From an uncultured virus (IMG/VR IMGVR_UViG_3300011815_000001) (lineage: Duplodnaviria; Heunggongvirae; Uroviricota; Caudoviricetes): DNA of 64,000 bases. Location of the stretch: the IMG/VR virus record IMGVR_UViG_3300011815_000001. One strand, 5' to 3'. The notes beneath the pieces are model-generated. The model ran no database searches and was not told the DNA's origin. It worked only from the letters and a program-made list of their open reading frames with translations. Of the stretch, positions 1 through 64,000 are shown piece after piece. How positions within the stretch are numbered: the stretch's first letter is position 1; every line of letters begins with the position of its first letter. Made by a program: the position numbers and the translations under genes.

Positions 1-94
1 CTTCTTTTAACTCTTCTGGTACAATTTTTACACCGTCTTCATCTTGATCTAATACAAAGAACCAATCAAATAAAGCTGTTGAAAATTTGTTCAT
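1..94 (-). CDS. 5' end of a divergent hypothetical gene (partial; MNKFSTALFDWFFVLDQDEDGVKIVPEELKE...)
   Basis: CAT at 92-94 with reverse-strand AGGAGG RBS (cctcct at about 103-108); frame open to the window edge. Confidence 0.7.
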   Translation of the reverse strand, partial: MNKFSTALFDWFFVLDQDEDGVKIVPEELKE

Positions 95-266
95 TTTGTT
101 AACCTCCTATTAGTTCGTTTCGTTATATACATCATATTATAACTATACGTTAATTGCAACTAAATTATGCAATATAAATTAATTAATTTTAGTCTGGTGC
201 ATGCAGTTGATCGGATATGGTATAGGTAAGGAAAACGCAAAACACTATATAATAGAAGAAACTCAA

Positions 267-339
267 NNNNNNNNNNNNNNNNNNNNNNNNNNNNNNNNNN
301 NNNNNNNNNNNNNNNNNNNNNNNNNNNNNNNNNNNNNNN
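267..339. other. Assembly gap (N run) inside a repeat-rich intergenic region
   Basis: Ns flanked by near-identical TATATAATA(A)GAAGAAACT units on both sides. Confidence 0.95.
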
Positions 340-959
340 TATATAATAGAAGAAACTTAAAATTTTAGGGTAAAAAGCAACTTTCTTCTATATAAATAGG
401 TAAATGAAAAGTCGATAAAAGCAGGGAATAATATCGGCTCAATAAACAAAGCATAAAAACATCATATTACTAACGAAACTATCAAATATATACCATTATT
501 AACCCTTTAAAATGCTCATTTTATGGTATTAATTTCGCAATTTCATTTGAGAAAACGCTATTAAGTAACAGCAAAGTCAAAAAATCGCCAGCACTTTTTC
601 AGGCTGGTATCCACAGGCTCGTTTGAAAAGTTTACATATAGTAACAGATTGACTTAAAAATCACGACGAAATTTTCGAGTTTCATTTGTGATTTTTTCTA
701 ATTGTAACAGAAAAATAAAAATCGAAGGGGCTTTCAAGGATTTATTTTAAAATTTTCATTACAGAAAACACTATTTAATAACAGCTTCAACTTTATATCA
801 CGAGCGAAATTTAAAAAGTTTTAATATAAATGTTTAAGAAATACAAAACTGTGGAATAAGTGATACATAGTTAACGTATATTGTATAACCATAAAGGATT
901 ATAGTTGTTAAATCAACAATAAAATATAAAACTTTATGCAATAATAATTAAATAATGTG

Positions 960-988
960 TTGACACTTATTGTATTAATTGTTATTAT
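960..988 (+). promoter_or_regulatory. SigA-type promoter driving the + strand array
   Basis: TTGACA-17 bp-TATTAT upstream of ORF 1047. Confidence 0.7.
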
Positions 989-1046
989 TTAGTTAACAAC
1001 TAATACATATTGAATAACCAAATTTAAGAGAAAGGATGGATTTTAA

Positions 1047-1646
1047 ATGAAAAATACAACAATTAAATTAGAAGGTCAGCTACAAGCTTCTTTTAGAACA
1101 GCAAATAATGAATTAGGACTAGGCAAAATCATATATAATGAAGATTCAAATGAATCAATTATCACTAATGGAAAATCATTAATTACATATACCAACTCTA
1201 AGCTAGAAGAATCACAAAACGTAAGTGAGGACGAAAGAGAGCGTATTAGTAATTTAACTAAACACCTTATTCACAGTAACTATGGAGAAATGATTGCGTG
1301 TGAATTCTACTTCTATAAAGAGGATATGGTTGACCTATTAAGATACATGAATGAACACTCAAACAGTCAAATTAAATTAACTTTTAACAATAAACTTAAC
1401 GTAGTATCGGCAAGTGTTGATGGAGATGCCTCATTAGTGAAGATACTACAACCAGCTCAAATTAATGCTCATAAGCACGTAGATATGAGTTGTACTGTCG
1501 AAATGGAACAATTATTAAACATATCGGAACTACTTTACCAAGAAATGTCTGTTGATTCCTTACTAGGGGTAGCATTACAATATAGTTCAAGACCTGTGTT
1601 ATTAGCGACTGAAAACGTATCTGCTTGCATAAGCTGTGTTAAATAA
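1047..1646 (+). CDS. Hypothetical phage protein (199 aa)
   Basis: ORF with AAAGGA RBS downstream of the promoter; no family recognised. Confidence 0.7.
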   Translation: MKNTTIKLEGQLQASFRTANNELGLGKIIYNEDSNESIITNGKSLITYTNSKLEESQNVSEDERERISNLTKHLIHSNYGEMIACEFYFYKEDMVDLLRYMNEHSNSQIKLTFNNKLNVVSASVDGDASLVKILQPAQINAHKHVDMSCTVEMEQLLNISELLYQEMSVDSLLGVALQYSSRPVLLATENVSACISCVK

Positions 1647-2336
1647 TAGATATTAAATAGAATTAAAGAGGTGATATAAATGACAACTGCATTAGCATTC
1701 GATTTATTCTTAGACGAGTATGATGTGCTGGAAGAAGGTAAACTGCTTACACATATGAAGAATGAGCTTAAATCAAAAGGAAAGATGACAACAAGATTAT
1801 CGGTTGTCAAAAACGATGGTCTAAAAAACGAAATTCCTAAAATCAAAAGTTTATTTATCAAAAACGAGATTAGCGAAAACGAAAATTTGAAAAATGAAAT
1901 ATCCTTTTTGGATTATAGTTTCAAAATCGATAACGATATTTCTGAAATCGAAATTTTGGATTCTGAGAAAATTCGTAAAGACATGATGAAGGGGTACATG
2001 GAGTTATTATCTAATTAAAGTTAAGTGAAATTAAATAAATACAAAATAATTAATTAAACTAAAAGAGAGAAAAGGAGAAATGAATTATGAAAATGTTTGT
2101 AGTGGTAGAGGTTAAGGATGGGAAAGTAATTTGGACGGACAATCGACTAAGTGACACAAAAGATGGAGCATACAGCTCAATTAAGATTTACAATAAAGCT
2201 ACAAAGCATAAACGTAATTTTTCAGTAGCGCAAGTCACAAACTGTAAATTAGTAAGTTAAGGAATTCGAATAGTCTAAAATTTGGATTGTAAGTCATTAT
2301 TCCAAAGTGGTATAATATAACAACAAAGATCATTGT

Positions 2337-2366
2337 AAAAGCATCAGCTAAATTGTTGATGCTTTT
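2337..2366 (+). terminator. Intrinsic terminator (possibly bidirectional)
   Basis: AAAAGCATCAGC...GTTGATGCTTTT hairpin with A and T tails. Confidence 0.65.
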
Positions 2367-3187
2367 ATTAGCACAAACTTATTATAATATTTTATAAAAT
2401 AGCGGATAATTATTGTTGTGATTAAATAATTTATATTGTATAATAAATTTAAGTTAATAAATGAAAGGAGATATCTTACAGTGGATTATGAATTAAGGTA
2501 TAATATGTTGATTAGGTTCGTTCAAGGAGCTAGAGATGGAATAACAAATTCAAGCAACAATCAATCTGAAGCAGTCGGATGGTATGAAAAGGGATTGTCA
2601 GACGCTCTGGATGCTGTTTTAGATGAAGTGAATAGGCTGAGTGCGGTAGGAAATAAATCAAATTAAATTTAATCAAATCAATCTTTTATTAGAAAGTGAG
2701 GTGATATATATGATTAAAACAATGGTGATTTTAGATGAAGAATTAAATGGAAAACAAATGTTCCAGTTTACAGTAGACAGAGAGTTTCATGTGGGAGATA
2801 TTATTGAGCATGAAAAATTACATGGTAAGCATGAAGTTAAATTTGTTGATATTGCCACTGTTCAAGTTTTGGCTATAAATTAGAATAAAATCGAAGTTTT
2901 ATTAAAGAGAGGTGATACATAAATGGTGGTTGTAGCTAAATATATATTGAAAAAATCGGTTCAATTAAATGAATTAGAAACAAAAAAGGAAAAACTAGTG
3001 AAAGAAATTACTCACTGGTTACAATTGAGTGGAGTACCATACGCAGATATACCTCCCTACAATGAAGCTGTAATAAAAATGGCTAATGGTGAGTATGAAA
3101 GTGAAGCTGAAATAGAAAAGGCTTTGTTAAAGTTAATAGAAAGCAATGGATTAGAATAAAAGCGAAGAAGAAAAGGGGTAACTTACT

Positions 3188-4003
3188 ATGGTGAAGAAAG
3201 TTAATAAAACTCTAACTCATGAGGAAATTCAGGAGCAGAACTTAAAAAGTCAAATGTCAATGATAGAAACGGAAATTCCATTTATTCCAGAACCACTTCA
3301 ATTGTTTTCGGTAGGTGAAGAGGTGAATTTTAGGAAAGCGAAAGATGCTAAGATTAAAGATGTGTTATTGGACGGTAAACTTTATATCGTTTCATACACT
3401 GAGACATTTAAGAAAAAATATACTGAGGACATCATAGAAAAACCTAATACGTTAACCTATGCAAAATGGTTTGATCTTTCTAAAGCTGACGATAAGGTTA
3501 ATGAAAATAAATTTACTAAGAAAAATGATCTACATATTCATTTTATGCAGATGTCGATTCAATCCTTATTCACAAAAGTATATTCATTTGGAGTAGACTT
3601 CGAACCGGAATATCAACGTGGATACGTTTGGGAATTAGAAGATAAAATAGCTCTTATTGATTCAATTTTCAATAATATTGAAATCGGTAAATTCGCATTT
3701 ATCGATAATTCAGATACAAAGTGGAAGGAAACTGGAATTAGTTATGAAATATTAGATGGTAAACAGCGACTAAGTACACTTTGCGAGTACCGTGAAGGGA
3801 AATTTGACTACAACGGATTTAAATTCAATCAATTACATCCATTAGATCGTGCTCATATTTTAAATTATCCGGTATCAATTGCAGAGATTAGAGATGCTAC
3901 TGAACAAGATGTATTAAAATATTTTGTTAAATTAAACTCTAACGGTAAAGTAATGAGTGAAGATCATTTATCAAAAGTAAAATCTTTAATTAAAGGGGAG
4001 TAA
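3188..4003 (+). CDS. DUF262 (GmrS-like, ParB/Srx fold) domain protein
   Basis: PEYQRGYVW, LIDSIFNNIEIG, YEILDGKQRLSTL and FVKLNSNG motifs. Confidence 0.85.
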   Translation: MVKKVNKTLTHEEIQEQNLKSQMSMIETEIPFIPEPLQLFSVGEEVNFRKAKDAKIKDVLLDGKLYIVSYTETFKKKYTEDIIEKPNTLTYAKWFDLSKADDKVNENKFTKKNDLHIHFMQMSIQSLFTKVYSFGVDFEPEYQRGYVWELEDKIALIDSIFNNIEIGKFAFIDNSDTKWKETGISYEILDGKQRLSTLCEYREGKFDYNGFKFNQLHPLDRAHILNYPVSIAEIRDATEQDVLKYFVKLNSNGKVMSEDHLSKVKSLIKGE

Positions 4004-4895
4004 GTATGTTAACTGTACAGAAATTTTTAAATTATTTAGCAGTAGACCAAAAGGTTAAAATACTGCAAGACAAACCAAGAGAAAATCGCAAGGATTTATT
4101 ATATAAGGGTATATCATTTGACCTTATGGATGGTAATCTACATCTGTTAGAAATATTGTATGTATGCTCATCTAAAGAAGATGAACTAGTTTTAGTAGTG
4201 AGTTAATAAATAATAAAACCGATGTTTTAATAAAGAAAGGATGAGTCAAATTGGAAGATAAACATTTAAGAAGAGTAAGAGCAGTATTTAACCCAGACAC
4301 AAAGCATATAGACTCATTAAAACCGGAAGCTAGAAAATTAATAGGTAAAGAGTTTATTTTAATATACGCATGGCTTATGGGAGAAGATGATCCTTTTCCT
4401 AATGTATGGGCGTTAACTTTCGTTGATAATAGTTATACAGCTAAAATCAGTTGGATTCCTGAATTTGATTTAGATATTATTGAAATTCTTTGAAAGCAAT
4501 TAAGTAAAAGTGAGTTTTTATTGATTAGTTGAACCAAAATGTTGACTAAGAAGAGGGTGAAAAAGTGGCATATGTTGTGAAAATTAATACTTTAGACCAT
4601 ACGGATATAGAAGGATATTACACAGGCAAGATGATTCATTATAGAGATGAAGGAGTAACTGTACCTGACATCGCTGACGATAAAACAGATTTGAAGGTGA
4701 AGATTTATAAGCGTTATAAAAATGCCGAAAATGCTATGAGTAACATATTAGATAAAGCCAGTTTTGTAAAGTCATGTACAATTGAAGCTTACTAGATTTT
4801 TCGGACAAATTATGAAGTAAAAATGCGTTAATAGTGCGTTAGTTTTAATTGGATAATCAAAAAAATATTAGCTTTAATAATGGGGGAATGTAATC

Positions 4896-5213
4896 ATGAA
4901 AGAAAACAGAATTTTATTAGATAATACACTAGGTAAATACCTGAAGAAACTACGTGATCAAAAAGATTACAGTCAAAAAGAAATGTCTAAAATCTTACAC
5001 TTGTCATCGGCTATGGTGGGCTATATAGAAGAGGGGAAAAGAATGCCTACAATGAGTACTTTACTAGAATACTCTTCTCATTTCTCAGTAAAGGTTGAAG
5101 AATTAATTGAGCAGAGAATAATTACAATTAAAAACACTGTTGAAAGGTATGAAGAAAAGACACCTCATCATATTATGAATGAATACCATTTAATTTCTTA
5201 TTACACAAAATAA
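4896..5213 (+). CDS. XRE-family HTH transcriptional regulator
   Basis: LGKYLKKLRDQKDYSQKEMS...VGYIEEGKRMP. Confidence 0.85.
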   Translation: MKENRILLDNTLGKYLKKLRDQKDYSQKEMSKILHLSSAMVGYIEEGKRMPTMSTLLEYSSHFSVKVEELIEQRIITIKNTVERYEEKTPHHIMNEYHLISYYTK

Positions 5214-8200
5214 TCAAAATTTGTTAATCACAAAAAAAACAAAAATGTACAGTAAAGAGTTTGGCGACTATGAAGAAGAGCTATCAACGGAAGCTCTTGC
5301 ATTAATTAATAATTGTGAAGGTAATATTGAAGAAAATATTAATGATATTGAAAAAGTGTTTTTGCACTTTATTAACAAAGATAATTAAATAATTTTGAAC
5401 AAAGTATGTAGTAAAAACGATATTTTATTAAAGGAGAGTTAATATGAAATATTATGAATTAGAAAAGTCAGATCAAGCATCTGTACATGATGCTATTTTA
5501 GATGCAGTATATGATATAGAAAACAAGTATATAGAAGATCAGGAAATTGCAGAGCTATTTGAATACATACCTGAAAATATTCACTATTTAGCATTGCAAT
5601 GGGACTGGAGTGATACAGAAGTAAGGGAACATGTTTATTTATTCATAAAAGAAAATTACAGTAATATACAAACTGCTAAGTAATGGAGGGTAACAATGTA
5701 CACAATCTTATATGAAAATAAATATAATAAACAATATTGTTCGGATTACTGTTTTAATGAATTATCAGAAGCAAAAGATCATCTAGAGTCAAAGGGTTAT
5801 ACAGAAAACAATCGAATTTTTTATCTAACAAGTGATTGGGGTAATTCAAAAGCTTATATCCACTATTTAAAATTACATGATAATACAATTAAATAATAAT
5901 ATATAAAGAGGTTGGTGGGTTTATTGATTGAAGGGAAACTATACTATAGTGAACTAGAGGACTACTGGTATATAATTAGAGAGGATGAAAGTATAATTAA
6001 TGTAAGCGAGTTAATTTATGGACTGTCCAATCATAGCGCCCATTTCGATGATGAGTTATATATTGGTGAGGGTGAGCATTTTAAAGTGACACTTGAAATC
6101 AATGGTGAGGTTGCTAATATTAAGCGGTAGAACAAGCTAAATATCAACTCAAATAGAATTGAAGTTTAGTTGAAGAAAGGGGAAAGAACTATGAAAAACT
6201 TTTTATTAACATGGCACGATACAAATGGATATGAACATTTTGGATGGTTTGAAAGTGAAGAAGAATTAAGGGATTTTGTAGCATCAAACGATATACAGGT
6301 AGTCGATGCAATAGAAATTTATAATAATAGAGACATTATACTAAGATAAAAGTGAGTTCTATCAAATAGCTGAAACAAAATATTGGATAATAAAGGAGAG
6401 TAATATGAGAGTCAAACACGGATTAAGTCAATACCGTTTAAATCACGCAAAAAGCTATGTACAAGGATTTTTAGAAACAGTGAATAAAATTGAAATGATG
6501 TTTCAAATGTCAGAACAAGGCTTAATTGATGAAGAAATAGCAGAACGGTATATTTCATCAAACATCGTTGAACTTGATAGGAATTGGGAATATTTCAAAG
6601 AATATATCAACCAACGTGAAGATATGCGCTAATACGCAATTTAAAAATTTTATTGAGTAAAACAAGGATTTTATTAAATTTAATTAAGTAATTGAAACAG
6701 AATGTGGAGGAAGGTGAATGTAATGTCAAAGGGTTTTAATTGGGAAACAACGGCTGGAGTCCATTGGTCAAAGGCAGAAAACGATTGGATGTGCGGTGGT
6801 CCAACAAGCGCTACTCGTGCATTGTTAGCTTTTGATTTTGTCGGTTCAGATACATTTAAGGAACTAATAAAAGAACTGGATAAGCGTGGTTACGATACTA
6901 AAACTTTACGTTTTTCGGTGAAAAAGAAAAATTGACCACTGAGCAAACCGAACAAATTAATTAGTAAAGAATAAAATATCAGTTTTATTTAGATTTTAAT
7001 TATAGAAATAGTGCTATTTATTAAGGGGTGAATTAATGGACAACTTGGAACGTTGGGAGAAAATGCTTAATTCAGTTGGTACTTCTCCGAAAATATGGAG
7101 AGTATTTAAAGAAATGAAGCGAGAAATTGAACAAGACAATGAAGTTAAAGAACGCTACGCAAAAGAAATTGTTAAATGTCGGGTAGCTTTAAATAAAATC
7201 GCTACAAGAAAAATGAGTATGTATTTAAGTGTAAGTCATATGAATCAAGACTTCATTAAGATTGCAAATGAAGCTTTGGATAAGTGTAAGGAGTAGTTTA
7301 TGAAGCGTTACATACTAAAGATAGATGAATCAACTTATGTAAAATCAATCAACTGGATTATCATTACACTCCCAGTCATTAAATCGGGAAACTTTGATGA
7401 TGCGCTCATATTTGAAGAAAATTATCTAAATGAAGCGATAGGGCATAGCGGTTATGAGCAGACGGTTACTCGTAAAGATTTGATTATTTCACATTATCCG
7501 ACAGTAAAATTTATAAAAGTTAAGATCGTTATAGATGAGTAAATAAGTCAAATAATATAAGGAAGTGAATATAGATGGATGAGAAAGTAAAGAAAACCGT
7601 ACAAGGTTGGGAAAAGCATTTTGATACTTTGGTTATGGACTATGACGGTTTTCCTGATGATACCGAGATTTACGAAACACTTTTTACTGAAAAGGAATTT
7701 TTAGAAAACGCTATGATAAGTACTGTTTTATTTAGCGATAAATTAATAAATGTATTCCGTAATTCTATTAAATGAATAAAATGTCGATTTGATTTGAATA
7801 AAAAATATAGTAAGGGAGAGATTGAAATGATTTTAAAATTTGCAAAAGAAGATAAAACATTATGTGATGGCGGTTGGATTTTAAATTATGAGTTTTTAAA
7901 AGAAATACATGAGAAGGTGGTTTCTTTATCGGATGAAACATTGCACACTGATATGGAAAATATCGAAGCAGTATTATTAATTGCTAATGGTGAGGAAGAA
8001 TTATTGAAGCAACGTTTAGTTGAATTAGAAGATTTTTAATCAGCAATACGAAAAAATTATAAAGGAGGAAATAAAGATGTATTACTACACAATTTCGAAT
8101 GGAGAATACTCAGATTACAGCTATACAACGATTTATCATGAAAGGAAGTATAGTAATAAAGAGTTTGTTCAGATGTACAATGAAGCTGTAGAAAATAGTG

Positions 8201-10103
8201 GAGGAAGCATTCAATTCCATGATGGCGTTGCAGAAAAGATGGTTGAAATGTTTGGATTTAATATAGTTGAAGAAGAGTTTGAAATTTGTCGTGAATATGA
8301 CAAACACCAGCCAATTTCATTAGATATTATATCGGAAGACGAAAAATACTATAGCAGTGACAGATGATAAATGCCGAACAATACGAACTAATGAACAGAA
8401 TTTGATGGGTGGAGGAAAAATACGTGAATCCAGTAACATCTAATCAGTTACAAATGATTAAGAAGGTTGAATGCATAATAGGCGAAACTTTTTGTGGTAA
8501 AAGTAAACAAGAGGCATTTCTTTGGTTGCGAGAGTATGTACCCAAAGCAGAAAACATTATAGCGGGAATTAACGCTATGAGAAATCAAGTGACACCTAGT
8601 AATATACAGAATGCTAATGACTATTCTTGGGGGAGGTTATTCAGCAAAAATGTTAAGACTATTGGAGTTAGATTATAAGTTAAAATATGAACCTTTAGAT
8701 CAAGAAGGATTAGAAAATGTAATTAGAGAACTTAATTATTTTTTATAAAATATATAAAGGTTGTGAATAGATGAAAATTATAATGTATGAAGAAGAAATG
8801 ATTAAAATTTTAGATTCTTATGTAAAAGAGAAGTTATTATTAGAAAAGCAAGATTCCTTTATCGTATTCGAAGATGATGAAAACCTAAAAGGACTGCATT
8901 TTACTTTCTTAGAAAAGAAAAGGATTGATGAGTAATATAATGAAGAGAGACCAAGAAATCCAATAAAAGATTACTTTGAATGAGAAATGGAGGATGGATC
9001 GATGAAGAAATATGCAATAGGATTGTGTAGTTTTGAGGAAGATATTGAAGTAGTAATTGTTGAGGCAAATGATGCATCAGTGGCTATGTGCATTGCAGTA
9101 AATAATAAGTATGGTTGGGATGTTATAGCTGAAGAACAAGGAATGTTACCTTTCACTACTTTAGATGAAGCTGTAGACTACTTCTTACAGGGTGATATTA
9201 ATATTTCAAAACCAGTTGAGGTTTAAATCAAATAAAAGATTAAGAATGAAGGAGGAAATTCTATGAATACGCCAGCATGGAATGATAGCAATTGGATTAT
9301 GTTAAAGGAATCCCCACCTAAAGACAATGAAGAAGTGTTTTTAAAATGCGAATACATGATGCAACAGTACATAACACTTGGGAAAATGACAGAAGGTGGT
9401 AAACATCGCTTATCTTCAAAAGTTGATGAAGATTTATTCTTTAGAAGTAAAATAATCGGATGGAAGCCAGTAAATTAAAAAAAAGCGGTTCAGAAACCTT
9501 GATATAATAGGCTTTCTGAGACATGAAATCCGAATAAAAGGTTGCTTTTAATGGAATTATAAACTAATATTAAATAATACATTTGGAGGTTAGTGTATGA
9601 TTGATTTCGAAAATGGAGACAGTATTAAATTTGGTGAGCAATATTGTAAAGAATTTAGACGTGAAGAATTTAAAGGTAAGACCATAATGATGACACCGCA
9701 ATACTTTGAAGACGACAATGGTTTATATGCTTATACTGTTGAATGTGCAGGTATTTGGGATGAGAAGAATCAAGAAGCAGACAGTATTTATCATTTATTT
9801 GGCAATGACTTTGAGTGGTTTATGGATTGTCAACTAATTAAAGGGACTGAAGAAGATAAACAAACATATCAATCCATTATTAATGAACATAATGAACGAC
9901 TAGAAAAAGAAGCAGAAGGCTGGTTGGAATTTGCTAAAGGGAATGGATTTTAAATTTTAATTAATAATGAATAGCGAAGTGAAGATGATAAAAATAAATC
10001 TATTTAAAAGGGGTGATGCAATAATCATTTAACAGTAGTAATTACATATTAAATAAACGCACTTTTAATTGAAACAAAAAACAAACCAACAACCAGAGAA
10101 AAG

Positions 10104-10508
10104 GTGGAAATTAAATTGAAGAAAATCACAAAAGTAACATTAGGCGCAGTAGTGTTAGCAGGAGTATTTACATTAGGATTATCAACAAATAGTGGTGGAA
10201 CTGAAGCAGGTAGCACAGTGACAACAACAGTAGTTAATACAGCGAACTCATTGTTAGGTAAGGCTGGATATAACAAGAAGGAAGAAATTAAAAACCGTAG
10301 TTTTGAAGCAGAAATTTTAGCAGAGGTTGATCCTGAAATTGAAGCAAGAATCAAAGAATTGGAAGCTCGACTTGAAGCTTTATACCAATCTAATTTAGAA
10401 AATTATAAGGAAACAGCAGAGTATAAACAAATCATGGTTGAGCTTGATAAAATTATGAATTCAATTTATACACGATATGCACCTGAAGTTAACAACATCT
10501 TCAAATAA
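10104..10508 (+). CDS. Hypothetical exported or membrane-anchored coiled-coil protein
   Basis: Basic N-terminus plus hydrophobic segment (KKITKVTLGAVVLAGVFTLGL). Confidence 0.55.
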   Translation: MEIKLKKITKVTLGAVVLAGVFTLGLSTNSGGTEAGSTVTTTVVNTANSLLGKAGYNKKEEIKNRSFEAEILAEVDPEIEARIKELEARLEALYQSNLENYKETAEYKQIMVELDKIMNSIYTRYAPEVNNIFK

Positions 10509-10523
10509 GAAGTGATATACATA

Positions 10524-10554
10524 ATGGGTAGTGAGTAAATCGCTACCCATGTTT
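10524..10554 (+). terminator. Hairpin, likely intrinsic terminator
   Basis: ATGGGTAGTGA-GTAAA-TCGCTACCCAT followed by GTTT. Confidence 0.55.
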
Positions 10555-10585
10555 ACTCAAAGCCATAAATTAAAGGAGAAAAATA

Positions 10586-11344
10586 ATGAATATAAAAGAA
10601 TTGTTACCACAAGAGCCTAATTGGATTAAAGAGAATGTTATTTTATTTGGCAAAGTGGGTAGTCATGCATATGGAACTGCAACAGAAAAATCAGACTTAG
10701 ATTACAAGGGAATTTTAATTCCACCAGTTGAGTACTTTTTAGGTCTACAGCAGTTTGAAGGATACGATAAAACAGGCGGTAAAAACTTTAAGAATAATGT
10801 TGGAGATGTAGACGTGACACTTTTACATATTAACAAATTCGTAAAAGATGCAATCGCAGGTGTTCCCAATAATTTAGAATTGTTATTCTTGGGTGAGGGC
10901 GACTATCTATATTTAAATGAATTAGGCAAAGAAATTGTCGATATGCGAAGTCAGTTCCTATCCAAACAAATTATGAAAAAGTTTGGAGGTTACGCTAAAT
11001 CACAAGCTCAAAAGATGAAACAGTTAAATTCAAATGGTAGAGCTAGAAGTGAGCTGGTTGAGCAATTTGGCTATGATACGAAATTTTACATGCACACTGT
11101 CCGATTACTTGAGATGGCAATTGAAATTTTAAATGAACACACATTAAATGTAAAACGCCCCAATGCAATTGAACTTGTAAAACTACGTGAGGGGACTCAC
11201 ACCTTGAAGGATGCATTACTTAACATCGAAAAATTAGAAACAGCGTTGCAAACTGCATATGAAGAATCGACACTAAGAAATGAACCTGATATTGATTACA
11301 TTAACAAATGGTTAGTTGAATTCAATAAACGGGCAATCTTATAA
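10586..11344 (+). CDS. RlaP/Nuc-transf family (Pol-beta superfamily) nucleotidyltransferase
   Basis: GSHAYGTATEKSDLDYKG, PNNLELLF and GYDTKFYMHTVRLL motifs. Confidence 0.85.
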   Translation: MNIKELLPQEPNWIKENVILFGKVGSHAYGTATEKSDLDYKGILIPPVEYFLGLQQFEGYDKTGGKNFKNNVGDVDVTLLHINKFVKDAIAGVPNNLELLFLGEGDYLYLNELGKEIVDMRSQFLSKQIMKKFGGYAKSQAQKMKQLNSNGRARSELVEQFGYDTKFYMHTVRLLEMAIEILNEHTLNVKRPNAIELVKLREGTHTLKDALLNIEKLETALQTAYEESTLRNEPDIDYINKWLVEFNKRAIL

Positions 11345-14300
11345 AATTACGGATTTATTAGGAAGGGACGGATATAGGTGATTGAGATTTTTAAAATAAG
11401 TCCTATGGATAGGGTAGGTACTACATCAGAATTAAAAAGTGTAGCCGAAAATGGACTAGGTGTTAAATTTGAACAAGGTAATATTAAGAATTTTGCTTTA
11501 TATAGCGATGAAGTAATTATTGATATTCACAATGATACTTTTGAAATGTTTAAATTAATTAATAAAGACGATGCTTCACTGTTAGTTGAAGCTAAAGATA
11601 AGATTGTGGATGCACTGGTAAATGAATTTAATGCTCGTTCAATCTGTTTAATTACTAAACTCCACGATGGTTTTCAAAAGTATGAATTCATTGAGTGTAA
11701 AAATTATGATCCACCTAAAAAGACTTGGTTAGACAAGATTTATGATTTTATCAATGGAATAAGTTCTTAATAAAACTAGTATTTGAAAGAAAATAAATGG
11801 AGGTAAATGATGATTAACTTCGGAGACAAAGTAAGGGTTATTAAAGTGAAAAGTGAAAAAGCAATGAATTTGTGGGGAGGTTTTGATGATATTAGCTGGT
11901 TAGTTGGGTTGGAAGCTACTGTAAAAAGTATATATGATAAAGACACTCCAAGTGAGATGTATGGACTAGAGTTTGAGCATTGGGGAGCACAAGTTACACG
12001 GGATCGAACGGGATACGTTTTTGATAAAGAGGAGATTGAGTTACTGTTAGCTTTTAACGGAGGTGAAGCGGAGGAGTTATGCGAAAATACAAACATTTAA
12101 AAGAACATGAAGTGAATTATTACAAGTCACTATCAAAGAGTGGTATTAAAAATGAACGTGACACTTTAATTAAATCTATGTATCACAACAATATTCCGAT
12201 GAATCAGATTAAATTGGATGAGCCTTTCCACGTATCAAACGGTGATTGGGATGGTGTGATTTATAAAGAGTTGGATAGGTACTATATGAACATTTTTGTT
12301 GAGCTAAAAGGAGACAGTTGGATTGATAAAAAGGATATTACAGAACAGTATTTAAATGGAATCCTAAGTAGACTAGATATTAAGTACATAATTGACGAAA
12401 AGAAATACCATGAATTTTATAAAATTTACCACGATAAAACCGCACACTTATACGGAGCAGATGAAAATTGCGAGCATGAAATCGAAGGCGGAGATAATTA
12501 CAGTGGTATCAAATGTATTCATTGTAGAGGTTGGTATTGCGCCTAGTTCAAATCAGCATTTTAATGGAATTTAAAAAAGGAGATATTACATATGGGAATG
12601 TACACAGGTTTACGATTACAGGTGATTGTTAAAGAAGAATACCGAGAGATTATTCGAGCTATGATGGAGGATTCAGAAATAGAGGATTGGCACGATATTT
12701 TAAACCGATATCCTGAGATGGAGTTTATTAGGGACTTTGCTAATGAACAACGCTCGCATATGATCCCTTTTGGAACTTTATCTTATATGCCCGATGAATG
12801 GGAAACAGATTATTGGCATAAAGTCTTTGAAACTGATACTGGCTATTGGCAATTCCAATGTAGCGTAAATTATGGATGGGTTGAGATACGAAAATTTATT
12901 GAAGATGTTGTTCCAGTTATTTCAAATAAAGTCCTTCATGCGGAGTCATATTATGAGGAAGACAGATACGGTAATATGTATGAATTAGTAGATAACAAGA
13001 TGGTTAAAAATGAATCTTTAAAGGTAGATTATAAACCTTGGAAAGATGAGGAATAGGTAATGATTATTTTTGGTTTATTGACTGTGCCTGAACTTAAACG
13101 AGTTTTGAAAAATATTGAAAAAGAACTAATTGAAAGCAATGAATTAATACAAGAATCTTTAGACTACCGAGATAAAGCCAGATTGAAAATGAGATATGAT
13201 GAATTAAGTGACTTGCGCGATGATATAGAAGATTATTTAGGAATCAAATAAAAGCAACAATTGAATGAGAGTAAAAGGGGTGTGATAAATTGACGCTAGT
13301 TATAACAGGTATCCTGTGCTTTATTATTTGGACTACAATATACGTCACAATGTGTTTAGCAGGAGGCTCAAAATTAGATTTTGATACATATGCAACATCA
13401 GTGTTATTTGGTGCTTTTACTACGCTACCATGCTTGGTGATAGCATATGCATTAACGATACAATAAAACAATATTTAAAGTTAAATATTAAATAAATGGA
13501 GGTAATGGTATTTTGGCTACATACTGTGATAAAGAATGTGAAGAAGTAGGTGGACTTTGTGACTTCTGTATTTTCTACAAGGATGAAAACGAAGGAACTA
13601 ACAAAGGATTTGCCGGAGAAGGAGTCTGTACTAAGAAGGGTGTAGATGTAGTGGCTCATGATGGATGTGACGATGACTTCTACTGCTCTATAGCATATGA
13701 AAAATCAGAATCAAAGTAAGATTTTAATGAAAGAGGGAAGCACTATGACATCCACTGAACTTAAAGAGTTAAAGAAATTATTAAACAAATACAAGAAATT
13801 CAAAAGTCGAGGATGGGATAAGGTAGATATTAAACAAGTCTTAGATATGGTTGAGAAAGATATGAAAGATAGTGCACAGCTTATTGAAGGGATTATTAAT
13901 AAACTGGAAAGTGTCTAATCAATATATCATTTAAATAAAAATACTAAATAATAAGGAGTGTAGAAATTGAAACCATATTTTATTAGCTGTTCGATAGATC
14001 AAATTACATACTTAAGAGGTGACTTAGTTATTAATAAACCCCTAAACTCATCATTGTGTTTGTCTGCATATAAAGATAAATTAGCATGGTATCCAGATAA
14101 TAAAGGTTTACCTGCAATAAAATTTTTAATGATGAACGATAAAGAAATTACATGGGCTTACAAATCAGAAGAAATGAGAAATGAAGATTATGAGCTAATT
14201 ATAAAAAACCAATTTCTTAATGTGGATTTATTTAAATGAATTCGTAGAATTACAATATGATGATAAGGAGAATAAACAATGAACGTAATTGGAGTAGATT

Positions 14301-15452
14301 TTGGAACAGGAAAAGACATTGCAATGGTGTCGGTAATTAGGAAAGCAGGAAGTAAGATTGAATTAGTCGATAGTTGCAAGGTTGAGGATTTCGATTACAG
14401 TAAATACGTTGCAAGTAAGCATCAAATTGTAGGATCAAAAGAGGATTTGGAGAAATTCCAAGCGTATATCGGAAAGGAGGATACAAATGAATAATGAACA
14501 GTTCGCATGGGATAGTGAAAATGAATGCTTTTATTATATTAATCATGTAAAGAAAATGTACACAAAGATTTCTAAGACTGAACAAAAAGAGGTGTATGAG
14601 TTCTTGTATTATGTCTACTGTGTAAATTGGAGCATTATTAAGGACTACATCACGAGCTACATTTTTGTAAATACAATGAAAGAAATTAGCGATTATTGAC
14701 ATCAAATAAATCCATCATTTGAAAGGGATTTAGATAAAAATATTAAATAATGAAGGAGAATGAACTATGGCGTTTTGGACAGATGAGTATCCACATAATG
14801 TGTGGATTAATATTTTAACTTTTAAAGGGAAGTTTTTAGATTATAAAATTGGGGAAAGTGAACGAGATTGGCAAACATGGACTATGCGATGGAATGACGA
14901 AATTTTAAACAATAAGGAAGAAATTAAGACAATTAATTTTTATGTGTCGGTGAATAATTCCGATGAACATGAAAATGCGTTCCATAAAGGCGGAGATTTT
15001 GTCAACTACTACATAAACAATTTCGGAAAATACAATTTTGGAGGAATTTAAAGTGAACAGAAAATTGATGGATTATATTAGAATAGAAAGTCTATATTAT
15101 TATGATGATATTAATGACTACTTTGCGGAGATAGACCAATGTAGCGATGAAATAAAAGCAAAACGCTTAAGCGATTTAGTGTTGTTTATTGCTGATGTTG
15201 AAAATCTTAATGAAGAAGAATTTAAAAGAATGTTGATATAAAATTAAATTTTAAGGAGGATTTATAATGAACGTAATTTATAAAGTATATCTAAATGAGC
15301 GAGAGCCTGACTCAAAATTTCCAAAGTTGAAACGTTTCTTTAAACGTGAAGTTGTTGAAAGTGGAATGGAGAATCCTCATTTAGCATTAGTGAAGTGGTT
15401 AGCTAATAATGAGGCTGGTGTTACATATTCGATTGGAGTGGTTAAGTAAATA

Positions 15453-15680
15453 ATGTATCAATTATCTAAAGGTGATTATATCGAATTTTCATATACTAAC
15501 TGGGAAGGGAAGGTTGGTGTACGAGAGGTAATTGTGGAAGGGTTATTATATGGTTCGAATAGCTATCATACAGATGAACAATTCTTACTTGAAGCGTTTG
15601 ATATTGATAAAAAAGAAATGAGAACTTTTGCGATTAAAGACATGACGAACATTTTTGTGTGGAAGGGAGTTAAGAAATAA
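15453..15680 (+). CDS. Small WYL-like domain protein
   Basis: FSYTNWEGKVGVREV...YHTDEQFLLEAFDIDKKEMRTFA. Confidence 0.65.
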   Translation: MYQLSKGDYIEFSYTNWEGKVGVREVIVEGLLYGSNSYHTDEQFLLEAFDIDKKEMRTFAIKDMTNIFVWKGVKK

Positions 15681-17816
15681 ATCCAAATAAAAACTATCTT
15701 TGAATCGAAATTAGAGGAGGAATATAATATGAAAGTGATAATTAAAGAGAAGGAAATAGTAGAAGTAATTCAACAGTATATCAAGGATGAGCATGGAGTA
15801 GACGTGGTAGATTGTAAATTAGTTGTGAAATTAAATGGTACAGAAGTTCAATTCGAAGGAATTGCGATAGGATAGGGAGGATAAATAATGAGTGTATTTA
15901 AAGGGATGTCTATCAATGTAACTTTAAGCGATGAGCAAATGGAGCAGATTGCATGTTTAACAGCAGATAAAGTCAATATAACAAGAACACATTATATGAA
16001 CGAAACACAAGTGTTACAACAAGAGGTGCAAGATTTACGCAGAGAAATTAAGCGTCGAGACGATATACTAATTAGCGATATCTTAGGTGATAACAGCTAC
16101 AAAAAGTATGCAGAAATTGTATTAAAGAAAAATAAAGCTCTTCAGAAAGAATTAGATGAGTTAAGAGAAACTATAGAAAAACAATGATACAATATCACAT
16201 GAGGTGATAGTATGTACAGTAAAAATAAATTATTTAGATCATTAGCTGATGGTGAAATTACACCTGCTACTTTAGTGGATATCATTCTTGGCTTACAGGA
16301 GGAGAATAGTCAATTGCGGAGGGGCATTGACTTAAGAAATAATCCCTATGAAGTGAAAAATATGTGTAATTGTCGAATAGCAATCGTAGACAATGATAAA
16401 TTGATTAAATCATTCGGTGTCAACTTGGCGTCAGTTCCTAATGAAGGCGAGAAAATAATCTTGAACACGGAAAATGGAAGTGTAGCTTTTATCGTGACGG
16501 ATGTGGTTAGGGATATCACTATAAAGAAAAACAAAGTTACAGAAATAAATAATATTTATGTCAAAAGGATTGGAGGAAAGTAAGTGGCGAAATGGGTAAA
16601 AGGAAAACCGAAATCCAAATGGGTCAAACAAGGGAATAATACAAAATAAAGTCTCTTAAGGAGGAGAAGTATACTTGAATCAAAATTTTAATGACATTAC
16701 ATATAAGCTAAAGCAATTAGCGGACGATGTTGAAAATATGCGAAAGAAATATTATGAAGAAAAGCAAAGTCACAACAATACTAAACGCCTGCTGAATTAT
16801 CTTATGAGAGATTTAAGGGAGTATAAAATACCATCGAAATTCTATATGGATATGACATTAATGTTAGATTGCGTAATGATTAAACCTAATGCAACAGAAA
16901 ATGGCGAGTTGGAATTATTTTATTCATTAGATGAATTAGAAGAAAAGATGAAAGAATATAGTAGTTTGAATAGTTATGATTGTATGGTGAGCAAATTAGA
17001 GGTGCTAAAAGAATTATATAGTGAGGAGGAAAAGTAATGGGTATTTTGTATACTGACGGATACACCACTACGGGCGTAGGAAACCATAACAGCAAGAAAA
17101 CGTATAGATATGATTCAGAGGGAAATAAAATTACTGATATTGTAGTGAAATTAACACCTGACTACGATAAGAATTATATACATGTCAATATCTACAAAGA
17201 CGGAGAAGAGCTAGATTTTATTCAATCCTATGGAAAGACTCATGTAAAAGATATAGATTTAGGATTATTAAAAAATAAAATAAAAAAAGGCGTACGATAA
17301 GGAGAGGGTAAACAATGCTAGTAATTGATAAATTTAATGAGGTAGAAGCTTTCGGCAAGGATAAATCAGTAAAGGAAATTTTAAATTTTGTATACAATCA
17401 TCGTATTTATGTATCAGATGTATTAGACGAAAATTTTCCTGAAGATATACTAAAGGCAACTGAGAAATTCCTAGAAACAGATAAAGAATATGATGGTGAT
17501 GAAGAAAAGGCTTGGGAGCGATTCCTAAAAAGCAATATTGAAGAATTACTATAAGTCTCTTTAATAGGAATATTTAAAAGAAAAGAATATTACATAATAA
17601 AAATGGAGTTATAAAATGAAAGAAAACATCATCAGCACAGTAATTGGTTACATAATTTTAGCTATTATATTTTTACCACTGCTGGTCATTAAGGATGCAT
17701 TTTGGATCGGTGTAGTGTTTGTCTTCTTTGTAATTGCAGTTATAGCTTTAGGTCAGATTATTAAGCCATTAGTTAAAAAGTACATAAAGTAATTTTAATA
17801 GGATGTAACTATTCTG

Positions 17817-17845
17817 TTGCATCTTATTAATTTATATTGTATAAT
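17817..17845 (+). promoter_or_regulatory. SigA-type promoter overlapping the ATATTGTATAA motif
   Basis: TTGCAT-17 bp-TATAAT; the same TTTATATTGTATAATAA block occurs at about 2430 and 43675. Confidence 0.65.
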
Positions 17846-17875
17846 AAAGTAAATAAAAGGAATGAGGGATACATA

Positions 17876-18634
17876 ATGAAGATAGATTATATTTCAGATT
17901 TACATATGGACTTTCATGTACGTACAAACAGTAACGAAGAAAAGTATAAGTATAACACACTAAAATTCTTAAGTGAATTGCTTCCTGAAAAGGTTGGCGA
18001 AGTGTTAGTAATTGCAGGTGACTTGTCGCATTATAATCGACAGTCATATTGGATTTTAGAATACTTCTCAGACCTCTATGATAAAGTGTTTTATTGCTTG
18101 GGAAATCATGATTACTACTTAATAAGTGGAGAGCAAGAAAAGAAATATAACCGAAACAGTATGAATCGTGAAATGGAATTGTTCGGAATGGCATCTTCTT
18201 TAAGAAATGTTAGATTCCTGTACGACTTTATGACACATGAATATAATGGTGTTACATTCGCAGGAGATACAAATTGGTATCCTTTAACTGAATTTAAAGA
18301 CAGAAACTTCTTCAATGCCACTTCAAACGATAGTCGTCTAATTAAAAGAATGGATATTGGAAAGCTGAATTACTTCGCTATAGAACAGTACGACAAATTA
18401 AAACCTGTAGATGTATTGGTTACTCATGTACCCACTATTGTAATCGATAGCCATATTAAATATGGTGGCACAAGTTGTTACTTAAATGAACTAGAACCAA
18501 AAGCTAAATATAATATTTTTGGTCATTGTCATGAATCTAATGAATATATAAAGGGTGACTACAAGTTTTACATTAATGCTCTAGGTTATCCAGATGAGTG
18601 TAAAGGGGTAAAAATTAAAAGTTTTGATATTTAG
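17876..18634 (+). CDS. Calcineurin-like metallophosphoesterase
   Basis: ISDLH, AGD, GNHD, THVP and GHCH motifs; start moved to ATG 17876 after the GAGGG RBS. Confidence 0.9.
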   Translation: MKIDYISDLHMDFHVRTNSNEEKYKYNTLKFLSELLPEKVGEVLVIAGDLSHYNRQSYWILEYFSDLYDKVFYCLGNHDYYLISGEQEKKYNRNSMNREMELFGMASSLRNVRFLYDFMTHEYNGVTFAGDTNWYPLTEFKDRNFFNATSNDSRLIKRMDIGKLNYFAIEQYDKLKPVDVLVTHVPTIVIDSHIKYGGTSCYLNELEPKAKYNIFGHCHESNEYIKGDYKFYINALGYPDECKGVKIKSFDI

Positions 18635-20652
18635 AAAAGTTTGTGAATTTAGAATCACGTTTAAGCAAGTGTTTAAAGGCTTTTTAAAATCAATTTCACA
18701 AACTATTTTCCAATCAATTTTAAGTTTTAATGGAATTATAAATAATATTAAATAACAGGAGAATTTTGTATGAAAAACAAGGTCATGGAAGATAAATTTG
18801 AAGTGGAGGAACTTTACAAAATGGAATTCGACAATACTCTTGCTAGTGGTGATTTTGTATTATTTAAAGAAGTAGTTAACGGAGTTACTTCCTATTGGAT
18901 AAACGCATCTGAAACAACTAAGAGTTTGAATTTTTACCGAGATGTAGCTGTGAAGTTTTCAGAAGAAGATTTACATAAATTAACAAACATACTAAATAAA
19001 ATGAAAAACGAAAAGGGGAAATGAAATATGCACTATTCATTAAGCAAGCCATACGATAACTATGAAATTATTATTAATTATAACCATGAGTTCCTTTATG
19101 ACGATGATACTTGGGGATGTGAAGTTTTAAAAACAAGACTTTTCAAGGATGGTGATGCTAGATTATTTATTAAGAAATTTAAGCTTGAGAATGTTAGAGT
19201 GATACCGCTTTACGATGAATCATGGAATTTTGCAGAAAATACATATGATTTCTTAGACGGTAGTGAAAAAGGAGAAAAGATGTATGATGATTTATATGAT
19301 TTGTTCTTCAAGATTAATAATCATTTAATTAAACATGACACTGTATTAATAGAGGAAGATCAAACAGAGTCTCATAAAATTCAATCGCAGAATTTGGATG
19401 ATTTATTTTGATAATATAGTTAGTTAACCAATTTTCCGTGAAACATTGAAAATCATGGTTTTTTAAAGCCTATAAATAAAGGCTTGAATGTAATTTGTTT
19501 CACGGAAAATTCCTATCAATTCGTTCTTTTATCGGAAGTAAAGAGAAGTGGTCAAATAATGGAGAATATCTATATTTTATATTGTAACAATGAACCTGTA
19601 ATAATGTCAGGTAGACATAAACGAATTTACACATCACTTGATAATGCGAAAAATGCTATCCGAGCAATTTCTCAACGTGAAGCAAGACTAGGCATTAAAA
19701 ATTGGGAATGGCTCAAAATGGATAAAAAAGAAAAACATGAATTGGTGAATATAAAAGCCGAAAAGTACTCGATTGGACTTTATCGATATGATGGAAATAT
19801 CGTTTTATAGGAAAAACAAACCTTAAATAAAAGGAGAATAGAAAATGAACCTAAAACCATTAGTAGAGCGTATGAAAGAATCTTTTGAAAACGGTGAGGA
19901 TTTTAATATTAAAGCAGATGATATGGCAGACCTTGAAAATGCAATTACAGCTCTGGAATCATGTAAATATTACGCTAAAAATATTATAAGTCTTGGTTAT
20001 ACAGAGTGTGAGGACGCACTTGCAATTATTGATGAAGTCAATTCTGCATTAAGTGACGAATTGTGTTGATTTATGGTAAGGAGGAAAATAAATTGGAAAC
20101 TATTTTAACATTAACAGATGAAGACAAGAAATTAATTAAACGTAGCTTTAAAGATGGAGGAGTTTATACAGATGGATGCTTTTGTGGTACTGCATTAGGC
20201 AAATTAAGCAATGGGCAATATGTTGGACTAGATTTTTCTTGCCGTAAAAGTATGGCATGTGAAGGCAGTTATTATCAAGTAAATAGTGTATTAATACTGA
20301 AAAAAGGAACAGACATATATTCAAAAGAGCAGTTGGAATTTATTATTGAAGGCATTGAAAATGAAACAATTGATACCGATGTTTATAAGATTGATGGCTA
20401 TTCGATTTATTTGAGCTACGATTTTTATAATGAATCCATTGAGGATATTTACTTAGAAGTACCAGATGTAAAACTTGATCCGAAGTCATTGAAAATGGTT
20501 CAAAAACGATTATTTAAATACTATTTAAATACATATGGGCAGTTTACAGAGGTTAAATTTAAGGATATTAATTCATTTGAGTATAAGGAATAACCAAATA
20601 AAATGTTCGATTGATTTGAAATGAAAAATATTACATAAAGAAAGGTGATTTA

Positions 20653-21468
20653 ATGTTAGAGTTAAACAATATATATGAAATGGATTGCCTTGAAGGGATG
20701 AAGTTGATTCCCGATGAAAGTGTTGACTTAATTATTACCTCACCACCATATGCAGATAGACGCAAGAACACCTACGGTGGAATCCACGAAGATAAGTACG
20801 TTGATTGGTTTAGTCCAATTGCACAAGAAATCAAACGAATACTCAAGCCAACGGGGAGCTTCATCTTAAATATTAAACCTCACTGCAATAATGGTGAACG
20901 GGTATTGTATGTATTTGACTTAGTGTTACACTTAAAAAGAGAAATAGGTTTTAGATACACAGATGAATTTACTTGGACTAAGAATGGAGTAGCAGGAAAG
21001 TTTAAAGGTAGATTTAAAAACGCTTTCGAACCAGTGTACCATTTCACTAAAGAAAAAGACTACACTCATAATCCTTATTCTGTAGCTACTCCAATGAAAG
21101 AAGTTAGCATTAAACGAGCCAAACGAAAAGCTTCAGGTGAAACTCAAAATGGGAGTGGTTTTGCAGGATTAAGAGAAGGACATAAACTAGCAGAAGCAAC
21201 GTTAGCTCTACCGTCCAATCACTTACATATACCACAAAAATCAAACCAACACACAAGTCAATCAAAACATCCTGCTGTGTATCCTTTAGAGTTACCAGAA
21301 TTCTTTATCAAGGCATTTTCAAATGAAGGTGACGTAGTATTTGATCCATTTATGGGGAGCGGAACTACTGCTGTTGCAAGCAAATTACACAATCGAAAGT
21401 ATATTGGATTTGAATTATTAAATGAATACATAAATATTGCGAATGAAAGAATAGAAAAAGTTAAATAA
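20653..21468 (+). CDS. Orphan beta-class N4-C/N6-A DNA methyltransferase
   Basis: TSPPY catalytic motif precedes the DPFMGSGTT SAM-binding motif; no adjacent endonuclease. Confidence 0.9.
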   Translation: MLELNNIYEMDCLEGMKLIPDESVDLIITSPPYADRRKNTYGGIHEDKYVDWFSPIAQEIKRILKPTGSFILNIKPHCNNGERVLYVFDLVLHLKREIGFRYTDEFTWTKNGVAGKFKGRFKNAFEPVYHFTKEKDYTHNPYSVATPMKEVSIKRAKRKASGETQNGSGFAGLREGHKLAEATLALPSNHLHIPQKSNQHTSQSKHPAVYPLELPEFFIKAFSNEGDVVFDPFMGSGTTAVASKLHNRKYIGFELLNEYINIANERIEKVK

Positions 21469-21482
21469 TTGGAGGCGTAATG

Positions 21483-21656
21483 ATGAAATCTGAGAATTTA
21501 TTTTATTGTCCACACTGTCACTTTGGTTATGAAGATATTCAAGACTATGGATTTGAAAACATAGACGAAGAGGGAGAATTTAAAATGGAATGTGAAGGGT
21601 GTATTAAAGAATTTACGGTGAAATATAAAACTGTAATTTATTTTGATACCGAATAA
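21483..21656 (+). CDS. Small CxxC...CxxC zinc-ribbon protein (paralog of 30317-30499)
   Basis: MKSENLFYCPHCHFGYEDIQDYGF...MECEGC; GGAGG RBS; stop codon lies in the site at 21653. Confidence 0.7.
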   Translation: MKSENLFYCPHCHFGYEDIQDYGFENIDEEGEFKMECEGCIKEFTVKYKTVIYFDTE

Positions 21657-21702
21657 AACGTTGATTTGATAAGGAAATATTACATAAAAAGAAGGTGAAT
21701 AA

Positions 21703-21899
21703 GTGCTGTATGTTAGAAAATTAATGGCATATTTACGAGCAAATCAAAATTTAGCGGTAAAAACAGCGAAAGGAACAATCATATTTAACGGAACAAAGAG
21801 GATTTTACAGAAAAATTTTACGATGAGTACTATTGGTACTGTTCAATAGATGAAATTTACACAGTAGAAGCTACGTTATTTATTAAATTAAATCAATAG
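21703..21899 (+). pseudogene. Frameshifted small gene resembling ORF 4006-4206
   Basis: MLYVRKLMAYLRANQ... reads on sensibly only after a frameshift near ggaacaaagag (about 21790-21800) into KEDFTEKFYDEYYWYC...KLNQ*; could be a sequencing error. Confidence 0.4.
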
Positions 21900-24256
21900 G
21901 AGGAATTTAAAATGACAGAATTTAAATCAATCAAAAAGGATTCAGATATTTCACATGCAAGACTTCAAATACATTTCGATTTAGTTTTATACGGGAAAGA
22001 ATATGATGTTTACGAGATTGACGGTTATATGCACACTAAAGGCGGTAAATACGGAGAAAATTGCTTATGGGCGTGTCCTGCTGGAGAAGAGCCATCTTAT
22101 AACAACTTAATTGAATTCAATGGTATTGCTCCAACATGGGGAGTGTTCTTCGAACCAACAAATTACGTTCGCAAAGATGAAATCATGAGTGGTGGAAAGT
22201 GTTGGATAACTCGAAATGGTGAGAAGTTTTATAATGTCGGTGGACGCACAATGGATTACGCATTAGCAAAAGCTCAATATATGTTAGTTAGATTATTCGA
22301 AGAACATCCATTAAGTTTCCATTATCGAGATTGGAAAGAACGAGCTAAAGGCACATCGTTGTATTATAAAGGAAATAAGTATGTGATTACTGGATTTGAT
22401 TCAGATAACGATGTAATCAGTTACCAAGTGTTAGATGACGGTACACTATCTAATCATATGCTCAAATTCGATTTATTATGGGATAAAATTGATTGGTACG
22501 GCGATTATTAATGGGAAAAGTAGAATTAGTATATCATGAGGCAACTGATACATATTGGTCAAACGATTTAAATTGGAAAGAGAGATGGAAGGTGGAGTCT
22601 ATTTCTTACGGAAGTGTTGAAGTCAAAACAGACAGTATCTTTAAGCTAAAAGAAATCATGAATAGAGACGGATATGAATTAGTAAAAGATACTGATGGTA
22701 CTCCATTTAAGAGCAAGTACAGCAAATAATAAATCAAAGGGGTTGCACTATGTTAAAAAACGTTGAAATTGTTTTAGAAAACAGTGAAGTAATTACGATT
22801 CCTGCTGAAGATTTCGAATACCTATCAATTCAGGATGTTAAAGAAAGTTGCTATATACTTAGCTCTCATTTTAGGGTAGATAGAAATTCAAGTGATATTT
22901 ATATGGCAATTAAAGAAAGTGCAAACATTTTAGAGAATTATCCATCAATGACATTTGAAGAGCAAACACAACTTCCTTTTGATCGATTGCTTAATTATGC
23001 TGATATTACTCAGATTCATTTTAAGTTTGAAGATATAAATAAATCATATGCCGTCTATGTAGGTTGGCACGATGAAGATGAGTATTCTAATCGCTATCAA
23101 AAAGGTGAGTTTGAGGACGGTCAGCTCATTATTACTATTAACGAAGAAAATTCACTTTAATTAACTAAAGTGCGTGTTGGTATATCAACGTTCATGAGAG
23201 GTCAAATCCCTATCAAAGTTCTGTTTTAATGGGATTGAATAATATTAAATAAAATTAAAAGGAGAGACACACTATGAAAATTATTAAAGATAGCGATAAA
23301 TGGAATGAAGAAGATGTGAATATGTTTGGAGAAACAGAAAAGGTATTAGATAAACTTTCAGATGGAAGAGTATTTCAAATTCTAGTTCTTGAAGATACTA
23401 ATGAAATTTTTATTGGCGAAATGTGCGACGAGTATTTTGGTAAGCGTTTAACATCTGAAGAACTAAGGGATTTGGCAGTGATCTTTAATGGATTAGCTGA
23501 CTATAAAGATTCAAAGGGGTGATTTGATGCAAGTTTTACATTATGAAGTTGTGAATCTAGGTATGGATAATATAAGTTTAACAGTAGTTATTGTACTATC
23601 AGTATTAGTCGGAGTATGTTTTTATTTGGGAAATAGGAAAGTAGCATCTGTAATTATCCCATTGATTTTAATTGTAATTGCATTAATGAGCAAATATTTA
23701 GTTAATGAGCAATACGAGTACCAGAAAGTAATAGTAGAAGACTGGAATGTTGTACATAGCGAGGGTTGGGAAGTAGATAGTCAAGAAGGTGAAATAACAG
23801 TATTGAAGCGAAAATTGGAGGAGAAATAGTAATGAACCAACTATACAGTATGAGTGAAGATTTAAGATACATATCAAATCGACTAGGGACTATTAAAAGG
23901 AATAATCCAGATTACACTCAATTGGATGATATGTCGATTCTAAAAGCAATTGTATTTAATGAAGCAATACGTCAAGACAATAAATCAAATGATGGCTTCA
24001 ATTTAGCTACACTTGAAGATGGGTACTACTCGGTTAAAGTGGGAGAAACCTATGTCTATTTGAAAGATGATGGAACACTACGCACTACTAAATATAAGGG
24101 CTCTATCGTAAGTAAAAGTAAACTGTTGCGACAAAAATTCGACATCAATATGGCTGTAAATAGTGGCTTATTGAAATTAGAAAAAGCGGAAAATCTCGAT
24201 AAAACTGAATTTTGATTTGAAATTAAAATAAATATTGTATATAAGGAGATGTATAG

Positions 24257-25006
24257 ATGGGGAACAAAGCAGGCGGAAGAGCACTAAAAAATGGAATAAT
24301 GTTTTACAGTGAAAATTATCAAGTTACAACTACTAAACTGAAAAATGGAGATATTAAAATTGAAACTCGTGAATTTGTGAAGTCTAAATTCGACTTAAGT
24401 AAAATCACAGGTATTCCTTTTATTCGACCATACATATTTTTCTTTTCAATGCTAAAAGAGTCTTGGAGAGAAACTCTAAAATTAACATTAAGCGTAATGG
24501 CTGTATTGATTCTATTTCTAATGGTAATGGGCTCTAGTGGAAATACTGAAATTGTAGAACATGGGCATAGTGGGTTATACACAAATTTAATACTACTATT
24601 AGGTATTGGAATTGTTTTTAGATTTAGTAAAGTAGCTAAATATCATGGAGCCGAACATATGGCTATCTCGGCACTTGATAATGATTTAGAAATTTCAAAT
24701 GAAAGTATAGCGCAAGAATCTAGGATCAGCAGATATTGTGGAACTAATTTGGTAGTATTTATGTTTTTGATTAAGTTTCCTTTAGAGTTTCTAGGTGTAA
24801 GTCCTACTTTAAGTTTATTAATTTCAATATCAGTTGGATTTGAATTGTTCTTACTACAAAAAGGATGGATTTATAAATTATTAACTCCAGTATATTTATT
24901 AGGATTTACAATCCAAAAGTATTTATTAACAGCCACACCAAATGAAGAGCAATTAGAGGTTGCACGTATCGGTATCAGCAAGTTGAAAGAGTTAGAAGGA
25001 TATTAA
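24257..25006 (+). CDS. DUF1385 (YqhQ-like) membrane protein
   Basis: GGRALKNGIMF, YHGAEH, RYCGTN and TATPNEEQLEVA motifs. Confidence 0.85.
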   Translation: MGNKAGGRALKNGIMFYSENYQVTTTKLKNGDIKIETREFVKSKFDLSKITGIPFIRPYIFFFSMLKESWRETLKLTLSVMAVLILFLMVMGSSGNTEIVEHGHSGLYTNLILLLGIGIVFRFSKVAKYHGAEHMAISALDNDLEISNESIAQESRISRYCGTNLVVFMFLIKFPLEFLGVSPTLSLLISISVGFELFLLQKGWIYKLLTPVYLLGFTIQKYLLTATPNEEQLEVARIGISKLKELEGY

Positions 25007-26462
25007 CGGGAGGAATTACAATGTATAAAAAGTATAGAATTGAGTATCACTTGGCTAATAGAATGTTAGTTAAAATACTGGACTTTGAAGGTTATGATGA
25101 TGCGCTCAGTCATGTGAAAAAGGAATACGAAGAAGGATTTCACACTATTTATAATGGAAGAATACAATTAATTCCTAGCAGTAAAGTTATTTATTTTGAT
25201 ATCCAAGATAATAAAGAATACCTTGAGAAACAAAAGAAAATTAATGAATTGACATTTTAAAGGGGAGTAAATAATGAACTTTCATGAATTTATGTTGGAA
25301 AATGAATCAGTAATCGGCAAGCAGATTTGGATTACAGATTATCGGAGAGGTAAAAGTGGAGGATATGTTCGTCACGTTCCACCTACATTAGTAGAAGTAA
25401 CTTCTAATTCTGAGCTACCTAAGAACAAGCGGATATACTATTCAGATGTACATTTCCGTAAAATTAAGAATGGGAAAGTAAGTAAAGAAATTCACGCTCC
25501 TTATGACAATACAGGCTATCGTAGCTATACGGGAGTTAGTGTAAATATCTTTTATACATATGAGGAAGCTGTGCAGAAGTACAATGAGCAAATCGATGAG
25601 ATGATTGATTCGTATAACACGGAAATAAAGGGTATTTATACTGAGATTGATGACATTAGAAATAAGAAAATCGAATAAAACATGACTTTGAATGAGTTTC
25701 TAAAGGAGGAAAATAATCATATGGAAGTAGAATTATTCTTTAAAGGTAAGTCGATGGGTAAGTTACAGGGATTAAATACTGAAACACCTAAAATTGAAAA
25801 GAAATATGAAGTAGAAATTACAACCAAAGAAGGCGAAGTATTCACTGTACATACAAACAAATTAATAATGGATGAAGAAAGCGGTATGGCTGAGATTGAT
25901 AATGCAACATTTTCAGGGGTAGTGATAAATAATGAATCTTGAGCAACAGGCATTAAAGGTAACTAGAAGCACACTGTCATACAGATTGCTTGAATTACAT
26001 ATCGCATGGAGACGAGCGTTCTATGGACTGTATCATGATAAAACTACGCAATTGGTTCGGAAACGTAACCTGATTGATTTCGAAACGATCCAACAGGTAA
26101 GAGAAAATAATAAAATATTACATAATAAAAAGGAGAATGAATAGTATGAATGGATGGTTTATCACTTTAATTGTTCTTTACGCAATGAAATTAGGAGCTC
26201 ATCTACATAAACATGGTCAGAAACCAGAAGAAAACGTAAAATACAACTTCTGGTTGGCGCTATTTAATGTGGTGCTGTATATGGGATTAATTTATATGGC
26301 AATTAAAACAGGATTTTAAGTAATTTTAATACATATACCACTACTCAGCCTCTGCAAATACAGTTATATCAACGTTTGTAGAGGTTGTTTTTCTCAATCA
26401 AAGAGGAATCTTATTGGAATTCAGTATTGATGAAAATATTTGGAAATTTATTATAAAAATAG

Positions 26463-26492
26463 TTGACTATTTAATAATTAATATTGTATAAT
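26463..26492 (+). promoter_or_regulatory. SigA-type promoter
   Basis: TTGACT-18 bp-TATAAT overlapping ATATTGTATAA. Confidence 0.6.
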
Positions 26493-26804
26493 TTATTTAA
26501 GTTAAGAATACATATTAAAGAGGTGGTTTAATGAAAAGACTTCGAGCCATTGTTGATTGGCTCATCTATTTAGCGGATCGGATTATTAAGTGATTGAACC
26601 CAAATTGTTTTATAACTAGAGACTAAGAGGTGATTGTATGTTAATGTTCCAAAGATCATTTGACCACTATACGGAAATGATTAAATATTTGCTTCGATGC
26701 CAAGTGGATAAAGCTGATTTTAAATTTGAAAAAGGAAAATGGATTTTAAATACGGTAAAGTTTGATAAAAACTAAATTTTTACATGTGGCAAGGAGACTG
26801 CTAA

Positions 26805-26924
26805 ATGATTAAAACGCCGCTTTGGTGTACGAAATGTGAAAAGTGGACTACCCAATATAATTTTTTGAAAATGATTCACTATGAATGTGGTTGCAAAGTA
26901 AATTCTTATTACAGTAAAGTATAG
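26805..26924 (+). CDS. 39-aa Cys-rich microprotein (MIKTPLWCTKCEKWTTQYNFLKMIHYECGCKVNSYYSKV)
   Basis: AAGGAG RBS, CxxC and CxC motifs; below the ORF-track size cutoff. Confidence 0.55.
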   Translation: MIKTPLWCTKCEKWTTQYNFLKMIHYECGCKVNSYYSKV

Positions 26925-27467
26925 TGCGTAATTGAGCCAGACTGTGAAATAAGGGGAGTTGAGCAAAATGTATAAATTAGAAGATGTGAAATTCGGTGCT
27001 ATGGTAATTCATCAAGGAGTTAATCCTAGTGTTAGTTTGTCTAAGAAAGAATTTGATTGGCTTATTGAACAAGCTGAAAAATATATTCAAATAGAACAAG
27101 CATGGAGCGAGTACCAAGATAAAGAAACCTTATTCTTCTTACGAAAATGTAAACAAGTAATTGAAAATGTAGAAATACCTAAGAGAAAAAGTATGTTTTA
27201 ATCCATAATTCGAAATTAAAACCAAATAAAATGATTCATTTATTTGAAAATAGAAAGGAAGATGGGATGTCTACATATAAAGAAGAAAGTCAAGAAACGT
27301 TAATATTAGCTATTCCAAGCAAAGGGAGAACTAGATATCGCTTATCTTCATTGCTTAATTACTGTCTAGAAAATGAGAAGGAGCTTGAAGAGTTAACCGA
27401 TGAGGAAAAGGCGCAGTTTGTTATTGTAGAGAATTAATAATTTATATTAGATAATGGAGGGTTATAA

Positions 27468-28310
27468 TTGATTTTAATTAATGGAGAAGAAGTTGTGTTC
27501 AAGAAATTCCCAAACAATGAGACAAAATTAATTCATGATAATTTAATTGGATTACCTGAAAGTGGTGTAATTTCATTTAAATATGAGGACGATTCGGATT
27601 TAATTAAGCTATTTTTACTAAAGCATTATTTAGATGAACATTACCTTGACATTAGTAATGACTATCACCTACTGATTTATTACATGCCGTACTCTAGGAT
27701 GGATAGAAGCGAGGACGAATCACCATTTACACTGCGTTATGTGAGCCGATTAATTAACTCACTTGGATTTAAAGCTGTGTCTATTGTTGAACCACATTCC
27801 AATGTTACGACTGCATTAATTGATAATTCCAATGCGCTATATGTAAATGAAAGATTAGTGAAAATAGTAATTGAAGAATTAAATCTTGATATGAATTCCG
27901 ACTATATTATGTACCCAGATGCAGGAGCCTCAAGTCGATATAAGAATTTTAAATATCCCAATGTCATCATAGGAAATAAGCAAAGAGATTTCTCAACAGG
28001 AGATATTAAAGGGTTACAGCTAATTGGAGATATTAAACATAACTCAAAACGAGTGTTAATTGTGGATGATTTAAGTTCTTATGGTGGAACTTTCGTACAA
28101 TCAGCTAAGAAATTACGTGAACATGGATTTAAAGAGGTTTACTTACTGATCGCACATGCGGAAAATTCAATTTTTAAAGGAGAGCTATTCGAACATATTG
28201 ATAAAGTATTTGCAACAGACAGTATTCTTACTGAACAGAGCAACTGGGAAAACAAGAAATTCGAATCACAATTACATATTTATAAGATTGAAGATATTGT
28301 TAAAAAATAA
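27468..28310 (+). CDS. Ribose-phosphate pyrophosphokinase-like protein (Adps-like, NARP1)
   Basis: FPNNET, YMPYSRMDR, EPHS, YPDAGA and IVDDLSSYGGTF PRTase motifs; directly upstream of the Nampt-like gene. Confidence 0.85.
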   Translation: MILINGEEVVFKKFPNNETKLIHDNLIGLPESGVISFKYEDDSDLIKLFLLKHYLDEHYLDISNDYHLLIYYMPYSRMDRSEDESPFTLRYVSRLINSLGFKAVSIVEPHSNVTTALIDNSNALYVNERLVKIVIEELNLDMNSDYIMYPDAGASSRYKNFKYPNVIIGNKQRDFSTGDIKGLQLIGDIKHNSKRVLIVDDLSSYGGTFVQSAKKLREHGFKEVYLLIAHAENSIFKGELFEHIDKVFATDSILTEQSNWENKKFESQLHIYKIEDIVKK

Positions 28311-28332
28311 TAACTAAAAGGGGATTAATAAT

Positions 28333-30099
28333 ATGAAAAACTTTTTACCTGCAACACTTATTTGTGATTTCTACAAAGTATCGCATAAGGAGCTCTACCC
28401 AGAAGGAACGGAAATAATTTATTCAACATTCACTCCACGCTCAAATAAATACTTTCCTATTGCCGATGAGGTAGTAGTATTTGGAATTCAAGGTTTTATT
28501 AAAAAATACTTAATCAACTACTTTAACGAACACTTCTTTAACAGACCAAAAGAAGATGTGGTTAATGAGTATGAACGAGTAATTAAATACACTTTAGGTG
28601 AACAATATGTGGATTCTACTCATATCGCAGAATTACATGACTTAGGATATTTACCTATCAAGGTTCAAGCATTAGAAGAGGGAACATTAGCTCCAATTAA
28701 AGTACCAGTATTAACAATTGAAAATACTAATCCTAAATTCTTTTGGTTAACTAATTATTTGGAAACAATTATTTCTACAGAAACTTGGCAAGCTATGACA
28801 TCTGCAACTATTTCACATCAATACCGAAAACTTTTAGACGAATATGCAATCAAAACAGTTGGTAATACAGATGGAGTGGATTTCCAAGGACATGATTTTA
28901 GTATGAGGGGGCTATCAAGCGTTGAATCTGCAATGCTAAGTGGAGCAGGACATCTACTATCATTTACAGGCACAGATACTATTCCTGCGATCATTTATTT
29001 AGAAGAATTCTATGGCGGAAATATTGAGAATGAACTAATTGGAGCATCAATTCCAGCCACTGAGCATTCTATTATGTCATCATACACTTCGGCAGACGGA
29101 GAGCGAGATGAATATGAAGCATATAAACGAATTATTACAGAAATTCATCCGAACGGTTTTGTAAGTATTGTTTCTGATACATACGATTTCTGGAAGGTAA
29201 TTACTGAAACAATTCCGTCATTAAAAGAGGAGATCATGAATCGGAATGGTCGAGTAGTTATTCGCCCTGACAGTGGAAATCCCGTTGATATTTTATGTGG
29301 AAAAAGTAATTATAATGTTGATTTAACAAATGAATACGACGGTAACATTGAAGATTTAGAAGATTACATTTACGACATTGCTCATGAATGGGCAAGCAAT
29401 GATTGCGAAGGATCACATAACTGCGGATCAGAAGAATATACGGTTAAATTTAAAGTAAATGATAAATTGTATAAAGTTAATGTTGGATTCAGTTACAATC
29501 GACACGATAAAACTTACTATTATGTAGAAAGACAAGGTTATGAAGATGAAGGAGTTCAATGGAACACTCTTAAGGAAATTGAAATTAAGGCAGAAGATAA
29601 AGGTTTAATTGAATGTCTATGGGATAGTTTCGGAGGTACGGTATCTGAACAAGGGTACAAGGTATTGGATTCTCATATTGGAGCTATTTACGGAGATTCA
29701 ATTACTTATGAACGAGCAAAAGAAATATGCGAACGCTTAGAAGAAAAAGGTTTTGCATCGATAAATGTTGTCTATGGTATCGGTTCATATACATTCCAAC
29801 ATAATACTAGGGACACTTTTGGATTTGCTATGAAAGCTACTTATGCAGAGATTAATGGTAAGCCACAGTTGTTATTTAAAGACCCTAAAACAGATGATGG
29901 AACTAAACGCAGTCAACGAGGCAAGGTTCGAGTGTTTACCAAAGATGGTCAAATTACAATGAAAGATGGTTATGGAAATTCAACAATTGATAATGCTTCA
30001 TTAGATTTGAACTTATTAGATGTTGTATTTGAAAACGGTAAATTGACTCGTGAGCAATCATTGACAGAAATTCGTGAAAAACTAAAGTCAAATCGTTAA
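28333..30099 (+). CDS. Nicotinamide phosphoribosyltransferase-like protein (NadV/Namat-like, NARP1)
   Basis: DFYKVSH, HDFSMRG, PATEHS, SIVSDTYD, IRPDSG, IYGDSIT and KDPKTDDG motifs. Confidence 0.9.
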   Translation: MKNFLPATLICDFYKVSHKELYPEGTEIIYSTFTPRSNKYFPIADEVVVFGIQGFIKKYLINYFNEHFFNRPKEDVVNEYERVIKYTLGEQYVDSTHIAELHDLGYLPIKVQALEEGTLAPIKVPVLTIENTNPKFFWLTNYLETIISTETWQAMTSATISHQYRKLLDEYAIKTVGNTDGVDFQGHDFSMRGLSSVESAMLSGAGHLLSFTGTDTIPAIIYLEEFYGGNIENELIGASIPATEHSIMSSYTSADGERDEYEAYKRIITEIHPNGFVSIVSDTYDFWKVITETIPSLKEEIMNRNGRVVIRPDSGNPVDILCGKSNYNVDLTNEYDGNIEDLEDYIYDIAHEWASNDCEGSHNCGSEEYTVKFKVNDKLYKVNVGFSYNRHDKTYYYVERQGYEDEGVQWNTLKEIEIKAEDKGLIECLWDSFGGTVSEQGYKVLDSHIGAIYGDSITYERAKEICERLEEKGFASINVVYGIGSYTFQHNTRDTFGFAMKATYAEINGKPQLLFKDPKTDDGTKRSQRGKVRVFTKDGQITMKDGYGNSTIDNASLDLNLLDVVFENGKLTREQSLTEIREKLKSNR

Positions 30100-31710
30100 T
30101 GTGAAAAAGTTAGTTTGATTTGAAATTAAAAGGAGGAATATGATAGATGGTAAAATATAAAATTATATATGAACGCACAGCTTTACATGAGATGATTGTT
30201 GAGGCTAATTCCAAAGAGGAAGCTAAAAGGAAGTATGAAGACTTTGATGTGATTAGTGATGAGGAACAGCATGGTCTGAGTGAATCCATTCAGAATATCT
30301 TTGAACTAAAGGAGAAGTGATTATGAAATCAATGGATAAATTTTATTGCCCACATTGTTCTCATTTATATGAGGAGATTCAGGATTATGGATTTGATAAT
30401 GGTGAAATGATCGGTGAATTTAAAATGGATTGCGAAATCTGTGATAAAGAATTTAGAGTCGTGTTTAATACAGTTATTTATTTTGAGACAGATAAATAGG
30501 GACTCAAATAAAACAAAAATTTGATTGGGATTACTAAATAAAAAGAGGTGTGAGAATGAAATTTAAAGTAAGCGTCGTTAAAGAAGTCATCATTGAATTA
30601 GATGAACAATACTACGATAAGAACTTTCTAAATGATATTCGAGGCTATTGGCAAGGATTAAATGGTTATGATGATGAAGATGTATTGGAATGGATGGCTG
30701 AGCATATTGGAGAGAGCGTTTCTAGGGGTATGAGTGTGTCGGAAATTGAAGGTGTTCACATTAATAAAGATGCTCACAAGGTAATTAACATAAGTGGATA
30801 CACAGAAATAGAAAATATTACATAAAGAAGGGGATGTATTAATGAATTTATACGCAATTAAATTTACACATTACTCACAGAAAGACAATGAGACTGGAAT
30901 AATTACATACGCAATCGCTAAAAATGATGAGCAGGTTTATGAATGGATTAAATCAGAGCCAAGAGATGAGGATTGGTCGGTATATAATTCATGGAAATAT
31001 AACGAAGAAGATGGAATTGAATATGATTTATATGATGAGAAAATCAATTACGTAGGAAAAATTTCATTTAAGGATTACATCATCTCTATCGGTGGAGAAA
31101 TGCATAGTGAATACGCAAATTATGATGACTTATACTACGGAAAAACCTATTACGGCTGGGACTTAATTAATGAAAATATACAAGATTATCAAGTTGATGC
31201 GTTAACTGAAACAATTGGATTAGTTGATATTGGAGGATACTTCAAATAAAAGGAAACTTTGATAGGAAATAGGAGGAAAACTATGAGTAGTAAAATATTG
31301 GACAAAATTGAGGAGTATAAAAAGGAAATTAAATTATTAGAAGATTATCTGAAATACACTCACCACTCCAAAAAAGTCGATAAATTAAAACGAAAAATAA
31401 AAAGTTTACAGAGAGATATTCATCTTTTTAAGGAAGTAATTAAAAAGTATTGATGATAATACATAAAGGAGAGTGTTTATGAAGAAAATTAATTTTCGTT
31501 TAACAGATACTAACGGTAATACACTTGAGGAGAAACAACTGTCAATTGGAGACGGTGATAAATTAATTATGCAATACGACATGTCAACATTAAATGCAGA
31601 AACGGCAACAGCAGTGTATGAAATTATCAAAGATGCTCTAGAAAATGATGACAAACTTTTCGCAATTCCAAAAGGGATCGAGCTACAGGTATTACGAGTA
31701 AAATAATTTA

Positions 31711-31824
31711 AATTTGCCGAAAAAGGGTTAGCAGTAGGCGCGCGACAGACCAGTAACCCTGCTCTTACGTCAGTAAGAAACACCCAAGCTAGTAATAGTT
31801 GTACGCTGTTAGGTTGCTCGAATT
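31711..31824. ncRNA. Candidate structured non-coding RNA or element
   Basis: GC-rich intergenic stretch with stems AGGGTTA/TAACCCT, TCTTAC/GTAAGA and CAAGCTA-GTAA-TAGTTG; family not recognised. Confidence 0.35.
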
Positions 31825-31872
31825 AATCAAATGACGCTTTTAATGAAATGGAATTGCAAGGAGGAGTAATAA

Positions 31873-32451
31873 TTGAATTTAACTAAAGAACAATGGAAGC
31901 AAGCATTACAGGAGAATAAGGACTACTGGGTGGTTCTAAATTTGGGTAACAGTATTAAAAAGTGTAAGCTATCTACTTATCATAATATGATTGTTTTAGA
32001 TGAGTATTCGGTGAAGAGCATTTCTCAGGGAGTCGATCTAAAGGATTTATTTGCTACATATGATGACGCTGTAGAAAGACAGCAAGCATTACTAAAACTT
32101 TATAAAGAAACATTCCAACGGAGACCTTATGTGAATGAAATTAAATTACTTAATAATTTAAAAGGTTTTATTGAGGTGGAAAATCAAATTGTAAACGCAC
32201 TAAAGGATTACTCCAATTTTGATGGAATCGATTTTTGCGATGTATCAGCGAACGGGTTCCAAATTCGAGGACATCATAAATTAGTACAAGGTTATGTTTT
32301 TGGAAGCCAGCCTACAATTAAATATGACTTTTCAAACTCCAGTGAGTGTGTCGAAGAATTTATTAAGATGTGGAAAGAAAAAGATAGACTAGAATACTTA
32401 AATCAATATAAGTCATTCTTAGCTAATGGAGAACGATGGGGTTGGGACTAG
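31873..32451 (+). CDS. Hypothetical phage protein (192 aa)
   Basis: AGGAGGAG RBS with TTG start. Confidence 0.7.
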   Translation: MNLTKEQWKQALQENKDYWVVLNLGNSIKKCKLSTYHNMIVLDEYSVKSISQGVDLKDLFATYDDAVERQQALLKLYKETFQRRPYVNEIKLLNNLKGFIEVENQIVNALKDYSNFDGIDFCDVSANGFQIRGHHKLVQGYVFGSQPTIKYDFSNSSECVEEFIKMWKEKDRLEYLNQYKSFLANGERWGWD

Positions 32452-32493
32452 AGTATTATTTAAAGTTCGAATAATTTTTATTGTATAAATAAT

Positions 32494-32522
32494 TTGACTG
32501 TTTTGATAAGCTGTGATATTAT
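32494..32522 (+). promoter_or_regulatory. SigA-type extended -10 promoter at the start of a ~500 bp non-coding control region
   Basis: TTGACT-17 bp-(TG)A-TATTAT. Confidence 0.6.
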
Positions 32523-32901
32523 TTTACTTAATATATGAAAGCATAATTCTTGCAATTAAAAAGAAGTTATGCCTTAGAAAAATTTATAAAAATTGTATTA
32601 CATACTATGACTATATTACTATATTTAAACTGAATAGGGAATTGGAATTTTATTACAGGTAAACACTGTTTATCATAAATTTACTACTTTATGTCACTTT
32701 TTAGCTAAGTTGAGTGGATAATTACCAGTCCCCCGAATTAAAATAGTGGTAATAAAATCAAACCGTGGTACAATTATCATAATGTTTTAAGGGGGTTTAT
32801 TGGAATTCTGGTTTATTTAGGGCGAAGTTACCAATAATTACTATGTCTGTTGCTAATGTTTTTGAAAATTAAAATGCATTTTTTCTGACTATTATTAATA
32901 T

Positions 32902-32915
32902 AGAACATTTGTTCG
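32902..32915. promoter_or_regulatory. LexA (SOS) box overlapping a promoter
   Basis: AGAACATTTGTTCG versus the Bacillota consensus CGAACRNRYGTTCG; overlaps -35 TAGAAC (32901), 17 bp from TG-A-TAATAT (32924). Confidence 0.75.
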
Positions 32916-32962
32916 TTTTATGATAATATAAGAGATAGATAATCGCACAGGGAGATGACCAA

Positions 32963-33226
32963 ATGGAAAAGGTAGAGGCTATGGAATACTTCACAAAGTT
33001 AAAACAATTAAAGGAAGAGCTTGAAACTCTAATAATGGACTTGGAACAAACTTTTTTGGATAGTACATACTTGTATAAAGGAGTTAACATCTTTGTAAAT
33101 CAAATCGATTTCGATACGGGTCATGTGATTATTGAATCCTGTGATGGGGGAATGGTATTCCATAGCAACACCGACTGTATAACAAGTGTTACATTTGAGG
33201 ATTTTGTCTTTTCGTGTCTAGAATAG
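32963..33226 (+). CDS. Putative SOS-inducible acidic 87-aa protein
   Basis: GGGAG RBS, monocistronic between the LexA-boxed promoter and a terminator. Confidence 0.7.
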   Translation: MEKVEAMEYFTKLKQLKEELETLIMDLEQTFLDSTYLYKGVNIFVNQIDFDTGHVIIESCDGGMVFHSNTDCITSVTFEDFVFSCLE

Positions 33227-33240
33227 AATATTGAATAACT

Positions 33241-33265
33241 ACACCTACAGAAATGTAGGTGTTTT
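33241..33265 (+). terminator. Intrinsic terminator
   Basis: ACACCTACA-GAAA-TGTAGGTGT-TTT. Confidence 0.8.
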
Positions 33266-33295
33266 CGGTGTTTAAATAATTTATATTGAATAATG

Positions 33296-33323
33296 TTGAC
33301 TTATTATGTATATACTATATAAT
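33296..33323 (+). promoter_or_regulatory. SigA-type promoter of the recombinase/repressor operon
   Basis: TTGACT...TATAAT preceded by ATATTGAATAA (33283). Confidence 0.6.
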
Positions 33324-33363
33324 AAAAATATATAGTTAATTAAACGAAACAAACATAAAGGAG

Positions 33364-34500
33364 ATGACATCTATGTCAACGAACATTTTGAATAAAATAA
33401 ACATTGAGAAGCCGATTTTAAATAACGACAACCTAATTAATCTTTATGAAACTTTAGAAAAGGAAATTGAGGAGTTCCTCTTTTATCATAAAAAGAATTC
33501 AGTTGCCACATATAACTCATACAAGAGTGACATAAAGCGACTAGCTCAAACATTATTTGATCGTGAACACTACAAACATATCTCAAAAGAACAGATTCAA
33601 GGATTCAGTGTAAGTGACTTAGTTCACTACTTTGACATGTGTTATCTAGAAGTAGATGAAGACGGAGAAAACCTGTATACAAATAGCACAGTTAATCGCT
33701 GGATTAGTTCATTGCGAAGTCTTATCAAGTTTTTAGAAGGAAGAAAACATATTAAATATGATATCCATGAATTAAATGAACGTCTAAAGAAATTGCCTGA
33801 CGACAGTATCGCAATTGACGTTCTATCAAATGAAGATACCGACCGATGTCTTGAGTATTTTAAAACGTTGAAGCTAGGTGAAGTAATGTATAACTTGGGA
33901 AACCTGGCAGTTGATACAGGATTGCGCCTTAATGAATTATTAACTTTAGAGTGGAATCAGTTTACTACATTAAGCGAAGATGAAGTACAAATTAGCTCAC
34001 GAGGGAAGAATAGAGGTAAGGGAAACAAATCTTGGAATAAAATTATTTCTACTGAAGTTTACGAAGAATTGTTTAAATTAAAAAAAGAAGGGAATACTAG
34101 AGTGTTTGATATTGGAAGATCAACTGTAGCTAAATATATGAATGAAACGGTTACGCACTTAGGCTTAAATAAAGAAGGTAAGAAATACACGTTCCATAGC
34201 TTTAGGAAAAATTCAGTGACGCATATCTATAAAACACATGGCAATGACATTATAGCGGCTCAAAATTGGGCTAACCACGGCTCTCCTTCCACAACTGCAA
34301 GATACATTAAGTCTAATCAGCTAGGAATGGCAGGGCGTAAAAGTTTAGCGGATAAGGTGGATGAGCAGGCTTATATGAAGGTGTCGCATGAGCAATTGCT
34401 ATCTACACTTTCTGAAATGGATGAAAGTATTTTATACAATTTAAATAAACAGTTGTCGCATTTTGTCGAAAGTGTTACTATTGAGAAAGACATTATTTAG
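33364..34500 (+). CDS. Tyrosine recombinase (YopP-like position) with intact catalytic residues
   Basis: TGLRLNEL, HSFR, ANHGS and TTARY motifs; N-terminal SAM-like core-binding region. Confidence 0.9.
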   Translation: MTSMSTNILNKINIEKPILNNDNLINLYETLEKEIEEFLFYHKKNSVATYNSYKSDIKRLAQTLFDREHYKHISKEQIQGFSVSDLVHYFDMCYLEVDEDGENLYTNSTVNRWISSLRSLIKFLEGRKHIKYDIHELNERLKKLPDDSIAIDVLSNEDTDRCLEYFKTLKLGEVMYNLGNLAVDTGLRLNELLTLEWNQFTTLSEDEVQISSRGKNRGKGNKSWNKIISTEVYEELFKLKKEGNTRVFDIGRSTVAKYMNETVTHLGLNKEGKKYTFHSFRKNSVTHIYKTHGNDIIAAQNWANHGSPSTTARYIKSNQLGMAGRKSLADKVDEQAYMKVSHEQLLSTLSEMDESILYNLNKQLSHFVESVTIEKDII

Positions 34501-34557
34501 TAATGATATAATACTTTACACAAACATTGAAATGGAATAAAATAGCAACAGAGAGGA

Positions 34558-35898
34558 TTGATTTTTATGAAAAGAGGGAAAGACAAAGACCTACTAGTAG
34601 AACATTTGAAAATTTATGTTCCATTATTATTGAATAATAAGAAAATGCTTAATGAGGTTTCTTCTCATTTAGATGAAGTTCATGGAATTGAAAAAGGCTC
34701 TTTATTGTATTTTTTAAGTGACTTTAAAATCCTAATAGATCAAGACGATTTCATAATTGGTTTAATCGCAGAACAAATTAGTCTAAAATTTCCAGAGTCC
34801 CAAAAGGATTTAAATATCGAAGAGTGGTTCAATGCATTTGAAATAAAAGCTATGAGAAACTATGTATACACTAGTCCAATTAGCACTGATGAAATTACTT
34901 TACCATATACTTTTGAAAATGTTACAGATTTGGGTGATGGTGTTTATTGTGTACCAGTTGAGAACAGCGTAATCGCAAGGCTTAGAAAGTATCACATTTT
35001 AAATTACAACTTTGATAATCAACGTGAGGCTAAACTTGTAAGAGTAGGGGATTCATTTAAGAAAATAATGAATATCTTCTATAAGAATATTGAAGAAATG
35101 ATCGACTTAATTCTTAGAAGAAAATTAGTTAAGACTGCCCTAGCTTATAACTGTGTTGTAGATTCAGCAAGTGGAGACCGTGGAGAATTCGCGTTCGATG
35201 AAAAAGACAATACTTTAACTGTTCATGAAGGTACTCAAATAGATGTTATTGATGGAGCACACAGAACTATAGCCTTTTACGAAGCATATAAAGTTAATCC
35301 AGAACTCAAAGGAAAGACTGTTGTTTTCTTTACTAATTATACACCAAAACAAGCTCGATCTTATCAGGCTCAATTAGCTAAACAAACTCCAATTTCAAAA
35401 AAACGTGCAGAACAACTCGAAGAAGATTCTCATACAATCACGTTAATTAATCGTTTAAACTCTGAAGGAGTTTTACAAGACCGAATTTCCCTGGATGATA
35501 GTTACGGAAGTATTGCTGATTCACTTGTTTCTCAAACCGACTTAAAGAATGGATTTAATGAGTTTTGGAAACCTATCACACATAAAGAAATCAGTGTTAT
35601 TATGGAAACCTTCAATGAATACTTAGAAGAATATATTGCTTATTATCATTCAATTTCAAAAGAAGATAGAAATAAATTAGAATTATTCAATCGCAGAATG
35701 TTTATAGGAAATATCATAATTGCTAGAAAAATGTTTGAAGATGACATTCCATTTGAAAAATTGCCTGAGTTCCTTAATAATTATACAGTAGAAGATAATA
35801 AGAAACTTCAAGAATTTAAAGAGAAAATAGTTAAAAATAAGAATGCGAAAAAAACATATAAAGAAATGATGACTTTCTTCGAGAGCTTAATAAGATAA
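34558..35898 (+). CDS. YopQ-like protein with DGQHR/DndB-type ParB-like domain
   Basis: YNFDNQRE and IDVIDGAHRT motifs; lies between the integrase-like and repressor-like genes as in SPbeta. Confidence 0.7.
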   Translation: MIFMKRGKDKDLLVEHLKIYVPLLLNNKKMLNEVSSHLDEVHGIEKGSLLYFLSDFKILIDQDDFIIGLIAEQISLKFPESQKDLNIEEWFNAFEIKAMRNYVYTSPISTDEITLPYTFENVTDLGDGVYCVPVENSVIARLRKYHILNYNFDNQREAKLVRVGDSFKKIMNIFYKNIEEMIDLILRRKLVKTALAYNCVVDSASGDRGEFAFDEKDNTLTVHEGTQIDVIDGAHRTIAFYEAYKVNPELKGKTVVFFTNYTPKQARSYQAQLAKQTPISKKRAEQLEEDSHTITLINRLNSEGVLQDRISLDDSYGSIADSLVSQTDLKNGFNEFWKPITHKEISVIMETFNEYLEEYIAYYHSISKEDRNKLELFNRRMFIGNIIIARKMFEDDIPFEKLPEFLNNYTVEDNKKLQEFKEKIVKNKNAKKTYKEMMTFFESLIR

Positions 35899-35902
35899 AG
35901 AG

Positions 35903-36949
35903 GTGTACAAAATGGATTTTGACGTAAGTAAGATTTACAACCCAGAGATGAAGCTCAGTTTTTTAGATGAGTATTCAGCACAAGATTCCACCAAAGAAGT
36001 TGTTTTCAATACTTTTAAGAGAACTTTTAAGACAGAACAAAAATTAAATAAAGATTTATTTGAAATGACAGATGAAGAACTAGAGATGACTTTATTATCA
36101 GCTAATGTTCCAAGTGTTGCGTCCATGATTTCATTTTATTCAAATATAAATAACTATATATCATGGGTAAGTGAGAAATATAATGTAAATCAATTTATTC
36201 GCTTTGGTGGAGCTCCATTTTCTCAAATAGCTCACAAATATGTAATTAATACAGCAAATTCATTTTATACACAAGAAAATTTAATTAACTATTACGAATT
36301 AATGCATAATCAAGTAGATAAATTTATTATTCAGGCAATTTTTGAAGGTATTTGTGGAGAAGCATATATCGAATTGTCTCATTTAAAGATTGATGACTTT
36401 AAAGAGGAAGGAGGGAAATATTACGTAGACATTTCTACAACTAGAAATGGATTAGATAAGCTAGAGATATCAAAATTATTATATGATTTAGCGTTTAAAG
36501 TAAATGATGAAACTAGTTATATGGGCGAGAATGATTTATTAAATCCTTTATTTGAAAGTGATTATTTAATTAAGAGACCTAAAAGCAGGCGAGCGAATGA
36601 AGGATTTGAAAATGAACCAGTAGATCGAAGTCTGTTTAATAATAGAGCTAAAGTTTATAGAGATATTTTCTACCCAAACAAATTCACATATAGATTAATT
36701 ATTCAATCAGGAATCATGCATAAACTATATGAAATCATTAAAGATAAGCCAGCAGATTCAGAAGGGGTTGAGATCACTTTTGATGACTTAGACATTTTAT
36801 CTGACATATTTGATATCGGGAAGTATATCCATTCAGTCACATTAAAAGAGACTATAGCCCATGCACGAATTCGAGATAAAATTGATAAGCGATTCTTTGA
36901 GGAAAATTATTGTAAATTTCATTTTCAGCTTAATAAAAGAAGAGTATAA
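35903..36949 (+). CDS. YopR/MrpR-like integrase-fold phage repressor (catalytically degenerate)
   Basis: YNPEMKLSFL, EQKLNKDLFEM, IFEGICGEAYIELSHLK (no catalytic Arg) and LIIQSG; synteny. Confidence 0.75.
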   Translation: MYKMDFDVSKIYNPEMKLSFLDEYSAQDSTKEVVFNTFKRTFKTEQKLNKDLFEMTDEELEMTLLSANVPSVASMISFYSNINNYISWVSEKYNVNQFIRFGGAPFSQIAHKYVINTANSFYTQENLINYYELMHNQVDKFIIQAIFEGICGEAYIELSHLKIDDFKEEGGKYYVDISTTRNGLDKLEISKLLYDLAFKVNDETSYMGENDLLNPLFESDYLIKRPKSRRANEGFENEPVDRSLFNNRAKVYRDIFYPNKFTYRLIIQSGIMHKLYEIIKDKPADSEGVEITFDDLDILSDIFDIGKYIHSVTLKETIAHARIRDKIDKRFFEENYCKFHFQLNKRRV

Positions 36950-36955
36950 TGAACC

Positions 36956-36988
36956 AAGGGTGTACAAATGATGTGCATCCTTATTTTT
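36956..36988 (+). terminator. Intrinsic terminator after the repressor operon
   Basis: AAGGGTGTACA...TGTGCATCCTT-ATTTTT. Confidence 0.7.
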
Positions 36989-37019
36989 ATAGGTTTTATT
37001 AATTTATATTAAATAATAG

Positions 37020-37048
37020 TTGTATTATAATTGCTGGTGTGATATTAT
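37020..37048 (+). promoter_or_regulatory. SigA-type promoter at the start of the right array
   Basis: TTGTAT-17 bp-(TG)A-TATTAT preceded by ATATTAAATAA. Confidence 0.55.
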
Positions 37049-37507
37049 AACTTTAAGGAAATGATTAACAATGGGAGGTGAAATATTATGACAAGTATTG
37101 ATAAATGGACAGAGCTTAAAAGCTTTATTGACATATACATAAAGGCTCATGAAAATGCTGACACTGTTAATTCGGTAAGTGGAGAGCATTTAATGAAAGG
37201 TGGCATATCTGCATTAACGTATGTTCTAGATAAGATGGAAGAATTGGAAAGGAAACACTCTCAATAAAAGACGGATTTGATTGGAATTTTGAAAAAAGGA
37301 GGATTTTTATGAACAAAGAGCAAAAGTACGATGAATTGGTAAAATTCATTAGAGAGTATGACTTATACTGTAGAACCCTTGATAATAAAGGGACTGTGGG
37401 TGACAGAATAGCTAAAAATGTCGCAGATTCAGTTTTATCTACAATTTTACGAAAGATTAGAGATATAGGATAAATTAATCCGAATAAAATTCAAATTTGA
37501 TTGGGAA

Positions 37508-37547
37508 TAAAGAAAACTACTTATAGTGATTACTCACCATAAGTAGT
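37508..37547 (-). terminator. Intrinsic terminator of yneF
   Basis: ACTACTTATAGTGA/TCACCATAAGTAGT hairpin with a T-tract on the minus strand. Confidence 0.7.
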
Positions 37548-37559
37548 CCAGCTTCTTCA

Positions 37560-37778
37560 TTATTTATCTTGGAACTTGTTCATTTGTGACATCATTTGGC
37601 GCACTTGTTTTTCAGATGGTTTACGTCCCATCTGCGCCATCATCATTCGAATCATTTGTTCATTGATAGGTGGGTTTTCTTTTAAATACTTCATCATATA
37701 TTGGCGAGCGACGTAGAATCCAATTGCTACGCCAGCGATTAAAGCAATTATGATACCTAAAATCCATGCCCATGTCAT
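37560..37778 (-). CDS. yneF: YneF family (UPF0154) small membrane protein, host-type gene
   Basis: [46 protein letters not shown] on the minus strand. Confidence 0.95.
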
Positions 37779-37824
37779 AGTTGATTGCCTCCTTCTATGT
37801 ACAACAATTAAGTCTCCAAGAAGG

Positions 37825-37853
37825 ATTATACACTATTAATGAGCAAGTTTCTA
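37825..37853 (-). promoter_or_regulatory. Promoter of yneF
   Basis: Minus strand TAGAAA-17 bp-TATAAT. Confidence 0.55.
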
Positions 37854-40800
37854 TATTCTAAAAGCAAGGATTAAATAAAAACTCTATTTGAATGAAAGCG
37901 AGGAGGTCAATATGGATATTTACAAAGATACTGCTGTAGAACTATATAGAAATAAAATAAAAGAAGTTGTACCAGAAATTTCAGAAAGCGAATTAAATAG
38001 TTTGTCAAGTGCGTTCATAACGGGCTTTAATATGGGGATAGCTCAGAATGAAAGCGACGCAATAAAAGAAATAGCTTTAAAAATGATGATTCGTTAAAAC
38101 TCTTATGAATGAAAGTGGGGAGAAATTAAATGTATTATGGTGCGGAGTATTACGACTTAGCGTCATTTGAGGAAGAAAAGAAACGTCTTCAGAAGAATAT
38201 AGAATTGGGTAATGGCATTGTTAAATTATTTAATGGTAAATATATTGATATCGATAAAGTTGTATCAATATCCGAGCCTAGTTTTATAGATAGAATGGGT
38301 CACGGTGGATTTTATGTTGGGTTCGACATAGAAGTACAATTATTAGAAAAGACGATTGAATACGAACGAGAGTTTGAATATGCTGAATATCAGCACAACC
38401 ACAATAGTTTACCTGACTGTAGTTTGGTATATCTAGAAAATACAAATAAATTATTAGCTGTTGAAAGATTAAAGGTTCAAATTGATGATTTAATTGGAAT
38501 ATGGCTAAAGCATAATCAAACTAGATCACAATAAAAATTCCATTTGATAGGAAAGGGAGAGAGTTAAATGTCAATAGACGATGTAGTAGAAATAGTAAAT
38601 TTAGTTAAGGATTACAACATGGGAGAAATAAACAATCGTATTGAGCATCTTGAATGGCTGTGTATGGCTACAGATGACACAGAACTACATAAAGAACTAC
38701 GATTATTAAAAGAATTTAGATCAGCGAATGAAATTTTTAATTCAATGAAATGGGAGGAGTAGATTATGTGGAAGAATACAGATTATGATTTCCAATGGTT
38801 TATGGTTATTATTGGTCTTATTTCATTAATTATAGGATACTCAGTTAATAATCCATTTATAGAATCGTTCTTTGTTGCATTCGGATGGGGAAATATCATT
38901 TTGAATCCATTAATTATTATTTTTATGATAAGACAAAAGAAATATAATTCTAAATAAAAATCTAGTTTTATTAGGATTGAGGTGAAATAATGAAAAGTGA
39001 CAAATTCGGTACGTTTTTCTTAATTTTAGCGGCATTGTTATTTTTCCTATCAGGAAAAGCCTTTATTGATGGACTTTGGGCGGTAGGGTTTTGTGCATTA
39101 TATGCTTCATTGTTAAATTGTATATTATCTGGTGTACTGTTCAAATCAAATTTCGATTTGATTGGAAATATTAAATAATAAAGGAGGGGAAGGATGAAAG
39201 ATCACTTAATATATTTGTTCGTGGGGATAGTATCTGTTCTATTCTGCTTATTATGTTTTTACTTACATACTAAAATAAACTTCTTCGAGAGCTTGTTTCA
39301 ATTCATTGTAATTATACTTGCATTATGGACTATTGGATTTGTGATTGTTAATACGTACAGAAAAGAATTTAAAAGATAAAATAAACATTTTACGAGGAGC
39401 GAAGTCGAATGAAAACAGTAGAAGAACAGTATCACTTAGTGGCAGACGGTAAATTAAAAGGCAGTTATTATGTTAGCTATACTTCAGTTGGTGGAGGTTG
39501 TTATGAATTTGTACTCACTAAATCTCCTCATAAGTTTTATTCATCATTGCAAGAAATTACACCGATGAGAGAGCTACTGGAGCGAACAATTAAGAATGAT
39601 GGTGTATATGACAATAATAATTTTATTTATATTGATAGTGAAATGCTTGAGGAGATAGGTGGTATTGTAAATGTTAATATTCAAAAATCAGTCATTACAA
39701 AAGAAGTTGAAATTAGTTACATTGATTAAATAAATCAAATAAACCTTTTATCGGAAATGGAGGAAATGAATGAATAGATTTACGATTAGGTTCAAGGACA
39801 GCAATGTATTAAAGTTGATTGAGGAATGCTGTGAAATCACTTATCAATCACCTGTTATTGAGTTAGTATTTGTTAAAACAGAATTAACGAGAGAAGAGCT
39901 AATGGATATTGAAGGTGTATTTAAAGTGGAGACACCTAGGGTTGGAAGACTATGTATTTAAAAGGAGGAATTTAAATATGATTTTATTTAAGAAAACGTA
40001 CAGTGACTCTACAGATGAGTATGATAAGGATGATATTTACTCTTTAGAAACCAATGATGATATCAACTATCAGGGAGAATATAAGATTGTTAATTTGTCG
40101 ATTTGGTATGCGTTGACTATATTCTGCGACAATGTTGGAGGTAAATTCATATTGCGAAATGCTTATATGCAAAATGCAGAAGATGATGAGTATAGAATGA
40201 GGTTGATTGATGCAAATAGAATCCCAAATTTAGCAGAGGATTTAGATGATTTCTTGGAGTGGGTTAAGGTCAAAGTTGAAACATTAAATTAATTAGGAAT
40301 GGAGAGATACATAGTGGATTTAAAACAAGCTTATGAAATTAAAGAACTAATAAACAGCTACGAAAAAGCCGAAAGTTTAGCGGTGAAGTTCCAAGATATG
40401 ACCAGTAGTGGACATGAGTATATCGAAATTAATACAAAATATGGATCATTGAAATTTAAAGAAGATGATGATATTGGGAACAGTGTTGCTTTTCACCTTG
40501 ATGTTTTATTTGGAGATAAAGCTTACGATATTCAGAAGAAAATTGAAAACTATGAAGAAAATAAATCCCAATAAAACAAGTCTTTTAAAGGAATTGAGGT
40601 GTAAAGATGAATTATGAAGAAGCGTATTGTTTACTTGAAAAAACTATAGGTGAGGAAATTAAATCTTTAAAAACCCTTATAAACAAAGGCTCAAATGAAG
40701 ATGTCACTGTTACGAAGGCTAAAATTCAAGTTTTATACAAGATAATGAATGATTTCTTTAAAAAAGCTGAAAACAAAACCAAATAAAAGATGCATTTTAA

Positions 40801-41026
40801 TGGAAAATATAAAATAAAAGGAGAATTACTATGGATAGAAAATTAATGGATTACATTAGAGCAGAAAGTCAAACCAATTATGCTAATATTTTAGATTATT
40901 TTACAGATATTAACCAATGTGATGATGAATTAAAAGCTAAATATTTAGCAGACTTAGTTTGGTTTATCGCAAACACTGAGAATCTAGATGATGAAGAATT
41001 CGAAATGATGTGGGGATGATTAATAT

Positions 41027-41371
41027 ATGAAAATGTACATATTAGTAAATGAGGATATTAAAATTTCAAAGGGTAAATTAGCAGGTCAAGTCGGTCATGC
41101 GGTAAATAGTTTCCTATGGCATAATTATATTGTTCCAGTAAGAGAAGGGAGAAATGTAGAACCGTTAGATGAATATATGACTGCTCAGAAGAAGATTATT
41201 TTAAAGTGTCCAGAATCAAAATTATTAGAATTAGAGGCAGAAGGTCACATTACCATTCGAGACAAGGGGTTAACTGAATTAGAGCCTAATACATTAACTT
41301 GTGTTAATTTAGGTATTTACTATACGAATTGTGAACCTGAATGGGTTAAAGAATTAAAGTTGTATCATTAA
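41027..41371 (+). CDS. Peptidyl-tRNA hydrolase, PTH2 family
   Basis: KGKLAGQVGHA, QKKIILK and IRDKGLTELEPNTLTC motifs. Confidence 0.9.
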   Translation: MKMYILVNEDIKISKGKLAGQVGHAVNSFLWHNYIVPVREGRNVEPLDEYMTAQKKIILKCPESKLLELEAEGHITIRDKGLTELEPNTLTCVNLGIYYTNCEPEWVKELKLYH

Positions 41372-43659
41372 ATAAAATCGAGATTTGATTAGAAAATAGG
41401 AGGTTGTTATGATGGAAGTTACATTAGAGGTTTTATCTGACGTTGAGCTACAGAGAGGTCGAGACATTGAATATTTAACTAAAGGAGATATTGTGCAAGC
41501 GAAATTCAGTAATTTTGGAGTGAATTTACTATTTGGGAACACATGGTCTATGGAATACAGTTACGAGAATATACAAAAATGCTTTAAGGTATATGGGCAA
41601 TAAATTAAATTAATTAAATCTGACATTTGACAGGCTTTTATATTAATATTACATAATAGGAGGAAGTTATGAATACTTATAAACGAGAAAAGGAAGAACT
41701 ATTTCATGAAATTATGGACTTGAAACAAAAGATTCAAAGTATCGCTTCAATTGTACAAAATGAAAGAATGACTGTTACAGACGATGCGATGATTGAATGG
41801 GTAAATAATGTTGATGTAGTAATTGCCGCCTTGAAAAAAGTTAAATTTGATGTGGTGGTACATTACGAGGAAGAAGGTAAGTAATATATGATTTGGAAAG
41901 AGTTGAAAGCAGGTAGTTATAAAAACTATGGATATCATATTTACGGCAAGTATACAGAAGATTATCCAACTGAAATTGATGGCGAGGTTGTTTACAAGGA
42001 ATCAATTGAGACCAGTGTAAAAATAATGAATCCTTTAGGCGATATTGTAGATGAATATAGTTGGTTTGATAATCTAATGCATAACTACAATGAATCTTAT
42101 CGATATTTAATTAGATTTCGACAAGTTTATAAGAAAGGTCGCGGAATCAAAGGATTATACTACGAGCTATTCCCAAGACTGGAAGAAGTAATACATATAG
42201 AAGATGATTATCAGCGAGTGCTAAATGATTGGACTAATTATTGCGAAAGAAAAATTGATGGAATGGTTAGTGAGCGTGAGAAAGAATTGTATGAGCAAGA
42301 AATGACAGATGGATTACCTGACAGTGTATTTATTAAATATTTGGATTGATAGGGGGAGCTAATAAATGGAGTTAATCAGCAAACAATCAAAAGATATAAT
42401 GGGGCAAGAATTGTTAGTAAAGATGTCGGTAGCGGATTTAGTTGTACTCGAATCAGTACTTTCTAATAACAATAACGATCAAATATTTGAAGCGTTACAT
42501 TATTCTTCAACTGGGTGTCAAAGTAGTGAATGGCATATTTACAATGGGGAACATGGAGTATTTAATTACATGGAACGTAATCCCGAAAATCATTATGAAC
42601 AGTTATATCCGAAAGTAAGTAAGTTGTTAGCAGAAGTGTTTAATATTCAGGATTAAAGGGAGGAAGGCATAAAATGAAATTTAATATTGAAGAATTAGAG
42701 AAGTTAGAAACAAAATTTAATGGGTTATTCGATAAATGTAACTTAGCTATGGGAGTTATTTCTCGTGAGCTACGAAAAATTATGAATGAATCGGATTACT
42801 CTGATATGAAAACTTATATTCGTTGGGAATTTGGAGACCATTTAAAGGGTGTAGACGACATTACGATTACGAAAAATGGTATCGAACTATGGAATGATGA
42901 ATTAACTTTACATATGCTTTCAGAAGAATTTGAAGATGGTGTGTTTGAATTTAAAGTTCCTCAGCAATGGTTGGAAGTGGAAGATGATGAGATGGAAATT
43001 CTGATTAAACAATGGCTTAGAGAGAAAGTCAATAGCTTCATTGAGATTAAAAAATTACAGCTTGAACGTAACCAAGAAGATAAGAAAGCGGAGTTAGTCA
43101 ATCGAATCAAAGAATTTGAAAAAGAGCAGGTGATTGAGCTTTTAAAAGAAATCCCTGAATACAGCGATCTAATATAATAACTCTTTTAAATGGATTTTAA
43201 GGAGCTGATGTCCATTAACTCATATAAGGTGTATAATCCTAATTGTGGAATGATATATAGGATTAAGATAATTAACAGTAAGGTATCTAAAGTTAATTGG
43301 GGCTTTGGTAAAAGCATGTTATCCAATAAGACAATAATAACTAATTTACACAAAGGTTCATGGATAATGATTAAAAGTAGAAAGGATTTAGTTAATATGA
43401 AAAGCGTACAATTACTATATCACGACAAAACAAACACTTATTGGAGCAACGATGTAAACTGGAAGGAGCTATGGAAAGAAGAAAAAATAAATTATGGGCA
43501 TATTGAAATGGATACCGATAATATATTTATAATTAAGAAATCAATGAATCAAGATGGGTTTGAATTGGTTAAAGATTTAGATGGGACTCCCTTTAAAAGT
43601 AAGTATTAAAATGACTTTCAATAAATCCAATATTTTATTGGAAATTCCTGCATAAATGC

Positions 43660-43689
43660 TTGCAAGTTTAATAATTTATATTGTATAAT
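43660..43689 (+). promoter_or_regulatory. SigA-type promoter
   Basis: TTGCAA-18 bp-TATAAT overlapping ATATTGTATAA. Confidence 0.6.
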
Positions 43690-43718
43690 AAGTATAAGAA
43701 AAAGAAAGGGGAATTTAT

Positions 43719-44291
43719 TTGGAGTATAAAACGGGAGATTTATTTAGAGTGTCATTCAGCGATAGCTTTTTAACTAAAGTTTACTCTTTTACACAGGATG
43801 AATTGATTGTCTTTACAGGTGAGATAGACACCCTTAGCGGGGATACTTTTTACAAGATGGAGAACTCAGTAGGTAATATCGAATGGCTTTTGGAAGAGGA
43901 TTTTACACCCCTTGATGATACTCCTGAGAATCCACATGAAACGTTTAATAAAAAAGTAAAAGAATATAAGGAAGAGGAGGAGTTTGAAATGAATTATGAA
44001 AAAGGCGATTTATTTAAATTAGTATCCGAAATTCCGAGCAATAAGTTACTTAAAAAAGGTCAGATTGTTGAATTGGTTAGTAAAGGAAAAGACTTATATA
44101 CAGTAAAAGATACAAGTGGCAAATGGCATTATGTTCCGATTAAGTTTCTAGAGTATTACGATGAAGTTGCACAAGCCCCATTAGATAAGAATATTGAAAG
44201 TGAAATGGTACATATTATGGATTTTCACAAACAGCAATACATAGATAAATGCTTAGACGAAGGTAACTTTGAAGCATTAGAAAAGCTTTAA
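43719..44291 (+). CDS. Phage protein with a repeated N-terminal unit and a C-terminal IDEAL-like domain
   Basis: YKTGDLF and YEKGDLF repeats; C-terminal QQYIDKCLDEGNFEALEKL. Confidence 0.55.
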   Translation: MEYKTGDLFRVSFSDSFLTKVYSFTQDELIVFTGEIDTLSGDTFYKMENSVGNIEWLLEEDFTPLDDTPENPHETFNKKVKEYKEEEEFEMNYEKGDLFKLVSEIPSNKLLKKGQIVELVSKGKDLYTVKDTSGKWHYVPIKFLEYYDEVAQAPLDKNIESEMVHIMDFHKQQYIDKCLDEGNFEALEKL

Positions 44292-44603
44292 AATTAATAT
44301 TGAATAATTATATACATATTAAAGGGGCGGTAACATGAAATACAATGAAGTGATGTACTATATCGTAGATAAAAACAGTAGATTTGTGTCATGTGATTAT
44401 GAGGCATACATGCTTTATTCAACGGATTATATCGATGGAGAATCTTGTAGCACTGAGTATAAGGATAGAGCTAAGGATATAAGTATTAAATTAGAACAAG
44501 AGTACCGAGCAGGCGAATATGGAAGAATGAATGTGGAGTTCCCATTACGAGTAGTGAAAGTAACTACAAATCATATTGTTGAGGAAATAGAATAGGAGTA
44601 TAA

Positions 44604-44650
44604 ACACTACATGTATGGGTTTAATTAATAAATATGCGTATATGTAGTGT
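44604..44650. promoter_or_regulatory. Tandem NrdR-like boxes (31 bp apart)
   Basis: ACACTACATGTATGGG and TGCGTATATGTAGTGT versus acaCwAtATaTwGtgt. Confidence 0.45.
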
Positions 44651-47344
44651 TGTAATTCCAATAAATCAAATCTTTGATTGGAATTCATTGTTAATAAATA
44701 TTAAATATAAATTTAAAGGGGAATTATGAATGTTAAAACTACAAGAAACAAAGCATAGCTACTATTGTGACCACTTCGATGAGGAAGTATTTGAATCACT
44801 TCAACATTTCAAAGATGATTGGGCAGGAGAAAACTTGATGGATGTCGATAACGATTATAATTTAGTGTTTCGATATGATATTAACAAATCCTATGATTAT
44901 GAAACAGATGAAGAATTAGGCACATATGAATTATCAATGAATTATATGTTGCAAAGAAAAGGAAAGCACGTCAAAGTAGTAATTCGAAATATTACAGACG
45001 AGGATTTAAAAGAAATCAATCCATATTTAAAACGCAATTTCGAATATCTAATGGGTTTATGGAGTGAGTTTAACACTAAATAAAAAATCAATTTGATTGA
45101 GAAATAATGGGTTTACGGAATAACTTGTGGAATATTCTTTTATTTGGAATAATTTGTAGTGGAAAAAATTGAGTAGTTGAATAAAATTATTAAGTAAAGG
45201 AGAAATGAAAATGTCAGAAACAAAATATATATACCCAACGGTTGAGGAAATTGAAGATGTGCGTATCTTATGGAATGAAGATGGCTACAAGCGAATTGAA
45301 GTGGAATTGAAAAACGGTGAGAGTTACTTGGTTGAAAATGATTGATACCAAACAATTTGAGAAAATTGTGGAGTTGGAGAGTGATTAAATGGAGTATGTT
45401 ATCGAAGGAATTACTTATCTTGAAACAAATGATAAAGCAGAGATTGGTGATTATGTAGTTTCCTCTGAACAGATTGAACAACCAAGAATCTATAAGGTTT
45501 ATCACACAACAGAAAGTAAACTTATTTTAGGTAGATATTCAAGAGGACATACAAATTTATGGGATTACAAAGTGTTGAAACCTAAAATTAGTTAATACAC
45601 AATACGAAAGAAAGGAAGTGGATGAAATGACTTTTAATTGGGGAACGGCTTTAAGACCTAAGTACCTCTCATTAGTTTATGGTAGTGAATGGGACAAAGA
45701 GGATTTTAAGGTAATTAACTTTAGAAAAACGCCTTTAGGATGGTCAATGAATATATGGAGACTTTCTGTATCTTATGATAATCATGGGAGAGTACAGTAA
45801 CCAGCAATACGAACATGGAAGGTGAGTAGATGAACTGCGAGGTTTGCGAAGAAGATATTTACTACGACAGCTTTAATAAAGAATGGCTTTTAAGGGTTGA
45901 AAATAGTAACTGGAGTGAAGGTCTTGACAACTTTGACTATACAGAATTACAAGTGAATTTTTGTTATAAGTGTGGAAAGGATTACAGAAATATAAAAAAG
46001 GAGGAATGAAGAATGATAAGAAAGTTCAAATGCATTAAGGAATTAGTTGTTGATAAGCTTGATGAATATGAAATAGAAATTGAAAACGAAGTCGTCATTA
46101 TTCCAGTGGATTCCGTATGGGAATTAAGTAAACACGCTCATATGAGTGATGTACGTTTAGAAAATGATGATCTTGAGTGGTTAGAAATTGATTTCCAATC
46201 TTTAAAAGAGTGCTTTGTTGAAATGAACCAAATTGTGGATTATAGGAGGTTAATGGGTTTGAGAAAACATATTGAAGTCGAAATGGCAAATTTGTCAATA
46301 CCATCAGATGACTTAATCGAGGTAGACGAAGGGGATATTCAAATTATTGAAAACGAAAATACATTAGTAATAGGTACTGATGCTCCCTTAAAAGAATATA
46401 GGTATTTAAAAAGTTTAGATTGATTTATTAAGCAATACGAACAAATTGTATAGGAATAACACTATGTCACTATTACGAATACCCGAAATAATTAAATAAA
46501 AAGGAGAACATAATATATGAATAAAATGGTAGAGATTCTACAAAAGGTTGAAAGAGAGCAGAATAGAAAAAATAATCCATACTACATAGGTAATGATCGG
46601 TATTTAGTAAAATACAGAAAGCACGAAGGAGATAATTCATTCGTATTTAAGGGTGTATGTGAAAACTTTAATTCATCAGGATTGTCAGCATTTTGGAACG
46701 AAGATAACGAACAGATGTTATTAGTGCATTATAGAGACATTTTAGGTTTATACCCTATTAAAAAGTCCAAATAGAAAATAAAATTGATTAAGAAAAGGAG
46801 AGCTACCTATGTTTGAAAAGTTGGTAAATAAGGTTACTAAAAATAAAACAGAAATTCCGTTAGTATTTATATCTTTGGATTTACATAAGCATCGAGAAAA
46901 TAAGAGAAGATCATGTGACATTAAAGTACATCCCATTGTAGCTGATGAAACAGTTAAGCAAAAGGTAAATGAATTAATCGATTATATTCGAGATAATTTT
47001 GATATGGAGGAATTAGTATGAACAGTATCTATATTTTATATTATAACAACGAACCTGTACCAATGACGGGTAGACACAAACGAATCTACACATCCCTTGA
47101 TAGTGCTAAAAATGCAATTTATGCAATAGCTAAACGTACTGTAAGGATTGGTATAAACAACGGATGGTCTAAAATGAAAAAGTCAGAAAAACGCAAATTA
47201 GTAAATGAAGAGGTTAAAAAGTACTCAATTGGAGTTTTTAATCATATTGAAAACGTTGATATATCAGCGTTTATAGAACTATAAATTCCTATAAAATGTT
47301 TGTTTGAATGGGATTAATTATTATTTAATAAAGGGAGATGTAAA

Positions 47345-48373
47345 ATGGAAATTAATTATATTATCGAAGAAATGATAAACCAAGAAGTCGAGGCACGGGT
47401 AGCAAATTACACATCTAAATATGAACAACTAAAGGAACAGCACAAGAAAGTACTATCAGAATTACAACAAGAAAAAAATAGAAATAAGGATTTAAAAACC
47501 GGCGCAAATCAATTCGAATTATTGAGTAGCCTATCAGACAATATTGACGCTGAAAATATTGAAGAAATAGTAATTGCTAATTTAGGATATAAATACGAAA
47601 ATATCTCATTCGGTGGGATGAACAGTGAACATATACCGCAGTGGTTTAAAATTATTTGTAAGTATTTCGATAACAAAGAAGACATTTTAAACATTTTTGA
47701 TTTATTTAAAATCGAGTATCCTCACTGGGCTAAAGATATAGTGTTGCCTAGCCATTACGATAAAGATGATCTTGAGTTTTGTTTAAGTCGAATCAATAAA
47801 CTTTATGTAACTAATGGGCAAATCTATGAAGGAAATATGGGATTTTATTATGCACAGTTTAGTGGTAGAAAATTTAATTTGAAAGATGTGTTTAATAAAA
47901 ATTCATATGTTAGCATACCTTATCAGTTATTATTAAAAAATAAATTGCTAGTAGAAGACGATACTTTATTCGAAATGATTCTCAATAGTTTATACGAAGA
48001 TAGAAGTCATGCATCATATTTTATGAAGATTGTAGAATATCAAAATTTAGATATTGAAAAAGTTAAAAAGCTATTAAAGCCTAATAGGCACGGTTCAATT
48101 ACATATAAGTCAGTTTTATCTAAATATCCTCAGTTACTCAAGGATTATAAGATTGGTTCAAAATTTAAAGATCACATCTCCGAGTATTCTGGATCAGAGC
48201 TATTCGTATTGAAGTTTAGCAAAGACATTCAAAAGGAGTATTTCTTAAAAAGAAACAGTGAACGTGATAAATACAGTACATTTGATTTTGTTAAATTAAT
48301 CGACCAGTCAGATGAATTGTCAGTCGATGAAAAAGCTGAATTAATAAAACAATGTTATTTAAATATGGATTAA
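47345..48373 (+). CDS. Hypothetical phage protein with N-terminal coiled coil (342 aa)
   Basis: Long ORF with AAGGGAG RBS. Confidence 0.75.
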   Translation: MEINYIIEEMINQEVEARVANYTSKYEQLKEQHKKVLSELQQEKNRNKDLKTGANQFELLSSLSDNIDAENIEEIVIANLGYKYENISFGGMNSEHIPQWFKIICKYFDNKEDILNIFDLFKIEYPHWAKDIVLPSHYDKDDLEFCLSRINKLYVTNGQIYEGNMGFYYAQFSGRKFNLKDVFNKNSYVSIPYQLLLKNKLLVEDDTLFEMILNSLYEDRSHASYFMKIVEYQNLDIEKVKKLLKPNRHGSITYKSVLSKYPQLLKDYKIGSKFKDHISEYSGSELFVLKFSKDIQKEYFLKRNSERDKYSTFDFVKLIDQSDELSVDEKAELIKQCYLNMD

Positions 48374-48390
48374 TTTTAACTAGAAAGTTG

Positions 48391-48448
48391 ACACTATATA
48401 ATGTGTTTAAATTGATTATTTTATCTAAATCGATACAATATATAGATA
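48391..48448. promoter_or_regulatory. Tandem NrdR-like boxes (42 bp apart)
   Basis: ACACTATATAATGTGT and ATACAATATATAGATA. Confidence 0.55.
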
Positions 48449-50940
48449 TGAATTCCAATAATAGTGTGATTTTATTCGAAATATTAAATAATGAGAGGAT
48501 GGAAATGTGTTTTTAAATTCTGAAAGTATTCATATGTGGGTGTGGGCATCACAACATCCCTATCTTTTTGCAGTAATCTGTTTAGGAACGCCAAGTGTAG
48601 CCGTTTTGATTATGTATCTTGCAAGTAGAATTTTATTTAAGTCGTCAAGAAGAAGATAAATACATAGGAATAAGAATTTAATATGGGAATGGGGAAGCAA
48701 AATGTTAAGTACATATAAGCAAATTTCTGACCTGCAACATGACGCATTGACACAACTAGATCAATTACTGGTCTCATTAGAATCATTACATAAATTAACT
48801 AAATCAGAATTAATTATTGAGGATGAGTGGAAGTTAAAGGATTTACTCAAAACGATTGATATTACAAGTCTGTATTATAAACATGCCATGCTACGCAAGA
48901 TTGATGATTTGCATGGGCTTAAACAACTAGATGAGGAGTTAGAGAGCAATGGATTTAAATATTAAAGAATTAGCCGAACTAGAGATTCAGCGACAAGTGA
49001 AAGAAAAGCTAGGAAGTAAACTTCATTTAGAAGTTCAGAAGGAAATGAAGAAACACGATTATAAACATGATATTCAGTTATATGTAGAAAATGGTTTAAA
49101 GGTGCTGTTGCATAATAGTGATTTACTGGAGCTGATTGATAAAGAAAAGCTACAGAAAGATGTAACAAACATTGTAGCTAAGGAATTACTGAATCGGATG
49201 ACTACGAGCTTCCGATACGAGGATGAAGAAGTAGACTATTTTAATGATTACTAAGGAGGAATAGTGAATGAAATTATTAACACTAGATGATTTAGATTGG
49301 TTACGTGAAAAGAAAAATAATTACTTTAAGAAGAAACAGCCAAACTCATCTCAACCAACACCACTATTTGTCAATGACATATTTAGTGAATCAAATTGGA
49401 ATTGTGGTGAAGCCACCCCTATTCGTAACTTTGTATATGATTTAGAATACAAGGACGCTAAAAGTTGGCAGTATGAATTTGAAGTGGATTACCCTGAATT
49501 TAGTGTGTATCTTGATGGAGATTTATTTATCAATCTACATTATGCAAACGACTATACATACGTACAACTATTAGTCGATGGAGCAACAAATACAGAGTCA
49601 AATGATGGTATGGATATCAAAAGTGACTACTTCACCAATCAGTATTTTATTAAGATTTACAAGCGCAGAGGCGGAATCGAGTCGTTTGTATTAAATGGTA
49701 AGCCGATTAAGCGTAATGAGTATTTAAGTTTATTACATGTTTTACAGTCAGTTGGTATGTTAGAAGAAGGATGAATCAAATAAATTCAAACTTTGAATGA
49801 GATTTAAAAATAAAGGAGGGAATAGCTTTGATTTATTATGTTAAAGAAGGAATGAAAGTAAATCTAACACCAAAAGGACTAAGTGAATTAAGGTTTAATG
49901 TTGAAGCAGATGGAATGGAATATATCTTTATTGAAACTTGGAGCAAAGACGTTAATCAATTAGACGGTGAAATTATGAGCTTAAAGTCTGGAGAAAAGTA
50001 TATTGGTACGATGCATAAAGAATGGTTTTATCATCACGGGAAAAATGTTAATAGTGAAGTGTTTAATTTACTTACGGAGCATGATGTGAAATCTTTTCAA
50101 GCAATATTAGAAGATGGTCGAACAATACATATTAGTTGTTTAAATTAAGTTAAATTAATTACATAAAAGGATGAGCAATTAATGGGAAAAGCTTATGAAA
50201 AATATATTTTAAAGGATAAAGTTATGGATATGAAAGCAAGTGAAGCATCAAAACTTAGCAAAGAAGAAGATTTCTTAGGGTTATTGGGTTGTGGAGTATT
50301 TGTTGTAGGATTTGTATTTGTAGTATCACTTGTCGCATTGATTTTATGGTTCAATAAACTTACGATTTTTATTTCCATCGTTATCTTGTTGGCATTAGGT
50401 GTATTTGGAACGTTATCATACCAGCAATACAAAATATATAAAAAGTTAATTAATAAGGTTAATGAGCGGTTAGGTAATCAAGAAAACTAATAAAATCTAA
50501 TTTTGATTGGGAATAAAATAAAAAGAGGAGAGTGTTATATGAAAACAAATTCAATCACGCAGGAGTACTTAGAGAATCTACGGAGAGATTATTCAGAAGT
50601 AAATAAATTGGTAGAGAATGTCCTCGAACGAACAGTTCAATCCGCAAAAGAGGGAAGTTACGCATCAATTACATGTATTCATAAAGATGAGTATAGTCGA
50701 GATGTCATGCGTAAAGCGTACCAAAAGTTGCGAGAACGAAAATTTTTAGTAGTAGTGGACGAGTTTAAAGAAGAATTCACAGATGGATATATTGGTGAAA
50801 TTAAAATCTATTTAGATTCTAGTGCGTTATTAAAAGGCAATAAGTTAACAGAGGATAATTTTGACTTATTTTTAAGCAAGTTACAGGAATTAAATTCACA
50901 AAATAAGCTAATTTAATTGGATTATAAATGGGGGAATTAA

Positions 50941-51462
50941 ATGACTAAAACAGTATGCTTCACAGGGCATCGTCCTAAACAATTAAACGGGTATAATGTG
51001 AGCGATAATTTGGAAATGTTACTAAAACTAAGAGAAGTAGTTGTTGACCATATTGAAAATAAAGATGTCACGACTTTCATTACGGGTATGGCACAAGGAA
51101 TTGACCAATGGAGTGCTCGAATAGTTAATAAATTAAAAGAAAAATACCCTCATATTAAAGTAGTTGCCGCAGTTCCATGTGCAGAACATTGGAAAGCTTG
51201 GGAATACAATCCTCAAGCTGTGGCAGATTGGCATGAAATCATTGAATTCTGTGATGAAGTTCACTATGTAAGCAATGAGCCATATACCCCTTGGTGTATG
51301 CAAGTTCGTAATGAGTGGATGGTAAATAATTCTGATTACGTAATTGCTGTATGGAATGGAGCACCTAAAGGTGGTACAACAAATTGCGTTAATTATGCTA
51401 AGAAGAAAAACGCTTATATTACTCAGTTACATCCATTTAAATTAGAAGTAAATGAAATTTAA
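50941..51462 (+). CDS. SLOG-family (YspA/DUF1273-like) protein
   Basis: CFTGHRP, FITGMAQGIDQW, MQVRNEWMVNNSD and GGTTNCV motifs. Confidence 0.9.
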   Translation: MTKTVCFTGHRPKQLNGYNVSDNLEMLLKLREVVVDHIENKDVTTFITGMAQGIDQWSARIVNKLKEKYPHIKVVAAVPCAEHWKAWEYNPQAVADWHEIIEFCDEVHYVSNEPYTPWCMQVRNEWMVNNSDYVIAVWNGAPKGGTTNCVNYAKKKNAYITQLHPFKLEVNEI

Positions 51463-51587
51463 GAATTATTAGCATTTTTGCATGTGTAAAACGCAGTGTT
51501 TAAAGGACTTTTTAAGATCAATATTCTCAATAAAACCTGAATTTGAATGAGATTAAAAATTAATATAAAATAAATTATAAAGTATAG

Positions 51588-51616
51588 TTGACAGGTTAAA
51601 GCTTGTCATCTATACT
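51588..51616 (+). promoter_or_regulatory. SigA-type promoter
   Basis: TTGACA-17 bp-TATACT. Confidence 0.75.
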
Positions 51617-51653
51617 GTAAATAAGTCATACAAAATAATAAAACAAAAAGGAG

Positions 51654-52205
51654 TTGGAGAGAATGATTGTTAAGGTTTCATACTTAAGTACATACCGTAA
51701 TCATAAAGATTTTGTAAAGGTACAAGATGGTGAATTTTCACTAGGAGATATCGTAGTAGTGGAAGATGGGCAAGGGACAGAACAATACGGAGTGATTACG
51801 AAAGTTGACTTCAATGGTAAATGTAAATTATCCAAGAAGACAATTAAAATAGCTAATAATTTAGAAAGAATTTACTTTTGGCTAGACTTTGAGAAATTCA
51901 TATTGTATAATAAAGTTAAGTTAAGTAGTCTTGCTGAAGCGAAGTACCGTGAATCAAAAGGCAACAAGTTCTTGAGTCAAGAATACATAGTTAATAAGAT
52001 GACTCGAAACATGCTATTAGTACATAAGCCTAAACGGATCAACGTAGGAGTCAATGAAAGTTTAATCTTCTTCTACGGAGCATTAAGAATCATTTACTCA
52101 AACGGAACTATACATAACATACATAATAAATCGAATTACCCTAAGCGCTGGCAGAAGGATAAAGACAAATATGAATACTTCTCAAAAATTCTAGGAGTGG
52201 ATTGA
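51654..52205 (+). CDS. Hypothetical protein; C-terminal half paralogous to 53726-54079
   Basis: Shared KGN...KMTRN/KLTRN...YGALRI/YGHLKI...SKILG/SKKLG pattern. Confidence 0.65.
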   Translation: MERMIVKVSYLSTYRNHKDFVKVQDGEFSLGDIVVVEDGQGTEQYGVITKVDFNGKCKLSKKTIKIANNLERIYFWLDFEKFILYNKVKLSSLAEAKYRESKGNKFLSQEYIVNKMTRNMLLVHKPKRINVGVNESLIFFYGALRIIYSNGTIHNIHNKSNYPKRWQKDKDKYEYFSKILGVD

Positions 52206-52206
52206 T

Positions 52207-52938
52207 GTGGTCAAACAAACTCGATGGACTGCTGAAGAAAAGCAGTTTGTAAAAGACAATTACGACAAAATGGAATATATAGAAATCGGTACTATCTTAG
52301 ATAGAAGTAAAGATGCTGTTAGGAAACAAGTTAAAGCATTAGGATTGAATAAATTAGAATATTGGACTGAGGAAGAGGATAAATTTCTTCTAAAGCACTA
52401 TGGTAAAACAGCGATTGAATCAATTTCAAAAAAGTTGAACAGAAGTATATTAGCAATTGAACACCGTATCTATATATTAGAAGGTACAGCAAATGCACAT
52501 GAGTATACGGGATATTTAAGCACTGTGGACATGTCTGAAATTACAGGATTAACTAGAATGGCTACTTTAAACATTGTTAAGAAGAAGGAACTGCCTTCAG
52601 TGAAAAGTGGACGAGGCTATCTAGTGTCACCTGATTCATTTTGGAAATGGGTGAAAAATAACACTCATCGAATTAATGCTAAGAAAGTTCCTGATTACGT
52701 ATTAATTGTTTCACCAGAATGGTTTCAGGAAGCAGTTAGGGATTTAATTCGCAAAGAGAACAATAAGGAATTGAAAAGTAAACCTCTTACAGATTTCGAG
52801 AAAACAGTTGCATGGAATATGTTCTTAAAAGGTTGCACTATTAAGGAAATTGCAACAGAGATTAAAAGGGATTATGGAGCAGTTCAGATGATGCTCTATC
52901 GAAAGAAAGTTAAACTTCTAAACAAGAAAGCGAGCTAA
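52207..52938 (+). CDS. Multi-HTH DNA-binding protein
   Basis: WTAEEKQFV and WTEEEDKFL repeats, an excisionase-like middle part and a C-terminal HTH. Confidence 0.7.
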   Translation: MVKQTRWTAEEKQFVKDNYDKMEYIEIGTILDRSKDAVRKQVKALGLNKLEYWTEEEDKFLLKHYGKTAIESISKKLNRSILAIEHRIYILEGTANAHEYTGYLSTVDMSEITGLTRMATLNIVKKKELPSVKSGRGYLVSPDSFWKWVKNNTHRINAKKVPDYVLIVSPEWFQEAVRDLIRKENNKELKSKPLTDFEKTVAWNMFLKGCTIKEIATEIKRDYGAVQMMLYRKKVKLLNKKAS

Positions 52939-53332
52939 TACATATGACGAATCATAAAATTGAAATTAAATATCATGGATTATACGAACAATGGTGTGTA
53001 GTTATTAACGGTGAATATGAACTAGGTTTCATGTTTGATACTGAAAATGAAGCTATTGAATATGCAAACGCATTAAAGGTAGTTGAGCAATGAAATCAGG
53101 AGACATCTTGATTCATAGAATTAGTGGGACGTTTGCTGAAGTAGTTGGCTCACCACATGGTTTTAGTCTAAGTTTTACGATTCGATCATATGTAAGCAAG
53201 ACTAGAGGGTACTCTGAAGAGGAAATACTAAAGGATTGGAGATATCCTAGTTCAGAAGAAATAGAATTACATAACAAAGGCAAATTGAGTATAAAATAAA
53301 TACAAAATAAACTATAATAAGAGAGGTTTTAT

Positions 53333-53725
53333 ATGAGAGCAATAACGGACGCCTCTGTAAAAGGGGGAAAATCTACTCACAGTTACATTTTACAGACATG
53401 GGAAGGTAAGATAATCAAAGAAAGAAAGTTTACTGGACTTGCAGATAGGTCAACAGAAGCAGAAATGAATTCAATTGAAGCATTACTTAAGTATTGTTTG
53501 GATAAAGGATTCACTAAAATTAAGATTTATACTGACTGTAAACCAATAGTAGAAGCAGTCAATGATGGCAAGAATAAGAACATGGATATTACATACTTGG
53601 TTTATTTGTTAAAACAAACCAACTCAAAATTAAGATGGGTTAAGCGGAACAAAGTTGCTCGGTGTGATTACAATTGCAAGAATGTATTCAAGCCCAGAAT
53701 TAAAAAAGGCAAGTTGATTGGTTAG
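53333..53725 (+). CDS. Ribonuclease H-like protein
   Basis: ITDASV, STEAEM, IYTDC and WVKRNKVARCD motifs. Confidence 0.8.
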   Translation: MRAITDASVKGGKSTHSYILQTWEGKIIKERKFTGLADRSTEAEMNSIEALLKYCLDKGFTKIKIYTDCKPIVEAVNDGKNKNMDITYLVYLLKQTNSKLRWVKRNKVARCDYNCKNVFKPRIKKGKLIG

Positions 53726-54896
53726 GTGAATGATATGAAAATGAGAGAAGTTAATGGAATTATGCTTTTAGAGCTTCCTAATTATGCATATCAGAAATTT
53801 AAGAAGGTTACAAAAGGTAATAGAAATACTACGCATGATGAGGCTCAACGAAAATTAACGAGAAATACGTTGTTGGGTAAGACTATACATAAAGATGATA
53901 CATATAATCAAAGGTTGGTTCTGTACGGACATTTAAAGATCAGAATTAATACGACTATTGATGGAAGAGAAGTAATTACAGGTATATGGAATAATTGTAC
54001 GCCTGATCCGTTCTGGATTTTACATGAGAAGAACTATCGAAAAATAAGTAAGAAGCTCGGATTAGAAGTTAATAGATAAAAGGGGATAACACATATGCAA
54101 AAATTCATCGTTACAATTTTACACCAAGGAAAGAAAGTACCTATTAAAGTGAAAGCGAAAGATGAAACTAGCGCAGTCGCATCCATATATAAAACAACTA
54201 ATGCACAAAAAGTATTACATATTGAAACAAGAGAAGATTACAAAAAACGTAATAAAGTATTTGATGTGGTTATGAAAAGTAATTACATTAACACTCGCTC
54301 AACAAAGAGAGATCGAAGAGATTAAATTATATTACATAAAGGAAGTGTACATATGATTGAACGATTCAAAGAACTGTATACAACTATTGACAAATCAGAA
54401 GATGATTTATGGATGTTGATGTGTAAATTTGTAGGACGTAAATTTAATTTTGTAAATGAAGAAGGTCTTAAATATGAAATCTACATTGAATACTTTCGAG
54501 GATTCGACAGGATTGGAGTAGTTCAATATTTTAATGAACAAGGTGAGTGTGTTAATGATGAATGGGGAATTGCTGACCTTTATGACGCTATTAAAAATTC
54601 TACTGAAATTAAGTAACAAGGAGAAAAAGAAATGAAACTATTTGAAGTATATTTTAACAATGGATTAGATTATGAAGATGAGTCATCTTTCAATAGACTA
54701 ATGGTTGCAAAAGATGAAGTTGATATTAAAAAGCTTGCTAATGAGCGGTTACGTAATCATTACGATGAAGAATGGTATAAGGAAGCTTATGTAGAGATCG
54801 AAGAAGTGACTGAGGTGGATGGATTTAAGGTTTCGGTAAATGAATAGGAGTAGGGCTGAAAATGATAATAAATATTAAATAATAAGTAGGTGTAAT

Positions 54897-56345
54897 ATGA
54901 GTGAAAATAAAGAGTATATTAATATTCAAACAGGTGAAGTGTTGGATATTGAGCGTGTTGCTGGGTTGAAGGATAATGCAATACTGAAAGTAAGACCTGA
55001 GATGTGGATTGAATGGGACTTTAAAAAGAATGATGAATCAGGTTTCGATATTTGGAAACTGTCTAAGGGTAGTGAAAAAGTAATATGTCTTATATGCAAA
55101 AATTGTGGACACCCAAGAAGTAAAAGGGTTGATAGTGCAATTAAGGGAGGAAGATGCAAAAAATGTGGATGGGGAAGTAAACTGAGGGAAATTAATTTAG
55201 AATCAGAGTATCCCAGTTTAATAAAAGAATGGAACTTTAATAAAAATGATTTATCGCCTGTGAATTATACCCCAAAAGCTAATCAAAAAGTTTGGTGGGT
55301 ATGTAATAAAGGTCATGAATGGGAAACATATATTTATAATAGAACTAATAATAAATCTGGATGCCCATATTGTAGCGGCTTAAAAGCTTGGAGAGGTGAA
55401 ACAGACATGTGGACAACCAATCCTCTTCTAGCCAGTCTACTACTGAATCCCGAAGATGGATATGAATACACTCAAAACAGTAACCAAAAAGTTGATTGGA
55501 AATGCTCTTGTTGCGAAGAGATAATAAAACAAAGAGTTATTTGTGATATTAACAATCAAGGCTTACCTTGTCCTAAATGTAAAGATAGAATGTCCTTTGG
55601 TGAGAGATTGATGTACTACCTATTAAAAAGTTTAGATATAGAATTTGTATTCGATAGAAAAACTAAGTGGTCAAATAATAGAAAATATGACTTCTACATT
55701 CCTTCGTTAAATTTAATTATCGAGACACATGGGATACAACATTATATCCAAACTAACCGAAAAGGTGCTAGATCACTTGAGGAAGAACAAGCTAACGACA
55801 AATTGAAAGAAAAATTAGCAAAAGAAAACAGTATTGAACACTATATTGTTATTGATTGTAGACATTCCAACCTAGATTTTATTAAAAGAAATATAATGGA
55901 AAGTGGCATAAGATTTTTAGTTGATTTAAGCCATATTCGGTGGGATGAAGTGTACAAAAAGTCATTGCAAACAATAACGAATACTATTGTAAACTTATAT
56001 ACAGAAGGTTTAACATTAGGTGAAATTGCTAATACAACAGGATTCGGAGAAGTGACTATAAAAAATCAACTACTAACAGCGTTTGAGCTTGGATTATGTA
56101 AAAGAAGAATTGGTGACGAAAAGCTTTTTATAAAAATAAGAAAACAAGTTGTACAGCTAGATATAGACTTAAATTACATAAGAACGTGGGATTCAGTACG
56201 TAATGCGACAATTACAGTTACCGGACATGCTAGTGGTAAAATTTCATCCGCTTGTAAGAAACTGAACTCTACAGTACATGGCTACAAGTGGATGTACAAA
56301 GAGGACTACGACAGATACATAAAGGAACAAAATAAAATGGCTTAA
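54897..56345 (+). CDS. Free-standing homing-endonuclease-like protein: zinc-ribbon repeats, PD-(D/E)XK-type nuclease and NUMOD1-like tail
   Basis: KVWWVCNKGHEW...GCPYC repeats, SFGE...YDFYIP...IIETHGIQHY, C-terminal VVQLD...ISSACK...GYKWMY. Confidence 0.75.
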   Translation: MSENKEYINIQTGEVLDIERVAGLKDNAILKVRPEMWIEWDFKKNDESGFDIWKLSKGSEKVICLICKNCGHPRSKRVDSAIKGGRCKKCGWGSKLREINLESEYPSLIKEWNFNKNDLSPVNYTPKANQKVWWVCNKGHEWETYIYNRTNNKSGCPYCSGLKAWRGETDMWTTNPLLASLLLNPEDGYEYTQNSNQKVDWKCSCCEEIIKQRVICDINNQGLPCPKCKDRMSFGERLMYYLLKSLDIEFVFDRKTKWSNNRKYDFYIPSLNLIIETHGIQHYIQTNRKGARSLEEEQANDKLKEKLAKENSIEHYIVIDCRHSNLDFIKRNIMESGIRFLVDLSHIRWDEVYKKSLQTITNTIVNLYTEGLTLGEIANTTGFGEVTIKNQLLTAFELGLCKRRIGDEKLFIKIRKQVVQLDIDLNYIRTWDSVRNATITVTGHASGKISSACKKLNSTVHGYKWMYKEDYDRYIKEQNKMA

Positions 56346-56670
56346 TTACATACAGATATAAATTAATACTACATAACTAAGGAGATTTTCGAATGAAAAG
56401 ATTATTAAATAGAATAAAGAAACTGTTCAAAAAGAAGGAATTAGTAGATGTGATTTCACGGCACGAGGGTAACGTTACTTATGTTGGAAAATCTACTACA
56501 GAAGGTAAACTTATTAAATTTAAAAATGGAAACGGTCTGAATCACTGTTATCCTCATTTGCTTAAAGTGAATTTTAAAGTTGGAGACACTATTCGAGTAG
56601 GCGATGTCTTAGGTAAAAAAGATAGGAATGGAAAGTATAGTCATTTGTAGACAAGTGTATTGTATATTAT

Positions 56671-56700
56671 ATCCCAATAAAATATCCGTTTTATTGGGAT
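56671..56700. repeat. Perfect copy of the boundary site: 12-bp arms with a 6-bp spacer
   Basis: ATCCCAATAAAA-TATCCG-TTTTATTGGGAT. Confidence 0.95.
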
Positions 56701-57439
56701 TCATCATTTTTAGCTAAAATTGAGCAAAATCAGCGTTTTACATAAATATACCTCACAAACGTTGATATATAAGGGTTTGTAGAGGTTTTACATAGATGAT
56801 TTGTTGAGACAGGATTTTATTCCAATCAAATTTTCATTTTATCGGGATTTAAAAGGAATATTACATAATAAGGAAGGTGTTATTAATGGCAGTTAAAGTT
56901 TTATTACGCAACGACAATGAAGTGAATTTTGGAATAGTAGGCGAACCGACTGGCTATTTAGATTTTTGTGTAGGAGATATTGTTATTATAGAAGACAGAA
57001 AAGGGTTGGTTGTAAAACACAAAGATAACTATGGAGTAATGGGTAGGTTATTGCATAGCATTGAAGAACTAGGAAAAGCTCATAAAATTCAACGAGAGTC
57101 GCACCACAGTTTATTAAATTATGCTGATTTAAGTATCATCCATCCTCATATTATGATTGTGGAAATCAATGAGGGATTACTTTCTGTTATTAAACCAGAT
57201 GAAAATGTAGAGAAAAAATCGCTAGATTATTTTACAGAAAAGGTTAACTATAATACAAATTACAGAATCTATTATAAGAATCCACAAGATACATATGATG
57301 ATAAGAAATTTAAAGTGTTTAAAGGTAAGATTGAAAACTTTGTGCCGACTTCAGTTTGTGCATTCTTGAATGATAATGGTGAAATGTTACACGTACACTA
57401 TCGAGATATTATTCAAATGTCACCTATCAAGGAGACTAA

Positions 57440-58907
<1,468 letters not shown>

Positions 58908-59380
58908 ATAATTATTATTAAATAAAAAGGAGAATAAAATGATTTTAGGTAAAGTATTATTAGTATTAATTGTGTTTTATGAAATGTATCGCATCGTAAG
59001 TTTAAAAGATTTTATTCGTACAATTGAAATTATGAATGAAATCAAAACAGCAGAAAAAGGAAGTAAAGAATATTTAAATCTTGGGCATGAAATGCTCAAT
59101 AATAAACAATACATATTCATTGTCATTGCTGAAATTTTATACCTGTTATTTACAGTGATATTATTGTTTACTCCATACTTTATTATTTCAATACTATTGA
59201 TTATACAAGCATTAATTATTAAAAGGATTCAGAAGAAAAATGAACAGCGCAAAATACTGCAAGCTGATTCAATCATCAGTCTTTTAATTATTCTTGCGGG
59301 ATTATTGTTGATCTAATATTAGGGACATTGTAAATAAAAACTAGATTTGATTGGAATTTTGACAGAAAGGAGAGATAGGG

Positions 59381-59611
59381 ATGTTCAATAAGGTTGTTTA
59401 TATTAGCCAATACATAGTTAACTATAAGGATCAAGACACATTTAAACGGTTAAAAGCATTTGGTTCAGTTACATATTCCTCTAAAGTGCTTAATGTTCTG
59501 TTTATTGATACACATAAAGGAATCGAAGCTTTACGGAATGTTGAAGGGGTTACTTTTGTTAAGGAAACATCTAAACGATTGATTAATAATAAACGATACA
59601 TAAAGTCTTAA
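59381..59611 (+). CDS. YlbG-like small protein
   Basis: KRLKAFGSVTYSSKVLN...FVKETS resembles the YlbG pattern LRKFGNVHYVSKRL; weakly similar to 39770-39961. Confidence 0.4.
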   Translation: MFNKVVYISQYIVNYKDQDTFKRLKAFGSVTYSSKVLNVLFIDTHKGIEALRNVEGVTFVKETSKRLINNKRYIKS

Positions 59612-59641
59612 TAAACTTTATAAATTAATATTAAATAATAG

Positions 59642-59670
59642 TTGACTAGTTTTAAAATGTGATGTAATAT
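59642..59670 (+). promoter_or_regulatory. SigA-type promoter
   Basis: TTGACT-17 bp-TAATAT preceded by ATATTAAATAA (59628). Confidence 0.65.
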
Positions 59671-59784
59671 AAAATTAGAAAGTATGAAAGAGGTGAGAAC
59701 AATGTAACTGAATAGAAGATGTCCGTTACCGTAGACTTGTGAAACATAGGGTAGCGACCAATCGCCAAAGGAGAATAATACATA

Positions 59785-60711
59785 ATGAATCAAGAGTTTA
59801 AAAACTTAGACATGTTAATGGAAACTTTAAAGTTAAACCTTAAAAATCAAGATTTTGGAGCTAGTAAAACAATTGTTAATATTTACAACGAGATGCTTCC
59901 CAACACTATAGTAATTCTAAATACAACATTAAAAGGTTGGTACTGCTACAGTGAAAGAGGAGTACTCAACCGTCACCTTGAGGATTTTAAAGAATTAAAT
60001 AAGGAAACTATCAACAAAGTGATTCCTAAACTGATCGCTAGTGGAGAGTTTAAATCATTACATAATCTTCAATATATTCAACAAAAAATGCAAGGGTTTA
60101 TTACAACTTTAGAATCTGTTCCAGAGTCTGAACCTCAGCATGTTTATACGGATGAACAATCGAGTGGTAAAACAAGGGCATTGCTTGACCTCTCAGTTAA
60201 AACAGGAGGACTAATAACACAAGTTAAAGAAGACTTGCGTGGTACAGGTAAAACTACAGAGCTTATTAAGAAAGCGAACGAATTAGATGTTACGTTAATT
60301 GTAGGTACTCATTCTGTAAAAGATTTTATAGATAAACAGGCACGAGAAATGGGATATAAGATTGATTGCAGATACATAAATAACTTAGGAAACATAAGAG
60401 GATTACGACTTAAAAATAGTAAATTTTTAGTGGATGATAGCACTACAAATCAAATCATCAAAGAACTAATCAACAGTGGAAATGAATTTGTGGGAGGATT
60501 TAACTCATTAAGCAACTCCTTAAGTGTACAAGATAAAACATTGGAATTCCTGCGAAGTAAATTAAGCAAGTTAACAGAAGATAGACATGTTGCTGTAAGA
60601 GCTTGCAGTAGCCTTGTTGATAGAGATAGCTTAACTTTGGTGGGTAACTTAAATATGAAAATTAACTTCTTAGAAGAACTATTAGAAGAAATGAAAAATA
60701 ATACAAAATAA
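59785..60711 (+). CDS. Hypothetical protein with P-loop-like motifs
   Basis: QSSGKTRALL, RGTGKTTELI and FLVDD. Confidence 0.55.
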   Translation: MNQEFKNLDMLMETLKLNLKNQDFGASKTIVNIYNEMLPNTIVILNTTLKGWYCYSERGVLNRHLEDFKELNKETINKVIPKLIASGEFKSLHNLQYIQQKMQGFITTLESVPESEPQHVYTDEQSSGKTRALLDLSVKTGGLITQVKEDLRGTGKTTELIKKANELDVTLIVGTHSVKDFIDKQAREMGYKIDCRYINNLGNIRGLRLKNSKFLVDDSTTNQIIKELINSGNEFVGGFNSLSNSLSVQDKTLEFLRSKLSKLTEDRHVAVRACSSLVDRDSLTLVGNLNMKINFLEELLEEMKNNTK

Positions 60712-61338
60712 CAAAAATTAATACTTTAGTGTAGTAAAGTGGGCATTGGTATATCAACGTTTCTAGAGTGTCTAATTCTAATAAAAGCAAAATTTGATTG
60801 GGATTTTACTCGAAAGAGTTAAAATAAATAATATTACATAAAGGAGAGTTTAGAATGACAACATTAAAAGTAAAGATATTAAAATCATTCCAACACAATA
60901 ATAGAGCTGTGGTGGAATTCCACACAACAAATAACGACATACACATCAATGAATTAAACCAAGGTATCGAAGACTTATTCTTATTGGGAATATACCCACG
61001 GATTAAGGAAGTAAATAATGAGACCTTAAATTTAGAGTTTGTTACAGAGAATTTTACACAATTGAGAGTGGGTACATTGGTTAAGTTTAAAGATGAGAAA
61101 TATTTACAAAATCCCGAATATAAATTAAAAAATCAATTCTTTGTTAAGCGATTTACAAAAGAAGAGAATTCATATGAAGTATCAATAGCTCAATTTATAG
61201 ATAATGAGGCTGTGGAAATGATTATTTATGATTCAAATCTAAAAGAATTAGAAGGTAAATTTCAGATTATAGGATAATTTAATAAAGAGTTTTGGGAGAA
61301 TTAAACCCGTCATCAACAATTAAAGGGAGAGTGGGATA

Positions 61339-62442
61339 ATGATTAACGTCACAAATGGGAATATAGAAATTTCAAATGTAACAGCAGTAGAACAATTTGG
61401 GGAGATACAATATTACACTACACTAGTTAGTATTGAAGAATTGTCTGAGATTCGTGAACGTATTACATATGATGGGGATGCACAACGAGGGGAAGTTGAT
61501 GGTAAACCATTAATTGACCAAAAACATGTAAATCAAATATATGATGCTTTTATGAATGGAGATAGTATTAGAGGACATTTAACTTGGAATTTACGTAAAG
61601 AAAATGGTGAAAACAAGTTTGACTATTTCTCTGATACAAACAAGCTAATCATCAGTGGCGAACAGTTAATCACTATCCCAGACTCAGCCCATCGACATGA
61701 AGCATTAAAATTAGTTGCCGATACAGTGGATGATGAATCAATTTTAGAATCAAAGTTTGCAGTAGATATTTACACAATCTCTAAAACAGAAGAAAAGGAG
61801 TTATTCTACACTATTAACGGTAAAGTTAAAGCTCCAAATAAGAATCGTACACTATACTTATCAAATGATATTGAATGTCGATTATTACGAGATGTAATTG
61901 CTCAGTCTGATTTAGACGGACGTATTGAATGTGTTCGAAACAATGCCTATAAAGATGGAAAATTAACTAAATTTTCTACACTGTATGAATCACTTTTTGG
62001 GTCAAGCACAGGAGCTTTTGATAAGAAATTAATTATAGAAGACACATATGATGAATATTTGAAGTATTTCATTGAGTTCTATAACAAGCTACTATCAACA
62101 CGAGAAGAGTTTGGATATTTAAACAAAGAACAAAAAGATGAATCTAAACAAAATAGTATGGTTTTAGAAGAATTATCATGGTGGGGCTATGCTTACTTAG
62201 CCAAAGAATTAATGAATGATCGTAAATGGGCGCATAACTTACACACTAAAATGAATAAGTTTATTTCTATTGAAGGTGGTAAGTCATTACACTACTTAGA
62301 TAAAAAGTTACCAATTTGGCACGCAACAGTGATTAAACCTAAGTATAATTTCATTACTAATACTCAAGAAGTCGGTTCAAGTGTAACAAACAGTAATTCA
62401 ACAAGAAATTCACTTAAAAAGATTTTTGCTGTGACACTATAA
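61339..62442 (+). CDS. DGQHR/DndB-like ParB-superfamily protein
   Basis: DAQRG, HVNQIY, LTWNLR, IPDSAHRHEAL and ELFYTIN motifs. Confidence 0.75.
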   Translation: MINVTNGNIEISNVTAVEQFGEIQYYTTLVSIEELSEIRERITYDGDAQRGEVDGKPLIDQKHVNQIYDAFMNGDSIRGHLTWNLRKENGENKFDYFSDTNKLIISGEQLITIPDSAHRHEALKLVADTVDDESILESKFAVDIYTISKTEEKELFYTINGKVKAPNKNRTLYLSNDIECRLLRDVIAQSDLDGRIECVRNNAYKDGKLTKFSTLYESLFGSSTGAFDKKLIIEDTYDEYLKYFIEFYNKLLSTREEFGYLNKEQKDESKQNSMVLEELSWWGYAYLAKELMNDRKWAHNLHTKMNKFISIEGGKSLHYLDKKLPIWHATVIKPKYNFITNTQEVGSSVTNSNSTRNSLKKIFAVTL

Positions 62443-62501
62443 GGATTAACTCATATGAGTTAATACAAATAATATTACATAATAAAAGGGGAGTAATAAT
62501 T

Positions 62502-63074
62502 ATGGAGAAATTTAAAATTATTAACAAGTGTACAGGTATTGTTTTTAAAATAGGGGAGCGCACACTATTAAAGGGAGATTATTTATCTAAAGTCACAGAT
62601 ATTCTTTTGGATGTTGGATCAACTACTACATATTTAACAATGACATTCAGCAATAAAGAGAAGCATTGGATTAGTACAGTGGTATTAGAGAATTGGTCAC
62701 TTAAGGAATTAGTGGAACTAACGTCCGAATTAGTTAAGTTGAGTTCTTGTGAAAGATTAATAATCGATAGCAATGGGATGGGAAGAGGTGTTATTGATGG
62801 ATTGACACCAATTTTAGAACAAATAAACAAATCATATCTACTGGTAACTTCAACACAAAAGAGACAAACAGATGAAGTGCTACCTCATAGTATTTATTCC
62901 TATTTAAATAAAGCGATAATTGAGAACGAAAAATCTCTAAAGGAATACATTGTGGACAAAGATTTTGATAATAAAATCTATAAGGAGTGTGTTGCAGTTT
63001 CTATTATACTACATGAAGCCAAGCTTAAACTTTTAAAACGTGACTACGGATTTGTTGGTGAAAGTTACGAATAA
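62502..63074 (+). CDS. Protein with a terminase-nuclease-like RNase H fragment
   Basis: LLDVG and LIIDSNGMGRGVIDGL motifs; no ATPase domain. Confidence 0.45.
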   Translation: MEKFKIINKCTGIVFKIGERTLLKGDYLSKVTDILLDVGSTTTYLTMTFSNKEKHWISTVVLENWSLKELVELTSELVKLSSCERLIIDSNGMGRGVIDGLTPILEQINKSYLLVTSTQKRQTDEVLPHSIYSYLNKAIIENEKSLKEYIVDKDFDNKIYKECVAVSIILHEAKLKLLKRDYGFVGESYE

Positions 63075-63626
63075 AGTAAACTATTTAAGTGATATATGCT
63101 CATAAGAGTTTATATAAACAATACAAAAAAGGGAGATATATTATTATGACTATTAAAATTAGAAGTTTGTATTTACAGAAAGATAAAATTACCTCAACTA
63201 CACATACTCAGTTTGAAAGTATTAACAATGTTGTGAAGTTAGATGGTGAATTAAAGGTTAATATGTCAGAAGGCATTGTTAAAGGAGATGGAGAAGTTCA
63301 CGTAACAAAGATTTCTAAAAAACTACAAGATAAGCTATATAGTGTTTTAAGTGAAATTGAAGACGAGCTAAATGGCACAAAAGAGATGTTTACGAGTGCA
63401 GGAGAAGATACTGGGCGACCAGAAGTTAAAGAAAAAGAAGTTGAAAAAGATGAAAAAGATGAGCTTGAACAATTTGAAAATATGCTTGGAAACATTGTTA
63501 AAACCTTTGGTTCAACTATCAATGTAGGTGTCAAAACTAAGTTAACCTCACAGGAAATCTCAGGTATTCTAAAAGAATTAAAAACTAAAGGATTTAATCT
63601 TTTATAAGAATAATACATAAATATAA

Positions 63627-63684
63627 CATCTATATATAGTGTTTAATTCTGTATTTTAGATAATAACAACACTATATATAGATT
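63627..63684. promoter_or_regulatory. Tandem NrdR-like boxes (42 bp apart)
   Basis: CATCTATATATAGTGT and ACACTATATATAGATT. Confidence 0.6.
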
Positions 63685-63747
63685 GAAATTCCAATAAAAC
63701 ATTCGTTTGAATGGGAAATAAATATACACATAAAAGGAGAATGAAAA

Positions 63748-64000
63748 ATGACAAAACTTAAAGAACAAGTACTAGAGGTATTCAATAGAACAGATGCAGA
63801 TTCAGTACCGTATTACTCAACTATTGGAAAAAATACGATCTCAGAATTAAACTCAACGATTACTGAATTGTTACCGTTAGGTATCATTCCTCAAATTATA
63901 GAAGTGAGCAATGAAACGTTGGAGTTAAAGTTTGTAAAAGTAGATGGAGAGTTGTCTGTTCTAGTAGAAGACATCGAAAACAAAATGAATAATTTACGTG
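63748..64000 (+). CDS. Partial hypothetical protein, paralog of the N-terminus of 60855-61277
   Basis: MTKLKEQVLEVF...SELN...LGIIPQIIEVSNETLELKFV versus MTTLKVKILKSF...NELN...LGIYPRIKEVNNETLNLEFV. Confidence 0.7.
   Translation, partial: MTKLKEQVLEVFNRTDADSVPYYSTIGKNTISELNSTITELLPLGIIPQIIEVSNETLELKFVKVDGELSVLVEDIENKMNNLR

Follow-up and report, generated by a model that had tools for sequence, protein, structure and literature searches.

What is a short sequence with inverted arms doing at so many gene junctions of a single phage genome? The original prediction for the window, by which we mean the whole 64,000 nt stretch of an uncultured Caudoviricetes virus analysed here, was that about 55 such sites delimit modules that can be excised or inserted, with a tyrosine recombinase at 33364 as a candidate enzyme. 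The sites look like joints at which SPbeta-like phages trade gene cassettes, usually of one to three small genes.

The consensus in the window is aaTCCcA-ATAAAA-N6-TTTKAT-TGGGAtt, and both the five sites originally quoted and the extension of the arms outwards (TYYnA / TGGRA) are as had been described. The strict pattern ATMAAA-N6-TTTKAW has 58 strand matches, which correspond to 37 distinct sites, compared with 1.75 on average and never more than 7 in 100 dinucleotide shuffles, and a weight matrix of 34 columns finds 51 sites on the + strand at a score of at least 14, the average over 30 Markov shuffles being 0.27 and the highest count 2. Three sites that only the strict pattern detects, at 2885, 4213 and 507 (the last on the - strand), bring the total to 54, close to the 55 or so originally counted; the weak matrix matches at 21392 and 22824 are within ORFs and could be spurious. 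The relaxed count is 51-54 and the strict count 37, where about one would be expected, and the original observation holds. The length of the spacer is equally specific, N6 giving 37 sites and N0-N5, N7-N10 and N12 between 0 and 5, whilst the 9 matches with N11 come from a second TTTGAA 3' of the site. The resulting geometry of ~11-13 / 6 / 11-13 is that of a recombinase core. All 51 spacers in the window are distinct, as chance also predicts (0.44 identical pairs expected). A polarity of the arms had also been proposed, and G in the right arm (29/51) is indeed commoner than C in the left (13/51), but this may be explained by the skewed composition of the + strand, on which the G:C ratio is 1.71. 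No published description of the family was found.

Nearly all copies fall in the gap that separates a gene's stop codon from the ribosome-binding site that follows, as originally noted, and all but one follow the polarity of the genes. The median gap from stop codon to site is 6 nt across the 51 matrix sites, with the upstream TAA lying inside the ATAAAA of the left arm in 12 of them, and a start codon with a ribosome-binding site follows within 56 nt in 40. In the accessory regions roughly one gene junction in three carries a site. The conserved core modules have none, nor do the modules for replication and lysogeny; by the weight matrix there is no site scoring at least 14 between those at 31826 and 37264, a span that holds the lysogeny module, or between those at 51530 and 56677, the two site-free regions originally described.

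Sites and lysogeny-module genes in the window (matrix, score with the 34-column weight matrix)
Feature	Position	Strand	Matrix	Remarks
Site	507..524	-		opposite polarity, ATAAAA-tgagca-TTTTAA on - strand; strict pattern
Site	2672..2689	+	22.7	ATCAAA-tcaatc-TTTTAT
Site	2885..2902	+		ATAAAA-tcgaag-TTTTAT; strict pattern only
Site	4213..4230	+	8.5	ATAAAA-ccgatg-TTTTAA; strict pattern only
Site	6971..6988	+	17.1	
Site	7776..7793	+	20.6	
Site	8963..8980	+	27.6	
Site	9534..9551	+	31.3	
Site	11341..11358	+	16.8	right arm ATTTAT
Site	11770..11787	+	20.2	
Site	12547..12564	+	18.7	left arm TTCAAA
Site	13248..13265	+	23.3	
Site	13710..13727	+	20.2	
Site	14706..14723	+	27.3	
Site	15687..15704	+	29.5	
Site	18713..18730	+	26.3	
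Site	19515..19532	+	24.6	
Site	20598..20615	+	24.6	
Doubtful weak match	21392..21409	+	15.0	in methylase ORF
Site	21653..21670	+	23.7	left arm holds upstream TAA stop
Doubtful weak match	22824..22841	+	15.6	in ORF
Site	23212..23229	+	30.9	
Site	24199..24216	+	22.4	
Site	25675..25692	+	23.8	
Site	26397..26414	+	22.1	5' of promoter-like repeat at 26475
Site	27226..27243	+	22.7	
Site	30508..30525	+	27.9	
Site	31246..31263	+	27.0	
Site	31826..31843	+	17.8	final site ahead of lysogeny module
Recombinase, YopP family, Xer-like tyrosine type	33364..34500	+		candidate enzyme or binder; Pfam Phage_integrase 1.8e-17, SAM_1
YopQ-like (DndB-like) gene	34558..35898	+		between yopP-like and mrpR-like genes; Pfam DndB 1.1e-5, under curated cut-off
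MrpR/SroF-family repressor homolog	35903..36949	+		recombinase fold; Pfam MrpR_N_CB 4.6e-15
Site	37264..37281	+	29.3	related-contig joint ends 37263, 37288
Site	37484..37501	+	30.3	joint end 37470
Site	37875..37892	+	18.6	
Site	38531..38548	+	24.3	
Site	38954..38971	+	21.6	
Site	39145..39162	+	28.6	
Site	39734..39751	+	22.0	
Site	40571..40588	+	30.4	joint end 40593
Site	40783..40800	+	28.3	joint ends 40773, 40807
Site	41372..41389	+	22.2	
Site	43172..43189	+	17.6	
Site	43621..43638	+	28.6	5' of promoter-like repeat at 43672
Site	44661..44678	+	30.4	joint end 44680
Site	45080..45097	+	24.2	joint end 45068
Site	46771..46788	+	15.3	joint ends 46762, 46769
Site	47291..47308	+	29.5	joint end 47308
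Site	48458..48475	+	22.4	joint end 48457
Site	49780..49797	+	26.3	joint end 49786
Site	50490..50507	+	26.3	joint ends 50500, 50508
Site	51530..51547	+	29.3	final site ahead of site-free 51.5-56.7 kb
Site	56677..56694	+	33.8	sole near-perfect 13-6-13 palindrome; RNA fold -14.3 kcal/mol
Site	56825..56842	+	30.0	
Site	59334..59351	+	24.2	
Site	60781..60798	+	31.5	
Site	63694..63711	+	31.3	

Such a position might suggest that the site acts in mRNA, as a hairpin or operator between cistrons through which the next gene's processing or translation is controlled; however, it says little, as a 32-bp site that bears stop codons is barred from the genes of a compact genome. The site at 56677 does fold (z -4.7), yet the 51 sites in general fold poorly (medians: MFE -2.9 kcal/mol, z -0.29), z falls below -2 in only 6, the arms pair in 14 of the predicted folds and five of six sites folded individually are no better than shuffles. 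Covariation is absent from the outer-arm pairs of these sites, and at core position 3/16 only 13 of 51 have a Watson-Crick pair where 23.7 would be expected (p<=0.001), which is evidence against pairing. Furthermore the distance from site to start codon ranges from 17 to 56 nt, and the sites at 26397 and 43621 (window) and 76170 and 99497 (SPbeta) lie in the upstream flank of a promoter and are therefore absent from the transcript that follows. A role in mRNA is thus very improbable, and independently varying arms together with weak folding indicate a site bound by protein on duplex DNA.

Evidence for exchange comes from where related genomes diverge. SPbeta carries the same family at ~38-40 sites against ~2 expected, sparsely in the late region (7 in 65 kb), with outer arms TCTnA/TnAGA, both arms having changed symmetrically relative to the window. 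When SPbeta is compared with phi3T, Goe13 and SPbetaL4, 31 of the 79 ends of homology blocks fall from -15 to +32 relative to a site start (1.8 for random positions), and breakpoints occur at 18 of 24 junctions with a site and 15 of 66 without (p=1.1e-5), so that many breakpoints have no site; amongst co-directional junctions whose gap is at least 20 nt the figures are 16/20 and 5/27 (p=3.4e-5), although none of these counts represents independent events as the three relatives share ancestry. No site is present at the ends of the phi3T/phi3Ts 's' fragment. Of 60 cross-genome pairs of sites with one flank or both in common, both are shared in only 12, the downstream flank alone in 24 and the upstream flank alone in 24, 21 of the latter with an identical spacer and 3 with another. 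The spacer agactg is found with two upstream and two downstream neighbours in all four combinations, and in relatives homology stops at the arms that flank the spacer, the spacer itself usually being kept. The predicted coincidence of breakpoints and sites is therefore found in the SPbeta family. For the window itself, metagenome contigs from three studies matched at >=85% likeness place 14 of the 42 joint ends listed inside site windows that make up 4.4% of the stretch (p=1.7e-9), with the caveat that several joints, whose sides are only 20-34 nt long, could stem from repeats or other organisms; three joint intervals consist of a single gene between neighbouring sites.

The putative enzyme is intact, as predicted: R188, K219/K222, H278, R281, H305 and Y314 are invariant in 11 of 11 homologues (42-77% identity). 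The protein has an Xer-type two-domain fold, with fold matches to XerA, XerH, Tn1549 Int, lambda Int and Cre, and shares 24% identity with SPbeta YopP (E 4e-14). In the window family the motif is H-x-x-R where the YopP proteins of SPbeta and SPbetaL4 have H-x-x-K, and from its sequence the SPbeta enzyme may be inactive, though SPbeta carries sites. The yopP gene has been described as a core gene of SPbeta-like phages that is transcribed in lysogens, with no function stated in the accessible text of either source (PMC10516654; bioRxiv 2021.11.22.469490). The 35903 product matches the structures of Phi3T SroF (PDB 9rd5, 1.8e-14) and MrpR (8a0a, 6.4e-9). SPBRE, the operator of the SPbeta repressor MrpR/SroF, was considered as the identity of the site and rejected, being a different element. 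A dispersed operator, the alternative originally offered, is still conceivable.

The putative link between recombinase and sites is one of co-occurrence and geometry. Recombination by short homology would account for the breakpoints just as well, since conserved sites of 18-32 bp predict them too, and it is conceivable, if somewhat doubtful, that the site is bound by a dimeric regulatory protein and merely serves as a linker for ordinary or phage-encoded homologous recombination, module exchange being a by-product. The binder could be YopP, as an MrpR-like recombinase fold that does not recombine, or another phage protein, and could act as a stoperator-like transcriptional roadblock that silences accessory genes in the lysogen. 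A protein site on duplex DNA would be expected here too, and the H-x-x-K of SPbeta YopP, its expression in lysogens and the recombinase-fold repressor MrpR/SroF in the same operon (PMC10516654; bioRxiv 2025.11.27.690993) are in keeping with it. The sites would then be analogous to the PeSL cassettes of T4-type phages, where conserved regulatory motifs can bring about shuffling and the formation of mini-circles with no dedicated recombinase (PMC2839356). SPbeta is annotated as encoding an annealing protein and a resolvase, and 15 of 16 joins in laboratory phi3Ts-SPbeta hybrids are at homology regions (bioRxiv 2020.05.06.055103). Against this, a silencer would also be needed in the site-free replication and lysogeny modules and the sparse late region of SPbeta, and sites stand at varying distances from promoters and ribosome-binding sites. 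RecA-type recombination normally needs longer homology than 18-32 bp. The window family retains every catalytic residue, whereas MrpR/SroF lost theirs (bioRxiv 2025.11.27.690993), and all ten MrpR ChAP-seq peaks reported are at SPBRE-bearing promoters (PMC10516654).

Recognition by a host protein, either Xer or nucleoid-associated, that is exploited for exchange or genome organisation seems unlikely. The sites resemble the 11-6-11 geometry of dif, and outer arms that differ between Bacillus subtilis phages and the window phage, with its low-GC host, would fit different hosts; the arms of the sites, however, seem unlike those of B. subtilis dif. The B. subtilis phage SPP1 has no strict sites, a weak control given that 0.1 would be expected at its GC. 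Geometry, breakpoints and an intact enzyme all fit the original idea of module-delimiting sites, but not its placing of them in an integron- or pdif-like array, as the sites have neither the folding site of the attC type found in integrons nor the alternating orientations of pdif modules.

Site-specific exchange at the sites is the reading we tentatively favour, while regarding it as somewhat short of probable. A dimer of the phage's YopP-family recombinase would bind both arms and swap strands at the borders of the spacer, which would serve as an address, different at every site of one genome, limiting productive recombination to pairs of sites, one in each of two co-resident phages, whose spacers match. 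As the left arm often supplies the upstream TAA stop, an incoming cassette would meet a properly terminated neighbour. A cassette lying between two different spacers would be swapped in register, its neighbours not being deleted, and SPbeta-like phages may in this way carry out recombinase-mediated cassette exchange in nature.

The pattern ATMAAA-N6-TTTKAW has 58 matches over both strands of the window, which fall at 37 distinct places; 1.75 were expected, and none of 100 shuffles that kept the dinucleotide composition gave more than 7. A weight matrix that took in each site and 8 bases to its left and right, refined over three rounds and applied at a score of at least 14, finds 51 sites on the plus strand (0.27 expected, maximum 2 in 30 Markov shuffles), among them weak matches at 21392 and 22824 that lie within ORFs and are doubtful; once the sites found by the strict pattern only, at 2885, 4213 and 507 (minus strand), are added the total is 54. 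The consensus is aaTCCcA-ATAAAA-N6-TTTKAT-TGGGAtt and the median distance between sites is about 800 nt. The original prediction gave these sites a spacer of exactly 6 bp and this is borne out, as are the letters of the five sites it quoted as examples: in a scan of spacer lengths from 0 to 12, N6 gives 37 sites and every other spacing 0-5, with the exception of N11, which has 9 matches because a second TTTGAA stands after some sites. The matrix also agrees that two regions are free of sites, with none found from 31826 to 37264 nor from 51530 to 56677.

The long ORFs of the window are all on the plus strand, the median gap from stop codon to site is 6 nt, and 12 of the 51 sites contain the TAA with which the preceding ORF ends, as bases 2-4 of ATAAAA. 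In 40 of the 51 the distance to a downstream start codon that has a ribosome-binding site is at most 56 nt, usually 17-33 nt, so that there is typically no room for a promoter belonging to the site, and the reading of the site as its own promoter was rejected on this ground. The position between stop codon and ribosome-binding site is weakly informative on function, since a 32-bp site with stop codons is excluded from genes and the intergenic gaps are short. The sites at 26397 and 43621, at least, are upstream of a promoter-like repeat and not within an operon. A shared polarity had been noted and is seen in 53 of the 54 sites; the right arm has G 29 times and the left arm C 13 times among the 51, a bias which may be compositional as it agrees with a plus-strand G:C ratio of 1.71. 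The spacers within a genome are all different, which is a test without power given that 0.44 identical pairs would be expected by chance.

Other repeats occur in the window. Diverged paralogous gene segments are found at 21573-21652 and 30413-30492, and at 19559-19701 and 47018-47160 (identity 75% and 78%), and each copy of the former pair stops just short of a site (21653 and 30508). A short motif, ATATTACATAAT or ATATTAAATAAT, is repeated just 5' of ribosome-binding sites, sometimes after a site. There is also a run of 73 N at 267-339.

At core position 3/16 a Watson-Crick pair is possible in 13 of 51 sites against 23.7 expected (p≤0.001, the direction being against pairing), one A-type arm is combined with one C-type arm in 38 of the 51, and at the outer position -4/+21 the mismatch C/A is the most frequent combination. 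RNA folding of the 51 sites yields a median energy of -2.9 kcal/mol and, against 100 mononucleotide shuffles each, a median z of -0.29; z is below -2 in six, and the arms are paired in the best fold of 14. When six chosen sites were folded with a dedicated tool, the near-perfect palindrome at 56677 alone did better than its shuffles and the other five did not. As the arms vary independently and the RNA folds poorly, the site is best read as a putative two-armed protein site on duplex DNA. The RNA hairpin reading was rejected because the arms do not co-pair and folding is weak, and an RNA element of any kind would be a very improbable explanation of the family.

By its gene content the window phage is a distant relative of SPbeta with a Spbetavirus-type genome, an assignment that follows from a yopP-yopQ-mrpR module arranged as in SPbeta, in three ORFs, and from the long one-strand arrays of small early genes. 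Megablast of the window against phage records gave no match, and the relationship is therefore considered distant. Using tblastn the MrpR-like protein has a sole match, in Brevibacillus phage Sundance (27% identity), and a search of viral and genome contigs with the same protein found no related locus. A search with a YopP-family alignment found nothing in viral contigs, and elsewhere a single metagenome contig of 1.6 kb and two genome matches that are unrelated; when viral contigs were scanned for the motif pattern there were 31 isolated matches, taken as chance. The coordinates of the module, of accessory genes with Pfam matches, of the short repeats and of the joints discussed below are collected in the table.

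Features of the window and joints with related metagenome contigs
Feature	Position	Remark
Tyrosine recombinase ORF	33364-34500	Pfam Phage_integrase 1.8e-17 and Xer-type N-terminal domain; 24% identity to SPbeta YopP, E 4e-14
DndB-like ORF	34558-35898	YopQ is likewise DndB-like
MrpR-like ORF	35903-36949	MrpR N-terminal domain 4.6e-15; matches structures of Phi3T SroF (9rd5, 1.8e-14) and SPbeta MrpR/YopR
GmrSD_N	3188-4003	accessory gene, Pfam match
RlaP	10586-11344	accessory gene, Pfam match
N6/N4 DNA methylase	20653-21468	accessory gene, Pfam match
Nicotinamide/nicotinate phosphoribosyltransferase	28333-30099	accessory gene, Pfam match
PTH2	41027-41371	accessory gene, Pfam match
YpsA (SLOG)	50941-51462	accessory gene, Pfam match
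Thioredoxin-reductase-like oxidoreductase	57443-58387	accessory gene, Pfam match
Second DndB-like protein	61339-62442	accessory gene, Pfam match
TAATTTATATTGTATAAT copies	164(-), 872, 2427, 17828, 26475, 27438, 32472, 33277, 37000, 43672, 44291, 51894	and two weaker
ATATTACATAAT/ATATTAAATAAT motif copies	9560-9580, 17585-17600, 21675-21690, 26112-26127, 56855-56870, 62470-62485	and others
Joints spanning exactly one gene, adjacent sites	37288 to 37470; 40593 to 40773; 44680 to 45068	deletion or replacement
Joints that go back and end in sites	47308 to 40807; 51460 to 50500; 46762 to 41882; 49786 to 41048	

MrpR is the master repressor of SPbeta, a protein with the recombinase fold and without recombinase function that binds the SPbeta repeated element (SPBRE), and its description gives about ten ChAP-seq peaks, at SPBRE only, with SPBRE overlapping promoters (PMC10516654). 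The related SroF is monomeric when bound to its box of 24-26 bp (bioRxiv 10.1101/2025.11.27.690993). SPBRE as derived here is ACAAATACAAAwAATATGTATATAA and is at a promoter in 9 of 10 upstream regions of ChAP-seq target genes. Both the site and SPBRE are dispersed repeats of SPbeta-like phages and SPBRE is bound by a protein with the recombinase fold, yet the two differ in sequence and SPBRE stands at promoters. It is for the unrelated sequence of the derived SPBRE, along with the peaks and the box described in those accounts, that the site as an MrpR/SPBRE operator was rejected. A second repeat in the window, TAATTTATATTGTATAAT, has 14 matches where 1.72 would be expected and combines an extended -10 promoter and an AT-rich box that is conserved; its copies are probably early promoters together with the predicted operator of the MrpR-like repressor, and it is more likely than the palindromic site to be the counterpart of SPBRE.

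SPbeta has the same family of sites: the strict pattern matches 43 times over its two strands, where 2.64 would be expected, and its own matrix finds 38-40 sites against about 2. The inner arms are identical (ATAAAA / TTTTAW), the outer arms have changed symmetrically on both sides to TCTnA / TnAGA, and the sites are again at gene ends with the TAA stop frequently within ATAAAA. There are 7 sites in the 65-kb late region, and in a matrix scan none in the aimR-to-yopS lysogeny module and the replication module (99.5-111 kb). In the GenBank record of SPbeta the sites at 2622-2651 and 116406-116431 are labelled merely as stem-loops. The phages phi3T, Goe13 and SPbetaL4 have 21-26 sites each in 50 kb; the absence of sites from SPP1, a B. 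subtilis phage that is not related to these, is a weak control as 0.1 would be expected. The SPbeta site at 111028 is followed by a ribosome-binding site, both being inside the annotated yorM ORF (110881-111597; 15881-16597 of the SPbeta stretch L003), and the annotated start of yorM may therefore be too far upstream; yorM is also the sole ChAP-seq target without SPBRE in the extracted upstream regions. Searches on the motif and of papers on SPbeta, its relatives, prophage recombination and the repressor found no description of the site family in the parts of those texts available, and the 1999 genome paper of SPbeta (Lazarevic et al.) may carry a remark.

SPbeta was aligned with the 50-kb early regions of phi3T, Goe13 and SPbetaL4, a breakpoint being taken as the end of a block of at least 250 bp and at least 85% identity; ends at the limits of the compared DNA were dropped, leaving 79. 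It had been anticipated that gain and loss breakpoints between relatives would map to the sites, and in the SPbeta family 31 of the 79 ends are within -15 to +32 of a site start, compared to 1.8 for random positions (maximum 7 in 2000 trials). Across the 90 junctions of SPbeta 83-133 kb a breakpoint is present at 18 of 24 with a site and 15 of 66 without (Fisher p=1.1e-5); for co-directional junctions the figures are 16 of 20 and 9 of 55, and for those with a gap of at least 20 nt 16 of 20 and 5 of 27 (p=3.4e-5). Breakpoints without a site thus also exist, at those 15 of 66 junctions and at intron and intein borders in the nrd genes, and the ends of the 's' fragment of phi3T/phi3Ts have no site.

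Where homology begins at a site it does so at the left arm, at offsets of 0 to -12, with an identical spacer included, and where it stops it does so either after the left arm, the spacers being different, or after the right arm. Upstream of the site with spacer agactg is yoqG (phi3T, SPbetaL4) or yoqI (SPbeta, Goe13), and downstream of it is either a phi3T_112-like gene (phi3T, Goe13) or other DNA (SPbeta, SPbetaL4); as all four combinations of flanks occur, flanks have been swapped on both sides of this spacer. When site pairs were compared over 60-nt flanks, taken as shared at 80% or more ungapped identity, 60 cross-genome pairs share at least one flank, 12 of them both, 24 the downstream flank only and the remainder the upstream flank alone, 21 of these with the same spacer and 3 with a different one. 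Flank indels could misclassify pairs, and owing to the common history of the three relatives neither these numbers nor those of the breakpoints represent independent events.

Parts of 37-47 kb of the window occur in three metagenome runs, which come from three studies, and no RNA run is among the listed sequencing runs that match it. Contigs were compared over 33000-52999 at a likeness of at least 85% for joints, places where a related contig skips or jumps relative to the window, and at least 21 were listed (15, and 6 from a table of inserted letters), with at least 42 ends. Among the joints listed, 14 of 42 ends fall in the -13 to +30 intervals of 20 sites, which occupy 4.4% of that stretch (binomial p=1.7e-9), and 11 of 31 non-coding ends fall in intervals that make up 15% of non-coding DNA, so that the predicted coincidence of breakpoints with sites is seen here too, with the qualification that many joint sides are merely 20-34 nt, the sites repeat one another, and joints at a likeness under 95 often arise from repeats or other organisms. 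A better supported joint, with a side of 254 nt, replaces 2366 letters by 703 others and has its right end 2 nt before the site at 46771. Three joints span exactly one gene between adjacent sites, and several that go back and end in sites indicate an altered gene order in relatives. In the second site-free stretch the ORF at 52207-52938 has a weak match to sigma-70 region 4 (1.6e-5, just below the Pfam cut-off), and in one related metagenome contig a joint from 52205 to 52958 omits exactly this ORF.

The candidate enzyme for such exchange is the protein encoded at 33364, which has 10 metagenome homologs of 42-77% identity. R188, K219/K222, H278, R281, H305 and Y314 are invariant in all 11 sequences; these residues we take, by motif context, to be the catalytic set R-K-H-R-H/W-Y of tyrosine recombinases, and the description of the protein as an intact tyrosine recombinase holds. 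The best matches of its AlphaFold model (mean pLDDT 77.7) are XerA, XerH on difH, the Tn1549 integrase, lambda integrase and Cre, with a probability of 1.00 and TM-scores of about 0.35, scores which may reflect differing relative positions of the two domains; unlike the fold search, phmmer against PDB sequences gave no match. The MrpR-like protein and SPbeta MrpR are without the first arginine region and the H-x-x-R box. The YopP proteins of SPbeta (L002:28691-29767) and SPbetaL4 (L038:11252-12328), and YomM of SPbeta (L001:40301-41302(-)), have H-x-x-K, not H-x-x-R, though the first Arg is retained along with the His and the Tyr; this is a point against an active enzyme in SPbeta. The yopP gene is reported to belong to the core of SPbeta-like phages and to be transcribed in lysogens, and the available parts of the reports give it no function (PMC10516654; bioRxiv 2021.11.22.469490).

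The anatomy of the site, with inverted arms of ~11-13 bp and a fixed N6 spacer in the 51-site consensus, is that of a tyrosine-recombinase core site, and the 33364 protein, with its catalytic set, is the candidate cognate recombinase. In engineered recombinase-mediated cassette exchange heterospecific lox or FRT sites have identical arms and differing spacers, and only matching spacers exchange; arms and spacers are alike in this respect here, but that system is man-made and a spacer rule for the phages is suggested only by retention of the spacer across changes of flank. Integrons resemble the window in that small genes, most of them lacking a promoter, stand in a row with the same orientation, a recombination-type site at the border of each, and in having a tyrosine recombinase in cis. 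Their attC sites are 57-141 bp, of variable length and fold as single strands, whereas those of the window are ~32 bp, of fixed geometry and do not fold in this manner, there is no attI/Pc arrangement, the array is in a phage genome and the recombinase is of the YopP family within a yopP-yopQ-mrpR module; the integron-like array of the original prediction is not upheld as regards attC-type folding. The dif and pdif sites of XerC/XerD, the latter on Acinetobacter plasmids, have arms of 11-6-11 type with a 6-bp spacer and flank small gene modules, and the window sites are similar in arms (~11-6-11), spacer, unlike arm pairs and the small modules they flank. However, pdif modules alternate in orientation and their arms match host dif, whilst in the window all sites but one have the same polarity without alternation, so that the comparison with pdif modules fails, and the arms are AT-rich and specific to the phage lineage, with a phage-encoded recombinase as the candidate. 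Recognition of the site by a host factor, to which the resemblance to dif would be favourable, is improbable.

Outside the recombinases, the PeSL cassettes of T4-type phages are short conserved intergenic motifs that cluster in regions with many small non-essential genes, where indels and replacements between close relatives are bounded by the motif, a PeSL being a sigma70-type promoter with a terminator stem-loop (Arbiol et al. 2010, PMC2839356). Motif-bounded indels and replacements between relatives are found here also, but the window sites have neither room for a promoter nor a stable stem-loop and are 13-6-13 imperfect palindromes with a variable spacer. The Stoperators of Cluster A mycobacteriophages are asymmetric, bound by a monomeric immunity repressor (PMC9283540), and block elongation. 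They share with the site the presence of dozens of copies over a phage genome, and binding by a protein, putative in our case; the window site is a two-armed palindrome and the immunity repressor of the SPbeta group binds SPBRE instead. The site may have a roadblock role in the style of Stoperators through a protein other than MrpR.

Site-specific cassette exchange by a recombinase, restricted by the spacer, is the reading we would tentatively put forward, at somewhat less than an even chance. It is based on the presence of the site at module boundaries, homology that breaks at the arms, a spacer that is usually retained, core modules free of sites and an intact Xer-like recombinase in cis. 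The 33364 protein would grip the arms of the site and swap strands at the borders of the spacer, and the spacers, being distinct within a genome, would limit productive exchange to equivalent slots of two phages. The alternative of a regulatory protein-binding site, possibly bound by a non-recombining YopP and at which short-homology recombination takes place as it does at the T4-type PeSLs (PMC2839356), is a possibility of some weight that falls well short of an even chance. Homology breaks in the arms on both sides of the spacer, and short-homology recombination would leave an equal pattern; the sequence data do not separate the exchange model from this rival. The host factor and the RNA element are less likely than either. 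It is more doubtful that SPbeta-like phages have a natural form of recombinase-mediated cassette exchange, in which a YopP-family enzyme and ~40-55 heterospecific core sites per genome, with the 6-bp spacer as a positional address, would allow co-resident phages to swap genes slot by slot with gene order kept, as a phage-borne counterpart of the integron that acts on duplex sites.

Phage genomes are mosaics and there has been a long debate as to whether special linker sequences join the modules or whether joining is random and followed by selection. In these phages a defined and countable linker coincides with mosaic boundaries and has the anatomy of a recombinase site, and as it is also present in SPbeta and phi3T, model phages of B. 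subtilis that are open to genetic work, the linker question is directly testable. Should the exchange depend on a dedicated recombinase, the sites would belong to a new class of viral gene-capture system and the core SPbeta gene yopP would gain a function; should it not, they would join the T4 PeSLs as a clean second case in which modular shuffling is driven by conserved motifs between genes.
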